From a virus: a stretch of 38,269 bases of DNA. The translations under genes were made by a program, and so were the position numbers. The stretch lies in the IMG/VR virus record IMGVR_UViG_3300029705_000074. One strand, 5' to 3'. Under the pieces are notes generated by a model that saw nothing but the letters and a program-made list of their open reading frames with translations, ran no database searches and was not told the origin of the DNA. Positions 1 through 38,269 of the stretch are shown here, one piece after another (the stretch's first letter is position 1; every line of letters starts with the position of its first letter).

Positions 1-30
1 ACTACAGCACGGGCGGCCGCGTGGCCCCGG
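1..30 (+). repeat. DGR variable repeat (VR), 3'-terminal 30 bp only; the remainder lies upstream of the window
   Basis: Positions 1-30 align gap-free with TR positions 756-785 (26/30 identical). All 4 mismatches fall on TR adenines (A->T once, A->G three times). The shared GC-rich 3' end ggccgcgtggccccgg resembles an IMH (initiation of mutagenic homing) element. Confidence 0.8.
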
Positions 31-47
31 CTTTCGTTATTGGATAA
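1..47 (+). CDS. 3' end (partial) of the DGR target gene carrying the VR; predicted C-terminus ...RVAPAFVIG, stop TAA 45-47
   Basis: The VR reading frame matches the AAC-codon frame of the TR and continues to TAA at 45-47. The gene body is outside the window. Confidence 0.55.
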   Translation, partial: YSTGGRVAPAFVIG

Positions 48-149
48 GCGTAAATCGGTCAGCAAAACCAATACGGCAAAGTTTCACCGCGAGGGCAGTA
101 ATGATTAAAATAGCTTATTAAAAAATCAGTTAGAATAGGAGATAATATC

Positions 150-644
150 ATGTCTGTTAAGAAGAAAGACAGGCACGTTTCCAAGCGCGAATGTCTAGGT
201 AAATCAAGAGAGTTAATGAATTATATCCTAGTTCTTACTCGCCCTCGTGAGTTTGATAAGGATGGAAAATAGATTCAAAAACCCGGACTGCTTGGAGAGG
301 GACAACCTCTCCAGGCGTTCGGTTACGATATACTTACCTGCGGCAAGCGCATACACGCCGCCTGTTATGATGCTTGTGAGATTTATCTGAAAGATGAAGA
401 ATCTCTCGAAGCAAGGACTAAGTTACATAAGCAAGCTATTAAATACTGCGATAGCTTGTTTAGGATTATCGACCTTTGTATCTTTCAATATGCAAAGAAT
501 AACAAGAAGAAGCGTCGTTCTTTCGAGTGCTTGGCCAGATTGGTAAAAGCACAAAAAGAGAGCTTACAGGATAGATTAAACCGTGACAAGTTAATCTACG
601 AGCAAAAATACGAGTATCCTCGTCTTCGAAGAAGAGGTCGATAA
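150..644 (+). CDS. avd: Avd-like DGR accessory protein (small, basic, helical), 164 aa, with in-frame TAG at 270-272
   Basis: ATG at 150 preceded by AGGAG (137-141). The frame stays open through TAG 270-272 to TAA 642-644. The protein is Lys/Arg-rich and sits between target gene and TR, as in canonical DGRs. The track shows only the 3' 62-aa piece (456-644). Confidence 0.55.
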
Positions 645-688
645 ATATTGTTTCCTGGGTTAAATTCTGAATTCTTTCGACGCGTTCC

Positions 689-785
689 CGCAACACCAAC
701 AACTCGAACAACGTGTGCAATGTCAACAATGATGGTAGTGCGAACAACAACAACTACAACAACACGAACGGCCGCGTGGCCCCGG
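689..785 (+). repeat. DGR template repeat (TR)
   Basis: Adenine-rich segment that, in the target-gene frame, encodes 14 AAC (Asn) codons, e.g. aacaacaacaac at 743-754. Its 3' 30 bp match VR 1-30 with adenine-only mismatches. It ends in the GC-rich element ggccgcgtggccccgg (770-785). The 5' boundary is approximate because the VR is mostly outside the window. Confidence 0.85.
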
Positions 786-1156
786 ATTAGATGGAGCATC
801 ACGTCACGAGCTAAGTGCCGAAGGCACGCAAGCGAGTGACACCTAGGATTCCCCAGAATACATTACTCCCATCTAATTGTGGCTTTACTATCAGCCACAA
901 CTTCGCTCCTTGGCGTAATGCTGAGGTTCTAGAGTTTTGTTTTTTGAAGATGTATATTTAGAATTGTAATGTGTTATAGGTAGATCTGCCTTCTCATCTA
1001 AGGAGAATTTATCCCTCTCATGTGTAAGTAGGCATGGGTAAAATTTAAGATTGTAGATGCAGAACTCGAGAAGTAACTGCTATTACTGCATGATAAGGAG
1101 AGAGTGTTATTCAAGACCAAAATAATACTTTCGAGCGTTTTTGTAGTTTTGACGCT

Positions 1157-2320
1157 ATGTATGATGCCTCTTATAGAGTATGTCGAAACGTTCGATGGAA
1201 AGATAGTACAATCAATTTTGAAGAAACCAGAATAGAAACAATCCTGCAAACAGAAGCTGACCTGCGAGCTTGTGAATACGAGCAGCTTGTGTTTAGTTGT
1301 TTCTCAATAATCGAACGAGGCAAACCAAGAGATATAAGAGCGTGTCATATAGACGACAGACTGGTGCAAAATGCCCTCTGTGAAGAGACGCTGCTACCAG
1401 AATTGACTCCTAAATTCATCTACGACAATTGTGCAACCCTGAAAGGTAAAGGCATTGACTTTGCCCTAGACCGCTTTAAGAAGCATTTCCAATCGGCCCA
1501 TAGAGAATATGGGCTAGATAAAGATTTCTTCTGCCTTCGTATTGATATACGCAAATACTTTGACTCTATTGACCATAAAGCCTTGAAAGCAATAGCAAGG
1601 AAAGTGATTAAGGATAAACGAGTGTGCGAGCTATGCTGCTATCTCATTGATACATTTTCTTTTAAGCTAACCAAGGATAAGGAGCCAGTAGCAGGTAAGA
1701 CCTACTATATTATCAAGAACCATAAGTATGTGCGTGCGGCAGCCCCGTCTTTCCGGCCGGGCCGCAAGTACTATGAATATGAAGAAAGAAGTCTAGGCTT
1801 AGGAAGCCAAACATCACAATTGTTCGCCCTGTTGACATTGAACGAAGTTGACCACTTCATTAAAGAAACATTGCATATCAAGTATTATGGTCGCTACATG
1901 GATGACCTTTATCTCATGCATGGAGACAGCCAATATCTTGCGCAATGTTAGAAGCGGATTGAAGAAAAGTTGCGAGAAATTGGACTAGAGCTTAATCAGA
2001 AGAAAACCACGATTACTCGCGTCCAAACAATCATGGAGGATGGTGTACGCCATGCTCCAGTAAAATACCTTAAGTGGGACTTTTACATTACTTACACCAA
2101 CCATATCATTCAGACTCCCTTTAAGAAGAAAATCGTTCACCAGCGACGCAAGTTGCGTAAGATGCACGCACTTTGGGTAAAAGGTCTATTACCAACAGAA
2201 GAAGTGCAGAAATCTTATCAAGGTTGGAGAGCACACGTAATGAAGGGGACCTGTTTCTATATAGTTCAAGATATGGACAACTATTTTCGTTCACTATTCA
2301 AAGGAGTTGAGATTAAATGA
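1157..2320 (+). CDS. DGR reverse transcriptase, 387 aa, with in-frame TAG at 1949-1951
   Basis: RT motifs LRIDIRKYFDSIDH and YYGRYMDDLYLMHGD (YxDD). The DGR-specific motif LGLGSQTSQLF ([I/L]GxxxSQ) is present. DDRLVQNALCE resembles Bordetella bRT KDRLVQHALCN. Track ORFs 1157-1951 and 1970-2320 are in the same frame, separated only by TAG. Stop TGA 2318-2320 overlaps the next ATG (ATGA). Confidence 0.9.
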
Positions 2321-3000
2321 AATATGTCTTAATCAATAGAGGCAATGTTGTTGTTGACATCCTCAATGAAGTAAGATACATCAAACTACAATCCAACGGG
2401 TATGTCGTTGCCTGTCCGGAAAGTGAAGGTACTGGGGTTATCGGTTCTGACTGCGATACTCACTACGCTTTAATCAAAACCGATACGCTAAGCTCTCCAA
2501 ACGCAGTTCGCGTCATCGAGAGAGAAGAAATCCCATCTGAGTTAATGCCTGGCCTTTACAAGCTAGATACAGAGACTAATGAATTCGTGTATCGTTATTC
2601 TCTGGAAGAGGCTCAGGAAATGAAACAAGAGCAGAATAAGGTATTGTTCGCAGAATATCTTGCCGCTCACCCACTAACTTGGGTCGATGGGAAAGAATAT
2701 GGAGTCACAATGGAAGACCAGTCTGAGATTAGTTTGAACATTAACCAGTATCAGATTGCTCTTCAAGCGGGTGTCGAAAACCCTGTGCTCGAATGGCACG
2801 CTCGTCACGAAGAGTGTACCGCATGGCCCCTTGAACAGCTTGTTGCGCTGTCTTTGGCCATCTCTGAAGTCGTCTATCCTATGTATCGTCTATGCCAAGA
2901 ATATAAAATCGCTATCTATGGCGCAACCTCTATGGAGGAACTTGCGGCCGTCCAGCTTGTATATGGCGAGGAGCCTAGCGATGAGGAAGCAGCTGAATAA
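2317..3000 (+). CDS. hypothetical protein, 227 aa (possibly tail-fibre-assembly/DUF4376-like; weak)
   Basis: Uninterrupted ORF. The ATG overlaps the RT stop, suggesting translational coupling. Stop is TAA 2998-3000. The family guess rests only on N-terminal style and position. Confidence 0.45.
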   Translation: MKYVLINRGNVVVDILNEVRYIKLQSNGYVVACPESEGTGVIGSDCDTHYALIKTDTLSSPNAVRVIEREEIPSELMPGLYKLDTETNEFVYRYSLEEAQEMKQEQNKVLFAEYLAAHPLTWVDGKEYGVTMEDQSEISLNINQYQIALQAGVENPVLEWHARHEECTAWPLEQLVALSLAISEVVYPMYRLCQEYKIAIYGATSMEELAAVQLVYGEEPSDEEAAE

Positions 3001-3436
3001 GCTTATTGCCCTCTTTTTGACCGGTGGTACAATTTATTACCTCATTGAAGCAGTTTGGAAAAGCTGCTTCAGTGATGGTATACTACACTGGTCAATGTTC
3101 TTGCTTGGCGGGCTGTGTTTCGTTATTATCGGCGGTTTAAATGAGTATATACCCTGGGAAATGGATTTAATTAAACAGGGTCTAATAGGTGCTGTTGTAG
3201 TCACCTCATTGGAGTTCATTTTTGGCTGTATCCTCAATCTTTGGCTTGGCCTTGGCATTTGGGATTACAGCAATTCACCGCTAAACATATTAGGATAGAT
3301 TTGTTTACCTTTCTCAATAGCTTGGTTCTTCTTGGCTATTATCGCTATATTGCTTGATGATTTCCTGCGTTATAAATGGTTTGGCGAAGAAAAACCACAC
3401 TACCACATTCTCAATCGGCAACTTTGTGGTAAATAA
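2981..3436 (+). CDS. small polytopic membrane protein, 151 aa (holin-like or DUF1113-like), with in-frame TAG at 3296-3298
   Basis: ATG 2981 with GAGGAG 7 nt upstream. Several hydrophobic helices (LIALFLTGGTIYYLIEAVW, FLLGGLCFVIIGGL, GAVVVTSLEFIFGCILNLWLGLGIW). After TAG 3296 the frame continues into another hydrophobic helix (ICLPFSIAWFFLAIIAILL) and ends at TAA 3434-3436. Confidence 0.6.
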
Positions 3437-3442
3437 AAATAA

Positions 3443-3473
3443 GGGCGAGAGTCGTAATGACTCTCGCCCTTTT
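3443..3473. terminator. bidirectional rho-independent terminator between convergent gene blocks
   Basis: Perfect 11-bp stem gggcgagagtc / gactctcgccc with loop gtaat. It is followed by ttttcttgtttt on the plus strand and preceded by a T-run on the minus-strand sense. It sits between the plus-gene stop 3436 and the minus-gene stop 3483. Confidence 0.6.
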
Positions 3474-3482
3474 CTTGTTTTA

Positions 3483-4244
3483 TTAGCCAACATCAATGAT
3501 AGAGATGGCAATGTTATTCTCTGGCTTAGTAGGTGAGGTAAATACAATACCTACACCGACAGTAGCCTCGGCACCGGAAATCTTGCTATATTCCTCGCGG
3601 TTATCAACATAGGTGATAATAGGATGTACGTTACCATCCTTACCGCAACGGATAGCGGTATTAGCATAGCTATAAGTATAACCATCTGTATCATTACCGG
3701 ACCATCCAGAGGCGGATAGAGTTGCGGTATAGATCACAGAGGTTGCCACTCCGATACGAGTATCGGTTTCGGCCTTGCTATAAACACTAAGGTTGGTACG
3801 TGCACCAGTCGCATCTGTAGCACCCAAACCACCAGCAGATAGAGGAAGTGTACCAAACTGAGGAATACCAGCTGTACTTGCATACAGAGCGCCAGTACCC
3901 TTCAATCCCGTGACACCATTGGTGGTATCACCGATTACCAGCGCGCCTTTCTCAATAGCAATAGCTCTAACAGTATTGTTATCGCCACCGACCAGAAGAG
4001 CATTTTTAGTGATGCCATCTGGAGAGTATAGCACTTCATCAACATCAATGAACTCGATTGCGGTGCCGTTATTTTTAATCAGAGTAGAAGCGTTTACAGT
4101 GTATCGACCGGTCTCGGTGTCAACTACAAATTCGCCGCTATCTTCGAAGAAGTACGCATAACCGGGATGTAGTGCGTAATTGGAGAAACCGTTAATGCCG
4201 TCAAAGTCATCAGCGGTTCCGCTATAAATCTTAAATAAAGCCAT
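3483..4244 (-). CDS. tail fibre/receptor-binding-like structural protein, 253 aa
   Basis: ATG 4244 with AAGGAGG upstream and TAA stop. Gly/Thr/Ser-rich beta-type composition. Last gene of the tail/fibre block. Confidence 0.55.
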   Translation of the reverse strand: MALFKIYSGTADDFDGINGFSNYALHPGYAYFFEDSGEFVVDTETGRYTVNASTLIKNNGTAIEFIDVDEVLYSPDGITKNALLVGGDNNTVRAIAIEKGALVIGDTTNGVTGLKGTGALYASTAGIPQFGTLPLSAGGLGATDATGARTNLSVYSKAETDTRIGVATSVIYTATLSASGWSGNDTDGYTYSYANTAIRCGKDGNVHPIITYVDNREEYSKISGAEATVGVGIVFTSPTKPENNIAISIIDVG

Positions 4245-4278
4245 ATTTAGGCCCTCCTTTATACTCTCTAAATATAAA

Positions 4279-6399
4279 TTAGGTTGTTACTTGTCCGCGT
4301 TCGTCTCCGCGAATAATGGGTACTGGGGCAGATTCAACCATATCTGGCAGAACATTAGAGTTATCTTCGTGTTCCACAAATCGTCCCCAAGTATTTAGTG
4401 TATCATCGAGAGCCCCTAATAGCTCGTCAATCTTAGCTTGTGAGTAGGTTTTCTTCTCGCCAGTTTCGGTATCAAGACCTTCAATCAGCGAGTTGACATA
4501 TGTGGCAGAATATGCCTTATCATCAGACTCAACATATACTCTTGCGATAAAGCTATCAACAGCACCAGTTAGCTGGGAATAGGTCCAAGCTCCAGCCACT
4601 CCTACTTGCGGAGCTGTCTTATAGAACCAATAGGCAATGTTACCAGAGTCATCAGCAATATTGGCAGAGTATAGTTGCTCAGATGTTGCATCAGAATGGT
4701 TTGCATCCAATACAGCAATAGCAGCCTCAATGCTTGCTTGTTCTCCAAGGTCTGCAATGAAGTTAAGCGCGGCGCCGGTCGGACCGACGAGATTTGCTAC
4801 CACTACTTTGCCAGATTCTTTGTACTCATACAGATCGCCGGTATCCGTATTTAACCAGTAATCTCCGGTAATTGCGCCCGCTGGCTCGGTGGTTCCAGAA
4901 TACATCTTACTTCCACGAGGGATACCAAACTTGAAACCAAGCTTATCGGCTCCACTGACCTCCACTGCCGCAGTCGCTTCTTCCGCAGGTCCAAGGGTTT
5001 TAGTTTCAGTAACCTCAGCCAACGGAGCAGTGGGCAATCCAAATGTGAAGCTCCAAGTGCCATCAGCAGCCTGTTCAAGCTCGACGGTTGGCTTTACAGC
5101 TTCTTTAGTGGTTGCGTCGTATGGATCAAGCGCATTAACCTTAGAGGTTCCATTAAAGCTGGGTAGTAAAGTACCCTTGGCTACCCAAACACCATCCACA
5201 AGTTCATAGATAGTGTTATTAGAAGTTATAATAACAATATCGCCATCATGGTATGTATCATCTACCGCAGGTAAGGTTGCCGCTTGATAGAACTTACCAG
5301 TACGTGGTAGTGTAAAGGTAAGAATCTGATGTGTACCATTCGCGTTAGGAGCCATTGTAACCCCAGGATCCTCACCCGGATTAACAAGTATTGTATCTGC
5401 TAACTCAAACTGCCAAGTATTAGGAATCGTGATATTAAGTACTGGATTATTGACATCAGTTTTGTCCAGCCATGCCTTAATATCCTCCTCTGCCACAGAT
5501 GGTTTTACATGAGTGACAGGCACTTGCTCCTCAAGGTTTTGAGATTGAGGAAGTTGTACTCGTAAAATCGGGGTATTGATGGTTGGCGTATACAGAATAT
5601 TAGCACCGCTACCATCTTTCTTATAGATAGGTTCATTATTGCTATCATAAGACTCGATGATATAATAACCTTGAACAGTATCTTTATTCTCGGTCTTGGT
5701 GATAATATAAGCCTTGGGCTTTTCACCAACATCCAAGATATCATACTCTGGATGTGCTACACCCTCAATTACTTGTACGCCAATACCCAAGAGGTTTTGA
5801 GACTTTGGTAGAGTAAACTTGAATCTACCGAGATAAGCCTGGTCTGGTGCCTCGTTGGTGCCATGACTACCAATATTGCGTAGCTCAACGGCAGGTAACA
5901 CGTCCACATTAGCTTCTACAATATCCTGAACACCATTGTCGAAATTCCAGCTACCTGGGATAGATAACTCAATTTCTACTTGGTCAGGGTAAGTTTCTCT
6001 TGTAGTATCAACTTCGGCCTTAGCGCCACTACCAGGAGCCAAAGTCTCCTTTACACTTGCTGTAATTCGTGGTGTAAAACCTGTTAATGTTGAGATAAGG
6101 GTGTATACAATACCAGTGCCTCCGGCGCTTTCGTCGTAACCCTTTCTCCAAAGAGTGGAGTTGTAACTTTTCTGCAAATCGTTAGCATTAGCCGCATAGG
6201 CCAGATCGCTATCTCGATTTGCAATAAACTTATCGCTACTAGGCTCACCGTAAGAAATCATTACATATTCGCCAACTGCGATAGAGGATTTCCACCCCTT
6301 GTTGATATCTCCGAGCAAGCCATCTGCTCCATAATAAGTCGGGAAAATCGCCTTAATTTCAAAGCTTTGTCCCGCAGGACCGCCATAAAAAGAATTCAT
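4279..6399 (-). CDS. large tail structural protein (fibre/spike-like), 706 aa
   Basis: Uninterrupted ORF. ATG 6399 with AAGGAGGG upstream. TAA stop 4279-4281. Confidence 0.6.
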   Translation of the reverse strand: MNSFYGGPAGQSFEIKAIFPTYYGADGLLGDINKGWKSSIAVGEYVMISYGEPSSDKFIANRDSDLAYAANANDLQKSYNSTLWRKGYDESAGGTGIVYTLISTLTGFTPRITASVKETLAPGSGAKAEVDTTRETYPDQVEIELSIPGSWNFDNGVQDIVEANVDVLPAVELRNIGSHGTNEAPDQAYLGRFKFTLPKSQNLLGIGVQVIEGVAHPEYDILDVGEKPKAYIITKTENKDTVQGYYIIESYDSNNEPIYKKDGSGANILYTPTINTPILRVQLPQSQNLEEQVPVTHVKPSVAEEDIKAWLDKTDVNNPVLNITIPNTWQFELADTILVNPGEDPGVTMAPNANGTHQILTFTLPRTGKFYQAATLPAVDDTYHDGDIVIITSNNTIYELVDGVWVAKGTLLPSFNGTSKVNALDPYDATTKEAVKPTVELEQAADGTWSFTFGLPTAPLAEVTETKTLGPAEEATAAVEVSGADKLGFKFGIPRGSKMYSGTTEPAGAITGDYWLNTDTGDLYEYKESGKVVVANLVGPTGAALNFIADLGEQASIEAAIAVLDANHSDATSEQLYSANIADDSGNIAYWFYKTAPQVGVAGAWTYSQLTGAVDSFIARVYVESDDKAYSATYVNSLIEGLDTETGEKKTYSQAKIDELLGALDDTLNTWGRFVEHEDNSNVLPDMVESAPVPIIRGDERGQVTT

Positions 6400-6411
6400 G
6401 ATCTACCCTCC

Positions 6412-7227
6412 TTATTCCATGATATAGTCGATAATGACATTCTCAAGGTCGCCAGGTTCTCCAGCAATATAAATGCCATTAACGCCTTCGTAATATCTGG
6501 CTCTTGCCACGGTATAAGCTGCCAGATATGTATCTTCGATTTTTCGCATCTCTGTCGTCTCATCTGCGCAAGCTTCCAGAATTTCCAATCGAGCTTCATA
6601 ATCAACTATATCACTACTTAATTGAGCAATTGTAGCTTGCTTTGCCACTATTTCTTGCTATTTAAGTTGATACTCTTGAGTACCCTCGACTAGTTCTTCA
6701 AGCTCTTTTTCCAGTAGCACTAAGGTTGCCTGCTCTTCCAATAAAACTGCCTGGGTTTCGGCCAACAGATTTGTATATTCCTTGATTTGCTCTTGAATGT
6801 CGAGCCAAGAAACCGCATAGCCATTGTCCGGATTTCCATCTGGGCTGGTCCAGGCTAAATAAGCTAATTCACGGTCGGACATTGCCGTCTCAATTCCAGC
6901 TTGACCTTCCGCTTTAGCTTCTTCTTCTTTTTCCGTGTCACGCTCATAATTCTGAGGCTGAATGAAATAAAGCTCAGTAATAGCGATATCTTCATCAAGC
7001 TCATAAATACCAGTTCGTCCAATCATAATCTGCTTAAGGTGGTTAAGCACCATCTAAGTACCAGGAGGGGCTTGAACACCAACCTTGGTAAGCTGTGTAG
7101 TTCCTGCTGACCCAATCTGCGCAATTAAGTCGCTATATGGATTAAAGTCTACTCCACTTTTAACCTAAGCAGTGAGATAACCAGAGCTACTAGGTATACG
7201 ATAGTACATTTGTCCAATTTGCGCCAT
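6412..7227 (-). CDS. hypothetical coiled-coil-rich protein, 271 aa, 3 in-frame TAG (6658, 7054, 7165)
   Basis: Track ORFs 6412-6648 and 6658-7053 are in the same frame. The frame is open through TAGs up to ATG 7225-7227, which is preceded by AAGGAGGAAAAGGCG. TAA stop at 6412. Confidence 0.55.
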
Positions 7228-7240
7228 CGCCTTTTCCTCC

Positions 7241-9175
7241 TTACACTCTTGTTAAAACTTCCGTTGCTGTAATACTCATGACACCATTATAAGCAAGAGG
7301 AAGAGTAAATTGAGTAATCTAGTAATTGCCATAGATGTTGCTCTCTTTGTCTTCAATCCTGATAATATTATTTGGTTCCATGTAATATTTTGGCAAGCAG
7401 GTTAGAGAAATAGTGGTATTATAACATAAGTTCTAATACATCATTTCTCGAATTTTGTCGAAACAGCTCGCCCCAGTAGAACTCGTCAAAAATAGGTCAT
7501 AGTATTCTTTCTATAAGATAAAAAATCTTTGACCCATATTCTCGTAACGCACCATTTCATCATGGTTTAACCCTTCGATGAATACAACGTCTGGGACTTC
7601 GCTATTATATATGGTTTTTATCTCAGTATTATTAACCACTTTAGTCCTGCGTCCGATATTCTTAATAGAATACTTGCCCAAAGCAACCGTTGGGTCAGAT
7701 GCATCAATAAAATCTAACCAAAAGTTGATAGAAGCAGGGTCGTTAAAAACATCGGGATTCCAGTGATTTGTGGCCGCCCAATTCTCATTCATTGGGTTAT
7801 ATAGTCCACGCCACTCGGCTAATAATTCAGAGTCATAGTAGTTATCATACACACTGGTTGTTACCTGAGCAACAAGAGCGTGACGATATAGCTCCTCTCT
7901 CCATTCCGTACAAGGAACGCCAATTAAGGTTGCAGTATAGCCAGATTCGGGTGGGGAATAAGTCTTGTCCTATTCGGTAAACTCATAACGAACAAGGCTT
8001 CCAGAACCATTCTTAACTTCCCACATATTCTTATTAACCAAGCTATCCTCACCATCAATAGCAGGTTTATCATCAATAGCAAGATGATAACGGATATTAA
8101 CCTTGACCCCGGAAGAAGCAGTCCGCTGTCCCCAAACATAAAAATCATTCTTCACGTTCGCATAGTTGGGATTGCGGGAAAGCTGGGTTGTGGTGTCTAG
8201 TGAGGTCAATGAATAGAGGAACTTAGCATTGTTGTAAGAACGCACATAGTCGGCTGCGGATAGTTCCTCTAGAGGGCTGGCAGTGTTGAGATAGTTCTTA
8301 ATCTCTTGGAAGATAAAGTTACCGTCAATATCATAGTAATATTCAAAATTACCTAGCGTCTTGACGATTTTATCCAGCAAAGAAACTACGGTCTCACCAG
8401 CGTTTAGTACAAGTTCACCGGGATAAGTGAAATCGGTATACTTATATCCTGCATCCTGTCCATAGCTGTACATATGCGGGAAGTCTGGGTTGTCTCCACT
8501 AAAGCTCAAGCTTTGATAATCACTAGAGAAGTATACTGGAGCATCACCAACATACTTAACCAACAACTTAACCTGCTCGTCGATATCTGTGATGATGATA
8601 CGATTAGCATTCTCTCCACCCCAGTGGTTAACTGCTTCAAAGATAATTTGGAAGATTGTGGGACTCTAGATCTCAATATCCCCATTATCTTGATATATTA
8701 ACTTCTCATGGAAGGTTGTAGACGCCGGCAAGGTCCCGCCCGCAGTTCCATCTAATAGACACATTTTATCCTTACCATTGATGGAGATAGACCATCCACT
8801 GGTAGAACGTGAAATGTTTGCACCAGATAGTACAAACAGACCGCAAGGGAACCAAATAATCTCGCCATAGTGAGCATAACTCTTTAGGGGATTTTTATAA
8901 CCCACATAGACTTTGACTTTCTTGTTAATAGAAATCTCATTATCTATGTTTTCAAGGTCGCTATTCTCGGCGGAGGCCAGCATAGTAAGGTTAATGGTTC
9001 TTCTAACAGAAGAAGAACCATTAACACTTAAACTACCAGCCGTAATGTTTCCCTATATCTCCCTAATGGGAGTTTCATCCTTGAAAGAAAGAAGAACAAT
9101 TTTAGCGTATTGTGTACGCATATGTAGCTTGTCTAACTTCTGTAAGAAGTCCATGTCATTTAGATAGCCAAACAT
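7241..9175 (-). CDS. large virion structural protein (baseplate/tail), 644 aa, 6 in-frame TAG
   Basis: Track ORFs 8666-8983, 7970-8566 and 7511-7852 share one frame. Gaps contain no TAA/TGA. Read-through of TAG 7511 adds ~90 aa and ends at TAA 7241-7243, which lies inside the SD of the next gene. The first ATG after the upstream TAA (9194) is at 9173-9175. Confidence 0.55.
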
Positions 9176-9193
9176 TACATTCTTTCTCCTTTC

Positions 9194-11800
9194 TTATTTC
9201 ATTCTTGTCTAGCTTGTTAGACACTTATAATCAACGATAGCATGTTGTGCTTTCGGTAGGTTGATATATCTTACAAGACCATCCATTGGAGATAACGTGT
9301 ATCGTCCAGTAGGACCAAGTCGAACTGTTTGCGCAGTCTCCTTACTTGTACCAATCTCTAGCTCGGTATATGGGTCAGCCTCAATGGTGAAAGAGATAAT
9401 ATCAGAGAAGGTATAGTAGATTGTACCATCGGTCCAATTACCATCATCGTCTAGATAGAATCCATCCTTTACAAGATAAATATGCTCTACCATTTTACGA
9501 GTCTCTTCCTTGATAATCTCATACAGATTACGCGTTTTATAGAGGTTATAATTTGTACTATCTACAATTACGTAATAATACTCATTCGCTTTATCCCAAG
9601 CATAATCGGTTTCAAACTCTACCGCACTACCAAAACTTGGGTCGCTAAGCTTGGCGGGAGGATTCGTACCATACACACGATAAGGGGCTTGACCCTCGCG
9701 ATAGTCAAATATATATCGCTGCAAGATTGCTTTATCGTCAGTAAACACACCAGAAATCTATCCCCAGACATGAGACACGTCAATGGAAGCAACTTCTTTG
9801 GCTTCCTCATTACGGCCTCGAGTTAGAGAGACAGTGTAGTTAATAATAATTGGGTATGGCGCAGAAATAATCGACAGTGACTGAATACCACCCTCGACGG
9901 CATAATACCTATTTGGAGCTACGACAACTTCAGCACCATTGACTGATAGTCTCGCAAAGCCGCCAGCCGCAGACGTATTCAAAGCAGTCTGCAAGCCTTC
10001 ATAGTAATCAATCTGCTCCTATAATTCTTTCACCAGCTCTGTATCTCCAGCTTCCTCTGCCTCTTGTTTATTAGCTTCCAGCTCATATCGTTTACCGAGC
10101 ACATCCACTTCTGGATAACGCTCTACCCAGAAAGAATTGATTTGCTGCAGATTAAGCTGATACTTGCCATCACCAACGATAATTTCCTCTTGTTGTCGCA
10201 CAAGACTATAAATATCTTTGTCGGCTGGATAAGAAGAGGTATCACTAGCGTAAACACCTGCAATCTGACCAAAAGCATCATCAACTTCCACAGACTGCTC
10301 TTCCGTGAACTCACCAATGTGTATAATACCTACCTCATTTAAAGCCTCTAAGGTGTTTTCCATTACCTCATAGGCCGTGGCAGAAAAATCAAAAATCATG
10401 CGCCCCAAAGTTGCATTTGGCGTCATTGATACATTCAATAAGCCAATAACAATGTTTCCCTCAGTTGGAGACTTGTAAAGCTTATAATCAAAGTCGTTAA
10501 GAAACTCTTCTACCTTCTCGCGGAACTTTCTCTCGATAAAGACATTATCCTCTGTTAGATTAGTGTCAATATCAAAAGAGGTGATAACAACCTAAGAACC
10601 TCGTTCTCCTTCTGTTTTGAACTTGTCAAAAGGAACGATTAACTCATCTTTGAAATAACAACCGCCTACACTGGTAGAGAAGAATGTATCGTCTTTATCC
10701 ATCTGATAACTGATAGTACCAGAGATAGGGAATTCCGCATAATGAGCGTGTCCATTCTTGACCAAATGTGGATACCGATCGCCCAGAGTATCCTGTTTAC
10801 TAGCCAAGACGGTATGCTTAAAAGTATTTACCTTTTGATTGAGAGATAGCTTAAGTTGAATACCATCTCGATAGATGTATGAATACTCAAAATCTACGCT
10901 TACTGGCTGATTATATTCTATCATTGTACTGCGTAAACCTTGAGAGTTCTGATACTGGAATCCATACTTATAGCGTACTCCGCTCTCGATTGTAAAATCG
11001 AAATACAAAGGTTTATCTTCTGTATAACTACCCTCAAATAGATTAAAATACTTAATATCCTCATATACACCATAGTTACTTTTCTCGGAAGTTCTTGTTA
11101 ACACATAACAACCGGTCAAAGCCATTGGAGTATTAGTCATTGGATATAGACACACCTTAATGCAACCATTATCTCGGCAATAGATATCCTAATTACCTTT
11201 AACTACCATACCAACATTCTCGATGGCTTCCAAATAAGTTTTCTTTACCTGGAATGAATATTCCTTATAGGCTTCATATCCATTGATAGTTACAATGGTA
11301 AAGCGCACCTTATAGTTTGCATTATTGGTCAGAATAGTCTTAAATCTGTAAGAAATACTCTGATTAACCGCGGCAATCCAGTCTGAGGTCTCTATAAAGC
11401 TATCTTCCTCGTCATATAAGTCAAACTTATATTTGTCGAGAATCTCATTAGAATTCCCGCTTATAGAGTAAACACCCGTAAATAAAGGTGTTAACGAGTT
11501 TTCAACATTCGTGGTATTTACAGTATCAGGTTTTGATACTCCTGCGTTAGCTATCTCAACAACCGGAGAATCAATAGCCTTGATTACCATAACAGTAGAC
11601 CACTCAGAGAAAGTTCCTTCTTCAGTTTGCTTCTTTTTCCAGTCTGCGAAATTAATGGGTTGACCCCTTACAATTTCGTATCTTTCTGTAGTACCGAAAC
11701 GAACCTAAATTTTGTAACAACGACCAGGGGTCCAATCTTCCCTTAAGTCGTCTCTTGTAATCTCAGTATAGTATAGGCCTTCTCTGCCGCCATCCTTCAT
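9194..11800 (-). CDS. large virion structural protein, 868 aa, 6 in-frame TAG (9209, 9758, 10019, 10592, 11189, 11705)
   Basis: Five track ORFs (9209-11590) are co-frame with TAG-only separators. The frame is open upstream to ATG 11798-11800, which overlaps the TGA of the preceding small gene (ATGA). TAA stop at 9194-9196. Confidence 0.55.
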
Positions 11801-12018
11801 GGCATCACTAGCATTCTTGTAAATAATACCATCTGGATATATAGCAGTTTTAACAATGCTCGAATTAGATAGCTAATCCACCACTCTAATCTGCACATGC
11901 CCGATACTATTTCTACCAGTCATACTTTGTAGAGTGTAAAAAACAGAATAGTTCTTGCTACTAGCCAAGAAAGCTGGCTATGTACTCGCCAAAGTAGGCG
12001 GATAAATACTAATTGGCA
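11797..12018 (-). CDS. small hypothetical protein, 73 aa, 1 in-frame TAG
   Basis: ATG 12016-12018 with AAGGAGG 9 nt upstream. Ends at TGA 11797-11799, overlapping the start of the next gene. Confidence 0.35.
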
Positions 12019-12115
12019 TATATCTTGCGCCTCCTTTTTCTCAATGTTCCTACTAAACCTAAAAATTCAATAAGACAAATAAATTGCTTTCGCCCATAAA
12101 TAGAGAAAGCGAGGG

Positions 12116-12529
12116 TTAATTACCCTCGCCATCCTCCACCATAAAGTATAGAACATTCATTACACTTAATGGAATATCATATCCCGTCAACTTATCAAGA
12201 GCAAAAGTAACGAGAGGCATACTCGTAGTTACCGCCAGCAAGTCTTCCAATTCTTGATTAACGGCTTGTTGCTTCTCCTTGGGAATGTCATAATATGCAG
12301 TGCCATTCTCGTCATCCATGGCAGCTGTACCATATCGCTCAAGAATATTCAAACGTTCTTTATAAATATCCTCAGCAATAGGTTGAAGTGTCTTGAAGTT
12401 TCGCACAACTGCAAAAGATACAACCGCGGGAAGGGGCATTGAATCTTGCATAAGCGTGCTTAAACCCTCGATATTTTCTAGAACTTTCTTGTTTGTTAGT
12501 TTCATAGAATTAACTCCTTTTTCTCTCAT
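12116..12529 (-). CDS. hypothetical protein, 137 aa (chaperone-sized, acidic C-terminus)
   Basis: ATG 12527-12529 overlaps the TGA of the upstream gene (ATGA). An alternative internal ATG 12505 has AAAAGGAG upstream. TAA stop at 12116. Confidence 0.55.
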   Translation of the reverse strand: MREKGVNSMKLTNKKVLENIEGLSTLMQDSMPLPAVVSFAVVRNFKTLQPIAEDIYKERLNILERYGTAAMDDENGTAYYDIPKEKQQAVNQELEDLLAVTTSMPLVTFALDKLTGYDIPLSVMNVLYFMVEDGEGN

Positions 12530-13278
12530 GGCGAAACTGCGTCTGCCAACGCCTCAAATAAAGCTGCGCTAATCAAAGTGCTATTCGCTGTGACACTCGC
12601 AGTCCCGCAAACACTTGCCATACTATTATAAATAGCGGCAGTTATCCAATCACCTGGCGACACCTTAAGGTAGTTATAAGAACTATACTAACTTGATTGA
12701 TTGCGCCAGCTTTTATATTTACCAACCTAATCAGCAAGCCTATTCCAGTTAGCGGCTGTGGCATAGTCCGCTATATATTTACCAGGAGAACATCCAAAAG
12801 ACCAAGCGGTTGGTTGTGTATATACGGTTACACTATCGGAAGCGGAACCTAGATTTACTGTGGTTGTAGTCGTGGTTGGTCCAGTAGTCGTGGTGGTTTC
12901 TTTATCTTCATAAATTGGATTACCATTTTCATCCTTGCCAGTTTCTACTTTTTCAGTGGTAGTGCTCCAAGACTTCTTAGTCGTGGTTTTAGTACACTTT
13001 ACACTCAGTGTACCCCGAACGGTATTGCTGGTTCCCGCAGACAAGCCAGTAAAAGTATGAGTAGGTTCTTTGCTACTCGCAGAACCGCCATCGCTGAAGC
13101 TCCAGGTCCATATTGTATTACTGTATGAAATCGTGGTTTCAGAACCATTTTTGCTATCTCCGGTGGTTGTAGTACCAGCATCACTGGGATAAGGCCAGTC
13201 CCAAGCGCTACAACTAATTGTAGCGCTTGTCTGCTTGACACTTGAATAAGAAGGCTGATTTAATGATACAGAACCCAT
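12526..13278 (-). CDS. Ser/Thr-rich structural protein with a poly-Thr tract, 250 aa, 2 in-frame TAG (12727, 12688)
   Basis: ATG 13278 with AAGGAGGAG upstream. The track ORF ends at TAG 12727. The frame continues to TGA 12526-12528. Contains TTTTGPTTTTTTV low-complexity linker. Confidence 0.55.
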
Positions 13279-13290
13279 TTAATCTCCTCC

Positions 13291-16200
13291 TTAGGCAAAT
13301 TGAGCGTAGATACCGGTCTGACGCTCTTTTGGAATAGTGCAACGAAGATCTCCGTTTCCAGAACCAAGCGCCCATCCATCGCCTAAGACTATTGCTCCAA
13401 GTGCTTTTATAGCCACGTTTCGAGACGAGTCTATAATGATACTCTTCTTTCGATCGGTAGTTTGCAGTCCCAAGTTATTGGTTGTCTACTGACCATCAGA
13501 ACCGTTAATCATACCAACCGTACCGATAGAGTCGTTGGCTCTCACTGTTGCTCCAATAATATTCCCATTATCATCATATTGATAGGTGATGGTAGTAGTC
13601 TCAATCTCAAGCTCACTCATAGTAGCATGACCATTAGAATATAGTGAGATATAATCGGAGAACAGACCATTCGAAGTGATTGCCCAACCACCAATACTAC
13701 CGCTGTTACAGGTAAGTGTAGTAGCGTTGATTGTACCACTAATGCTAGCATTTGATGCTACAATTCTACCACTAGAGTATAGATAGGTATTGCCAGCATA
13801 CAGAGAAGAGCTAGTAATTGTCCAACCACCAATCTTACCGCTATCTGCTGTAACCTTACCATCAATGTCAGCGTTCTTACAATATAGCTTACCATCACTC
13901 TTAACGTAGAAGTAAGAAGAACCGCTAAATGTTGGTGTATTACCAGGAGTGCCGCTATCCGCGCCAGACCAGAAGGTAAACGCGCCAGCGCTTGCCATAC
14001 CAATCTTATTGGTAGCATTTGAGAAGGAGGTTTTCTTAAGTGTCCAACCACCAATATTACCTTCCTTGGCATACAAGGCGCCCTTCTTCGATACTGCAAA
14101 ATAGCTACTTGCCGCACTTGCGCTACTGGCATTACCAGCCCAAATGGCATAAGTCTCGTTGGGGTCGCTATTTAACTCTACTCTTGTTGAACCGCTACCG
14201 CTATACAAACGGTTTTTCTCGATAACCCAACCATCGGTACTACTCTTACTTGAGCAACCTATTCTACCCGTGGTAGCATAGATTGTACCCTCAATCTCTG
14301 CGTCAATGGCACTCATTACACCAGCATAGGTAACGGAGAACTTACCTCCACCCACCTTTATAGCATAAGTAGTTTTATTGGGGTTAAGGTCAGCAAGAGT
14401 AATAGTCATGCCGACTTCACTATCACCACCGCCACCGCCGCTCAATTGTGCGGAAGTGCCGTCGATAAGAATCTAACCGCCACCGCTCTTCGCACCGAAG
14501 AACGCCTTACCATCTTGCATCAATCCAAAGGTATTGACACCAGCTTGGTAGCCGTAAAGACCAATCTTATCTTGTCCACTATCCTTGCCCATGACAACAC
14601 CAGTGAAACGATTAGCGCTATCCTTCGCACCCGCACCAACTTGTGGAGCGAAGATATAGTTCTCATTCTCATCAAGCTTTAATGCCGTACCATCCCATCC
14701 ATTGATTGCCTCATTACCGTAGGTATCGAGATACATAACAATAGGATGAATGAGCTTGGCATCAGAGTTTGGAATATTGAAAGATAGCACACCAATATTA
14801 CTCTCGCTGTTTTCTTTCACATTTTCGAAAATAAAGGTTGGTGCAGCTTCCAAATATTTCTTGCTATCTCGCTCAACAATAGTCAAAAGATTGGTGTTGA
14901 GTGATTGAATGTTGTTATTGTACGCTACATCTTTATAGTAGAAGTTAATATCATTGCTGTAATAAGAGGGCGTGAGGCCAGAAGAAGTGTACTTGATATA
15001 AGAAGGCACATCATCTATGTTAATGTCGGAAGCAACCGCATCTCCGACTATCACATCAATAGGATAAGAAGCATAGGTCACAATCTTGTCATCATTGGCA
15101 TCGGTGACAGTAACCTGCACCTTAACATAGAAAGCTAATTCTTTGCTTGTGGTATCCGCGGAAATGGTAGGTATACCGCGCGCTACAACTTGATTAGAAG
15201 TAGTGTCCAGTAAGAGTTTATTCTCCACTGTAACATTACTGCTTTCCCACTTATACTTAAAATTATAGCGGTCATCAAGTTCACCGTTAATCAGCTCACC
15301 ATCTTTATAGACATAACAATGCAATCGTAAATAATTTTTCCAGCCTGTGTTATAGCGCAGAGGGTTAAGGCCACTTAGTTTGTTACCATCGGAATCGCAT
15401 GGACGAATCGTGGTGATATAAGTAGTACCGTTAGTGCCCTGGTCGCCATCTTTCAAGAAAAGAATTTCTTTATTATAAGAATATTCATCTCCAGTAATAG
15501 TGGTAATACGCATTATAACACTATTGTTATTGTAATTAACTTTATACTTCTATTTAATATTATAGTGTAAACATTCTTGTGTGTCAACCCAAAGGCCGGC
15601 CATCATGGAATTATCAGGATTATGAGCTTGATCTTTTGTTTTTGGCAACTCGACTTCGTTTCTATCCTCATCAAGCACCCACCATGTAACCTTAAAAGCA
15701 GATGCGTAGCCATTCTTCCACTCTACTTTAGCCTACAAGGTTCGCTCTTTTTCAGAGTCCTCGATGGTAATATCGCCATTAGCATCATATCTAAAGGTGT
15801 CTTCGCCGACATATGTTACGGTTAAGTCCTCCGCGTTTTCACTGCTCGTGATGGTATGTTCGATAGTACCTAAATAGTCACCCGCTTGATTATAAACCTC
15901 GCAGTAAAACACCACAGAACTATAAATCAAATAGTCACCTACAAGAATAGCGTTCTAATTTTTTCCTTGCTGCACAGAGCTGTAACTACCGTCAGGATAA
16001 GACAAATACCAATTTCCTACCAAGGACTCATCGGTATTTCTTTCTTTAAGCTACAGCTTAATGTCCGCACCCTCAGTAATCTGGGCAATATAATAATCAT
16101 ACTTGCTATTGAGATTTTTGACCTCGATCTCTGCGGTAAGAGTTGTTTCTTCGTTATAGACAACAATCAACTTATATCGCTGTGAGTGGGTGTGTGCGTA

Positions 16201-17319
16201 ATCAGAAGAAGATAGATTTAAGGTGCTATCAGTTGCTCCATCAATAGGCTACCAACCGAAACCTGCGGCCTTACTATATTCCTCGCTGCCAACCATCACG
16301 CTCAAATCTCTCTCATACCATTGGCAAGTCACTTTACCTTTGTTGATAATATCCTCACCCTTGTAAATCAATCGACCTACCAGAGAAAGCTTATCAACCT
16401 TGTTTGTAAACGCCATACCCCTGGGCGCCGCAATCGTCAAGTAATATGTCACATCGCTAAGGTCTAATTTGTCCACATATTGAAGAACGATGTCCTTTAC
16501 AAAGATGTTAGCTACATCTGTAATCTCTTTATCTGGAGTTCCATTGTAACCAATAATCTTATCATAGACGAAGTTTTCTTGAAACAACTTAATAGATTTA
16601 AGTCCTACTAAATAGTTCTTTTGCGCTTTAATCACGATTTCTTGCGGTGTGTAGACAGAGAAACCGTACGGGTTACCATTAAAGTTAGAGCATTGTAACT
16701 TGTAAGATACGCTACTATCATCATTGGTATAAAACTCCACCTCGATACCATAGTTACCTTTAATATGCGTGCTGTGGAACTGCGTTAAGAACGATGCCTT
16801 AAGACGAATATACTCGTACTGAGAAGAATACTGATGAAACATTCCATGGTAACCATCGGGCTGATACGTATCATTGTTCTTGAAAATAGACACCCAACCC
16901 TTGTTCTCCAGATCGGAAGGCGCGCCCGCAATCACACCATAAGAACTTAATCTATCATAAGCGCCACCATAAAGCTCGTCAAAGTAAGGTGAAATCTCGA
17001 TGATAGAGTTAGATAACTGCATTAGCTGAGCTTCATTAAGCGAGGTTGAAGTCACTCTAGAGGTAATAATCTTCTTGTTCGACATATCACCCTCTGGAAT
17101 CTTCACATAGACAGCCTCGCCTACTTTATATGTCTAGGAAGTATCTTCCGCATAAGCCAAAACATGAGCGCCATTCAGGGTGACTCGATATTCTCCAGTA
17201 TCAATATTCTCAATACTATATATCTTGCCTTGCTTGGTTTTGTCATATTCAAGCTTTGAAATCTTTTCATCTACAACAATCTCTACCGCTTGTAGGACTT
17301 GTTCAGATATATTGTTCAT
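13291..17319 (-). CDS. tail fibre/tail spike protein, 1342 aa, 8 in-frame TAG
   Basis: Track ORFs 17134-17319, 16249-17106, 15733-15930, 14473-15513, 13486-14445 and 13291-13473 are all one frame. Every separator is TAG. Gaps were hand-translated with no TAA/TGA. ATG 17319 has a GGAGA SD. TAA at 13291 lies inside the SD of the next gene. The C-terminal region has 4 repeats of xGGWxI...LYS motifs. Confidence 0.7.
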
Positions 17320-17370
17320 GTCTTGTCTCCTTTCTCTCCTTGAAGGAGGAGGAAGGGGTTATCCCCTTCC

Positions 17371-20300
17371 TCATTCGCGTCTCCTTCTAATGTATTGGGA
17401 AGCATCATTACTAAGGTTGCTAAGAGCTTCCGCAATCTCGTTACGGTCAGTTGCATTGGGGAAGACCGCTTCGATGTGTACCTCTTGTTGCAGGGTATCA
17501 CCAATAGGTTGAATACTACCGGCACCGCCGATACGCTCTTTCATAAGTCCCATACCTGCGGCCACAGAGCTATCGAGCGCTCTTTCGATTGCTGCAAAGA
17601 ATTCTGGACCTAGCATACGCACCGCATTAACGGCCGCAAGAATATTATTAGTATCCTCTTGGTTGAGCACAAGCTCCTTCTCGTGGAGGAAAGCAAGTCT
17701 TGCACTATCGAACTCTCCGGTATAACCACCAGTGGCGAAGCCGGCCTCACGTACTAGTCGATCAACCGTATCTTTCCACGCGGTACCGTTGTGATGATAA
17801 TTCCAGTTATCTTGTGCCAAAGCATCATTCAAAATGCCTTGTGCGACGGAATACATACCAGGATACATACTCTCAACCTGCTGTCTACGCACAGGGTTAT
17901 TGTCATAAAGGCCAAGACCCATATCGTAAACCAGCTAAGACATCTGAGTAGCGCTCATGGCACCACCAGTACCAACACCCGTAGGCTCAGTTTGAGGGGT
18001 ATCCGGCGTATCTGGGGTTGTAATCTCTGGTACTTCCGGTGTGTTATCTTCAACATAAGATTGCTCTACCTGTGCGGCCTGTTCCGCAGCAAGCTGTGCC
18101 ATTGCCTGCGCAACAGCAAGATACTGCTCTGCCAGTAGGCTCAATTCCGCAGACAATGCAGCTGCCGCATCAACCTGACCCCACAAAGCCACAGCAGCTT
18201 CCTCGCCACGACTACGCAATTCGTCAGTGGCATCAGAAACTATGTCTGTTTCATCAGCAAGATCGCCCAGAGTGGTACCAGTTTCTCTTGCTACATCTTC
18301 AACCTTATCTTGATAGCTCTGGAAATTACCCTCACATTGCTCTAACAGGCCTCTTAAATCTGTCTCAAAGGTTTCGGTGTTTCCAGTCATGAGTTCTAGG
18401 TCTTCAGCATACTTATTTTCGAATAGATCAATCAGTTCTGTATTGCTTGCTACAATATCCTTAATTGCCTCGTTATTGCCGGATAAAATATCAATAATGC
18501 TTCCGCCACTATCTTCCACAATTTGCTGAATTTCCTCAGATGTTAAACCTGTCAAATCTGTGATAGTATCGCCCATTAAGATGGCGTTGGTGAGCAGAGA
18601 CTCATTGCCAGCTTCTGTCATATCAGACACCGCGACCTGCTTTTCTTCCTCAAGAGATTTAATCTTGTCGGTATAATAAGCATAAATCTCGGCAGCCCTA
18701 TCGGCACGCTCTTGGTCTGTTAGCGTCATATCATTATAGATTTCAGCAACAGCATCAGAACATTCTTGCCACAGGCCAACAATCTCACCAGTAACATTGG
18801 TCACTTGCTCTTTGGCAATATTATACCACTCGTTCTGAGCAGTAATTAGATCTTGCTCTGCCTATTCTACCTAGCCCGGGTCAGCGGTATACTGGTAATT
18901 CCAGTTACCTTGACGGTCACGAACAAGTTGGAGATTATTCTTGGCATTTTGAGCATCTTCAAGAGCGATTTGCGCTTGCATAACCTGGTACTTAGCTTCA
19001 AGAATCTCAAGGTCATACTTGGATAACTTGCCACCCTCACGACGCAAATCAATCTCTTCTTGTAGAGTCTTAAGGCGCTCTCTGGTAGAAGCGCTTGTCG
19101 CTTCGTCGATATCTTTCTGAAGCTTATTATACCAAGAGGTAACCTAATAAGCTTCATTTACCTTATCGAGATAACGCTGCTCTGCTTCGATATAATGGTC
19201 ATATTTATCTTGCAATAAATCAAGACCTAAGCCATTAGAAGCCGCCTGTCCAAACTCATACACGGCACGTTCAATCTGTTCAAGATACATCTCTTGTGCA
19301 GTCTCCATCGCTTCTTGAGCAAGAGAAAGATAGGCTTCTTGAGCCTCGTTGAATTCCTCAAGATATGCGTCACGAGCCTTTAACAAACGATCATGCTCAT
19401 TTGTTCCCTCTTGACCACCTGCGGCGAGATAGGCATCTAGTTCTGCCTGAGCTTGCGCTAGGCGCTGTCTGGCTTCATCTGCCCATTTCTTATTCAAGAC
19501 TGCATTTGCGGTCTGGGCTTCTAGTCGCTCCCCAAGGTTACGCTATAAAGTTGCAAAACCGCTAGCAGTTTTATTCGTCACACCTTGCAATGCATAAAGT
19601 TCCTTAATGGTCTCTAGCACAGAGGTATTGTGATCAAGCTAATCAGTAAACTTGGCAAACCGATCGGCGGCCGCATTTACGGCCTCTGGAATAATTTCCT
19701 CGATGGTATCAGCCCACTCGACAATGGCTGCGGCAGAATCAAGAATCTGGCCCTGGAGCTCTTGAATGTCTTCCATAACAGCCTCTTCGTCTGCGTATGG
19801 GTCAGACAACATTTCTTGCAGGCCCTGCCACTTCTCGACATAATCGCCAAACATATTGGCTTCTCGACCGGCCAAATCGGCACTCAGTTTCTCATACATC
19901 TTAAAGTGGGACAGATAGTCACCCTATGTTTCATAAAACTCTTTCCAGAATTCGTCAATGGAATCCTTCATGCTCTTTACATCAAGCACAATTTCGAGTT
20001 TATAGTCGATTTCTTGCAGCTTAAGATCAGACAGCTCTCTTAAACCATCAAGAAGAATTTGTTGCTGCTCGTTAACAATATCCAATGTATCTTCATATTG
20101 AGATACAAAGTCCTGCCATTGAGTCCAACGCTCTTCTGCCGCTTCGAAAACTGCTTGCTGAGCTTCAAGCTCATCTGCGGCCGCCTCTTGCTTAGTGGCA
20201 CTCATTGCATTATATGTCTCAATATAGGCATTATATGCATTTAGGCTAGCTTCATAATAAGCAAGTTCATTGGCCTACAATCTATCAAAGTTGGCAATCT

Positions 20301-23300
20301 CGCCATCCTCATCAAAGATAGCTACATCATTACCACCAGCGCTTAAGAAATCCTAAAGAGCTTTTTGGTCTTCCTTTAGCCATTCATTGGCTTCTTCTAG
20401 CTTGATATTTTGATTTGCAAGCTAGGTGTTTAGCTCTTGCTCACGCTTAGTAAATAGCACAAGTTTATTGGAACCATAGGCCCTATCGATCTATGTACCA
20501 ACTTCCTCGAGCTCTCGTTCCTGAGCCTCAATAACACGATTGATGCGATGGTAACGTTCTGGCTCTGCGTTACCTTCTTCTTTATCTATCTGCTTAGGCT
20601 TAGAAGAACCTCCACCACCGGGAGAGCCGCCACCCGCATTTTTCTTAGAGTAATTATTATAGTTACCAGTAGCCTTCTTGGTAATTCCATCAATAACAGG
20701 AGTTTTACCATTAGTGGTCATGGCAATAGCGTCTACATAACCCTCTGCTTCATAATATCCATCTTGATAAGTGCGAGTACGGGTACGAATAACCGTATTA
20801 CCATTATCATCCTCGTATGTACCGGCATCAATAGTTTCAGTTACATACTCAGGAACTCTCTGCTTTGTGAGCACAGGCTCTGTTTTGAAATTCGCCTCAA
20901 AGCCCATTGCATCAAACAAAGCATTGACTTGGTCAACGGTCATTCCAGCATCTGCTATCAACTGTTGAGCCTTGGTGAGGAATTCTCCATCATCTAGAGA
21001 AACACCAACATCGATATCTGGAATTAAGGCCACAAGATTTTGATAATCTGCTAAGATTGTAGCCGTTTCATCTTCGCTTAAGCCATTCTCAACAACGATT
21101 CTAGCAATGATGTCATTGCCCAGCTTACTCTTTAAGTTATCAATTGCAGTTGCACTACCCGTAGCAGCTTGCTCAATAAGATCAAGATTCTGACTAATAA
21201 AATCATTAGACACGTAATCTTCACTAACATCAAGCAAGTTAGCAACAGCAGTACGGCAATCTTGCATCGCTTCCGCAAATTCTTCACTATCTTCAGACGA
21301 GTTCTGAATAATATCAGACCAGTCTTCGAAGTTGTTGGACAAGTCCTCAATGGCATCATTCATTTTCATGATACCCTTGGCCACGATGCGAGCTTCGTTA
21401 TCGCTCATTTCATCGTTAAGACCTTCCATTTCATCAGCAGAAGTTCTTAGATAGTCCGCAAAATCTTCCCATTCTTCTGGGTCAAGCATCTCAGTATCAG
21501 ATGCTCTATCAAGATTAACAGCAGCCTATGTATAAGCCTCAGTAGAGATGATACCATCATCAAGAGCTTGCTTCAAATCGTCTAGGTTATCATAAGAACT
21601 TGCAATAGCAAGATTCCATGCTCGAGCTTCTGCCTCATTCGCAGCGATAGTGTCACTCAGTCCATTAAAGGCTCCGCTACATTCGCCAACCATTTGGGCA
21701 ATTTCATCAAGACCATCGTCGAAAGAGCCAGCCGCCAAATCTTGATACCACTCATCCAACTTCATCTTGGTTTCATCTGTCTGGTCTCCCAGTAAACGAA
21801 TTATATCAAGCTGTTGTTGAACAGTGGTGTGGTCATACTTCCAATCACCATTTTCATCTTGGTAATTAGCTTGCTTAGTTAGATTATTGAAATCATAACC
21901 TTGCAGATTACGATACTCCTGGTTTCGAGCTTCCAGGGTATTCATACTTTTAGTGGCTTCATCCAACAAGGCTTGCTGAGTAGCTTCCTTAAACTCGGCC
22001 GCGTTAGCGGTAAGTTTATAGGTGCCATCAAGCATCATGGTGAAGTATTGCTTAGCGCCTTCTCCAAGAGTATCATAATCCTCTTTAGAAATTGTATCAC
22101 CAGTGGCAATACCATCCATTACCTCGCGAATAGCCGCATACTTAGTTTGGAAACTCTCTAAACTACTTACTACTTCCTTAATGCCTTCTGCAAATTCCTC
22201 TAAAGAGCCTGCTTCATGGGCAGCGATAGCTTCATCAAGCTTGCCATAGGCAGAAGCAAGAGCAAAGATATCCGCAACATCTTGCATTTCAGAAAGTGTA
22301 AGATTACTTAAATCAGCATCCTCAAGAGCCTGCTATACAGAACGGGCATACTCTTTTCCGACATTATCCATGTCATCTCGAGTATTCTCAGCAGCATTGA
22401 CAACACCATCAACAAACTCGTTAACAAGTTCTTCTCCAACCTCATCAATACCAATACCTTCTTGAGCAGCAATAATAGCCTTAATTGCTTCTTCTCCACC
22501 GAACTGACTAATCACTTCATCAGCAGTGTCATAATCAGCAAGAGCATCTCTTAGGGAATTACTAAAATCACCCTGGGCAATATAATTGAGTGCGCCTTCA
22601 TCAAGGTCTTGCAATTGTGTCTTGGCACCCTGTGCGCTATCACCAATTTCGTCAAGGGCTTGAGCTGCTGCAATCATGGCAGCAATTTGCTCAGCATTAT
22701 ATACAACTTCTTGTCCTTGAGAATTTAGGAACACAAGACTGCGGTTATTATCGGTACCACGAACTGCATTATCAGTTTGAGCACTGACGTCGTAGCCGGC
22801 ATCCCGCAAAGCGCGTAAGGTCTCTTGATAAATGGAATTTCCAGAACTAGAGGCTTTGTTGATACCGCTACCAGTAAGCTTATCTTCCCATTCATCTGTC
22901 AATTCTTGAGTAAGCGCATCAATTTGACCAGTAACCATGGTTTGAACAGCTCTATCAAGAGTGGTTTGAGCCACGCCAAGAACCTGTTCAACTTGCATCT
23001 GAGTGATAAGATTAAACTTCTCACCCGCGGCGACCGCGCTATCGGCCATGCCCTGAATAGCAGTATACCATGTATCGATGGTATCTTCGGAATCAGAAAT
23101 TGAGAATCCAAGCTTTCTTAGAGCAGGCACCAACTCTTGTTTGGATAGCTTAGCCAACTCTTCATAATTAGCAAGGAGTATATCTCTATCGCCACTGTCG
23201 CTTGTTTCATCTCGATAGCTATATGCCTTACGGCCTAAGGCCATTGCATCAGCACGAAGCTGCATATCTGCGGCATACTTTTCTGCGGCAGATGCTGCAT

Positions 23301-26300
23301 AAGTGAGATTTTCAGCACGTTGATCGGCGCGATCTTGCAAACCGGTAAGAGCGTCTCTATTTAGAGTACCATCACTATTGCGCAGATTTGCTAGATCTTC
23401 AGCACTTAGCTTACCAGCATTATTGAGAACCTCAATGGCTGCTTCATTAACCTCTTTAAGGGCATCACGCCACTCTTGAGTACCTTCAGTACATTCTTCT
23501 AGTTTCTCTACCGCACTATCATAAGCATCAATAGAAGAACGGAGTTCATCAGCTGCCCGCTTTGCTTCATCTGCGGCCTCCGCGGTTTCACGCGCTGCTT
23601 CAGCTGCCTTTTTAGCCGCATCGGCATCGGCATTATAGGCCTTAACCGCTGCATAAATCGCAGCTGTCAATGCGGCTATGACTGCAACGGCCGCGAGAAG
23701 AATAAGATTATTGGCATATTTAGCTGCCGTATTAGCAATGGTTTTAGCGGTGTCATCAGAAGTCGCTTTAGCAGATAGTTTCTTTGCTATTGCACTTGCC
23801 AATGTAGCAGATACTGTCTTTGTTTCAACCAATGCTGCTTGGCCACCTAAAACCACGCTTATCTGTCGTTCTTTATTGAGTGCTCCAAAAGCCATGCTAA
23901 GAGTGGGTAATAGCATACTTAAGCTAGTAAGAATAGTTACGAAACGCTCGGTATTAGACATATCTTCATCGCTAAATACTCGTCCAAGACTCTAAAGAGC
24001 GTTAATTCCCATGGTTACTTGTGACAAGACACTACCAGCATTTACCAATGTTTCTGCCCAATCCTTAGCTTTTAGAGAGCCATTACTCATGGCGTTTTGA
24101 GCTTCCTACATTTTTCCTTCCATCTGTGTAAGAGCATCATTAAAGGCTTGTTCAGATACTGCTCCGGCTCTGAATTGTGCTACCAAACGTGTTAAGTCGT
24201 TCTAAAAACGTACATTGTCCTCACCCAAAGCCAAAATCACCTGGCGAAGTCGGTTAACTCGCTCTGTAGACGACTGAAGCTCTGTGTTGAACTTGCCGTT
24301 GGCAGACAAATATCTTTCCACCTAATCATCAGGCATGTTCTGGGCTACTAAGCCAAGAGAGCGTGCTAACTCGATACTTTCTTGAGATATTCCGCTTGTA
24401 CTCTAACTTAAAGATCTTTGTAGCTGGCGATATTTTTCTGATTGAATTGCAGCCTCTTTTAATCTTGCGATAAGTGCTACTAAAGCTCGTTCATTAGAAG
24501 TAACACTAGAATCGTTAAGAACGGCATTTATATCTTTTTTAATAACGCCCATGCCTTGCTGCACTCTATTCGTAAGATTACCAGAGGCATCGCGCTGGAA
24601 TGTAGCTCCTCTAATTTGGTTCCGCCAGTTTTGTTGAGACTCTTGGTTCATATGCTCTGTCAGTCTTTCGGTCAGTATTTCTGCCTACTGTCGAGCCTGA
24701 TTTGTTTGTTGTGCCATTGTGTTCAAGATGTCTTGACGCACCGCAGCTTCTTGCACCAAAGAGCGCAATTTCTCTGCTTGGTAACTACTCAGCTCTAATT
24801 CATAGGCGTTCGCCTGTCCTTGCAACTCGACTAACTTGGCCTCTTGAGATATTCTTTGATTGTCTATGCTATTATCGGAGTTCTGCAAGCTAATCAATCT
24901 AGCCATGTCGGCAGCTTCTTGTCTTAATGCTTGCGCTCTCTCCCATTCCTTCTGCTGCATTAAACCAAGGTTGGTAGCCATAGCACGCATACCGCTGGCC
25001 ATTTGGTCTCCATATACTCGATTCATTAGCAACGCTAATCCCGCCAGCACACCCTGCATTCCACCCAAGGAGTCAATTACATCGGCTGTACCACTTAGAA
25101 TTGGAGTAACTGCATCATCAACACTAATAAAGAAGTCAGGATTGATTAAACTGTCATAAATGTCTTCAGTCGCTGCTCTAACTCTATCACGAGCGCCTTC
25201 CCAAGACTCTGCATAAACATCGGCTTGTTCATTTAGTGCACCAGTAGCACTTGTTGCAGTAGCTAGATTATCTTGGAAATCATCCCAGTTCTCCATTAGG
25301 TTAATAAATTGAGTATACTGACGTACACCAGCCACGGTTTGAGCGAGTGCCATTTGCTATGCCTTAGTTAAAGTGCTCCATCTCTCAGCGGTATCATCCA
25401 AGATGTTATCCATCTGTTTAAGATTACCATTAGCATCAAGAATCTATACTCCAACCTTAGCAAGGGCTTGAGAATATTTATTTAGGTCTACTCCATCTTC
25501 TAAGGTTTCACCTAAAGACAAACCTTGGAAACGAGTAAATAAAGTACGAAGAGCAGTACCCACAATACTTGCACTTTCGCGAGTATTAGCAGTAAGTGTT
25601 GCAAGAGCGGAAGCGGCATATTCGTAACTTAAACCTACCGTTCCAGCTACGGCGGCAAATTTCTGCAAGCCAGTTGCAATTTCATCAGAACTGGATGCAG
25701 TAGCAGCACCAAGAGCTACCATTACATCGGCGTAATATTCAAGAGATTTTCCGCCCTCTTCATAGAAGTTATTCCATACGGCGGTAAGCTGTTCAGAGAC
25801 CTCTTCTGCAGCCTGTCTTGAAACATTGGCCATCTTAATAGTGGTTTCAGTTCTACCTTTAACCTGTTCATCATCAAGGCCTTGCTGATAGTAAATTAAA
25901 GATGCATCAGTATAGTCAGTAGTAGTAGTGCTTAAAGCCTTCGCGGCCTCATTTGCGTATGCCGCAAACTCTTTCATTTCATCAGTGGACTTAAGGGTAA
26001 CAATACGAATATTGTTGAGCGATGTGTCAAGACTCTTGGCATAACCATATGCAGTTTCAAGCTATCCCACAAAACCGTGCAAAACACTAGAAGTTAATTG
26101 CCAACGCATAGTATTCTTCATGGTTATCCATAATTCATCCATTAACTTACTGGTTCTGCGTAGAGGGGTCTCAGCTTTCATTATAGCACTAGCTACACTA
26201 AGGAAAGCCTCTTGACCACTTGGTCCCAATGCCTCTAGAGTACGATAATATTCTGTCAAAGTGCGATTACTATTTTTTAAGTTATCATTGAATTTCGTTA

Positions 26301-26505
26301 AGTCAATAGAATCTCCTTTAACATTCATGGCGCTTTCCAAGTTGCGCTTCAATTCCAGCGCCGCTGTTGAAGCTTGCTATAAACTTGGTACCATGGAAGA
26401 TTGTGTACTAAGATTGCTCAAAGAGCTTAGCGCTTCTTTGATAGCAGCCTAAAATTGGTTAGTATCGGCTGTAATACCAATCTGGTAATTCAATCTTTTA
26501 GCCAT
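17371..26505 (-). CDS. tape measure protein, about 3044 aa, about 24 in-frame TAG
   Basis: Thirteen track ORFs (17371-27147 region) share one frame. All internal separators are TAG, and all gaps were hand-checked free of TAA/TGA. Ala/Glu/Gln/Leu-rich coiled-coil composition. Hydrophobic segment (SLSMLLPTLSMAFGAL). ATG 26503-26505 preceded by AAGGAGGAAAAGGAC. TGA stop 17371. Sits between a chaperone-like gene and the fibre gene. Confidence 0.75.
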
Positions 26506-26607
26506 GTCCTTTTCCTCCTTTGTCACATATGCAAATAAGGCTCTTGAGAATTAAATCCCAAGAGCCTTTTCAATTCTCTACTTAATCTGACTTTTCTATT
26601 AAATAGA

Positions 26608-27141
26608 TTAACCTTTTCCAACCACATCTTTGATGACAGATAGCTGCTCAAGACCTTCACCATTCTTGATTTGTTCCAAGATGGTGGTAATCTGTTCATC
26701 AAGACCGGTAGCACTATTGCTCATGCTCTGAATAATACCGGCCGCAGAAGTGTTGTATCTTGCAATGTCTGCAACAGTCTCTTCCACCAAGTTCTTAATG
26801 AAGACCAGTTCGCCTTCAGGAATAGCATCCAGAATATCCTCGATTAGACCATTGGTATCAAGAGCATCATACACTTGAGCCACATTCACCATATCCTCTT
26901 CGGTAAAAGAAATGCCCGCATACCATCTACATACTGCGATGGCAAAATAAACCTCTACACGCAGAGGACTAAAGGTACCAGTAACCTCATCGAGAGCACC
27001 ATTTACCACAAACTGAAGCAACTTAGTCTTGTCATCAATAGGCAAATAACTTTGCACTTCAATAGCAGTATCTCCACAATAAATGCACTGGGTCTCGATG
27101 CAGGGTTGAATATTCAATTGATTAAAAGCAATCTCTTTCAT
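26608..27141 (-). CDS. tail assembly chaperone-like protein, 177 aa
   Basis: Position immediately upstream of the tape measure gene. ATG 27139-27141 with AAGGAG upstream. TAA stop 26608. Confidence 0.4.
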   Translation of the reverse strand: MKEIAFNQLNIQPCIETQCIYCGDTAIEVQSYLPIDDKTKLLQFVVNGALDEVTGTFSPLRVEVYFAIAVCRWYAGISFTEEDMVNVAQVYDALDTNGLIEDILDAIPEGELVFIKNLVEETVADIARYNTSAAGIIQSMSNSATGLDEQITTILEQIKNGEGLEQLSVIKDVVGKG

Positions 27142-27192
27142 GCTCAAAACTCCTTTATCACTTTATATTTATATAATACCAGAAAAATTCTC

Positions 27193-28656
27193 TTATGTCA
27201 AGCCTAGCATATTCATGTTAAGGCTGGCAGAAATCGTCAGCCCGTTAATTATACCCTAAACTGTACGACTACGAGTTTCTGCATCATCCCAGTTATTGCT
27301 TTTACCTACCCACTGGTTTGTCTTTGATGTGATACCACCAAAAGACAAAGAAACTGGGGAAGCAACATCACTTACCTTGCCATAAGGAATCTATCCAGCT
27401 ATCTTCTTAATTATGCTAGTAATGGTATATAGCTTACCATTTACCATTAAAAACTGCGCTTTATCTACCTCACCGGTAGACATTAATCCACCAGAACCGC
27501 TAATCCATTCATTGAGAAAAGTTGCGGAAATGGTAGACTTAAGTTTCTAGTAACCATCAGGATCACCCCATTGGTGTCCAATAATGTTATATGCAATACC
27601 ACGAGGAGCAAGCGCAAATTCTCCTAAAATTTCTCCCATATTCATGGAACCAAGCGACACATGAGGTACAATACCTTTAGTATTAGTTTTATACCATTTA
27701 ACCGACACATTGGTGGCTATCTCTATATTAGTAGTCTAGCCATTGATTGAAACGGTTAAAGATAATGCCTTGCTATTAAGCAAGTCAACCTTAGCGGTCT
27801 TACCCTTGGTCTTCTGAGCACCAGACTTCTTAAATGAGCTGCTAACAAGCTTAATGTTACCATTCTTTCCAAGAACCTAATCGCTTATTTTAAGTATCTC
27901 ATCATCCAAGTTTGGCATGGCAGATTCTAGCATTTGCTTGCCAATCTGCTCTCCTAGCGCGCCAGAAAAGATATTGGTCATAGTGGAACGCAAGCTATCA
28001 GAAGCAAGAGTCCCTTGAGTGCCAAGTTTGTCTGCTGCATTATTGAGCCAAGTTAATATGTTATCAATCACTTGCAGTTGTTCTTTTGTAACTGGTGTTG
28101 CTGTTTGATAGCCTTGGCTTGAATAACTAAAACTCTTAGGCCCCATCTTTTTACCAATCTTGGTTAATTGTGTAAAAACGTGTTTTGGAACCGCTCCACC
28201 AGTCATAGACTAAATACCCTTTACCACAAGATCAAAAAATTCTTGAACTTGTTTAGCTTTTACACGACCATTCTCAAATAATCCATCAAGAGAGTGTGAA
28301 GATTGGAGAACCCGCGCGAAACTAGCTGGGTCGCTCGATGACCATGCTGACTGAATGCCACTATCCAGGGCTCCCGCAATTCCCTCTAAAAGTTCTTCCA
28401 ATAACTTGCCATCTTCAAGCGCTTCCGCAATTTCAAGTGGGCCTGCGGCCTTCTGACCTTTTGTTTCCATGGCCTTGACTATTGCTTGCACTTGGCTAGA
28501 AAGCATATCCTCTTTCATATTGCTATTATTCTTCTGCCAGATTGGCGATAAATATTCATCAGTCCTACCTGGCACGATAAGGTTGTAATGGTCTAAGTGG
28601 TAAAGAATATACTCTTCACGCAATACTCTATGTACGCTTTCAGTAATGTTTGCCAT
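27193..28656 (-). CDS. tail protein, 487 aa, 6 in-frame TAG (28210, 27877, 27736, 27547, 27391, 27256)
   Basis: Track ORFs 28210-28656 and 27877-28206 are co-frame. The frame stays open a further ~230 codons through TAGs to TAA 27193-27195. ATG 28656 has AAGGAGG upstream. Confidence 0.55.
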
Positions 28657-28671
28657 ACTCCGTTACCTCCT

Positions 28672-28709
28672 TAAAACAAAGAAAAGGGAGGACTAATGTC
28701 CTCCCTTTT
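28672..28709 (-). terminator. rho-independent terminator after the major tail protein gene
   Basis: Perfect 12-bp stem aaaagggaggac / gtcctccctttt with loop taat. Followed on the minus-strand sense by CTTTGTTTT. Confidence 0.55.
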
Positions 28710-28794
28710 GTATATTAGATGTAATCCTCTTCGCCATCAAGATCGATCACAGATGGTTCGGTATTATTAGACTCCGCGTTTTCCTCCGGAGTGA

Positions 28795-29727
28795 TTATTC
28801 CCCCGCCTCTTCTACCACACAAGCAGCGCGAGAATCCTCGACTTCATCACTTTCATCAGTGATAATTTGGATAGCAGCCAGGACCTTCTTAGTCTTGTCG
28901 AACTTGGTATAGTCGGGGAATGCATCCATTACGAAGGAGAAGGTGGAAGGATCGCCGCTAGCAGCCATAGCGAAGTTGAAGTTAGACTGAATCTTACCAT
29001 TAGGAATGATAAACTCAGCAGGCATATCAACACCGTCAGACTCACGACGGAACAAGGTAGAAGCCTCGAGATAGTAGTTACCAGCGAACTTGTCGGCGGT
29101 AATCTCAATCATCTTAGCATTACCAATCTTCTTGACGTAGTAGTCAACAAGAACGACAGAGCCGACCTTTTCGGCTTCAACACAGGTGATGATAGTCTTG
29201 CCGTCTGCATACTCACCAGCAGCAGGAATGCAAGGTTCAACCTCAATTTCACCAGCGTCATCGAGCACCATGCAGAAGATGTCAGCGCTAGCATGAGCAT
29301 ACTTGGCAGCATCGGTACCAGTAGCCTTAGCAGCACCAGCCTCATCAGTGGTCCAGCAAGCGATTACAGGAAGTTCAATCTTGTTGGCTTCCTTAATCTC
29401 AACCTGGGAAGTGGTGTGAACATAGATTGGAGCGGCTTCGGTTGCCTCAACCAGGCCAGCACCAGAAAGGATTGCAAAGCTCTCAGGAGAGAGAAGTGCA
29501 TCTTCCATATTGAAGGTTAGAGTACGCTCGCCTTCCCAAGCGATCAAACGAGCATTACCACGGCCACCAGTAGCATAAACAGTGGTAGCAGCGCCTTCAA
29601 GGCTGGAGGTCTTCAAGGTATCGAAGTACAGAACAGGTTCGTTCTTGTAGAAAGTGCGATTACCGAGTTGCATCTTTGCCTTAGCGCGAAGAACAACGTC
29701 GCAAATTTCACGAACACCAAATTTCAT
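28795..29727 (-). CDS. putative major tail (tube) protein, 310 aa
   Basis: Strong SD (AAGGAGGAAACACGAT-ATG). TAA stop followed by an intrinsic terminator. Located between the head-tail connector genes and the chaperone/tape-measure genes. Confidence 0.45.
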   Translation of the reverse strand: MKFGVREICDVVLRAKAKMQLGNRTFYKNEPVLYFDTLKTSSLEGAATTVYATGGRGNARLIAWEGERTLTFNMEDALLSPESFAILSGAGLVEATEAAPIYVHTTSQVEIKEANKIELPVIACWTTDEAGAAKATGTDAAKYAHASADIFCMVLDDAGEIEVEPCIPAAGEYADGKTIITCVEAEKVGSVVLVDYYVKKIGNAKMIEITADKFAGNYYLEASTLFRRESDGVDMPAEFIIPNGKIQSNFNFAMAASGDPSTFSFVMDAFPDYTKFDKTKKVLAAIQIITDESDEVEDSRAACVVEEAGE

Positions 29728-29761
29728 ATCGTGTTTCCTCCTTAATTTTTCTAGGATAAAA

Positions 29762-30532
29762 TCAGTACACCTTTATCGCATCGGACATACCACCGCTATT
29801 AAAAGCCGTGGGACTCATGGGGTGTAAATCCCTCATCCATGATTCAACGGGTTTATCAGGCTTACCGCCCGCGAGTCTAACGCGCAGGTCAGTATCCCAT
29901 TCAACATAACTGGTATATCTCTCCATTAGGTCAAACAGTTGGAACAGATTGCAGTTTAAGCACTGCTCGAGTGAAACCACTCCTGCTACTGTCAATACAG
30001 ATATATACCGAGTCAATACGCTTTCATTGCTTCCCTTATTTTTCAACTCAGCCACTTTGCGGCGGCCTCGCATGAGTTTATCAGCTATTTCTTTAGCCCT
30101 TTTGTTGACCGGATTATAGATAATATTCTCACCCTAAAAGATGCTGTTCACACATAAAACATCTTTTAGTACCGCCTAAAAATGATCAAAGTTGTCGTTA
30201 TCTATCAAGATAGTGTCCTACCCGTCAATCAACCTTAGGATAACACTATTCTTGGTTAATACCGCTGAATGATTTGGGAAAAGCAACTTCAGCAAGGTAA
30301 TTATAGCAGCCTTCTTGGTTTTGTCCTAAGACTGCTCTAATACTCTCACTAATACTTGAAAATTGCTTAAAGATGATGAAAGACTTTCGTCCTATATTAA
30401 AGACTCTTTTTCTAGGCACAAGTATTGTACCGCCATAAAGTAATCCGACTCACCCATAAAAGCTATATCTCTTATGATGGGAGGATGGACAGTGATTTGT
30501 AATTCAGGAATAGGAATGTCTACTCCCGCCAT
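29762..30532 (-). CDS. hypothetical protein, about 256 aa, 5 in-frame TAG; the track shows only the C-terminal 103 aa
   Basis: The frame of ORF 29762-30073 stays free of TAA/TGA for ~160 further codons upstream, through TAGs at 30134, 30176, 30218, 30326 and 30392, to the first ATG at 30530-30532. TGA stop at 29762. The start is uncertain because no clear SD is present. Confidence 0.45.
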
Positions 30533-30548
30533 AAGAGGTAGTCTATAA

Positions 30549-31088
30549 TCATTCGTCAAGCGGATTCACCTAATCCTCATGACCACGAATGGCTAGGTAG
30601 GTCAAGGTAACCCCCGCAAACTCTTCGTCATAGACATATGGCACGGCAGAAACAAACATCAACTCTCCAATACCCGTCAAATGAGTCTTATCAAGCATTG
30701 CATCTATCTCTCCCGCAATACGATAAGGACGTAGCTCAAAATCCCCCAAATCCCAGTTGTCATAGTGACAAATGATGTCAATACCGAAAGTGTTATCTCG
30801 ATATTCGGGGTTTGTTGCATTACGCACAATATTGCCATAAATCAAGCGAAGATAAGTCTTTTCTGGTGCGTCTATCTTAACTTTAGGCACAGATGAAATC
30901 TGCTTAGTCTCAAACATTTCCTTAAGCATTTCACCAGTTACTTCTGGTTTACTCTTCCAGTCTCTTGAGTTGTAGCACATCAACTTCAAGACATTTTTAT
31001 TCGACAAGATTCTATCCATAATCAATGCAGCATCCTTGGGCATACCCAGCAAGCTTGATTTGGGGTACTCAAACGTATTCTTTTTCAT
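30549..31088 (-). CDS. hypothetical virion-associated protein, 179 aa, 1 in-frame TAG (30570)
   Basis: ATG 31088 with GAGGTGA upstream. The track stop is TAG. The true stop TGA 30549-30551 lies 7 codons later. Confidence 0.55.
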
Positions 31089-31099
31089 CGCTTATCACC

Positions 31100-32089
31100 T
31101 CAATACAAAGACTCTACCACAATGGTTTTTTCCAAAGACATACTGCCCTTAGTCCATTGCAATGTAAATTGTCCGCTCACCATTTTATTCCAAGTCACTG
31201 TCACTGTATTGGCATCAATCTGACAAATAGTAACTGGCACATCTTCAAGTACAGTCCACTTACCATCCGGTTCATCGGCTTTGTAAGTTTCTGCAATTTT
31301 AGGCTTGATAAATCCTTCGCCTTGAATGCCATCCACATTGGGTATGACTACAGGCTCGATAATCAGGCCTCCTGCAATTTCGTTTTCCACATCATCGGTT
31401 TCCCTATTGATGTAGTACTCCTCTGCGTTAACCTCGATAATGTTCTTCATGCTAATGCTATCTGGAGCCTCTACGCGCCAAGCTTTCCCGGCGAATAGGA
31501 ATTTGCTGTATCTATCAAAAGCTTGAAGAGTTTTTTCATTTCGAGGCATGAGAATATTTAAACTTAGATTAGGTTCATCTATTCTCTATTGGTTCTTCTG
31601 GATAGAGGTAATCTGTGTTTCTACAGGACCACGAATTGCGGCCCAGGTAGAGCACCAATTACCCTCTTCATCCTTGAACTTAATCTTATATCGACAACGC
31701 CGAATTTCTCCCCTAAAGTAAGCGTCCTCGGTAATCTCTTGGGTGTAGATAATCCACTGTGTGCCAGTCTTTACCCACTCAAACACATCACCTGGCTGAT
31801 ATTGATGCTCATAATCAATAGAAATGATTTTATCATCATAATCCTACTTAACTTTATCTGGGTTAATCAGCGCTCTAGCAATAGGAAAGACACTCATACC
31901 AGGATCCATCTGGTCAAGTTCAGCATTTAATACTTGTGCATAATGCTGAACCATCTACACAAAGCAGCCTTGATATGAGTATTTTAACGCACGTTGTAAG
32001 GTGCGCCATTTATCTTTAATCATGCGGTCTTCTTGGTGGATACCACCCTACCACTCAAGTCTCGCACGCATCAGGTCTAGATTATTCAT
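31100..32089 (-). CDS. hypothetical head-tail joining/neck-region protein, 329 aa, 4 in-frame TAG (32048, 31955, 31844, 31586)
   Basis: Track ORFs 31586-31786 and 31100-31549 are co-frame. The frame is open through TAGs up to ATG 32087-32089, which overlaps the TAA of the upstream gene. TGA stop 31100. Confidence 0.5.
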
Positions 32090-32390
32090 CCTTAAGTACG
32101 TGCGCGAGTAGGTCAATACATCTAAAGACCGTTTTGCGGTAAAGCATGAAATCTTCGCAAACCTGGGAGGTTAAGCCCTCTAGCTTAGACAACAATACAA
32201 GTCCTTCGGGCTTGTATTTGTATATCTCAACGAGGCCACTGATTTCTTCTATTAGAACAGCCAAATGGCTGGCCCAATCTTCACCATTCTCGCGCATGGG
32301 GATAAGTTTCCAGAGCTGATTGACTAATCTTTGTAGGTCTTGCTCTTTCACTCGGTAAGAGAAGCCAATTCCATATTTATCGTCAAACAT
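32082..32390 (-). CDS. small hypothetical protein, 102 aa
   Basis: ATG 32388-32390 lies 3 nt before the upstream gene's TGA (overlap). TAA stop 32082. Confidence 0.45.
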   Translation of the reverse strand: MFDDKYGIGFSYRVKEQDLQRLVNQLWKLIPMRENGEDWASHLAVLIEEISGLVEIYKYKPEGLVLLSKLEGLTSQVCEDFMLYRKTVFRCIDLLAHVLKDE

Positions 32391-32883
32391 CGAAAGTACT
32401 ACTTTCCATAAGGGTAGACCAATTAGACTTAATGGAACCCTTATTATCAATCAGCTTTCTACGTTTATACAGGCGTTGCATATGATGTGCTTGTCTTTCA
32501 GCTTCTCGCTTCAGCTCCATCAATTTAGCAAGGTGGTTCGCCTGTGATGTCATCTTAAAATCGGCACCCGAATACTTCATTCGAGTGTTTTCAATAGACG
32601 CAACTTGACGCTACAGCCAAGTATTATACATCAAGAGAGCAAAGATGTTAACCTCTTCTGACGTAAGATGACACCCGAATGTTTCAGCATTCGGGTCGTA
32701 ATCGTAAAGAGGGAATCGCGGAAACTCGAACCCTGGAATTGCGTCCAGCAAGATATTTTTCATATCTTTTAGAGTATCCTCGCGTGTCCACTCAAGATAC
32801 ATATCATCTGTAATCTTACCTAAAAATCTATCGTAGATTTCTTCGAAGGAGGTTGGTTCACCCTGAATTGGGTAATTATCCAT
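32383..32883 (-). CDS. hypothetical protein, 166 aa, 1 in-frame TAG (32611)
   Basis: Track ORFs 32611-32883 and 32383-32580 are co-frame and separated by TAG. ATG 32883 has AAAGGAGGAG upstream. TGA stop 32383. Confidence 0.55.
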
Positions 32884-32885
32884 GA

Positions 32886-33476
32886 TTACTCCTCCTTTAC
32901 GGTAATAGTGTTCTCCTTAGTGGTTTCTGGCACTACGATTGTGCTATTGGCGCGACGGCCTGCGGGAACGCTAGGTTGTACGCGTCTTTCGGCTTGCTTT
33001 GAGGCGCCGTCCGCAGGTTCATCGTAAGCGTGAGACAACTCAATAGCTTTCATAACGTCATAGCCAAGCTGCTCTTTAATAGCAGTAATCTTATTGGTGT
33101 CGGCCAGTGGCAACTCCACAGCGAATTTCTTAATCAAGTCCTTTGTGCCGATGGGTGCGAAATCAAGCGCATCCTGGAACTCTTCTAAAGAACAAGACTG
33201 CATCCAGCTAGGTAGCTTATCTGCTGTTAACCAGTATTCAATAGGTGGATTGCCATTCAGCAAATAGTTGATAATCTCAGGGTCTTGCACCTGCAAATAA
33301 TTGAACAGGGTATTTCGTCCGCCTGGACGTTGAGACAAAGCTTCAAGCTCTGCCACGGGGATGTTTTTCTTTACCTCATGTGGCATAAATTCACGACGGA
33401 CAGCCATTGGACCATCCTTAATGGTATAACCGACACGGCCAGCACTCTTGTTGGCAACAACACAAGTCTCTTTCAT
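32886..33476 (-). CDS. hypothetical head-associated protein, 196 aa
   Basis: ATG 33474-33476 has AAAAGGAGA 8 nt upstream. The track start at 33506 is a TTG without SD. TAA stop 32886. Confidence 0.55.
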   Translation of the reverse strand: MKETCVVANKSAGRVGYTIKDGPMAVRREFMPHEVKKNIPVAELEALSQRPGGRNTLFNYLQVQDPEIINYLLNGNPPIEYWLTADKLPSWMQSCSLEEFQDALDFAPIGTKDLIKKFAVELPLADTNKITAIKEQLGYDVMKAIELSHAYDEPADGASKQAERRVQPSVPAGRRANSTIVVPETTKENTITVKEE

Positions 33477-33504
33477 AGTTTTTATCTCCTTTTTCTCATA
33501 TGAC

Positions 33505-33537
33505 AAAAGGGGATAGGGATAAACCCTATCCCCTTTG
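33505..33537 (-). terminator. stem-loop / weak terminator downstream of the major capsid gene
   Basis: Inverted repeat caaaaggggataggg ... ccctatcccctttg with a 5-nt loop. The T tract is short, so this is at least a stable hairpin. Confidence 0.35.
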
Positions 33538-33550
33538 ATAGTTTATTTAA

Positions 33551-34597
33551 TTAGCCCTCTACTGGAGCGATGTTGTCCAGGTGACCCTGGAGCTCGGTGT
33601 CAACGTAACTGAAGATGTTGTTAGTCATCATCACACCAACGCCAACCTTACGGTAGACCTGGATGTCACGAGACCAGTCATCATTATCGTTACGCTCACG
33701 AATGTGAGTAGTGCCCTCGAAAGCAACCTTTACAGGCTTATCGTTGGCGCCAGCAGGAATAATCCAGCAGTAACCGGGGTCGATAACCTTGCGGCTGTTG
33801 GTTTCATCCTCAAGAGACTGAGGAAGAATAACAACGCGGGTGCCCTTGTAGTTAGCGAGGTAGCCCTGAGCCCAACGCTCGTCCTTCATGCGGTCAGAAA
33901 CCCAACCATCTTCAGGAACGATTTTCACAGCAAACTCACGAGTGCAGTAGATGGTAGGAGTACCATAAGCACTTGCAGTGTTTACGAGATAGTCAAGAGC
34001 AGCCTCGTCGAAACCAGCCCAAGATACCTTGTTAGCAGCGGGAAGCTGAGTTACAGCAGCCTGGAGAGCAGCCTGGATCTCACGATAAATGAGTTCCTGC
34101 ATACCTTCCATGACGATCTGGGTCAGCTCAGCGAAGTTTACACGACCATCAAGATACTCCTCGAAGCCGATGCGAGCGGCTCCGCCGATAGCACTGGTCT
34201 GTACTTCGAAGCTCTCAGAACCGAGCTTGAAGGTCTCATAGACACCTGCAAGACCAACGCGAGTAATGAACTGCTTGGCACGAGCATGGCCGGTTCTACG
34301 AGTGTAAACAGGGCGGTCACCCTGACCAAAGGTCTTAATCTCAGCGAAGGAACCATACACGTTCAGTAGGCGAGTAGGAACCAAATCATCCATAGTCTCT
34401 GCCATCAGAGCGAAGACCATGCGCTTATTCTGTTCGTAAAGTTCATCGGTAGCAGTCAGCTCTCTCAGCTCATTCTGCAGGGTTGCGTCCATAGCAGCAT
34501 AGGTGAGATTCTCTCCATTGAAGGAATAGTTTCCAGAAGGAGTGCCGTTAGCCACGTTCTTCATGAGTTGAAGCAAATTAGCTCTATCTAATGCCAT
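33551..34597 (-). CDS. putative major capsid protein, 348 aa
   Basis: Uninterrupted ORF. Strong SD (AAGGAAGGAGAG). Followed by a stem-loop. Located after the portal, protease/scaffold and head-protein genes. Size is typical of HK97-fold capsid proteins. Confidence 0.5.
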   Translation of the reverse strand: MALDRANLLQLMKNVANGTPSGNYSFNGENLTYAAMDATLQNELRELTATDELYEQNKRMVFALMAETMDDLVPTRLLNVYGSFAEIKTFGQGDRPVYTRRTGHARAKQFITRVGLAGVYETFKLGSESFEVQTSAIGGAARIGFEEYLDGRVNFAELTQIVMEGMQELIYREIQAALQAAVTQLPAANKVSWAGFDEAALDYLVNTASAYGTPTIYCTREFAVKIVPEDGWVSDRMKDERWAQGYLANYKGTRVVILPQSLEDETNSRKVIDPGYCWIIPAGANDKPVKVAFEGTTHIRERNDNDDWSRDIQVYRKVGVGVMMTNNIFSYVDTELQGHLDNIAPVEG

Positions 34598-34617
34598 GAT
34601 TTATCTCTCCTTCCTTA

Positions 34618-35298
34618 TTACGCTACGCGTCTTACTTTAACACCTGGTTGCATATCAGGTGTGGTGTAAACCTTGTCAACCACGAAACAAGGATCGAGAT
34701 CGCCACCGGCGCCCTCGCCAGCAACAAGATAGCCATCAGCGCCAATCTTGAGCAAGTCACCCTTGTTCAGAGAACCAATTTCTGCCATAATAGTATTGGT
34801 GGTCCAATGATCGCCAACACTGATGTAGAGAACACGGGGAACCATCTTTGTTCCTTCGGGCATCATCTGAGGATAGTTGAAAGTACCAACCTGCTTCTGA
34901 TAGCCAACGGTAGTGCCCTCACGGACTGCACTGTCGGAATAATCAAGAACAGTCTGCATAGCAGAGCTATCCTGACCAACAGGGCTATAAACACGAGCAT
35001 TATAATTCTGCTTAATCATAGCAAAATCAGCTTCGGTCTCACGGTCACGATAAATCTTGACCTCATTGAAAACCATCATCCAAGCGCCTGCGGCCTTCTC
35101 AGCGGAGAAGCTGCAAACACCATTGCTGTAATCATACTTCACGAACTGGCCGTTCTCAAGCAGGTCGATGTCTGCTGCAGCGGGAAGCTGTGCGTAAACC
35201 TGACCATTACGTGGAGCAGAAAGGTGGTTAGGTTCAACCTGACCATAACCATACTGGACATAAGTCGCCTTACCAAGGCGAGTACCACTTTTAGCCAT
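34618..35298 (-). CDS. head protein (function unassigned), 226 aa
   Basis: Uninterrupted ORF. AAGGAGGAAATTACAC-ATG. TAA stop. Confidence 0.5.
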   Translation of the reverse strand: MAKSGTRLGKATYVQYGYGQVEPNHLSAPRNGQVYAQLPAAADIDLLENGQFVKYDYSNGVCSFSAEKAAGAWMMVFNEVKIYRDRETEADFAMIKQNYNARVYSPVGQDSSAMQTVLDYSDSAVREGTTVGYQKQVGTFNYPQMMPEGTKMVPRVLYISVGDHWTTNTIMAEIGSLNKGDLLKIGADGYLVAGEGAGGDLDPCFVVDKVYTTPDMQPGVKVRRVA

Positions 35299-35312
35299 GT
35301 GTAATTTCCTCC

Positions 35313-36605
35313 TTAATTTTTCTTAGCAGTATTGCGTACTGCCTTTACCCAATCTGGAGCATTGTCTTGCTCTTCAGCACCGTTAAGATTGAACATACCG
35401 GTGGGAGCATCAGGTTTCTGCTCCTCTTGTTCTTGTGGCTTATTAAGGTTGAAATCAACCTTGTTACGCACACAGATAACAGAGAGTTTAGCCTCAATGT
35501 CATCTAGAGAATAAGTATCAATATGCTCAACGACTTCCTTCTTGTCTTCGTCAGTCAGCATATAGAAACTATCAATCATAGACTGCTTATCCTTACGCTC
35601 GGCCTGTAGCTTGAACTCTTTCAAACCACTAACCTCTGCTTCAAGATTAGCTTTATCCTGCTCAAGAGCACTATACTTACCCTGGAGCTCCTCATACTGA
35701 GCTTTCAGCTCAACATACTCGGTAACTTCCTCAAGAGTATAGTTCTTCTTATCTTTCTTATCATCTTCAGCAGGCTTGTCTTCGGGCTTATTGTCCCCAT
35801 CTGCAGGAGCGGAAGCGGGAGTTTCCTTCTGCTTCTCTTCCTCTTGCTCAGGAGTCTTCTTTTCGAATTCATTCTCTGGGTTTAGAACCAGGTCTTTATT
35901 CTCTTCCATAGGACCCTAAGAACCTCCTTCATTCAAAGTATTTTGTAGCTCGGTTATCATAGAGAACATGGTCCGCTTGAATTCTTGGAACTCAGGATTG
36001 TTCTCTAGGGAGAATTCGGTTTTGAACTGCGCGCCTTCGAAGCAAGGCTCGACGTTCTCCCCAAGGATACACAATTTTTCTATCAATGCTTCATTGTAAA
36101 TGAAAATTCTTCCACGCGAATTATCTGCTTCTGCCCAAAAACCTTCTTGAAATTCTTTGGACAACTCCATAGAGTGATTATTACCTTGAGTAATGATACG
36201 CTGGGACTCGGGATAGGCCCCAGTCCAAATGTAACATTCAGTCACAAGATACTCTCTCTCAACGCCATCATCATCTCTGAATTTCTGAAACCAAACTCTT
36301 GCATTGGGAGGAACAAAACCATAGGGTCTTGTCACATCCACAACTTTAAGTTTGCCTCCACCTATCTGGACTTCTCGGTTATGTCCTTCAAAGTCTTTTA
36401 AGCTCTCATTGTAGTAACCCACAACAGGAGAACCAGGTAATTTCTTACCAAGCTTATAGGCTAATTCCTTTGTGATAACAGTATTGTTTCTGTTAGGTTC
36501 TTGACCAACATAGCAAACTTTCACGTAGCATTTACTGATCAAAGGGGATACTTCTGTCGCACTGATATACTCCATAGTATCAGAAGTTGGAATACTGATA
36601 TGCAA
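35313..36605 (-). CDS. putative prohead protease-scaffolding fusion protein, 430 aa, 1 in-frame TAG (35916)
   Basis: Track ORFs 35916-36605 (229 aa) and 35313-35909 (198 aa, acidic/Lys-rich, coiled-coil, scaffold-like) are co-frame. Only TAG + 2 codons separate them. TTG start 36605 has AAAGGAGGG upstream. TAA stop 35313. Confidence 0.45.
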
Positions 36606-36619
36606 GTTTAGCCCCTCCT

Positions 36620-38266
36620 TTATTGTGATTCGCCGTTGATAATGGTCTTGTCAGATTTTTCCTGTTCGGGTTTCTCTGGACGACCATTCTTCTTTTCGCC
36701 TACCACAGCAGTTTCCGCCTATTTATTTTGAGTTTTATTCTTAGTATCCTAATTATTCTTGTCCAAGTCTTTTCCACTCATTGTACTACTCATCATTGGA
36801 GGTATCATAATATCAGCAAGACTAAGAACTTCATTCTCAAAAGTCAAGGTTGCCAGAATACTTGACTGGGAGTGACCAAGAGCAATTAAAGATAATAGCT
36901 TTGGCCCACCAATTTGCATTTGCTCCTTATACATCTTCGACAAGTCTCGGTAATTAAACTGAGTAGTCTCCAACATACTTACCCTAAACTCATAATGATT
37001 TTTACGGTTGAACCGTTGAATTACACGAGTAAACATGGTAGCAAACTGCAACGGTAAATCTCTCATGTGCGCTTCGTCAACCAAAATTGCATTAGTGGTT
37101 GCCAAGTTACCATCCGCATTGAATAGATTATGAGACACACCAGCATTGTTATACACGGTACGCTCCACTTTTTCAAGGTCGTCGGTACTGGTTGCAGAAT
37201 TTGCATCCTTAGTGTCAATCTTCTCAATATCAGCAAAAGTAGTCAACACATCAATGCCAATCGCGCGTTTAAGCATGGCAACCGCATTATTGTGAATATC
37301 TTTTGCTTCATCTACATCGAAAATCAAGTCACCATTCTTATCAAGAGGCAACTTCTGAACGATAATCTTGAGTAACTGCTGCATTGTTTTTTGTCTATCA
37401 AGCTCTTGAGCTTGGTCAAGGTCAATAATAGACGGAATCACGCTAACAAAAGAAGGGAAGTCACAATCATTCAAGCTAAGTTTTACAGAAACCTCCGGGT
37501 CTAACGGATACCAACAACTGCGGTCGCCGGGGTAATCTCCCTTTAACCTACCTTGTTTATACAGTACATAAGCCTGTTGGATATCCTTAGGGAAGGTCTT
37601 TAGAATCGTTGCTCTGTATTGCCAGTTTGGGAAATACGCATCAAAGAACTGTAGATTTAGCTCAATAATTGGGGTAATTCCAGAATAGTAACGACTGCGG
37701 CAATAGGTGGCTGGCAGCTTTTGGACTCCAAAACGATCGCCGAAATCCACGATAGTGGCATAATAGGCTCCTTCTTTGATGATATCCAAAGCTATCTTAT
37801 CGCACATTCGCTTCACGTCAGACTTATCCAAATAAGAAAGCACTTTAGAGAAATCTTTCAAGACTTTGTTTTGATTTTCCTTGGATGCATCATCTACATA
37901 TGGAGTTACATACCAGTCATAACGATAAAGCTTCGCTAAATAATTGCACAGTCTATAGTAAATACCGCTTGACTCATAGAAGTAATTAGAAATCTCTCTA
38001 AGCGTACTATAATCATGACGATAAATAGCATTTAAGACAAAGGTCTTATTACCATAGTTCGCGTTTACCTTCTTATATGAACCAAGGTTAACGAGCACAT
38101 CATCGGTCTTCCGCATACCAATTCTCAAAGCTGCGAAGTCTCTCGACGTATCGTATTCTTCACCATCGGCGGTAATATCCAACTGATAAGTTGTGTTGGG
38201 TTTTTCTGTCATGTCAAACCCTTTAGGGTGAGCACTACGTTGTCGCTGTTTTAGCAAGATTATCAC
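36620..38266 (-). CDS. putative portal protein, at least 548 aa (5' end may extend beyond window), 2 in-frame TAG (36749, 36719)
   Basis: Large ORF at the head of the morphogenesis module. The track stop 36749 is TAG. The frame continues to TAA 36620-36622. A plausible internal ATG start is at 38212. Confidence 0.45.
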
Positions 38267-38269
38267 CTC

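What the first reader, a model, noticed from the sequence alone, without database searches (positions are those of the whole stretch)
1..38269. Amber (TAG) stop-codon reassignment across the whole window
The translated genes contain about 70 in-frame TAG codons. Examples:
- A 9.1-kb minus-strand frame (17371-26505) is open except for ~24 TAG.
- A 4.0-kb frame (13291-17319) is open except for 8 TAG.
- The RT catalytic domain continues in frame after TAG 1949.
- A membrane helix continues after TAG 3296.
- The 'intergenic' region 30074-30532 is an open protein-like frame with 5 TAG.

All gene ends that fit operon logic are TAA or TGA. Many sit on the next gene's SD or form ATGA overlaps. The bases flanking each TAG were read directly. 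Assignment to Gln (code 15-like) is inference from known recoded gut phages. The 6-frame ORF track is therefore misleading here.
Basis: partly seen in the sequence, partly recalled or inferred. Interest (0 to 1): 0.9.

Follow-up and report, generated by a model that had tools for sequence, protein, structure and literature searches.

The report
Gut phage reading TAG as glutamine
This window is the virion-gene block of an SPbeta-like human-gut phage that reads the amber stop codon TAG as glutamine, a real but already well-described recoding (genetic code 15) in a phage group where it has been reported before.

Summary

- **Gene model.** With only TAA and TGA as stops, the window resolves into 26 tightly packed genes. 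They cover 96% of the window, and most follow AAGGAGG-type Shine-Dalgarno sites. They contain 74 in-frame TAG and no in-frame TAA or TGA.
- **Against chance.** The longest such frame has 3059 codons. The maximum in 200 dinucleotide shuffles was 403. Making TGA or TAA sense instead gives no gain.
- **Readthrough.** Profile matches for the reverse transcriptase, tape measure, portal and others run across TAG positions as single stretches. Peptides downstream of TAG are conserved, including in standard-code Enterococcus phage EF1.
- **Amino acid.** In codon alignments with relatives, TAG interchanges mainly with CAA and CAG. Gln beats every other amino acid by 26–85 nats in four comparisons.
- **Suppressor tRNA.** None lies in the window. 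A sister phage (79% identical capsid protein) carries a tRNA(CUA) on the same contig. phAss-1, the closest described relative (NCBI 'Caudoviricetes code 15 clade'), has three.
- **Prior knowledge.** Some public gene calls on same-species contigs of 136–147 kb already treat TAG as sense.

Verdict: a new member of a known kind, of low to moderate interest. Two side findings are worth noting. The genes for the major capsid protein, the tail tube and three others avoid TAG entirely, here and in relatives. A diversity-generating retroelement is present whose RT gene carries a TAG.

The parts
1..46 (+). 3' end of the DGR target gene, including the tail of the variable repeat (VR, about 1-33) and the TAA stop at 44-46. 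The rest of the gene lies left of the window.
   Evidence: Same-species contig L006 carries a 543-aa Big_3/DUF6273 gene ending here. The VR/TR pair is 110 nt, and nearly all of the mismatches inside it fall on TR adenines.
150..644 (+). g01, 164 aa, one in-frame TAG (270). It sits where a DGR accessory (Avd) gene would be; function not shown.
   Evidence: SD plus ATG. No Pfam or PHROG hit. The L002 orthologue is 71% identical and has 6 TAG.
679..788 (+). DGR template repeat (TR)
   Evidence: 110-nt repeat, 84% identical to the VR; nearly all TR/VR differences inside the repeat are at TR adenines.
1157..2320 (+). g02, DGR-type reverse transcriptase, 387 aa, in-frame TAG at 1949
   Evidence: Pfam RVT_1 2e-16, residues 55-305 in one stretch. 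phrog_1423 7e-77, residues 1-381. The L002 orthologue carries several in-frame TAGs (11 in the full gene).
2317..3000 (+). g03, 227 aa, no TAG. ATGA overlap with the RT stop.
   Evidence: The exact protein occurs on 22 public contigs.
2981..3436 (+). g04, 151-aa membrane protein (PF06541), in-frame TAG at 3296
   Evidence: Pfam 2.4e-13, residues 12-124, across the TAG. The relative has NILGQVCLPFS against NILGxICLPFS here.
3483..4244 (-). g05, tail-fibre-like protein, 253 aa, no TAG
   Evidence: phrog_1591 tail fiber, 2.7e-5.
4279..6399 (-). g06, 706-aa tail protein, no TAG
   Evidence: phrog_4120 minor tail, weak hit.
6412..7227 (-). g07, 271 aa, 3 TAG (7167, 7056, 6660)
7241..9175 (-). g08, 644-aa tail protein, 6 TAG
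   Evidence: phrog_32343 and phrog_1887. Full-length homologues of 634-651 aa have Q at 4 of the 6 TAG positions.
9194..12019 (-). g09, 941-aa tail/baseplate protein, 8 TAG, including one five codons before the stop
   Evidence: phrog_30026. C-terminus CLTSxTRMK against CLTAQTTMK in L002.
12116..12505 (-). g10, 129 aa, no TAG
   Evidence: phrog_1401.
12526..13278 (-). g11, 250 aa, 2 TAG
13291..17319 (-). g12, 1342-aa tail protein, 8 TAG
   Evidence: The 1296-aa L002 orthologue is 59-63% identical and has 16 TAG.
17371..26505 (-). g13, tail tape measure protein, 3044 aa, 24 TAG
   Evidence: phrog_4211 2e-59, residues 47-503 in one stretch across 3 TAGs. PF10145 is recorded on the same-species protein.
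26608..27141 (-). g14, 177 aa, no TAG
   Evidence: EF1 homologue.
27193..28656 (-). g15, 487 aa, 6 TAG
   Evidence: Orthologues carry 8-24 TAG.
28795..29727 (-). g16, tail tube protein (YomU-like), 310 aa, no TAG
   Evidence: phrog_2729 4e-58. PF27173 YomU_Tube is recorded on the same-species protein.
29762..30532 (-). g17, 256 aa, 5 TAG.
   Evidence: phrog_4051 4.5e-25, residues 6-235 in one stretch across all 5 TAGs. EF1 homologue.
30549..31088 (-). g18, YomW-like, 179 aa, 1 TAG (30572) eight codons before the TGA stop
   Evidence: The post-TAG peptide VNPL is conserved; relatives have AAG (Lys) or TAG at that position. PF27256 is recorded on the same-species protein.
31100..32089 (-). g19, 329 aa, 4 TAG
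   Evidence: phrog_31155.
32082..32390 (-). g20, 102 aa, no TAG
   Evidence: EF1 homologue.
32383..32883 (-). g21, 166 aa, 1 TAG
   Evidence: EF1 homologue, E = 1e-33.
32886..33476 (-). g22, 196 aa, no TAG
33551..34597 (-). g23, major capsid protein (YonB-like), 348 aa, no TAG
   Evidence: phrog_4088 1e-57. PF27364 YonB. 52% identical to the phAss-1 protein and 36% to EF1.
34618..35298 (-). g24, 226-aa head protein, no TAG
35313..36605 (-). g25, YonD-like scaffold/head protein, 430 aa, TTG start, 1 TAG
   Evidence: phrog_3313 1.5e-39, residues 16-291 across the TAG. PF27290 is recorded on the same-species protein.
36620..38269 (-). g26, portal protein. The open frame runs to the window edge; the same-species portal call is 530 aa, matching the ATG at 38212, so the gene may be complete. 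2 TAG near the C-terminus (36751, 36721).
   Evidence: phrog_2739 portal 2e-82, residues 80-544 across both TAGs. The C-terminal motif after the TAGs is conserved in EF1.

Best explanation
The window is the late, virion-gene region (portal to tail fibres) plus a diversity-generating retroelement of an SPbeta-like siphophage from the human gut, with a genome of roughly 136-147 kb. In this phage TAG is a sense codon for glutamine (genetic code 15), and only TAA and TGA terminate.

The likely mechanism has three steps:
- The phage infects a standard-code Bacillota host.
- It supplies its own amber-suppressor tRNA(CUA), which carries tRNA-Gln-like acceptor features.
- That tRNA out-competes release factor 1 at UAG, so the 16 TAG-containing genes are made full length only once the suppressor is present.

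Shown here: TAG is read through, and Gln is the best-fitting amino acid. Inferred from relatives and the literature: the suppressor tRNA, the host's code, and the timing.
For: - Only TAG interrupts the frames: 74 TAG against 0 TAA/TGA over 12,264 codons. The longest frame is 3059 codons, against 403 in the best of 200 shuffles.
- Coding signal continues across TAG in 67 of 69 segments.
- Single-stretch HMM matches span TAGs in the RT, PF06541 protein, tape measure, portal, g17 and g25.
- Post-TAG peptides are conserved, including in standard-code EF1.
- TAG interchanges with CAA/CAG. Gln is favoured by 26-85 nats in four relatives.
- Full-length homologues have Q at 4 of the 6 TAG sites in g08.
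- A tRNA(CUA) lies on IMG/VR contig 3300045988_055134, the same contig that encodes an MCP 79% identical to the window's.
- A related 147.6-kb contig (L166) has a tRNA(CUA) whose acceptor-stem positions 2-7/66-71 and G73 match its own tRNA-Gln(CUG).
- phAss-1 (MCP 52% identical) has three tRNA-Sup-CTA genes and is filed under the 'Caudoviricetes code 15 clade' (PMC10607447).
- The TAG-to-Gln reading has been confirmed by proteomics in crAss-like gut phages (PMC9523058).
Against: - No tRNA of any kind lies in the window or in the roughly 15 kb of same-species flanks I could read. I could not show that the window's own genome carries a tRNA(CUA).
- The host is unknown. Hits in MAGs are free phage-sized contigs binned with Collinsella, Eubacterium and Oscillospiraceae.
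- Against the only standard-code outgroup (EF1, about 29% identity), Gln is favoured by just 1.2 nats. The amino-acid call therefore rests mainly on relatives that are themselves recoded, though at different positions.
- There are no protein-level data for this phage.
Confidence: 0.88

Rival explanations
1. TAG is translated, but as an amino acid other than Gln. Candidates are pyrrolysine or lysine, or Ser/Leu/Tyr delivered by the class-II-like tRNA(CUA) with a long variable arm seen in relatives.
For: ARAGORN labels the CUA tRNAs 'Pyl', but only from the anticodon. One tRNA(CUA) in L085 and one in phAss-1 have a long variable arm, as Ser, Leu and Tyr tRNAs do. Lys is the second most common partner of TAG.
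Against: Q beats K by 77, 59 and 85 nats in three of the four comparisons (in the fourth, L016, the runner-up is N, 26 nats behind), and S, Y and L fare worse still. CAA, two mutations away from TAG, is as frequent a partner as CAG. Even the long-arm tRNA has a mismatched 1:72 pair and G73, as tRNA-Gln does (read directly). No pyl genes were seen in any locus read.
Confidence: 0.05
2. The code is standard and the region is a decaying or pseudogenised prophage, or an assembly or sequencing artefact. The TAGs would then be genuine truncations.
For: Under code 11 the genes fragment into 95 pieces. Some public pipelines (JGI, Logan) did call them fragmented.
Against: Decay would also introduce TAA, TGA and frameshifts, and there are none in 12,264 codons. 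The same sequence recurs at 96-100% identity in independent assemblies. The sister clade occurs in 879 collection blocks, with TAGs at different, turning-over positions and protein sequence conserved.
Confidence: 0.01
3. TAG is not fully reassigned. It is a deliberately leaky stop whose partial suppression sets protein dosage or timing, so both truncated and full-length products matter.
For: TAG is absent from the genes for the presumably most abundant virion proteins (MCP, tail tube, g24, g22, g14). Counts are 0/49 Gln-type codons against 74/521 elsewhere, P = 0.0013. The same holds in six relatives, with P down to 1e-11. TAG makes up only 13% of Gln-type codons. Borges et al. propose a regulatory use of recoding (bioRxiv 10.1101/2021.08.26.457843).
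Against: A 3044-aa tape measure with 24 TAGs would essentially never be completed unless suppression were very efficient. Truncated tape-measure, portal or RT fragments have no plausible function. This is a refinement of the main explanation more than an alternative to it.
Confidence: 0.25

Closest known systems
phAss-1 and the related group of human-gut phages (proposed genus Phassvirus and its wider monophyletic group; Babkin et al. 2023, PMC10607447; NCBI 'Caudoviricetes code 15 clade')
   Same: - Homologous capsid, portal and tail genes (MCP 52% identical; overall about 40% over 3789 aligned residues).
- A giant tape measure: 3044 aa here, 3149 aa in phAss-1.
- Genome size class of about 135-147 kb, and a human-gut source.
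- In-frame TAG in virion genes but not in the MCP.
- tRNA(CUA) genes in relatives.
   Different: - Not the same genus. There is no megablast match to any INPHARED record, and the paper notes that phAss-1 synteny differs from the rest of the group.
- The window's species and its 70%-nt sister clade are not among the records I could identify in that paper.
- The window carries a DGR next to the tail genes. I did not look for one in phAss-1.
Code-15 (TAG to Gln) gut phages in general: crAss-like phages, Lak and the 'gemstone' clades (Borges et al., bioRxiv 10.1101/2021.08.26.457843; Peters et al. 2022, PMC9523058; Cook et al. 2024, PMC11210395)
   Same: The same reassignment, concentrated in late structural genes. 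Suppressor tRNA(CUA) is encoded by the phage lineage. Code-11 gene calls come out fragmented.
   Different: An unrelated lineage: an SPbeta-like siphophage, probably of Bacillota, rather than Crassvirales or Lak phages of Bacteroidota. There is no proteomic confirmation for this lineage.
Bacillus phage SPbeta and Enterococcus phage EF1 (standard-code relatives)
   Same: Shared virion module. The Pfam families YonG, YonD, YonB, YomW and YomU are recorded on same-species proteins. EF1 orthologues exist for 15 of the 26 genes, in the same order.
   Different: These phages use the standard code: 0 in-frame TAG in all EF1 orthologues. Protein identity is only about 29%.

Membership tests
Genetic code 15 (TAG = Gln) phage | Conserved genes interrupted by in-frame TAG but never by TAA or TGA, far beyond chance | tested here: met
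   74 TAG, 0 TAA/TGA. Longest frame 3059 codons against at most 403 in 200 shuffles. Control reassignments of TGA or TAA give no gain.
Genetic code 15 (TAG = Gln) phage | Homology and coding signal continue across and after TAG positions | tested here: met
   Single-stretch HMM matches. 67 of 69 segments are in frame. Conserved post-TAG peptides, including in standard-code EF1.
Genetic code 15 (TAG = Gln) phage | Gln aligns at TAG positions in homologues | tested here: met
   Q is best by 26-85 nats in four relatives and by 10 nats against phAss-1, but only 1.2 nats against the distant EF1.
Genetic code 15 (TAG = Gln) phage | Suppressor tRNA(CUA) encoded in the phage genome | tested here: inconclusive
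   None in the window or the same-species flanks. Present on the same contig as the MCP orthologue in a sister phage, in related contig L166 and in phAss-1. The rest of this species' genome could not be read.
Genetic code 15 (TAG = Gln) phage | Peptides with Gln at TAG positions (proteomics) | not testable with these tools
   Done for crAss-like phages only (PMC9523058).
Genetic code 15 (TAG = Gln) phage | The host uses the standard code | not tested
   Host unknown. The GTDB scan found only phage-sized contigs binned into MAGs.
phAss-1-related / SPbeta-like gut phage group | Homologous, syntenic head-tail module with a tape measure of about 3000 aa, and a genome of about 130-150 kb | tested here: met
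   MCP 52% identical to phAss-1. Tape measure 3044 aa. Same-species contigs of 136-147 kb. SPbeta Pfam families.
Genus Phassvirus (phAss-1, ctckW2, ct6IQ4) | High genome-wide nucleotide similarity to phAss-1. The three members share 80-86% nucleotide identity. | tested here: not met
   No megablast match of 25 kb of the window to any INPHARED record, phAss-1 included. Protein identity is about 40%.
Diversity-generating retroelement (side finding) | RT gene plus a TR/VR repeat pair whose mismatches fall on TR adenines, with the VR at the 3' end of a target gene | tested here: met
   RVT_1 and phrog_1423. The TR (679-788) and VR (tail at 1-33, remainder in L006) differ almost only at TR adenines. 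The target is a Big_3/DUF6273 protein.
Diversity-generating retroelement (side finding) | Accessory variability determinant (Avd) | tested here: inconclusive
   g01 sits in the expected position, but it has no Pfam or PHROG match.

The most novel reading that the evidence does not exclude
In this phage lineage TAG is more than a reassigned codon: it acts as a graded gate on expression. The five genes for the presumably highest-copy virion proteins (major capsid, tail tube, g24, g22, g14) are kept completely free of TAG across all relatives. This holds even where TAG supplies about half of all Gln codons in neighbouring late genes. In contrast, low-copy proteins (portal, tape measure, baseplate/fibre proteins) and the DGR reverse transcriptase are loaded with TAG. 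Their output, and mutagenic retrohoming itself, would then depend on suppressor-tRNA level.
Probability: 0.3. Interest if true: 0.5.

Novelty: new member of a known kind. Interest (0 to 1): 0.25.

Why it matters
In practical terms, any code-11 annotation of this region is wrong. It breaks 26 genes into about 95 fragments and hides a 3044-aa tape measure, the portal and a DGR reverse transcriptase.

Biologically, the window adds one more lineage to the known TAG-to-Gln phages: an SPbeta-like phage, probably of Bacillota, whose sister clade is abundant in gut metagenomes. It offers a clean case for studying how recoded codons are distributed between high-copy and low-copy virion proteins.

It does not change what is known about how recoding works.

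Tried and rejected
- **Own suppressor tRNA.** ARAGORN found nothing in the window or in 11 flanking or related loci. I then traced a protein that sits next to the tRNA cluster in a sister phage, looked up two homologues and listed ten clusters. L166, with its 22 tRNAs including CUA, is therefore only a relative.
- **Exact look-ups.** The tail tube protein is not on record. The MCP look-up with a short flank showed one small contig.
- **INPHARED.** Megablast of 25 kb of the window found no match.
- **Host.** The GTDB scan found only free phage-sized contigs binned into three unrelated MAGs, not prophages.
- **EF1 as outgroup for amino-acid identity.** It is too divergent (about 29% identity), and Gln leads by only 1.2 nats.
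- **Rfam.** Nothing in the window reached a gathering threshold.
- **Local Pfam copy.** It lacks the SPbeta families (PF27xxx), so those names come from hits precomputed on same-species proteins.
- **Rejected readings.** TGA or TAA reassignment gives no gain in frame length. Pseudogenisation is excluded by the absence of in-frame TAA/TGA. Pyrrolysine is disfavoured by the substitution pattern.

Full report

I listed every frame that is open when only TAA and TGA count as stops. The window then shows a run of long, abutting minus-strand frames: 4279-6411, 6412-7251, 7241-9193, 9194-12040, 12526-13278, 13291-17358, 17371-26550, 27193-28662 and onward to 36620-38269. There is also a short plus-strand block at 105-3436.

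- The largest frame has 3059-3060 codons and contains 24 TAG. The next has 1356 codons and 8 TAG.
- In 200 dinucleotide-preserving shuffles, the longest TAA/TGA-free frame averaged 214 codons and never exceeded 403.
- The two control reassignments, TGA as sense or TAA as sense, leave the longest frame essentially as under code 11: 707 and 726 codons, against 707.

So the effect is specific to TAG and far beyond chance.

**2. Gene model**

Almost every frame begins with ATG. Most of these starts lie 5-10 nt downstream of an AAGGAGG-like Shine-Dalgarno site, and one starts with TTG.

- The model has 26 genes and covers 96.3% of the window.
- It contains 74 in-frame TAG and no in-frame TAA or TGA in 12,264 codons.
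- Genes end in TAA 19 times and TGA 7 times.
- Under code 11 the same frames break into 95 fragments with a median of 78 aa.
- TAG is 13% of Gln-type codons (74 TAG, 280 CAA, 216 CAG). Counting TAG as Gln gives a normal Gln content of 4.6%.

They are the 9.1-kb and 4.0-kb frames, TAG 1949 in the RT, TAG 3296 in a membrane protein, and five TAGs in the 'intergenic' region 30074-30532, which is gene g17. Two small corrections apply: TAGs 111 and 6405 lie upstream of the likely starts, and the membrane-protein gene starts at 2981.

**3. Is TAG translated?**

Five independent lines say yes.

- **Stop-codon specificity.** Only TAG interrupts the frames.
- **Coding signal.** A codon-usage model trained only on the ten TAG-free genes ranks the annotated frame best of six in 67 of 69 inter-TAG segments of at least 30 codons.
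- **Profile matches across TAGs, each as a single stretch.**
  - Pfam RVT_1, residues 55-305, TAG at residue 265.
  - PF06541, residues 12-124, TAG at residue 106.
  - PHROG tape measure, residues 47-503, three TAGs.
  - PHROG portal, residues 80-544 of 549, two TAGs.
  - phrog_4051 over g17, residues 6-235, five TAGs.
  - phrog_1423 over the whole RT.
- **Conserved sequence after TAGs near gene ends, up to the same stop.**
  - g18: HEDxVNPL here, NEDKVNPL in relatives.
  - g09: CLTSxTRMK here, CLTAQTTMK in L002.
  - The portal C-terminal motif GRPEK...SDKTI follows both portal TAGs and is also present in Enterococcus phage EF1.
- **A standard-code relative.** EF1 has long intact genes under code 11 and no in-frame TAG in any orthologue. 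It aligns through the TAG positions in 15 of the window's genes.

This excludes pseudogenes and truncated products.

**4. Which amino acid?**

A homology search with g08 returned full-length proteins of 634-651 aa. Q stands at four of the six TAG positions in all of them.

Those proteins come from contigs whose genes also contain TAG. The public gene caller had used a TAG-sense code, which is why the look-up reported 'translates to query: no'. I therefore compared codons rather than translated residues.

- Against relative L002 (about 60% protein identity), 28 window TAGs aligned. Their partners were TAG (7), CAA (4), CAG (3), and otherwise mostly Lys, Arg and Thr codons.
- In the other direction, 67 L002 TAGs paired with window CAG (15), CAA (10), TAG (7), and otherwise mostly Glu and Lys codons.
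- I repeated this with seven further loci. A likelihood test used each alignment's own substitution counts.
- Gln beat the next-best amino acid by 77 nats (L002), 26 (L016), 59 (L169), 85 (L170) and 10 (phAss-1).
- CAA is two mutations from TAG yet pairs with it as often as CAG does. Mutational proximity therefore does not explain the pattern.
- EF1 is too distant to discriminate (1.2 nats).

**5. What the window is**

- The capsid protein's best matches among deposited phages are an unannotated gut contig (53%) and phage phAss-1 (52%). Enterococcus, Clostridioides and SPbeta-like Staphylococcus phages follow at 24-36%.
- phAss-1 is the type of a group of roughly 135-kb human-gut phages described in 2023. 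These phages use TAG as Gln, have a tape measure of about 3150 aa, and carry tRNA-Sup-CTA genes. NCBI files phAss-1 under the 'Caudoviricetes code 15 clade' (PMC10607447).
- Same-species contigs, 96-100% identical in nucleotides, exist in ENA, Logan, JGI and IMG/VR. Three of them are 136-147 kb long.
- On the ENA contigs the genes are already called full length, for example the 3044-aa tape measure. On the JGI and Logan contigs they are fragmented.
- Pfam families recorded for these same-species proteins are the SPbeta virion families YonG, YonD, YonB (capsid), YomW and YomU (tube), plus PhageMin_Tail.
- A sister clade, about 70% identical in nucleotides and 77-80% in protein, is very common. 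One of its proteins occurs in 879 collection blocks. Its TAGs are more numerous and at partly different positions.

**6. Mechanism**

No tRNA lies in the window or in the same-species flanks I could read. Evidence for a suppressor tRNA comes from relatives.

- A pattern scan of IMG/VR for CUA-anticodon tRNAs hit contig 3300045988_055134. This contig also encodes a capsid protein 79% identical to the window's.
- ARAGORN and Rfam confirm a tRNA(CUA) there, inside a tRNA cluster.
- A related 147.6-kb ENA contig (L166) has 22 tRNAs, including one tRNA(CUA). Its acceptor stem (positions 2-7/66-71), its G73 discriminator and its unpaired 1:72 position resemble those of the phage's own tRNA-Gln(CUG).
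- A weak first base pair and G73 are known identity features of bacterial tRNA-Gln. That point rests on my own knowledge.
- phAss-1 has three CUA tRNAs.

I could not tie any tRNA-bearing contig to the window's own species. This step therefore remains an inference from close relatives.

The accepted model is a standard-code host, with a phage suppressor tRNA competing against RF1 and recoding concentrated in late genes. It comes from Borges et al. (bioRxiv 10.1101/2021.08.26.457843). Peters et al. (PMC9523058) supplied proteomic proof in crAss-like phages.

The flank data are consistent with this model. Opposite-strand, non-structural blocks next to the window, which include a serine recombinase gene, are mostly free of TAG.

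**7. Rival explanations**

- **Decay or artefact.** Excluded by the absence of TAA, TGA and frameshifts, and by recurrence of the sequence in independent assemblies.
- **Another amino acid (Pyl, Lys, Ser, Leu, Tyr).** Strongly disfavoured by the likelihood test. However, one conserved tRNA(CUA) with a long variable arm, in L085 and phAss-1, is unexplained.
- **A 'leaky stop' or dosage role.** This is compatible with the main explanation and is the most interesting open point (section 8).

**8. Side findings**

- **Uneven TAG use.** TAG use differs among genes (permutation P = 0.017).
  - The genes for the major capsid protein, the tail tube, g24, g22 and g14 have 0 TAG among 49 Gln-type codons. 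The remaining genes have 74 among 521 (P = 0.0013).
  - The same five genes are TAG-free, or nearly so, in six relatives. This includes relatives where TAG makes up about half of the Gln codons in neighbouring genes (P down to 1e-11).
  - The gene set was chosen after seeing the window. The tests in relatives are therefore the more meaningful ones, though they are not phylogenetically independent.
- **A diversity-generating retroelement.**
  - The template repeat lies at 679-788.
  - The last ~33 nt of the variable repeat lie at 1-33, at the end of a Big_3/DUF6273 target gene.
  - Mismatches fall almost entirely on template adenines.
  - The RT gene carries one TAG here; its L002 orthologue carries several.
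- **Ribosome-rescue genes in a relative.** L166 encodes a tmRNA (Rfam, 83.8 bits) beside an ArfA-like ORF within its tRNA cluster.

**9. Verdict**

- The phenomenon, the lineage-level precedent and even correct public gene calls already exist.
- This is a new member of a known kind. The species is absent from the deposited-phage collection I searched (INPHARED), and it falls outside the genus Phassvirus.
- Interest is low to moderate.

Noticed in passing
window 1-46, 679-788, 1157-2320 (with L006:7608-7717): A complete diversity-generating retroelement. The TR lies at 679-788 and the VR tail at 1-33, at the end of a Big_3/DUF6273 target gene that lies mostly left of the window. TR/VR differences inside the repeat fall almost only on TR adenines. 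The VR also differs between strains (window against L006), which suggests the element is active. The RT gene contains a TAG.
   Followed up: partly
window 26608-27141, 28795-29727, 32886-33476, 33551-34597, 34618-35298: The genes for the major capsid protein, the tail tube and three neighbours contain no TAG at all. Their orthologues in six relatives are also TAG-free, apart from one TAG in one capsid gene, even where TAG supplies about half of the Gln codons in adjacent late genes (Fisher P from 0.005 down to 1e-11).
   Followed up: yes
L166:16280-17153 (related 147.6-kb ENA contig, not shown to be the same species): A phage-encoded tmRNA (Rfam RF00023, 83.8 bits) lies next to a 50-aa ORF with a weak ArfA (ribosome-rescue factor) Pfam hit. 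Both sit inside the tRNA cluster that holds the tRNA(CUA). This could relate to rescuing ribosomes that read through host TAG stops.
   Followed up: no
L085:7911-8001 and L014:3377-3467 (phAss-1): A conserved 91-nt tRNA(CUA) has a long variable arm (class-II-like) together with a mismatched 1:72 pair and G73. It is unclear which amino acid it carries.
   Followed up: partly
L007, L008 versus L006, L009 (same species): Different public pipelines called the same DNA differently. ENA contigs carry full-length TAG-sense genes. JGI and Logan contigs carry code-11 fragments, for example the RT split into 264 and 116 aa.
   Followed up: yes
L006:1250-5387 and L010:548-2501 (same-species flanks): Opposite-strand, non-structural blocks flanking the window are almost free of in-frame TAG. 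They include a serine recombinase (Resolvase), PARG, DUF488 and FolD genes. This fits the idea of early or lysogeny genes kept readable in the standard code.
   Followed up: partly
window 13291-14400 (C-terminal part of g12): A short motif recurs three times in the C-terminal part of the 1342-aa tail protein: GNIGGWTL, GKIGGWTI and GSIGGWAI. Not analysed.
   Followed up: no
window 2981-3436: A PF06541 ('putative ABC-transporter type IV') small membrane protein is encoded directly after the DGR genes. The arrangement is conserved in the sister clade. Its role (holin-like or other) is unknown.
   Followed up: no

What the first reader, a model, noticed from the sequence alone, without database searches (positions are those of the whole stretch)
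1..2320. Complete diversity-generating retroelement: VR end, avd-like gene, AAC-rich TR, DGR-type RT
- TR 689-785 encodes 14 AAC codons in the target frame.
- Its last 30 bp match window positions 1-30 (end of an upstream gene) with 4 mismatches, all at TR adenines (3 A->G, 1 A->T). This is the hallmark of adenine-specific mutagenic homing.
- Both copies end in the GC-rich element ggccgcgtggccccgg.
- The RT (1157-2320) has the DGR-specific LGxxxSQ motif and bRT-like blocks.
- The order target-avd-TR-RT is canonical.
- The target gene ends at TAA 45-47 and is probably a receptor-binding (C-type-lectin-fold) tail protein encoded just upstream of the window.
Basis: partly seen in the sequence, partly recalled or inferred. 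Interest (0 to 1): 0.85.

Follow-up and report, generated by a model that had tools for sequence, protein, structure and literature searches.

The report
Active DGR in TAG-recoded gut phage
This is a working diversity-generating retroelement, a reverse-transcriptase device that rewrites the tip of a phage surface protein at adenine-templated positions; it is a textbook example of a well-known system, sitting in a phage that reads the TAG stop codon as glutamine.

Summary
Window 1-30 is the last 30 bp of a variable repeat (VR). It matches the template repeat (TR) at 756-785 with 4 mismatches, all at TR adenines.

I recovered the missing upstream DNA from near-identical public contigs. The full VR/TR pair is 107 bp (TR 679-785), with 17 mismatches, all at the 36 TR adenines and none at the 71 other sites. 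Six different VR alleles occur in genomes that are 98.8% or more identical in the flanks. Thirty-one related loci show 575 A-site and 0 non-A mismatches.

- avd and RT each carry an in-frame TAG, and the whole phage recodes TAG to Gln.
- The RT probably starts at ATT 1109, not ATG 1157.
- The TR is 10 bp longer than stated.
- The TR-RT spacer contains covariation-supported RNA helices that mirror the BPP-1 template:primer and Stop duplexes.

Verdict: a new member of a known kind.

The parts
1..30 (+). Last 30 bp of the 107-bp variable repeat (VR). The window's contig starts inside the VR.
   Evidence: Matches TR 756-785 with 4 mismatches, all at TR adenines. The full VR was recovered in L001/L002/L003 at 7608-7714.
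3..47 (+). Last 14 codons and the TAA stop of the target gene (...YSTGGRVAPAFVIG*). The complete gene is about 589 aa: Ig-like Big_3 domains plus a C-terminal DUF6273 domain that contains the VR.
   Evidence: Pfam: DUF6273 E=1.9e-12, Big_3 E=2.7e-11.
15..30 (+). GC-rich element GGCCGCGTGGCCCCGG at the 3' end of the VR (IMH-like). TR/VR homology stops right after it.
   Evidence: Exactly two copies in the window against 0.01 expected. Downstream sequence diverges: CTTTCG in the VR against ATTAGA in the TR.
150..644 (+). Avd-like accessory gene, 164 aa, pI 9.7, with an in-frame TAG (=Gln) at 270-272.
657..668 (+). 5' strand (GGGTTAAATTCT) of a long-range RNA duplex that closes off the TR. Candidate equivalent of the BPP-1 'cPRT Stop' duplex. 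It ends 10 nt before the TR.
   Evidence: Pairs with 1004-1015. 6 of 12 pairs show compensatory changes across 11 sequence groups.
679..785 (+). Template repeat (TR), 107 bp, 36 adenines, 13 AAC plus 2 AAT codons in the target frame.
   Evidence: A T/C polymorphism at 730 is copied into the cognate VR of each strain.
770..785 (+). GC-rich element at the 3' end of the TR, identical to VR 15-30.
786..795 (+). Segment just 3' of the TR (ATTAGATGGA). Proposed template-side strand of the template:primer duplex. It has two mutually exclusive partners.
   Evidence: Pairs with 868-878 or, through 787-794, with 994-1001.
803..840 (+). Interrupted 13-bp stem-loop capped by G-N-A, 17 nt after the TR. Candidate Avd-binding stem-loop.
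   Evidence: Helices 2 and 3 of the RNAalifold consensus; 8 of 13 pairs show compensatory changes. The functional assignment is by analogy with BPP-1 Sp5-32 (bioRxiv 10.1101/2023.10.23.563531).
868..878 (+). Proximal partner (CCATCTAATT) of 786-795. Alternative helix, about -16.5 kcal/mol.
   Evidence: Helix 1; energy. By eye, compensatory changes in L033, L041 and L044. Replaced by a local hairpin in L039.
994..1003 (+). Distal partner (TCATCTAA) of 787-794, followed by an invariant GG. Proposed primer strand, with the priming nucleotide near A1001.
   Evidence: 8 pairs, 100% of cells paired, 6 with compensatory changes. The order primer strand - GG - Stop strand parallels BPP-1 Sp47-56 / G57 C58 / Sp59-70.
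1004..1015 (+). 3' strand (AGAATTTATCCC) of the Stop-like duplex.
1052..1090 (+). Conserved nested hairpin immediately upstream of the RT ribosome-binding site (AAGGAG 1095-1100).
   Evidence: Helices 10 and 11; 6 of 12 pairs show compensatory changes.
1109..2320 (+). DGR reverse transcriptase. Probably 403 aa from ATT 1109 (gene callers use ATG 1157, giving 387 aa). In-frame TAG (=Gln) at 1949-1951. LGSQTSQ at 1799-1819, YMDD at 1895-1906.
   Evidence: RVT_1 E=1.7e-16. Best PDB hit is bRT 8ub7_A at 8.7e-13. The conserved N-terminal FERFCSFD lies upstream of ATG 1157, and there is no ATG/GTG/TTG between TAA 1094 and 1157. Relatives start 16-19 codons earlier.
2317..3000 (+). Conserved 227-aa ORF whose start overlaps the RT stop (ATGA). 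No family assigned. Travels with the cassette.
2981..3436 (+). 151-aa membrane protein (Pfam ABC_trans_CmpB) with one in-frame TAG. Last gene of the + strand block.

Best explanation
Window 1-2320 is the 3' part of an active diversity-generating retroelement (DGR) of a tailed gut phage that reads TAG as glutamine.

Proposed mechanism:
1. A transcript spanning roughly 657-1015 or beyond (end of avd, TR, spacer) folds so that the TR is enclosed by a long-range duplex, 657-668 with 1004-1015.
2. The 8 nt just 3' of the TR (787-794) pair with 994-1001. This places a spacer nucleotide near A1001 as primer next to the GC-rich end of the TR.
3. The RT (1109/1157-2320), together with the basic four-helix-bundle Avd-like protein (150-644), copies the TR into cDNA. 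Copying is faithful at C, G and U and error-prone at A.
4. The cDNA replaces the VR at the 3' end of the upstream target gene. The shared GC-rich 16-mer (15-30 and 770-785) marks the 3' boundary of transfer.
5. The result is variation at up to 36 adenine-templated positions (15 AAY codons) in the C-terminal DUF6273 (C-lectin-like) domain of an Ig-domain-bearing surface protein, presumably a receptor-binding or adhesin protein.

Shown here: the anatomy, the adenine specificity, the allelic diversity, the RT type, the Avd-like fold, and the RNA pairings by covariation.

Inferred: which nucleotide primes, the role of each RNA element, virion attachment of the target, and expression that depends on TAG suppression.
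For: 1. Adenine-only divergence. The full 107-bp VR/TR pair has 17 mismatches per allele, all at 36 A sites and 0 at 71 non-A sites, in L001, L002 and L003 (P=3.7e-10). Across 31 related loci there are 575 mismatches at 1102 A sites and 0 at 1915 non-A sites.
2. Recent activity. Six different VR alleles occur in genomes whose flanks are 98.8-99.97% identical to the window. Of 25 variable VR columns, 24 are TR adenines. The one exception (position 52, T/C) follows a TR polymorphism of the same strain, which is direct evidence of TR-to-VR transfer.
3. RT. RVT_1. The best solved relative is the BPP-1 DGR RT 8ub7_A at 8.7e-13, with IGSLTSQLFAN aligned to LGSQTSQLFAL. The nearest GenBank phage RTs (about 33% identity) include phage nd12 (a DGR phage of PMC10743442) and Roseburia phage Shimadzu; Faecalibacterium phages follow at about 29%.
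5. Target. Big_3 plus DUF6273. DUF6273 is a published DGR target domain with a C-lectin-like fold (PMC10743442).
6. RNA. Across 11 sequence groups, 20 pairs are 95.5% paired against 39-55% when the partners are slid. Twelve pairs have compensatory changes, against 4.0+/-1.3 in shuffles. The layout matches the BPP-1 ribonucleoprotein structure (bioRxiv 10.1101/2023.10.23.563531).
7. TAG = Gln. Stop-free coverage rises from 85% to 99% when TAG is read through. TAG<->CAG swaps occur among otherwise synonymous differences between the window and L001. Gln is the commonest residue aligned with TAG.
Against: - No reads were available, so within-population VR variation is not shown directly.
- The fold of the target domain could not be modelled (pLDDT 36.7).
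- The RT has no canonical start codon in front of its conserved N-terminus.
- No suppressor tRNA lies in the window or in the fetched flanks.
- No hairpin immediately downstream of the VR (as in BPP-1) is consistently conserved.
- The upstream strand of the Stop-like duplex was located in each sequence by best complementarity. It does lie at a homologous, ungapped position.
Confidence: 0.95

Rival explanations
1. The cassette in this particular genome is a relic. It diversified in the past but is now inactive, because avd and RT are interrupted by TAG and the RT has lost its start codon.
For: In-frame TAG at 270-272 and 1949-1951. No ATG/GTG/TTG in front of the conserved RT N-terminus. Some relatives do have a broken RT: a nonsense codon in L012 and a frameshift in L036/L037.
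Against: TAG is a sense codon throughout the window: 24 in the 3044-aa tape-measure gene, and stop-free coverage of 99%. TAG and CAG interchange as synonymous codons between strains. The window and L003 differ at 1 of 2996 flanking bases but at 3 of the last 30 VR bases, all at TR adenines. The RT start region has a strong Shine-Dalgarno sequence 8 nt before ATT 1109, which aligns with the TTG start of relatives.
Confidence: 0.06
2. The conserved spacer between TR and RT is only a leader and translational control region for the RT. The proposed template:primer and Stop duplexes are not used in reverse transcription.
For: The spacer is about 220 nt longer than in BPP-1. A conserved hairpin (1052-1090) abuts the RT ribosome-binding site. 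RNAalifold on the spacer alone prefers the proximal helix 786-795 with 868-878.
Against: The distal duplex and the duplex enclosing the TR both show several independent compensatory changes, for example TTAGATG/CATCTAA against TAAACAAA/TTTGTTTA against CAAGATG/TATCTTG. Their order, with an invariant GG between them, reproduces the experimentally solved BPP-1 arrangement. A pairing between sequences upstream and downstream of the TR has no obvious role in RT translation.
Confidence: 0.15
3. The RT belongs to a group II intron or retron, and the TR/VR repeat is an unrelated duplication.
For: NCBIfam gives sub-threshold hits to group II intron maturase and Drt/retron RT models.
Against: All those hits are far below their cut-offs (69.9 against 300 bits, and similar). 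There is no Rfam hit to a group II intron or any other RNA in 1-2400. Motif 4 is SQ-type. The best solved relative is the DGR RT. Mismatches in the repeat are exclusively at A.
Confidence: 0.01

Closest known systems
Bordetella phage BPP-1 DGR (mtd-avd-TR-brt), the prototype
   Same: [quoted passage not shown] Adenine-only TR/VR differences. A GC-rich element at the 3' end of both repeats. RT with the [LIV]GxxxSQ motif; bRT is the closest solved relative. A basic four-helix-bundle accessory protein. An RNA with a template:primer duplex followed after 2 nt by a duplex that pairs upstream-of-TR with spacer sequence.
   Different: - RT is only distantly related (phmmer E=8.7e-13) and about 75 aa longer, with an insertion before motif 4.
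- The Avd-like protein is 164 aa against about 120 aa, with a beta-hairpin insert, and is not recognisable by sequence.
- The primer strand lies about 209 nt after the TR, against 47 nt in BPP-1.
- An additional competing proximal helix is present.
- No conserved hairpin right after the VR.
- The target is Ig-like domains plus DUF6273, not the Mtd beta-prism/beta-sandwich/C-lectin architecture.
- avd and RT contain sense TAG codons.
DGRs of human-gut Bacillota phages with DUF6273 targets (phages nd4/nd12, Faecalibacterium phages; PMC10743442, PMC11792537)
   Same: Gut phage DGRs. Target domain is DUF6273, described as C-lectin-like with a hypermutated surface. The nearest GenBank phage RTs, at about 33% identity, include phage nd12.
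   Different: The 'tentaclins' of those phages carry the C-lectin domain and VR at the N-terminus, followed by Ig domains. Here the order is reversed (Ig-like first, DUF6273 and VR at the C-terminus), so this is not a tentaclin. This cassette has a single target. The phage has a much larger genome (contigs 75-148 kb) and is TAG-recoded.
[quoted passage not shown]
   Same: DGR in a stop-codon-recoded gut phage. In-frame TAG inside the RT, GxxxSQ motif, and a C-terminal C-lectin target with Ig-like domains.
   Different: A different phage lineage. This window encodes a siphovirus-type structural module with a 3044-aa tape-measure protein, and its capsid-like protein is 51.7% identical to phage phAss-1, not to Crassvirales. 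Most Zeta crAss DGRs lack avd; this one has it.
phAss-1 group of TAG->Gln gut phages (PMC10607447)
   Same: TAG read as Gln in virion genes. Contigs of about 100-148 kb. Capsid-like protein 51.7% identical. Related to large Enterococcus siphophages.
   Different: The phAss-1 paper does not mention a DGR or a reverse transcriptase. No suppressor tRNA lies in this window; phAss-1 has three elsewhere in its genome.

Membership tests
Diversity-generating retroelement (DGR) | Template/variable repeat pair whose differences fall only at template adenines | tested here: met
   17/17 mismatches at A in each of three full alleles. 575 A-site and 0 non-A mismatches over 31 loci.
Diversity-generating retroelement (DGR) | Reverse transcriptase of the DGR clade (motif 4 [LIV]GxxxSQ, YxDD active site) | tested here: met
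   LGSQTSQ and YMDD. The best solved relative is bRT 8ub7_A at 8.7e-13. No clade phylogeny was made.
Diversity-generating retroelement (DGR) | VR inside a protein-coding target gene; TR non-coding and next to the RT | tested here: met
   The VR forms the last ~37 codons of a ~589-aa ORF in L001-L003. The TR lies between avd and RT.
Diversity-generating retroelement (DGR) | IMH-type boundary: GC-rich stretch shared by the 3' ends of VR and TR, followed by divergent sequence | tested here: met
   Identical 16-mer at 15-30 and 770-785, 15 of 16 bases G/C. The flanks differ. Its function in homing is not testable here.
Diversity-generating retroelement (DGR) | Evidence of ongoing diversification | tested here: met
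   Six VR alleles in >=98.8% identical genomes. 24 of 25 variable columns are TR adenines. A TR SNP is copied to the VR. At least six contigs break inside the VR.
Diversity-generating retroelement (DGR) | DGR RNA elements: template:primer duplex and a duplex pairing sequences upstream and downstream of the TR | tested here: met
   20 pairs, 12 with compensatory changes, 95.5% paired. Function is inferred.
Diversity-generating retroelement (DGR) | Adenine-mutagenic cDNA synthesis by RT plus accessory protein | not testable with these tools
   Needs biochemistry or in vivo assays.
Avd (Pfam PF05635 / 23S rRNA-intervening-sequence protein family) | Sequence match to the family model | tested here: not met
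   No Pfam, NCBIfam or PHROG hit for the window protein. None of 42 family members hits PF05635 even at E<=10. A profile search of PDB sequences found nothing.
Avd (Pfam PF05635 / 23S rRNA-intervening-sequence protein family) | Small, basic four-helix bundle encoded between the target and the TR | tested here: met
C-type-lectin-fold DGR target | VR lies in a C-lectin-fold domain | tested here: inconclusive
   Pfam DUF6273 E=1.9e-12 over residues 473-599, which include the VR. DUF6273 is reported as C-lectin-like in PMC10743442. My own model of the 78% identical P0102 failed at pLDDT 36.7. There was no PDB sequence hit.
Tentaclins (PMC10743442) | N-terminal C-lectin domain with VR, followed by Ig-like domains and a C-terminal anchor Ig domain | tested here: not met
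   The domain order is reversed: Big_3 at residues ~35-193 and DUF6273 with the VR at the C-terminus.
TAG->Gln recoded phage (code 15) | In-frame TAG in many essential genes, interchangeable with Gln codons in orthologues | tested here: met
   No suppressor tRNA was found in the window; the rest of the genome was not examined.

The most novel reading that the evidence does not exclude
The segment just 3' of the TR (786-795) has two conserved, mutually exclusive partners. One is a stronger proximal helix (868-878). The other is a weaker distal helix (994-1001) that sits next to the Stop-like duplex in the BPP-1-like priming geometry. Together they could act as an RNA switch that keeps the template sequestered until RT-Avd binds. 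Combined with sense TAG codons in avd and RT (2-3 consecutive TAGs right after the start codon in relatives), this would confine mutagenic homing to the late, TAG-suppressing phase of infection.
Probability: 0.25. Interest if true: 0.55.

Novelty: new member of a known kind. Interest (0 to 1): 0.35.

Why it matters
The case itself is ordinary: tens of thousands of DGRs are catalogued (from memory), and gut phages are their richest source. It is useful in four ways.
- It is an unusually clean natural demonstration of DGR activity: several alleles in near-identical genomes, and a TR SNP carried into the VR.
- Standard DGR finders and gene callers will split or miss it, because avd and RT contain TAG, the RT lacks a canonical start, and the Avd-like protein has no family model.
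- It places a DGR in the phAss-1-related lineage of TAG-recoded phages, where the lineage's founding description mentions none.
- Its family gives independent comparative support for the two RNA duplexes seen in the BPP-1 cryo-EM structure, in a distant DGR with a much longer spacer.

Tried and rejected
- Looked for a second VR or a wrap-around target in the window: only 1-30 matches the TR.
- Looked for tRNAs or a suppressor tRNA in the window and 34 loci: none.
- Rfam scan of 1-2400 in E-value mode: no hits.
- blastn of 1-2400 against GenBank phages: only a 113-bp weak hit.
- Sequence-based identification of the avd-like ORF (Pfam, NCBIfam, PHROGs, PDB phmmer and profile, Pfam on 42 members): nothing.
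I used P0001, which is 99% identical, instead.
- AlphaFold of the target C-terminal domain proxy (P0102, 7-row alignment) failed at pLDDT 36.7, so no fold search was run on it. A profile search of PDB with the same alignment found nothing.
- Looked for a conserved hairpin or cruciform right after the VR, as in BPP-1. Inverted repeats exist in some subgroups (window TATTGG 38-43 / CCAATA 69-74), but they are not conserved across the family.
- An early idea that upstream TTCTG pairs with the CCCCAGAA loop (853-860) was dropped in favour of the much better supported 657-668 / 1004-1015 duplex.
- RNAduplex on long segments gave uninterpretable structures.
Full report
**1. Checking the observation**

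The sequence at 1-30 (ACTACAGCACGGGCGGCCGCGTGGCCCCGG) aligns without gaps to 756-785. There are four mismatches, each at an adenine of the 756-785 copy. The 16-mer GGCCGCGTGGCCCCGG occurs only at 15-30 and 770-785; 0.01 copies are expected by chance. Frame 3 of the window start reads ...YSTGGRVAPAFVIG and stops at TAA 45-47. The chance that four mismatches all fall on the 8 adenines of the 30-mer is 0.0026. That is suggestive but not decisive, so the missing upstream DNA was needed.

**2. Extending the window**

The ORF at 2317-3000 has no TAG, so I could look it up by exact sequence. It lies on 22 public contigs. L001 (a 136-kb ENA contig), L002 and L003 carry about 7.7 kb upstream of window position 1, and they are 98.8-99.97% identical to window 5-3000. 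They show a gene of about 589 aa that ends at the window's TAA.

The last 107 bp of that gene before the divergence point align to window 679-785. In each of the three full alleles there are 17 mismatches, all at the 36 TR adenines and none at the 71 other positions. The hypergeometric P is 3.7e-10 per allele.

The window, L004 and L006 contribute partial VRs, so six different alleles are seen in near-identical genomes. Of 25 variable columns, 24 are TR adenines. The remaining column (TR position 52, window 730) is T in strains whose TR has T and C in strains whose TR has C. A non-adenine TR polymorphism has therefore been copied faithfully into the VR. That is direct evidence for TR-to-VR information flow.

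The window and L003 differ at 1 of 2996 flanking bases but at 3 of the last 30 VR bases.

**3. The family**

A scan of IMG/VR with the RT found 32 loci with RTs 60-100% identical, on contigs of 13-148 kb. Every locus that retains the upstream DNA has one VR, an avd-like ORF, a TR and the RT in the same order. Summed over 31 loci there are 575 mismatches at 1102 A sites and none at 1915 non-A sites.

Four more distant cassettes (L039, L041, L043, L044) were fetched through Avd-like homologues. They have the same architecture, with a Big_3/DUF6273 target in three of the four.

At least six contigs, including the window itself, begin inside the ~107-bp VR. The likeliest reason is that VR microdiversity breaks the assembly. 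This is an inference.

**4. TAG is a sense codon**

Under the standard code avd stops at 270-272 and RT at 1949-1951. Reading TAG through has three effects:
- stop-free coverage of the window rises from 85% to 99%;
- fragments fuse into ORFs of 3044, 1342 and 941 aa;
- the 3044-aa tape-measure gene alone is seen to carry 24 in-frame TAGs.

Between the window and L001, RT codon 265 is TAG against CAG and avd codon 140 is CAG against TAG. The other 25 codon differences in these two genes include only one amino-acid change. Across the family, Gln is by far the commonest residue aligned with TAG. So TAG encodes Gln (code 15).

No tRNA lies in the window or the fetched flanks.

The window is otherwise a structural module, with a portal, a capsid-like protein, a virion structural protein, a tape-measure protein and tail or tail-fibre proteins. 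The capsid-like protein is 51.7% identical to phage phAss-1, a published TAG->Gln gut phage, and 36% identical to ~140-kb Enterococcus siphophages.

**5. The RT**

The RT matches Pfam RVT_1 at E=1.7e-16. Its best match among all PDB sequences is the BPP-1 DGR RT (8ub7_A, 8.7e-13), and the DGR-specific IGSLTSQLFAN motif aligns with LGSQTSQLFAL. NCBIfam hits to group II intron, Drt and retron models are far below their cut-offs.

The conserved N-terminal sequence TFERFCSFDA is encoded upstream of ATG 1157. Relatives start 16-19 codons earlier at ATG or TTG. In this strain no ATG, GTG or TTG lies between TAA 1094-1096 and 1157. However, ATT 1109 sits 8 nt after AAGGAG (1095-1100) and aligns with the TTG start of one relative clade. 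I infer a 403-aa RT that starts at ATT 1109.

In the largest relative clade the RT begins TTG-AGT-TAG-TAG-TAG, that is, three consecutive TAGs at codons 3-5.

**6. The accessory protein**

The 164-aa product of 150-644 has no hit in Pfam, NCBIfam, PHROGs or PDB sequences. None of 42 homologues touches the Avd model either. About 100 clusters of homologues exist in metagenomes, and all are unannotated.

Position, size, charge and fold all agree with Avd, but sequence membership is not demonstrable. It works like Avd and is probably a very divergent member of that family.

**7. The target**

The domain order here is Ig-like first and C-lectin-like last. That is the reverse of the 'tentaclins' of that paper. 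It resembles the tail-fibre targets described for Zeta crAss-like phages.

My own model of a 78% identical proxy was useless (pLDDT 36.7). The gene block is convergent with tail-fibre genes on the other strand (3483-6399). This fits a virion adhesin but does not prove it.

**8. The spacer RNA**

The 786-1108 region is conserved in blocks. On 23 sequences RNAalifold predicts 70 pairs, 21 of them with compensatory changes. Overall 97.8% of cells are paired, against 34-53% when the partners are slid.

Guided by the BPP-1 ribonucleoprotein structure, I looked for a pairing between sequences upstream and downstream of the TR. I found that 657-668 (GGGTTAAATTCT), which ends 10 nt before the TR, pairs with 1004-1015 (AGAATTTATCCC).

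Immediately 5' of that strand, separated by an invariant GG, lies TCATCTAA (994-1001). It pairs with TTAGATGG (787-794), the 8 nt just 3' of the TR.

In the more distant cassettes both duplexes change in a compensatory way:
- Template:primer duplex: TTAGATG/CATCTAA becomes TAAACAAA/TTTGTTTA in L039, CAAGATG/TATCTTG in L041 and TTAGATAAA/TTTATTTAA in L044.
- Stop-like duplex: GGTTAAGTTCT/AGAACTTAACC becomes GGTCAAACTCT/AGAGTTTGACC in L044, GGTTAAAATCT/AGATTTTAACC in L041 and GGGCATATTCT/AGAATATGTCC in L039.

Counted formally on 11 sequence groups, 20 pairs are 95.5% paired, against 39-55% when slid. Twelve pairs have compensatory changes, against 4.0+/-1.3 in shuffles.

The order primer strand, two nucleotides, Stop strand is the order of Sp47-56, G57 C58 and Sp59-70 in BPP-1. 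If the analogy holds, a nucleotide near A1001 primes and the first templating base is A786, next to the GC-rich end of the TR.

The same 786-795 strand also pairs, more stably (-16.5 kcal/mol), with a proximal CCATCTAATT at 868-878. That helix is conserved and covaries in most groups, but in L039 it is replaced by a local hairpin. The two pairings cannot coexist. Whether this is a regulatory switch is speculation.

An interrupted stem-loop at 803-840 is a candidate Avd-binding stem-loop by position.

**9. Comparison with what is known, and verdict**

All defining features of a DGR that can be tested in silico are met. In-frame amber codons in DGR RT genes of recoded gut phages have already been reported (PMC12386605). 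DUF6273 targets are known. Putative Stop duplexes were predicted in 207 of 278 DGRs.

What is new is modest:
- this lineage, related to phAss-1, whose description mentions no DGR;
- a sequence-unrecognisable Avd-like family;
- a probable ATT-initiated RT;
- a long spacer with a competing helix.

I classify it as a new member of a known kind, with high confidence in the DGR assignment (0.95) and moderate interest (0.35).

Noticed in passing
window 3483-38269 (minus strand): The rest of the window is a TAG-recoded structural module. It holds a portal (36620-38212), a capsid-like protein (33551-34597, 51.7% identical to phage phAss-1), a 3044-aa tape-measure-like protein with 24 in-frame TAGs (17371-26505), and tail and tail-fibre proteins. 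No tRNA is present.
   Followed up: partly
L013-L038, RT start (for example L016 about 9956-9975): In the largest relative clade the RT begins TTG-AGT-TAG-TAG-TAG (two TAGs in L013/L015). So two or three consecutive recoded stop codons directly follow the start codon. This could gate RT translation on TAG suppression.
   Followed up: partly
L012 about 10109; L036/L037 RT about codon 165: Some relatives have a disrupted RT: CGA>TGA at codon 55 in L012 and a frameshift in L036/L037. Their VRs are still heavily diversified (21-22 A-site mismatches). These are either recently dead cassettes or assembly errors.
   Followed up: partly
window 1; L004 1; L006 1; L008 1; L021 1; L036 1: At least six independent contigs start inside the ~107-bp VR. 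The likely cause is that VR microdiversity breaks the assembly graph.
   Followed up: no
window 2317-3000: A conserved 227-aa ORF whose ATG overlaps the RT stop (ATGA). An ORF of 161-224 aa is called directly after the RT in the distant cassettes L039-L044 too; homology to this ORF was not checked. It has no Pfam or PHROG hit. Its C-terminal half reminded me of DUF4376/XkdW-type tail-fibre assembly proteins; that is from memory and was not tested.
   Followed up: no
window 853-860 (CCCCAGAA): The CCCC in the loop of an AU-rich hairpin in the spacer is invariant in all 23 aligned sequences. No partner was identified.
   Followed up: partly
window 38-43 and 69-74: An inverted repeat TATTGG/CCAATA spans the target stop codon. 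L010-type relatives have a longer version (ATTGGATAAT/ATTATCCAAT), but other clades lack it. Its relation to the BPP-1 post-VR hairpin is unclear.
   Followed up: partly
L001 4492-4944 and the flanks upstream of the target: A resolvase-family gene and several small unknown ORFs on the opposite strand lie upstream of the target gene, and a RuvC-like gene lies further on. The DGR block therefore sits between the tail-fibre end of the structural module and a recombination/replication region.
   Followed up: no

What the first reader, a model, noticed from the sequence alone, without database searches (positions are those of the whole stretch)
17371..26505. Giant tape measure protein (~3044 aa) hidden as 13 ORF fragments
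All 13 track ORFs between 17371 and 26352 are in one frame. Every separator is TAG, and every gap was hand-translated without TAA/TGA. Composition is coiled-coil (A/E/Q/L-rich) with a membrane-like segment. It sits between a chaperone-like gene and the fibre gene. If tail length scales at ~0.15 nm per residue, the tail would be roughly 450 nm, which is exceptionally long. TAG density (~1 per 125 codons) is highest here and in the tail genes.
Basis: partly seen in the sequence, partly recalled or inferred. Interest (0 to 1): 0.6.

Follow-up and report, generated by a model that had tools for sequence, protein, structure and literature searches.

The report
Recoded giant phage tape measure gene
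This is one intact 3,044-residue tail tape measure gene of a gut phage that reads the TAG stop codon as glutamine; the reading is correct, but such genes are already published for related phages and this one is average-sized for its family.

Summary
On the minus strand, 26505->17371 is one 3,044-codon frame with 24 in-frame TAGs and no TAA or TGA before the terminal TGA; the other two frames carry 107 and 342 TAA/TGA. It has a strong ribosome-binding site. Its N-terminal core clears the curated tape-measure cut-offs (PF10145 100 bits, TIGR01760 109 bits). TAG means glutamine: no gene in the window ends in TAG, and relatives' TAGs align to window Gln 37% of the time against a 6.8% background. 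The gene lies in an SPbeta-type siphovirus tail module. Calibration on SPbeta and Tsamsa predicts a tail of about 430-460 nm.

It is not novel or exceptional. Babkin et al. 2023 (phAss-1) already described TAG-shredded tape measure proteins of 3,149-3,209 aa in related gut phages. Public assemblies already hold this protein, a 98% identical variant, called as 3,044 aa. Of the 150 best family representatives, 121 are at least 2,500 aa (median 2,921, maximum 3,411). Tsamsa (3,123 aa, 440 nm) and P23-45 (5,002 aa, 800 nm) equal or exceed it.

Two small corrections: only 12 of the 13 ORFs are in frame, and the gene's TAG density is not the highest. No suppressor tRNA was found in any reachable sequence.

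The parts
17371..26505 (-). Tail tape measure protein CDS: 3,044 aa plus TGA stop, with 24 in-frame TAG codons read as Gln
   Evidence: A 98.3% identical 3,044-aa product is already in public assemblies.
26514..26521 (-). Shine-Dalgarno AAAGGAGG, 8 nt upstream of the ATG at 26505
   Evidence: read directly from the sequence.
25045..26070 (-). Conserved TP901-type tape-measure core (aa 146-487; PF10145 covers aa 185-393)
   Evidence: TIGR01760 109.4 bits against a cut-off of 28.8. PF10145 100.3 bits against 33.2, covering profile positions 1-201 of 201. 53-71% identity to 5 non-redundant relatives.
23878..23943 (-). Hydrophobic, TM-like segment aa 855-876
   Evidence: Kyte-Doolittle 19-residue mean of 1.7.
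23650..23706 (-). Hydrophobic, TM-like segment aa 934-952 (LILLAAVAVIAALTAAIYA)
   Evidence: Kyte-Doolittle 19-residue mean of 2.6.
20551..20847 (-). Non-helical interruption (aa ~1887-1985): a small beta-meander followed by a Gly-rich disordered linker (GGGSPGGGGSS)
   Evidence: AF2 model m03e9f8926f9b, low confidence. G+P content of 14% in this window.
18556..19608 (-). Second conserved block (aa ~2300-2650) containing the motif ...LVRDRQGNWNYQYTADPG...; predicted helical
   Evidence: Up to 62% identity to relatives, against 11-29% in the middle of the protein. Conserved in the family consensus. Also the second tblastn piece shared with the Enterococcus phages and Phass-1. AF2 shows long helices for aa 2549-2820.
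17374..17808 (-). Conserved C-terminal region (aa ~2900-3044) with the motif GGYTGEF..ARLAFLHEKELVLNQEDTNNIL
   Evidence: About 44% identity to relatives. Family consensus TGGYTG.W....GKLA.LH.KELVLN..DT.N.L. Also matched in SPbetaL6/L7.
26608..27141 (-). 177-aa gene directly upstream (phrog_30570, function unknown). It sits where a tail-assembly chaperone would be. No TAG.
   Evidence: conserved and syntenic in relatives. No slippery heptamer or frameshift extension found.
27193..28656 (-). 487-aa gene of unknown function between the tube gene and the 177-aa gene; 6 TAGs
   Evidence: 29-31% identity to syntenic genes of L003, L004 and L008.
28795..29727 (-). Tail tube protein (SPbeta YomU type); no TAG
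   Evidence: Precomputed PF27173 YomU_Tube on the identical 310-aa product. phrog_2729 at 3.6e-58. TAG-free in all relatives.
13291..17319 (-). Probably a tail-tip or baseplate component; function not assignable. 8 TAGs.
   Evidence: No PHROG or Pfam hit. Syntenic and 44-50% identical in L003, L004, L008 and L010.
33551..34597 (-). Major capsid protein (SPbeta YonB type), used to place the phage; no TAG
   Evidence: PF27364 YonB. tblastn: 52% to phAss-1, 36% to Enterococcus EF1/VRE9, 22-27% to SPbeta-like and phiCD211 phages.

Best explanation
The region is a single gene for the tail tape measure protein (TMP) of a large (~136-149 kb) SPbeta-lineage siphovirus from gut-type metagenomes that decodes TAG as glutamine (genetic code 15). 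Shown: the frame is open except for TAG. The N-terminal ~500 residues are a bona fide TP901-type TMP core. The gene sits downstream of the YomU-type tube gene and upstream of tail-tip genes. TAG behaves as a Gln codon and is never used as a terminator in the window. Inferred: a phage-encoded suppressor tRNA-Gln(CUA), as in phAss-1 but not located for this genome, reads the 24 TAGs late in infection. The first TAGs, at codons 19 and 43, would then prevent any TMP from being made until suppression is active. The mostly alpha-helical, acidic, 3,044-residue chain threads the tube and sets tail length at about 0.14-0.15 nm per residue, giving roughly 430-460 nm. The hydrophobic segments and the conserved C-terminal region would act at the tail tip and membrane during DNA ejection, as in other siphophage TMPs.
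For: Open frame with 24 TAGs and no TAA/TGA. Strong ribosome-binding site and conserved N-terminus. PF10145 and TIGR01760 above curated cut-offs, plus eight PHROG TMP families. Recoding is window-wide: reading TAG as sense turns the minus strand into a packed gene array, and all 22 genes end in TAA (16) or TGA (6). TAG = Gln: the window has Gln at 305 of 814 positions opposite relatives' TAGs (37% against a 6.8% background), and the TAG-free relative L010 shows the same pattern. Total Gln including TAG is 6.8-7.9% in recoded TMPs against 6.4-7.4% in standard-code ones. Intact standard-code homologues exist: VRE9_2 TMP at 2,673 aa and SPbeta YomI at 2,285 aa. The synteny tube - 487 aa - 177 aa - TMP - 1,342 aa is conserved. 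A code-aware public gene call gives the same 3,044-aa product with Q at all 24 TAG sites. Published precedent: phAss-1 group TMPs of 3,149-3,209 aa broken by TAG, with three tRNA-Sup(CTA) genes (PMC10607447). Ruler calibration: SPbeta 2,285 aa and 320 nm (PMC8270828); Tsamsa 3,123 aa and 440 nm (PMC3903500). AF2 on two TAG-free segments shows mainly long helices.
Against: No suppressor tRNA was found in the window, in ~7.7 kb beyond its left edge, in ~6 kb beyond its right edge, or in the flanks of relatives, so the decoder is inferred. Only about 500 of the 3,044 residues match any curated family. The AF2 models are low-confidence (pLDDT 55-57) and cover only 652 residues. No canonical frameshifted chaperone was found upstream. 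Tail length is not measurable here, and giant TMPs can contain non-ruler domains (P23-45 RNAP).
Confidence: 0.93

Rival explanations
1. Only part of the protein is a ruler. The giant TMP carries one or more embedded non-ruler modules (an enzyme, ejected cargo or a channel-forming domain), as in P23-45 where the N-terminal part is an RNA polymerase. Tail length would then be shorter than 0.14-0.15 nm times 3,044.
For: P23-45 precedent (10.1101/2022.12.01.518664). SPbeta YomI is annotated as carrying a transglycosylase. There is a second strongly conserved block at aa 2300-2650 and a conserved C-terminus. A non-helical beta-meander plus Gly-rich linker lies at aa ~1887-1985. Tsamsa TMP runs as 280 and 100 kDa bands, suggesting processing.
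Against: No Pfam, NCBIfam or PDB sequence match outside the core, even at E<=1. The conserved block and its surroundings are predicted as long helices. Composition is uniformly helix-favouring and acidic along the whole chain. The whole-length ratio of 0.14 nm/aa holds for both SPbeta and Tsamsa.
Confidence: 0.1
2. The TAGs are genuine stops. The region would be a decayed pseudogene or a string of separate small genes, not one protein.
For: Standard-code gene callers, including the deposited GenBank annotation of phAss-1, report only fragments. No suppressor tRNA was seen in the available sequence.
Against: There are zero TAA/TGA in 3,044 codons against 107 and 342 in the other frames. TAG never terminates any of the 22 genes. 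TAG aligns to Gln in relatives. The Gln budget balances only if TAG is counted as Gln. Length and end-to-end homology are conserved in more than 100 cluster representatives.
Confidence: 0.01
3. TAG is decoded, but not (only) as glutamine; for example as pyrrolysine, Trp or Tyr, or ambiguously.
For: One window TAG (aa 1391) sits opposite an invariant Trp in 8 relatives, and another (aa 2321, alignment column 2667) opposite Phe/Tyr. Some Firmicutes use TAG for Pyl (my own knowledge, not tested here).
Against: Gln is by far the commonest partner of TAG in both directions of comparison. Gln content is conserved only if TAG = Gln. phAss-1's tRNA-Sup(CTA) genes are typed as Gln. TGG->TAG and TAT->TAG are single-base changes, and both sites lie in the fast-evolving part of the protein.
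Confidence: 0.03
4. Recoding here is chiefly a timing switch rather than a neutral codon reassignment. Early in infection the host reads TAG as stop, so the TMP and other TAG-bearing tail genes are silent. They are made only once the phage suppressor tRNA accumulates. This complements the best explanation and does not exclude it.
For: This is the model of Borges et al. (10.1101/2021.08.26.457843). TAGs occur at TMP codons 19 and 43. The tube, capsid and 177-aa genes are TAG-free in the window and remain so even in relatives where TAG makes up 50-77% of Gln codons in neighbouring genes. That pattern shows gene-specific selection on TAG use.
Against: The TAG-free genes are themselves late structural genes, which fits avoidance of inefficient suppression in highly expressed genes as well as it fits timing. 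A close family member (L010) uses no TAG at all, so the switch is dispensable. There are no expression data.
Confidence: 0.35

Closest known systems
Tape measure proteins of phAss-1, ctckW2 and ct6IQ4 (proposed genus Phassvirus; NCBI 'Caudoviricetes code 15 clade'; Babkin et al. 2023, PMC10607447)
   Same: Human-gut phages of ~133-136 kb using TAG = Gln. Their TMP is shredded by TAG under the standard code and measures 3,149-3,209 aa when recoded. My own read-through of OQ749652 gives 3,155 codons with 110 TAGs. They share the capsid type (52% identity) and TMP homology over 64% of the length.
   Different: TMP identity is only ~26% and capsid identity 52%, so this is a different genus. The window uses TAG for 12% of Gln codons against 44% in phAss-1. 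GC in the TMP is higher (44% against 36%). The gene order of the capsid and TMP modules differs in the phAss-1 record.
IMG/VR relatives IMGVR_UViG_3300045988_* (L003-L011) and unnamed metagenome proteins P0002-P0150
   Same: Closest family: 53-65% identity in the core by tblastn and 30-42% over the whole protein. They share the architecture (core, variable middle, conserved block, C-terminal motif) and the synteny. Lengths run from 2,541 to 3,411 aa.
   Different: Most are heavily recoded, with 84-113 TAGs and 42-55% of Gln codons as TAG. One, L010, has none.
Enterococcus phages EF1, EF5, H1 and VRE9_1-4 TMP (phrog_34405)
   Same: Cultured phages of ~134-142 kb in the same broad group. The TMP is intact and annotated at 2,673 aa in VRE9_2. 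The neighbouring PHROG families are the same: 31155, 6123, 4051, 2729 and 30570.
   Different: They use the standard genetic code, have ~26% TMP identity and are 370 aa shorter. The order of the genes between tube and TMP differs slightly.
Bacillus phage SPbeta YomI
   Same: Same virion gene families (YonB capsid, YomU tube, YomW, YonD, YonG). It is a siphovirus with a long tail: 2,285-aa TMP and a 320 nm tail. The TMP core is homologous.
   Different: Standard code and 760 aa shorter. YomI is annotated with a transglycosylase function, which is not detectable in the window's protein.
Bacillus phage Tsamsa TMP (3,123 aa, 440 nm tail) and Thermus phage P23-45 TMP (5,002 aa, ~800 nm tail)
   Same: Giant TMPs of cultured siphoviruses that equal or exceed this one. 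They show that the length-to-tail relation extends into this size range.
   Different: No specific relationship was shown here. Both use the standard code. P23-45 fuses an RNA polymerase to the TMP, for which there is no sign here.

Membership tests
Tail tape measure protein, TP901 type (PF10145 / TIGR01760) | Core domain scores above the curated family cut-offs | tested here: met
   PF10145 100.3 bits (cut-off 33.2) with full profile coverage. TIGR01760 109.4 bits (cut-off 28.8). Eight PHROG TMP families, best at 1.9e-60.
Tail tape measure protein, TP901 type (PF10145 / TIGR01760) | Gene lies in the tail module, downstream of the tube gene and upstream of the tail-tip/baseplate genes | tested here: met
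   The YomU-type tube gene lies 2.3 kb upstream. Synteny is conserved with VRE9_2 and with L003, L004, L008 and L010.
Tail tape measure protein, TP901 type (PF10145 / TIGR01760) | Predominantly extended alpha-helical chain with hydrophobic segments | tested here: inconclusive
   Hydrophobic segments at aa 855-876 and 934-952, with helix-favouring composition throughout. AF2 on aa 1661-2004 and 2549-2856 gives mostly long helices, but at pLDDT 55-57 and over only 21% of the chain.
Tail tape measure protein, TP901 type (PF10145 / TIGR01760) | Preceded by tail-assembly chaperone gene(s) with a programmed frameshift (G/GT type) | tested here: not met
   The upstream 177-aa gene belongs to phrog_30570, of unknown function. 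No XXXYYYZ heptamer was found, and there is only a 65-codon alternative-frame opening across its 3' end. This feature is common but not universal among TMP loci, and its absence was also not examined in SPbeta.
Tail tape measure protein, TP901 type (PF10145 / TIGR01760) | Protein length determines tail length | not testable with these tools
   Needs EM of virions and deletion mutants. Calibration from SPbeta (0.140 nm/aa) and Tsamsa (0.141 nm/aa) predicts 426-429 nm.
Code 15 (TAG -> Gln) recoded phage | In-frame TAGs in essential, conserved genes | tested here: met
   71 in-frame TAGs in 14 of 22 minus-strand genes, including the portal, the TMP and tail genes.
Code 15 (TAG -> Gln) recoded phage | TAG not used as a terminator | tested here: met
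   Of the 22 genes, 16 stop at TAA, 6 at TGA and none at TAG. The plus-strand genes also end in TAA or TGA.
Code 15 (TAG -> Gln) recoded phage | TAG aligns with Gln codons in homologues | tested here: met
   305 of 814 positions (37%) against a 6.8% background.
Code 15 (TAG -> Gln) recoded phage | Phage-encoded suppressor tRNA with a CUA anticodon | tested here: inconclusive
   No tRNA in the window or in any reachable flank. Only about 52 kb of a ~136-149 kb genome could be read. phAss-1 has three such genes, and some recoded phages have none.
Proposed genus Phassvirus (phAss-1 group) | Close genome and protein similarity to phAss-1, ctckW2 and ct6IQ4 | tested here: not met
   No megablast match to any deposited phage. 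Capsid 52% and TMP ~26% identity. It belongs to the same wider SPbeta/EF1/phAss lineage but not to that genus.

The most novel reading that the evidence does not exclude
This phage is a lightly recoded intermediate in one TMP family that spans the whole range of TAG use: 0% of Gln codons in L010, 12% here, and 42-55% in seven recoded IMG/VR relatives (L003-L009, L011) and phAss-1. In every member the tube, capsid and 177-aa genes stay TAG-free. On this reading the family records the trajectory (gain or loss) of a stop-codon reassignment, and shows that TAG is kept out of the most abundantly made virion proteins and concentrated in low-copy tail proteins such as the TMP. That would make recoding a dosage or timing device rather than drift. 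A separate open point is that the family-wide conserved block (aa ~2300-2650, motif RD..GNW.Y.YTAD) may be a functional module of unknown role rather than mere ruler.
Probability: 0.3. Interest if true: 0.45.

Novelty: new member of a known kind. Interest (0 to 1): 0.2.

Why it matters
The main value is practical. The case shows again that standard-code gene calling shreds the largest structural genes of code-15 phages. Even the deposited GenBank record of phAss-1 still lists its TMP region as 17 'hypothetical proteins'. Simple frame and stop-codon statistics recover the true gene. Biologically it adds an undescribed, lightly recoded genus-level lineage to the SPbeta/EF1/phAss group of large gut siphoviruses with tails predicted at 400-480 nm. 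It also supplies a within-family gradient of TAG usage that could be used to study how stop-codon reassignment evolves. It does not change what is known about tape measure proteins.

Tried and rejected
- The search for homologous proteins with the full 3,044-aa query failed internally. I used tblastn, IMG/VR loci and the representative library instead.
- Megablast of 21 kb against deposited phages found nothing.
- An exact 49-mer from the window was not found in IMG/VR.
- A PDB sequence search with the whole protein found nothing at E<=0.1.
- Permissive Pfam scans of six non-core segments gave only sub-threshold noise.
- Pfam on nine neighbouring proteins found nothing in the local copy. The newer SPbeta-named families appeared only as precomputed hits.
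- No tandem DNA repeats and no internal protein repeats. Length was therefore not gained by recent duplication.
- No tRNA in the window or in any fetched locus.
- No slippery site or frameshift extension in the upstream 177-aa gene.
- The idea that the TMP is an unusual TAG hotspot was rejected on per-gene densities.
- A crAss-like virion RNA polymerase or other non-TMP giant protein was considered at the outset and rejected on the profile hits.
- Fold search was not run, because both AF2 models were too low in confidence to give meaningful matches.

Full report

Yes. Translating the minus strand from 26505 to 17371 gives 3,044 sense codons. They are interrupted by 24 TAGs and by no TAA or TGA until the TGA at 17373-17371. 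The other two frames of the same stretch contain 107 and 342 TAA+TGA. An ATG at 26505 lies 8 nt downstream of AAAGGAGG, and the N-terminus (MAKRLNYQIG...) is conserved in relatives.

Two details are off:
- Of the 13 standard-code ORFs of >=80 aa on this strand, 12 are in the tape measure protein (TMP) frame. 18867..19157 is an out-of-frame overlap.
- The TMP's TAG density (0.79 per 100 codons) is not the highest. Four neighbours exceed it, up to 1.95, and the window mean is 0.63. Tail genes as a group do carry more TAG than head genes.

**2. Is TAG really a sense codon, and which one?**

Recoding is window-wide. Reading TAG as sense turns the minus strand into a tightly packed array from 3483 to 38269. 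All 22 genes in that array end in TAA (16) or TGA (6), and none ends in TAG.

I fetched nine IMG/VR relatives, at 53-65% identity in the TMP core. Their TMP ORFs are 2,620-2,913 codons long. Eight carry 84-113 in-frame TAGs and one (L010) carries none.

In a MAFFT alignment, the window has Gln at 305 of 814 positions opposite relatives' TAGs. That is 37%, against a Gln background of 6.8%. TAG-free L010 shows the same preference.

Composition gives an independent check. Gln content counted as TAG+CAA+CAG is 6.8-7.9% in all recoded TMPs. The standard-code homologues L010, VRE9_2 and SPbeta YomI have 6.4-7.4%. So TAG = Gln, genetic code 15.

No tRNA was found in the window, in ~7.7 kb beyond its left edge (L018), in ~6 kb beyond its right edge (L012), or in the relatives' flanks. 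The decoder is therefore inferred from phAss-1, which has three tRNA-Sup(CTA) genes typed as Gln (PMC10607447).

**3. What is the protein?**

The core is a TP901-type tape measure domain:
- PF10145 matches aa 185-393 at 100.3 bits against a cut-off of 33.2, with full profile coverage.
- TIGR01760 matches aa 146-487 at 109.4 bits against 28.8.
- Eight PHROG tape-measure families match aa ~14-510, the best at 1.9e-60.

Nothing else in the chain matches Pfam, NCBIfam or PDB sequences, even at permissive thresholds.

The remaining anatomy:
- Hydrophobic segments at aa 855-876 and 934-952.
- A uniformly Ala/Leu/Glu/Asp/Gln-rich, net-acidic composition.
- No tandem or internal repeats.

Conservation against five non-redundant relatives is bimodal:
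- aa 100-500: 53-71%.
- aa 500-2000: 11-29%, with many indels.
- aa ~2300-2650: up to 62%, containing ...LVRDRQGNWNYQYTADPG...
- aa 2900-3044: about 44%, containing GGYTGEF..ARLAFLHEKELVLNQEDT.

The same pattern appears in a 31-sequence family alignment.

AF2 was limited to TAG-free segments and gave pLDDT of only 55-57:
- aa 1661-2004: helices, then a small beta-meander, then a disordered Gly-rich linker.
- aa 2549-2856: helices of 42-74 residues ending in a Pro/Thr-rich linker.

Nothing looks like an embedded enzyme.

**4. Context**

An exact-sequence lookup of the capsid protein found the same locus on ENA contig ERZ27248370:k141_2485273. Precomputed Pfam hits there name the neighbours after SPbeta virion proteins:
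- YonB (capsid, 33551-34597)
- YonD_N
- YonG_N
- YomW
- YomU_Tube (28795-29727)

The order tube - 487 aa - 177 aa (phrog_30570) - TMP - 1,342 aa is conserved in the closest relatives. It parallels Enterococcus phage VRE9_2.

The upstream 177-aa gene is 'chaperone-like' by position only. It has no known function, no slippery heptamer and no room for a G/GT-type extension. The downstream 1,342-aa protein has no family assignment, so calling it a fibre is unproven.

**5. Tail length**

Two cultured phages calibrate the ruler:
- SPbeta YomI is 2,285 aa for a 320 nm tail (PMC8270828), or 0.140 nm/aa.
- Tsamsa's TMP is 3,123 aa for a 440 nm tail (PMC3903500), or 0.141 nm/aa.

These give 426-429 nm for 3,044 aa. 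The estimate is sound but cannot be tested here.

**6. Comparison with what is known**

Babkin et al. 2023 (PMC10607447) describe gut phages phAss-1, ctckW2 and ct6IQ4. In them TAG->Gln recoding 'destroys' the TMP ORF, and the recoded TMPs are 3,149, 3,150 and 3,209 aa. NCBI files phAss-1 under 'Caudoviricetes code 15 clade'.

My own read-through of OQ749652 gives 3,155 codons with 110 TAGs. The deposited annotation still shows 17 fragments over that stretch.

The window is a more distant member of the same wider lineage: capsid 52% and TMP ~26% identity to phAss-1, and no DNA-level match to any deposited phage.

The exhaustive representative search shows a large family. It returned 1,361 proteins at E<=1e-30. 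Of the best 150 cluster representatives, 121 are >=2,500 aa, with median 2,921, interquartile range 2,814-3,078 and maximum 3,411. Thirty-six are as long as this one or longer.

The top hit, P0001, is a 98.3% identical 3,044-aa variant with Q at all 24 TAG sites. It is held unnamed in Logan and ENA assemblies on contigs up to 149 kb.

P23-45's TMP is 5,002 aa, with an ~800 nm tail. The protein is therefore neither hidden from code-aware pipelines, nor exceptional in its family, nor a record.

**7. What is mildly distinctive**

The window is lightly recoded. TAG supplies 12% of Gln codons in its TMP, against 42-55% in the other recoded relatives and 0% in L010, VRE9_2 and YomI.

Across the family the tube and 177-aa genes stay TAG-free. 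This holds even where neighbouring genes use TAG for 50-77% of Gln codons. In the window the capsid gene is TAG-free as well.

This fits either of two ideas: avoidance of suppression-dependent codons in the most abundantly made proteins, or the late-gene switch model of Borges et al.. I cannot separate them with these data.

**8. Verdict**

This is a new member of a known kind, of low interest as a discovery, but a correct and cleanly demonstrable annotation fix.

Noticed in passing
window 1-2320 (+ strand); complete cassette in L018 6100-10004: A diversity-generating retroelement (DGR). The 3' end of its variable repeat is cut by the window's left edge (1-30). It is followed by an Avd-like ORF (105/150-644), an AAC-rich template repeat (~690-785) and a 387-aa reverse transcriptase (1157-2320; phrog_1423 at 4e-59; RVT_1) that itself contains one in-frame TAG. 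Window 1-30 against 756-785 shows 4 mismatches, all at template adenines. In the 136-kb relative scaffold the 112-bp TR/VR pair has 19 mismatches, 18 of them at template adenines, and the target is a 543-aa Big_3/DUF6273 protein. No second VR lies in the window.
   Followed up: yes
window 26537-26568 (- strand): A perfect 13-bp hairpin (-21.6 kcal/mol, z = -4.6, none of 200 shuffles as stable) lies between the 177-aa gene and the TMP ribosome-binding site. It is followed by only a weak U-tract (UAUUUG), so the terminator scan did not call it. It may be an attenuator or an RNA-stability element.
   Followed up: partly
window 27201-27173 (- strand): A near-consensus sigma-70-like promoter (TTGACA, 17 nt, TATTAT, 11 of 12 matches, with an extended -10 TG) lies just upstream of the 177-aa gene. 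The overall count of promoter-like sites in the region is no higher than in shuffles.
   Followed up: no
window 22335-22333 (TMP codon 1391): This TAG sits opposite a Trp that is invariant in 8 relatives; TGG->TAG is a single transition. Another TAG (codon 2321; alignment column 2667) is opposite Phe/Tyr. These are probably ordinary substitutions to Gln in the fast-evolving part of the protein, but they are the only hints against a pure Gln reading.
   Followed up: partly
L010 (IMGVR_UViG_3300045988_147563) 7205-17782: This family member uses no TAG at all in the TMP, tube or downstream genes, so it appears to use the standard code, at 60% core identity to recoded relatives. Its TMP match begins only at aa 210, and about 2.2 kb separates the 177-aa homologue from the TMP ORF. 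That suggests an insertion or rearrangement at the TMP 5' end.
   Followed up: no
L003 6378-7793, L004 6364-7776: The tube proteins of the closest relatives carry a C-terminal extension of ~160 aa that is absent from the window's 310-aa tube protein. It may be an Ig-like decoration domain.
   Followed up: no
L001 (OQ749652.1 Phage Phass-1) 5246-14713: The deposited GenBank annotation still uses standard-code gene calls. The 3,155-codon TMP ORF is listed as 17 short 'hypothetical proteins', although the accompanying paper re-annotated the genome with table 15.
   Followed up: yes
window 2738-3436 (+ strand) and L018 4492-4944: Next to the reverse transcriptase is a gene with a precomputed PF06541 (ABC_trans_CmpB-like membrane protein) hit. 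A resolvase-family recombinase lies about 3 kb beyond the window's left edge in the relative scaffold. Their roles were not examined.
   Followed up: no
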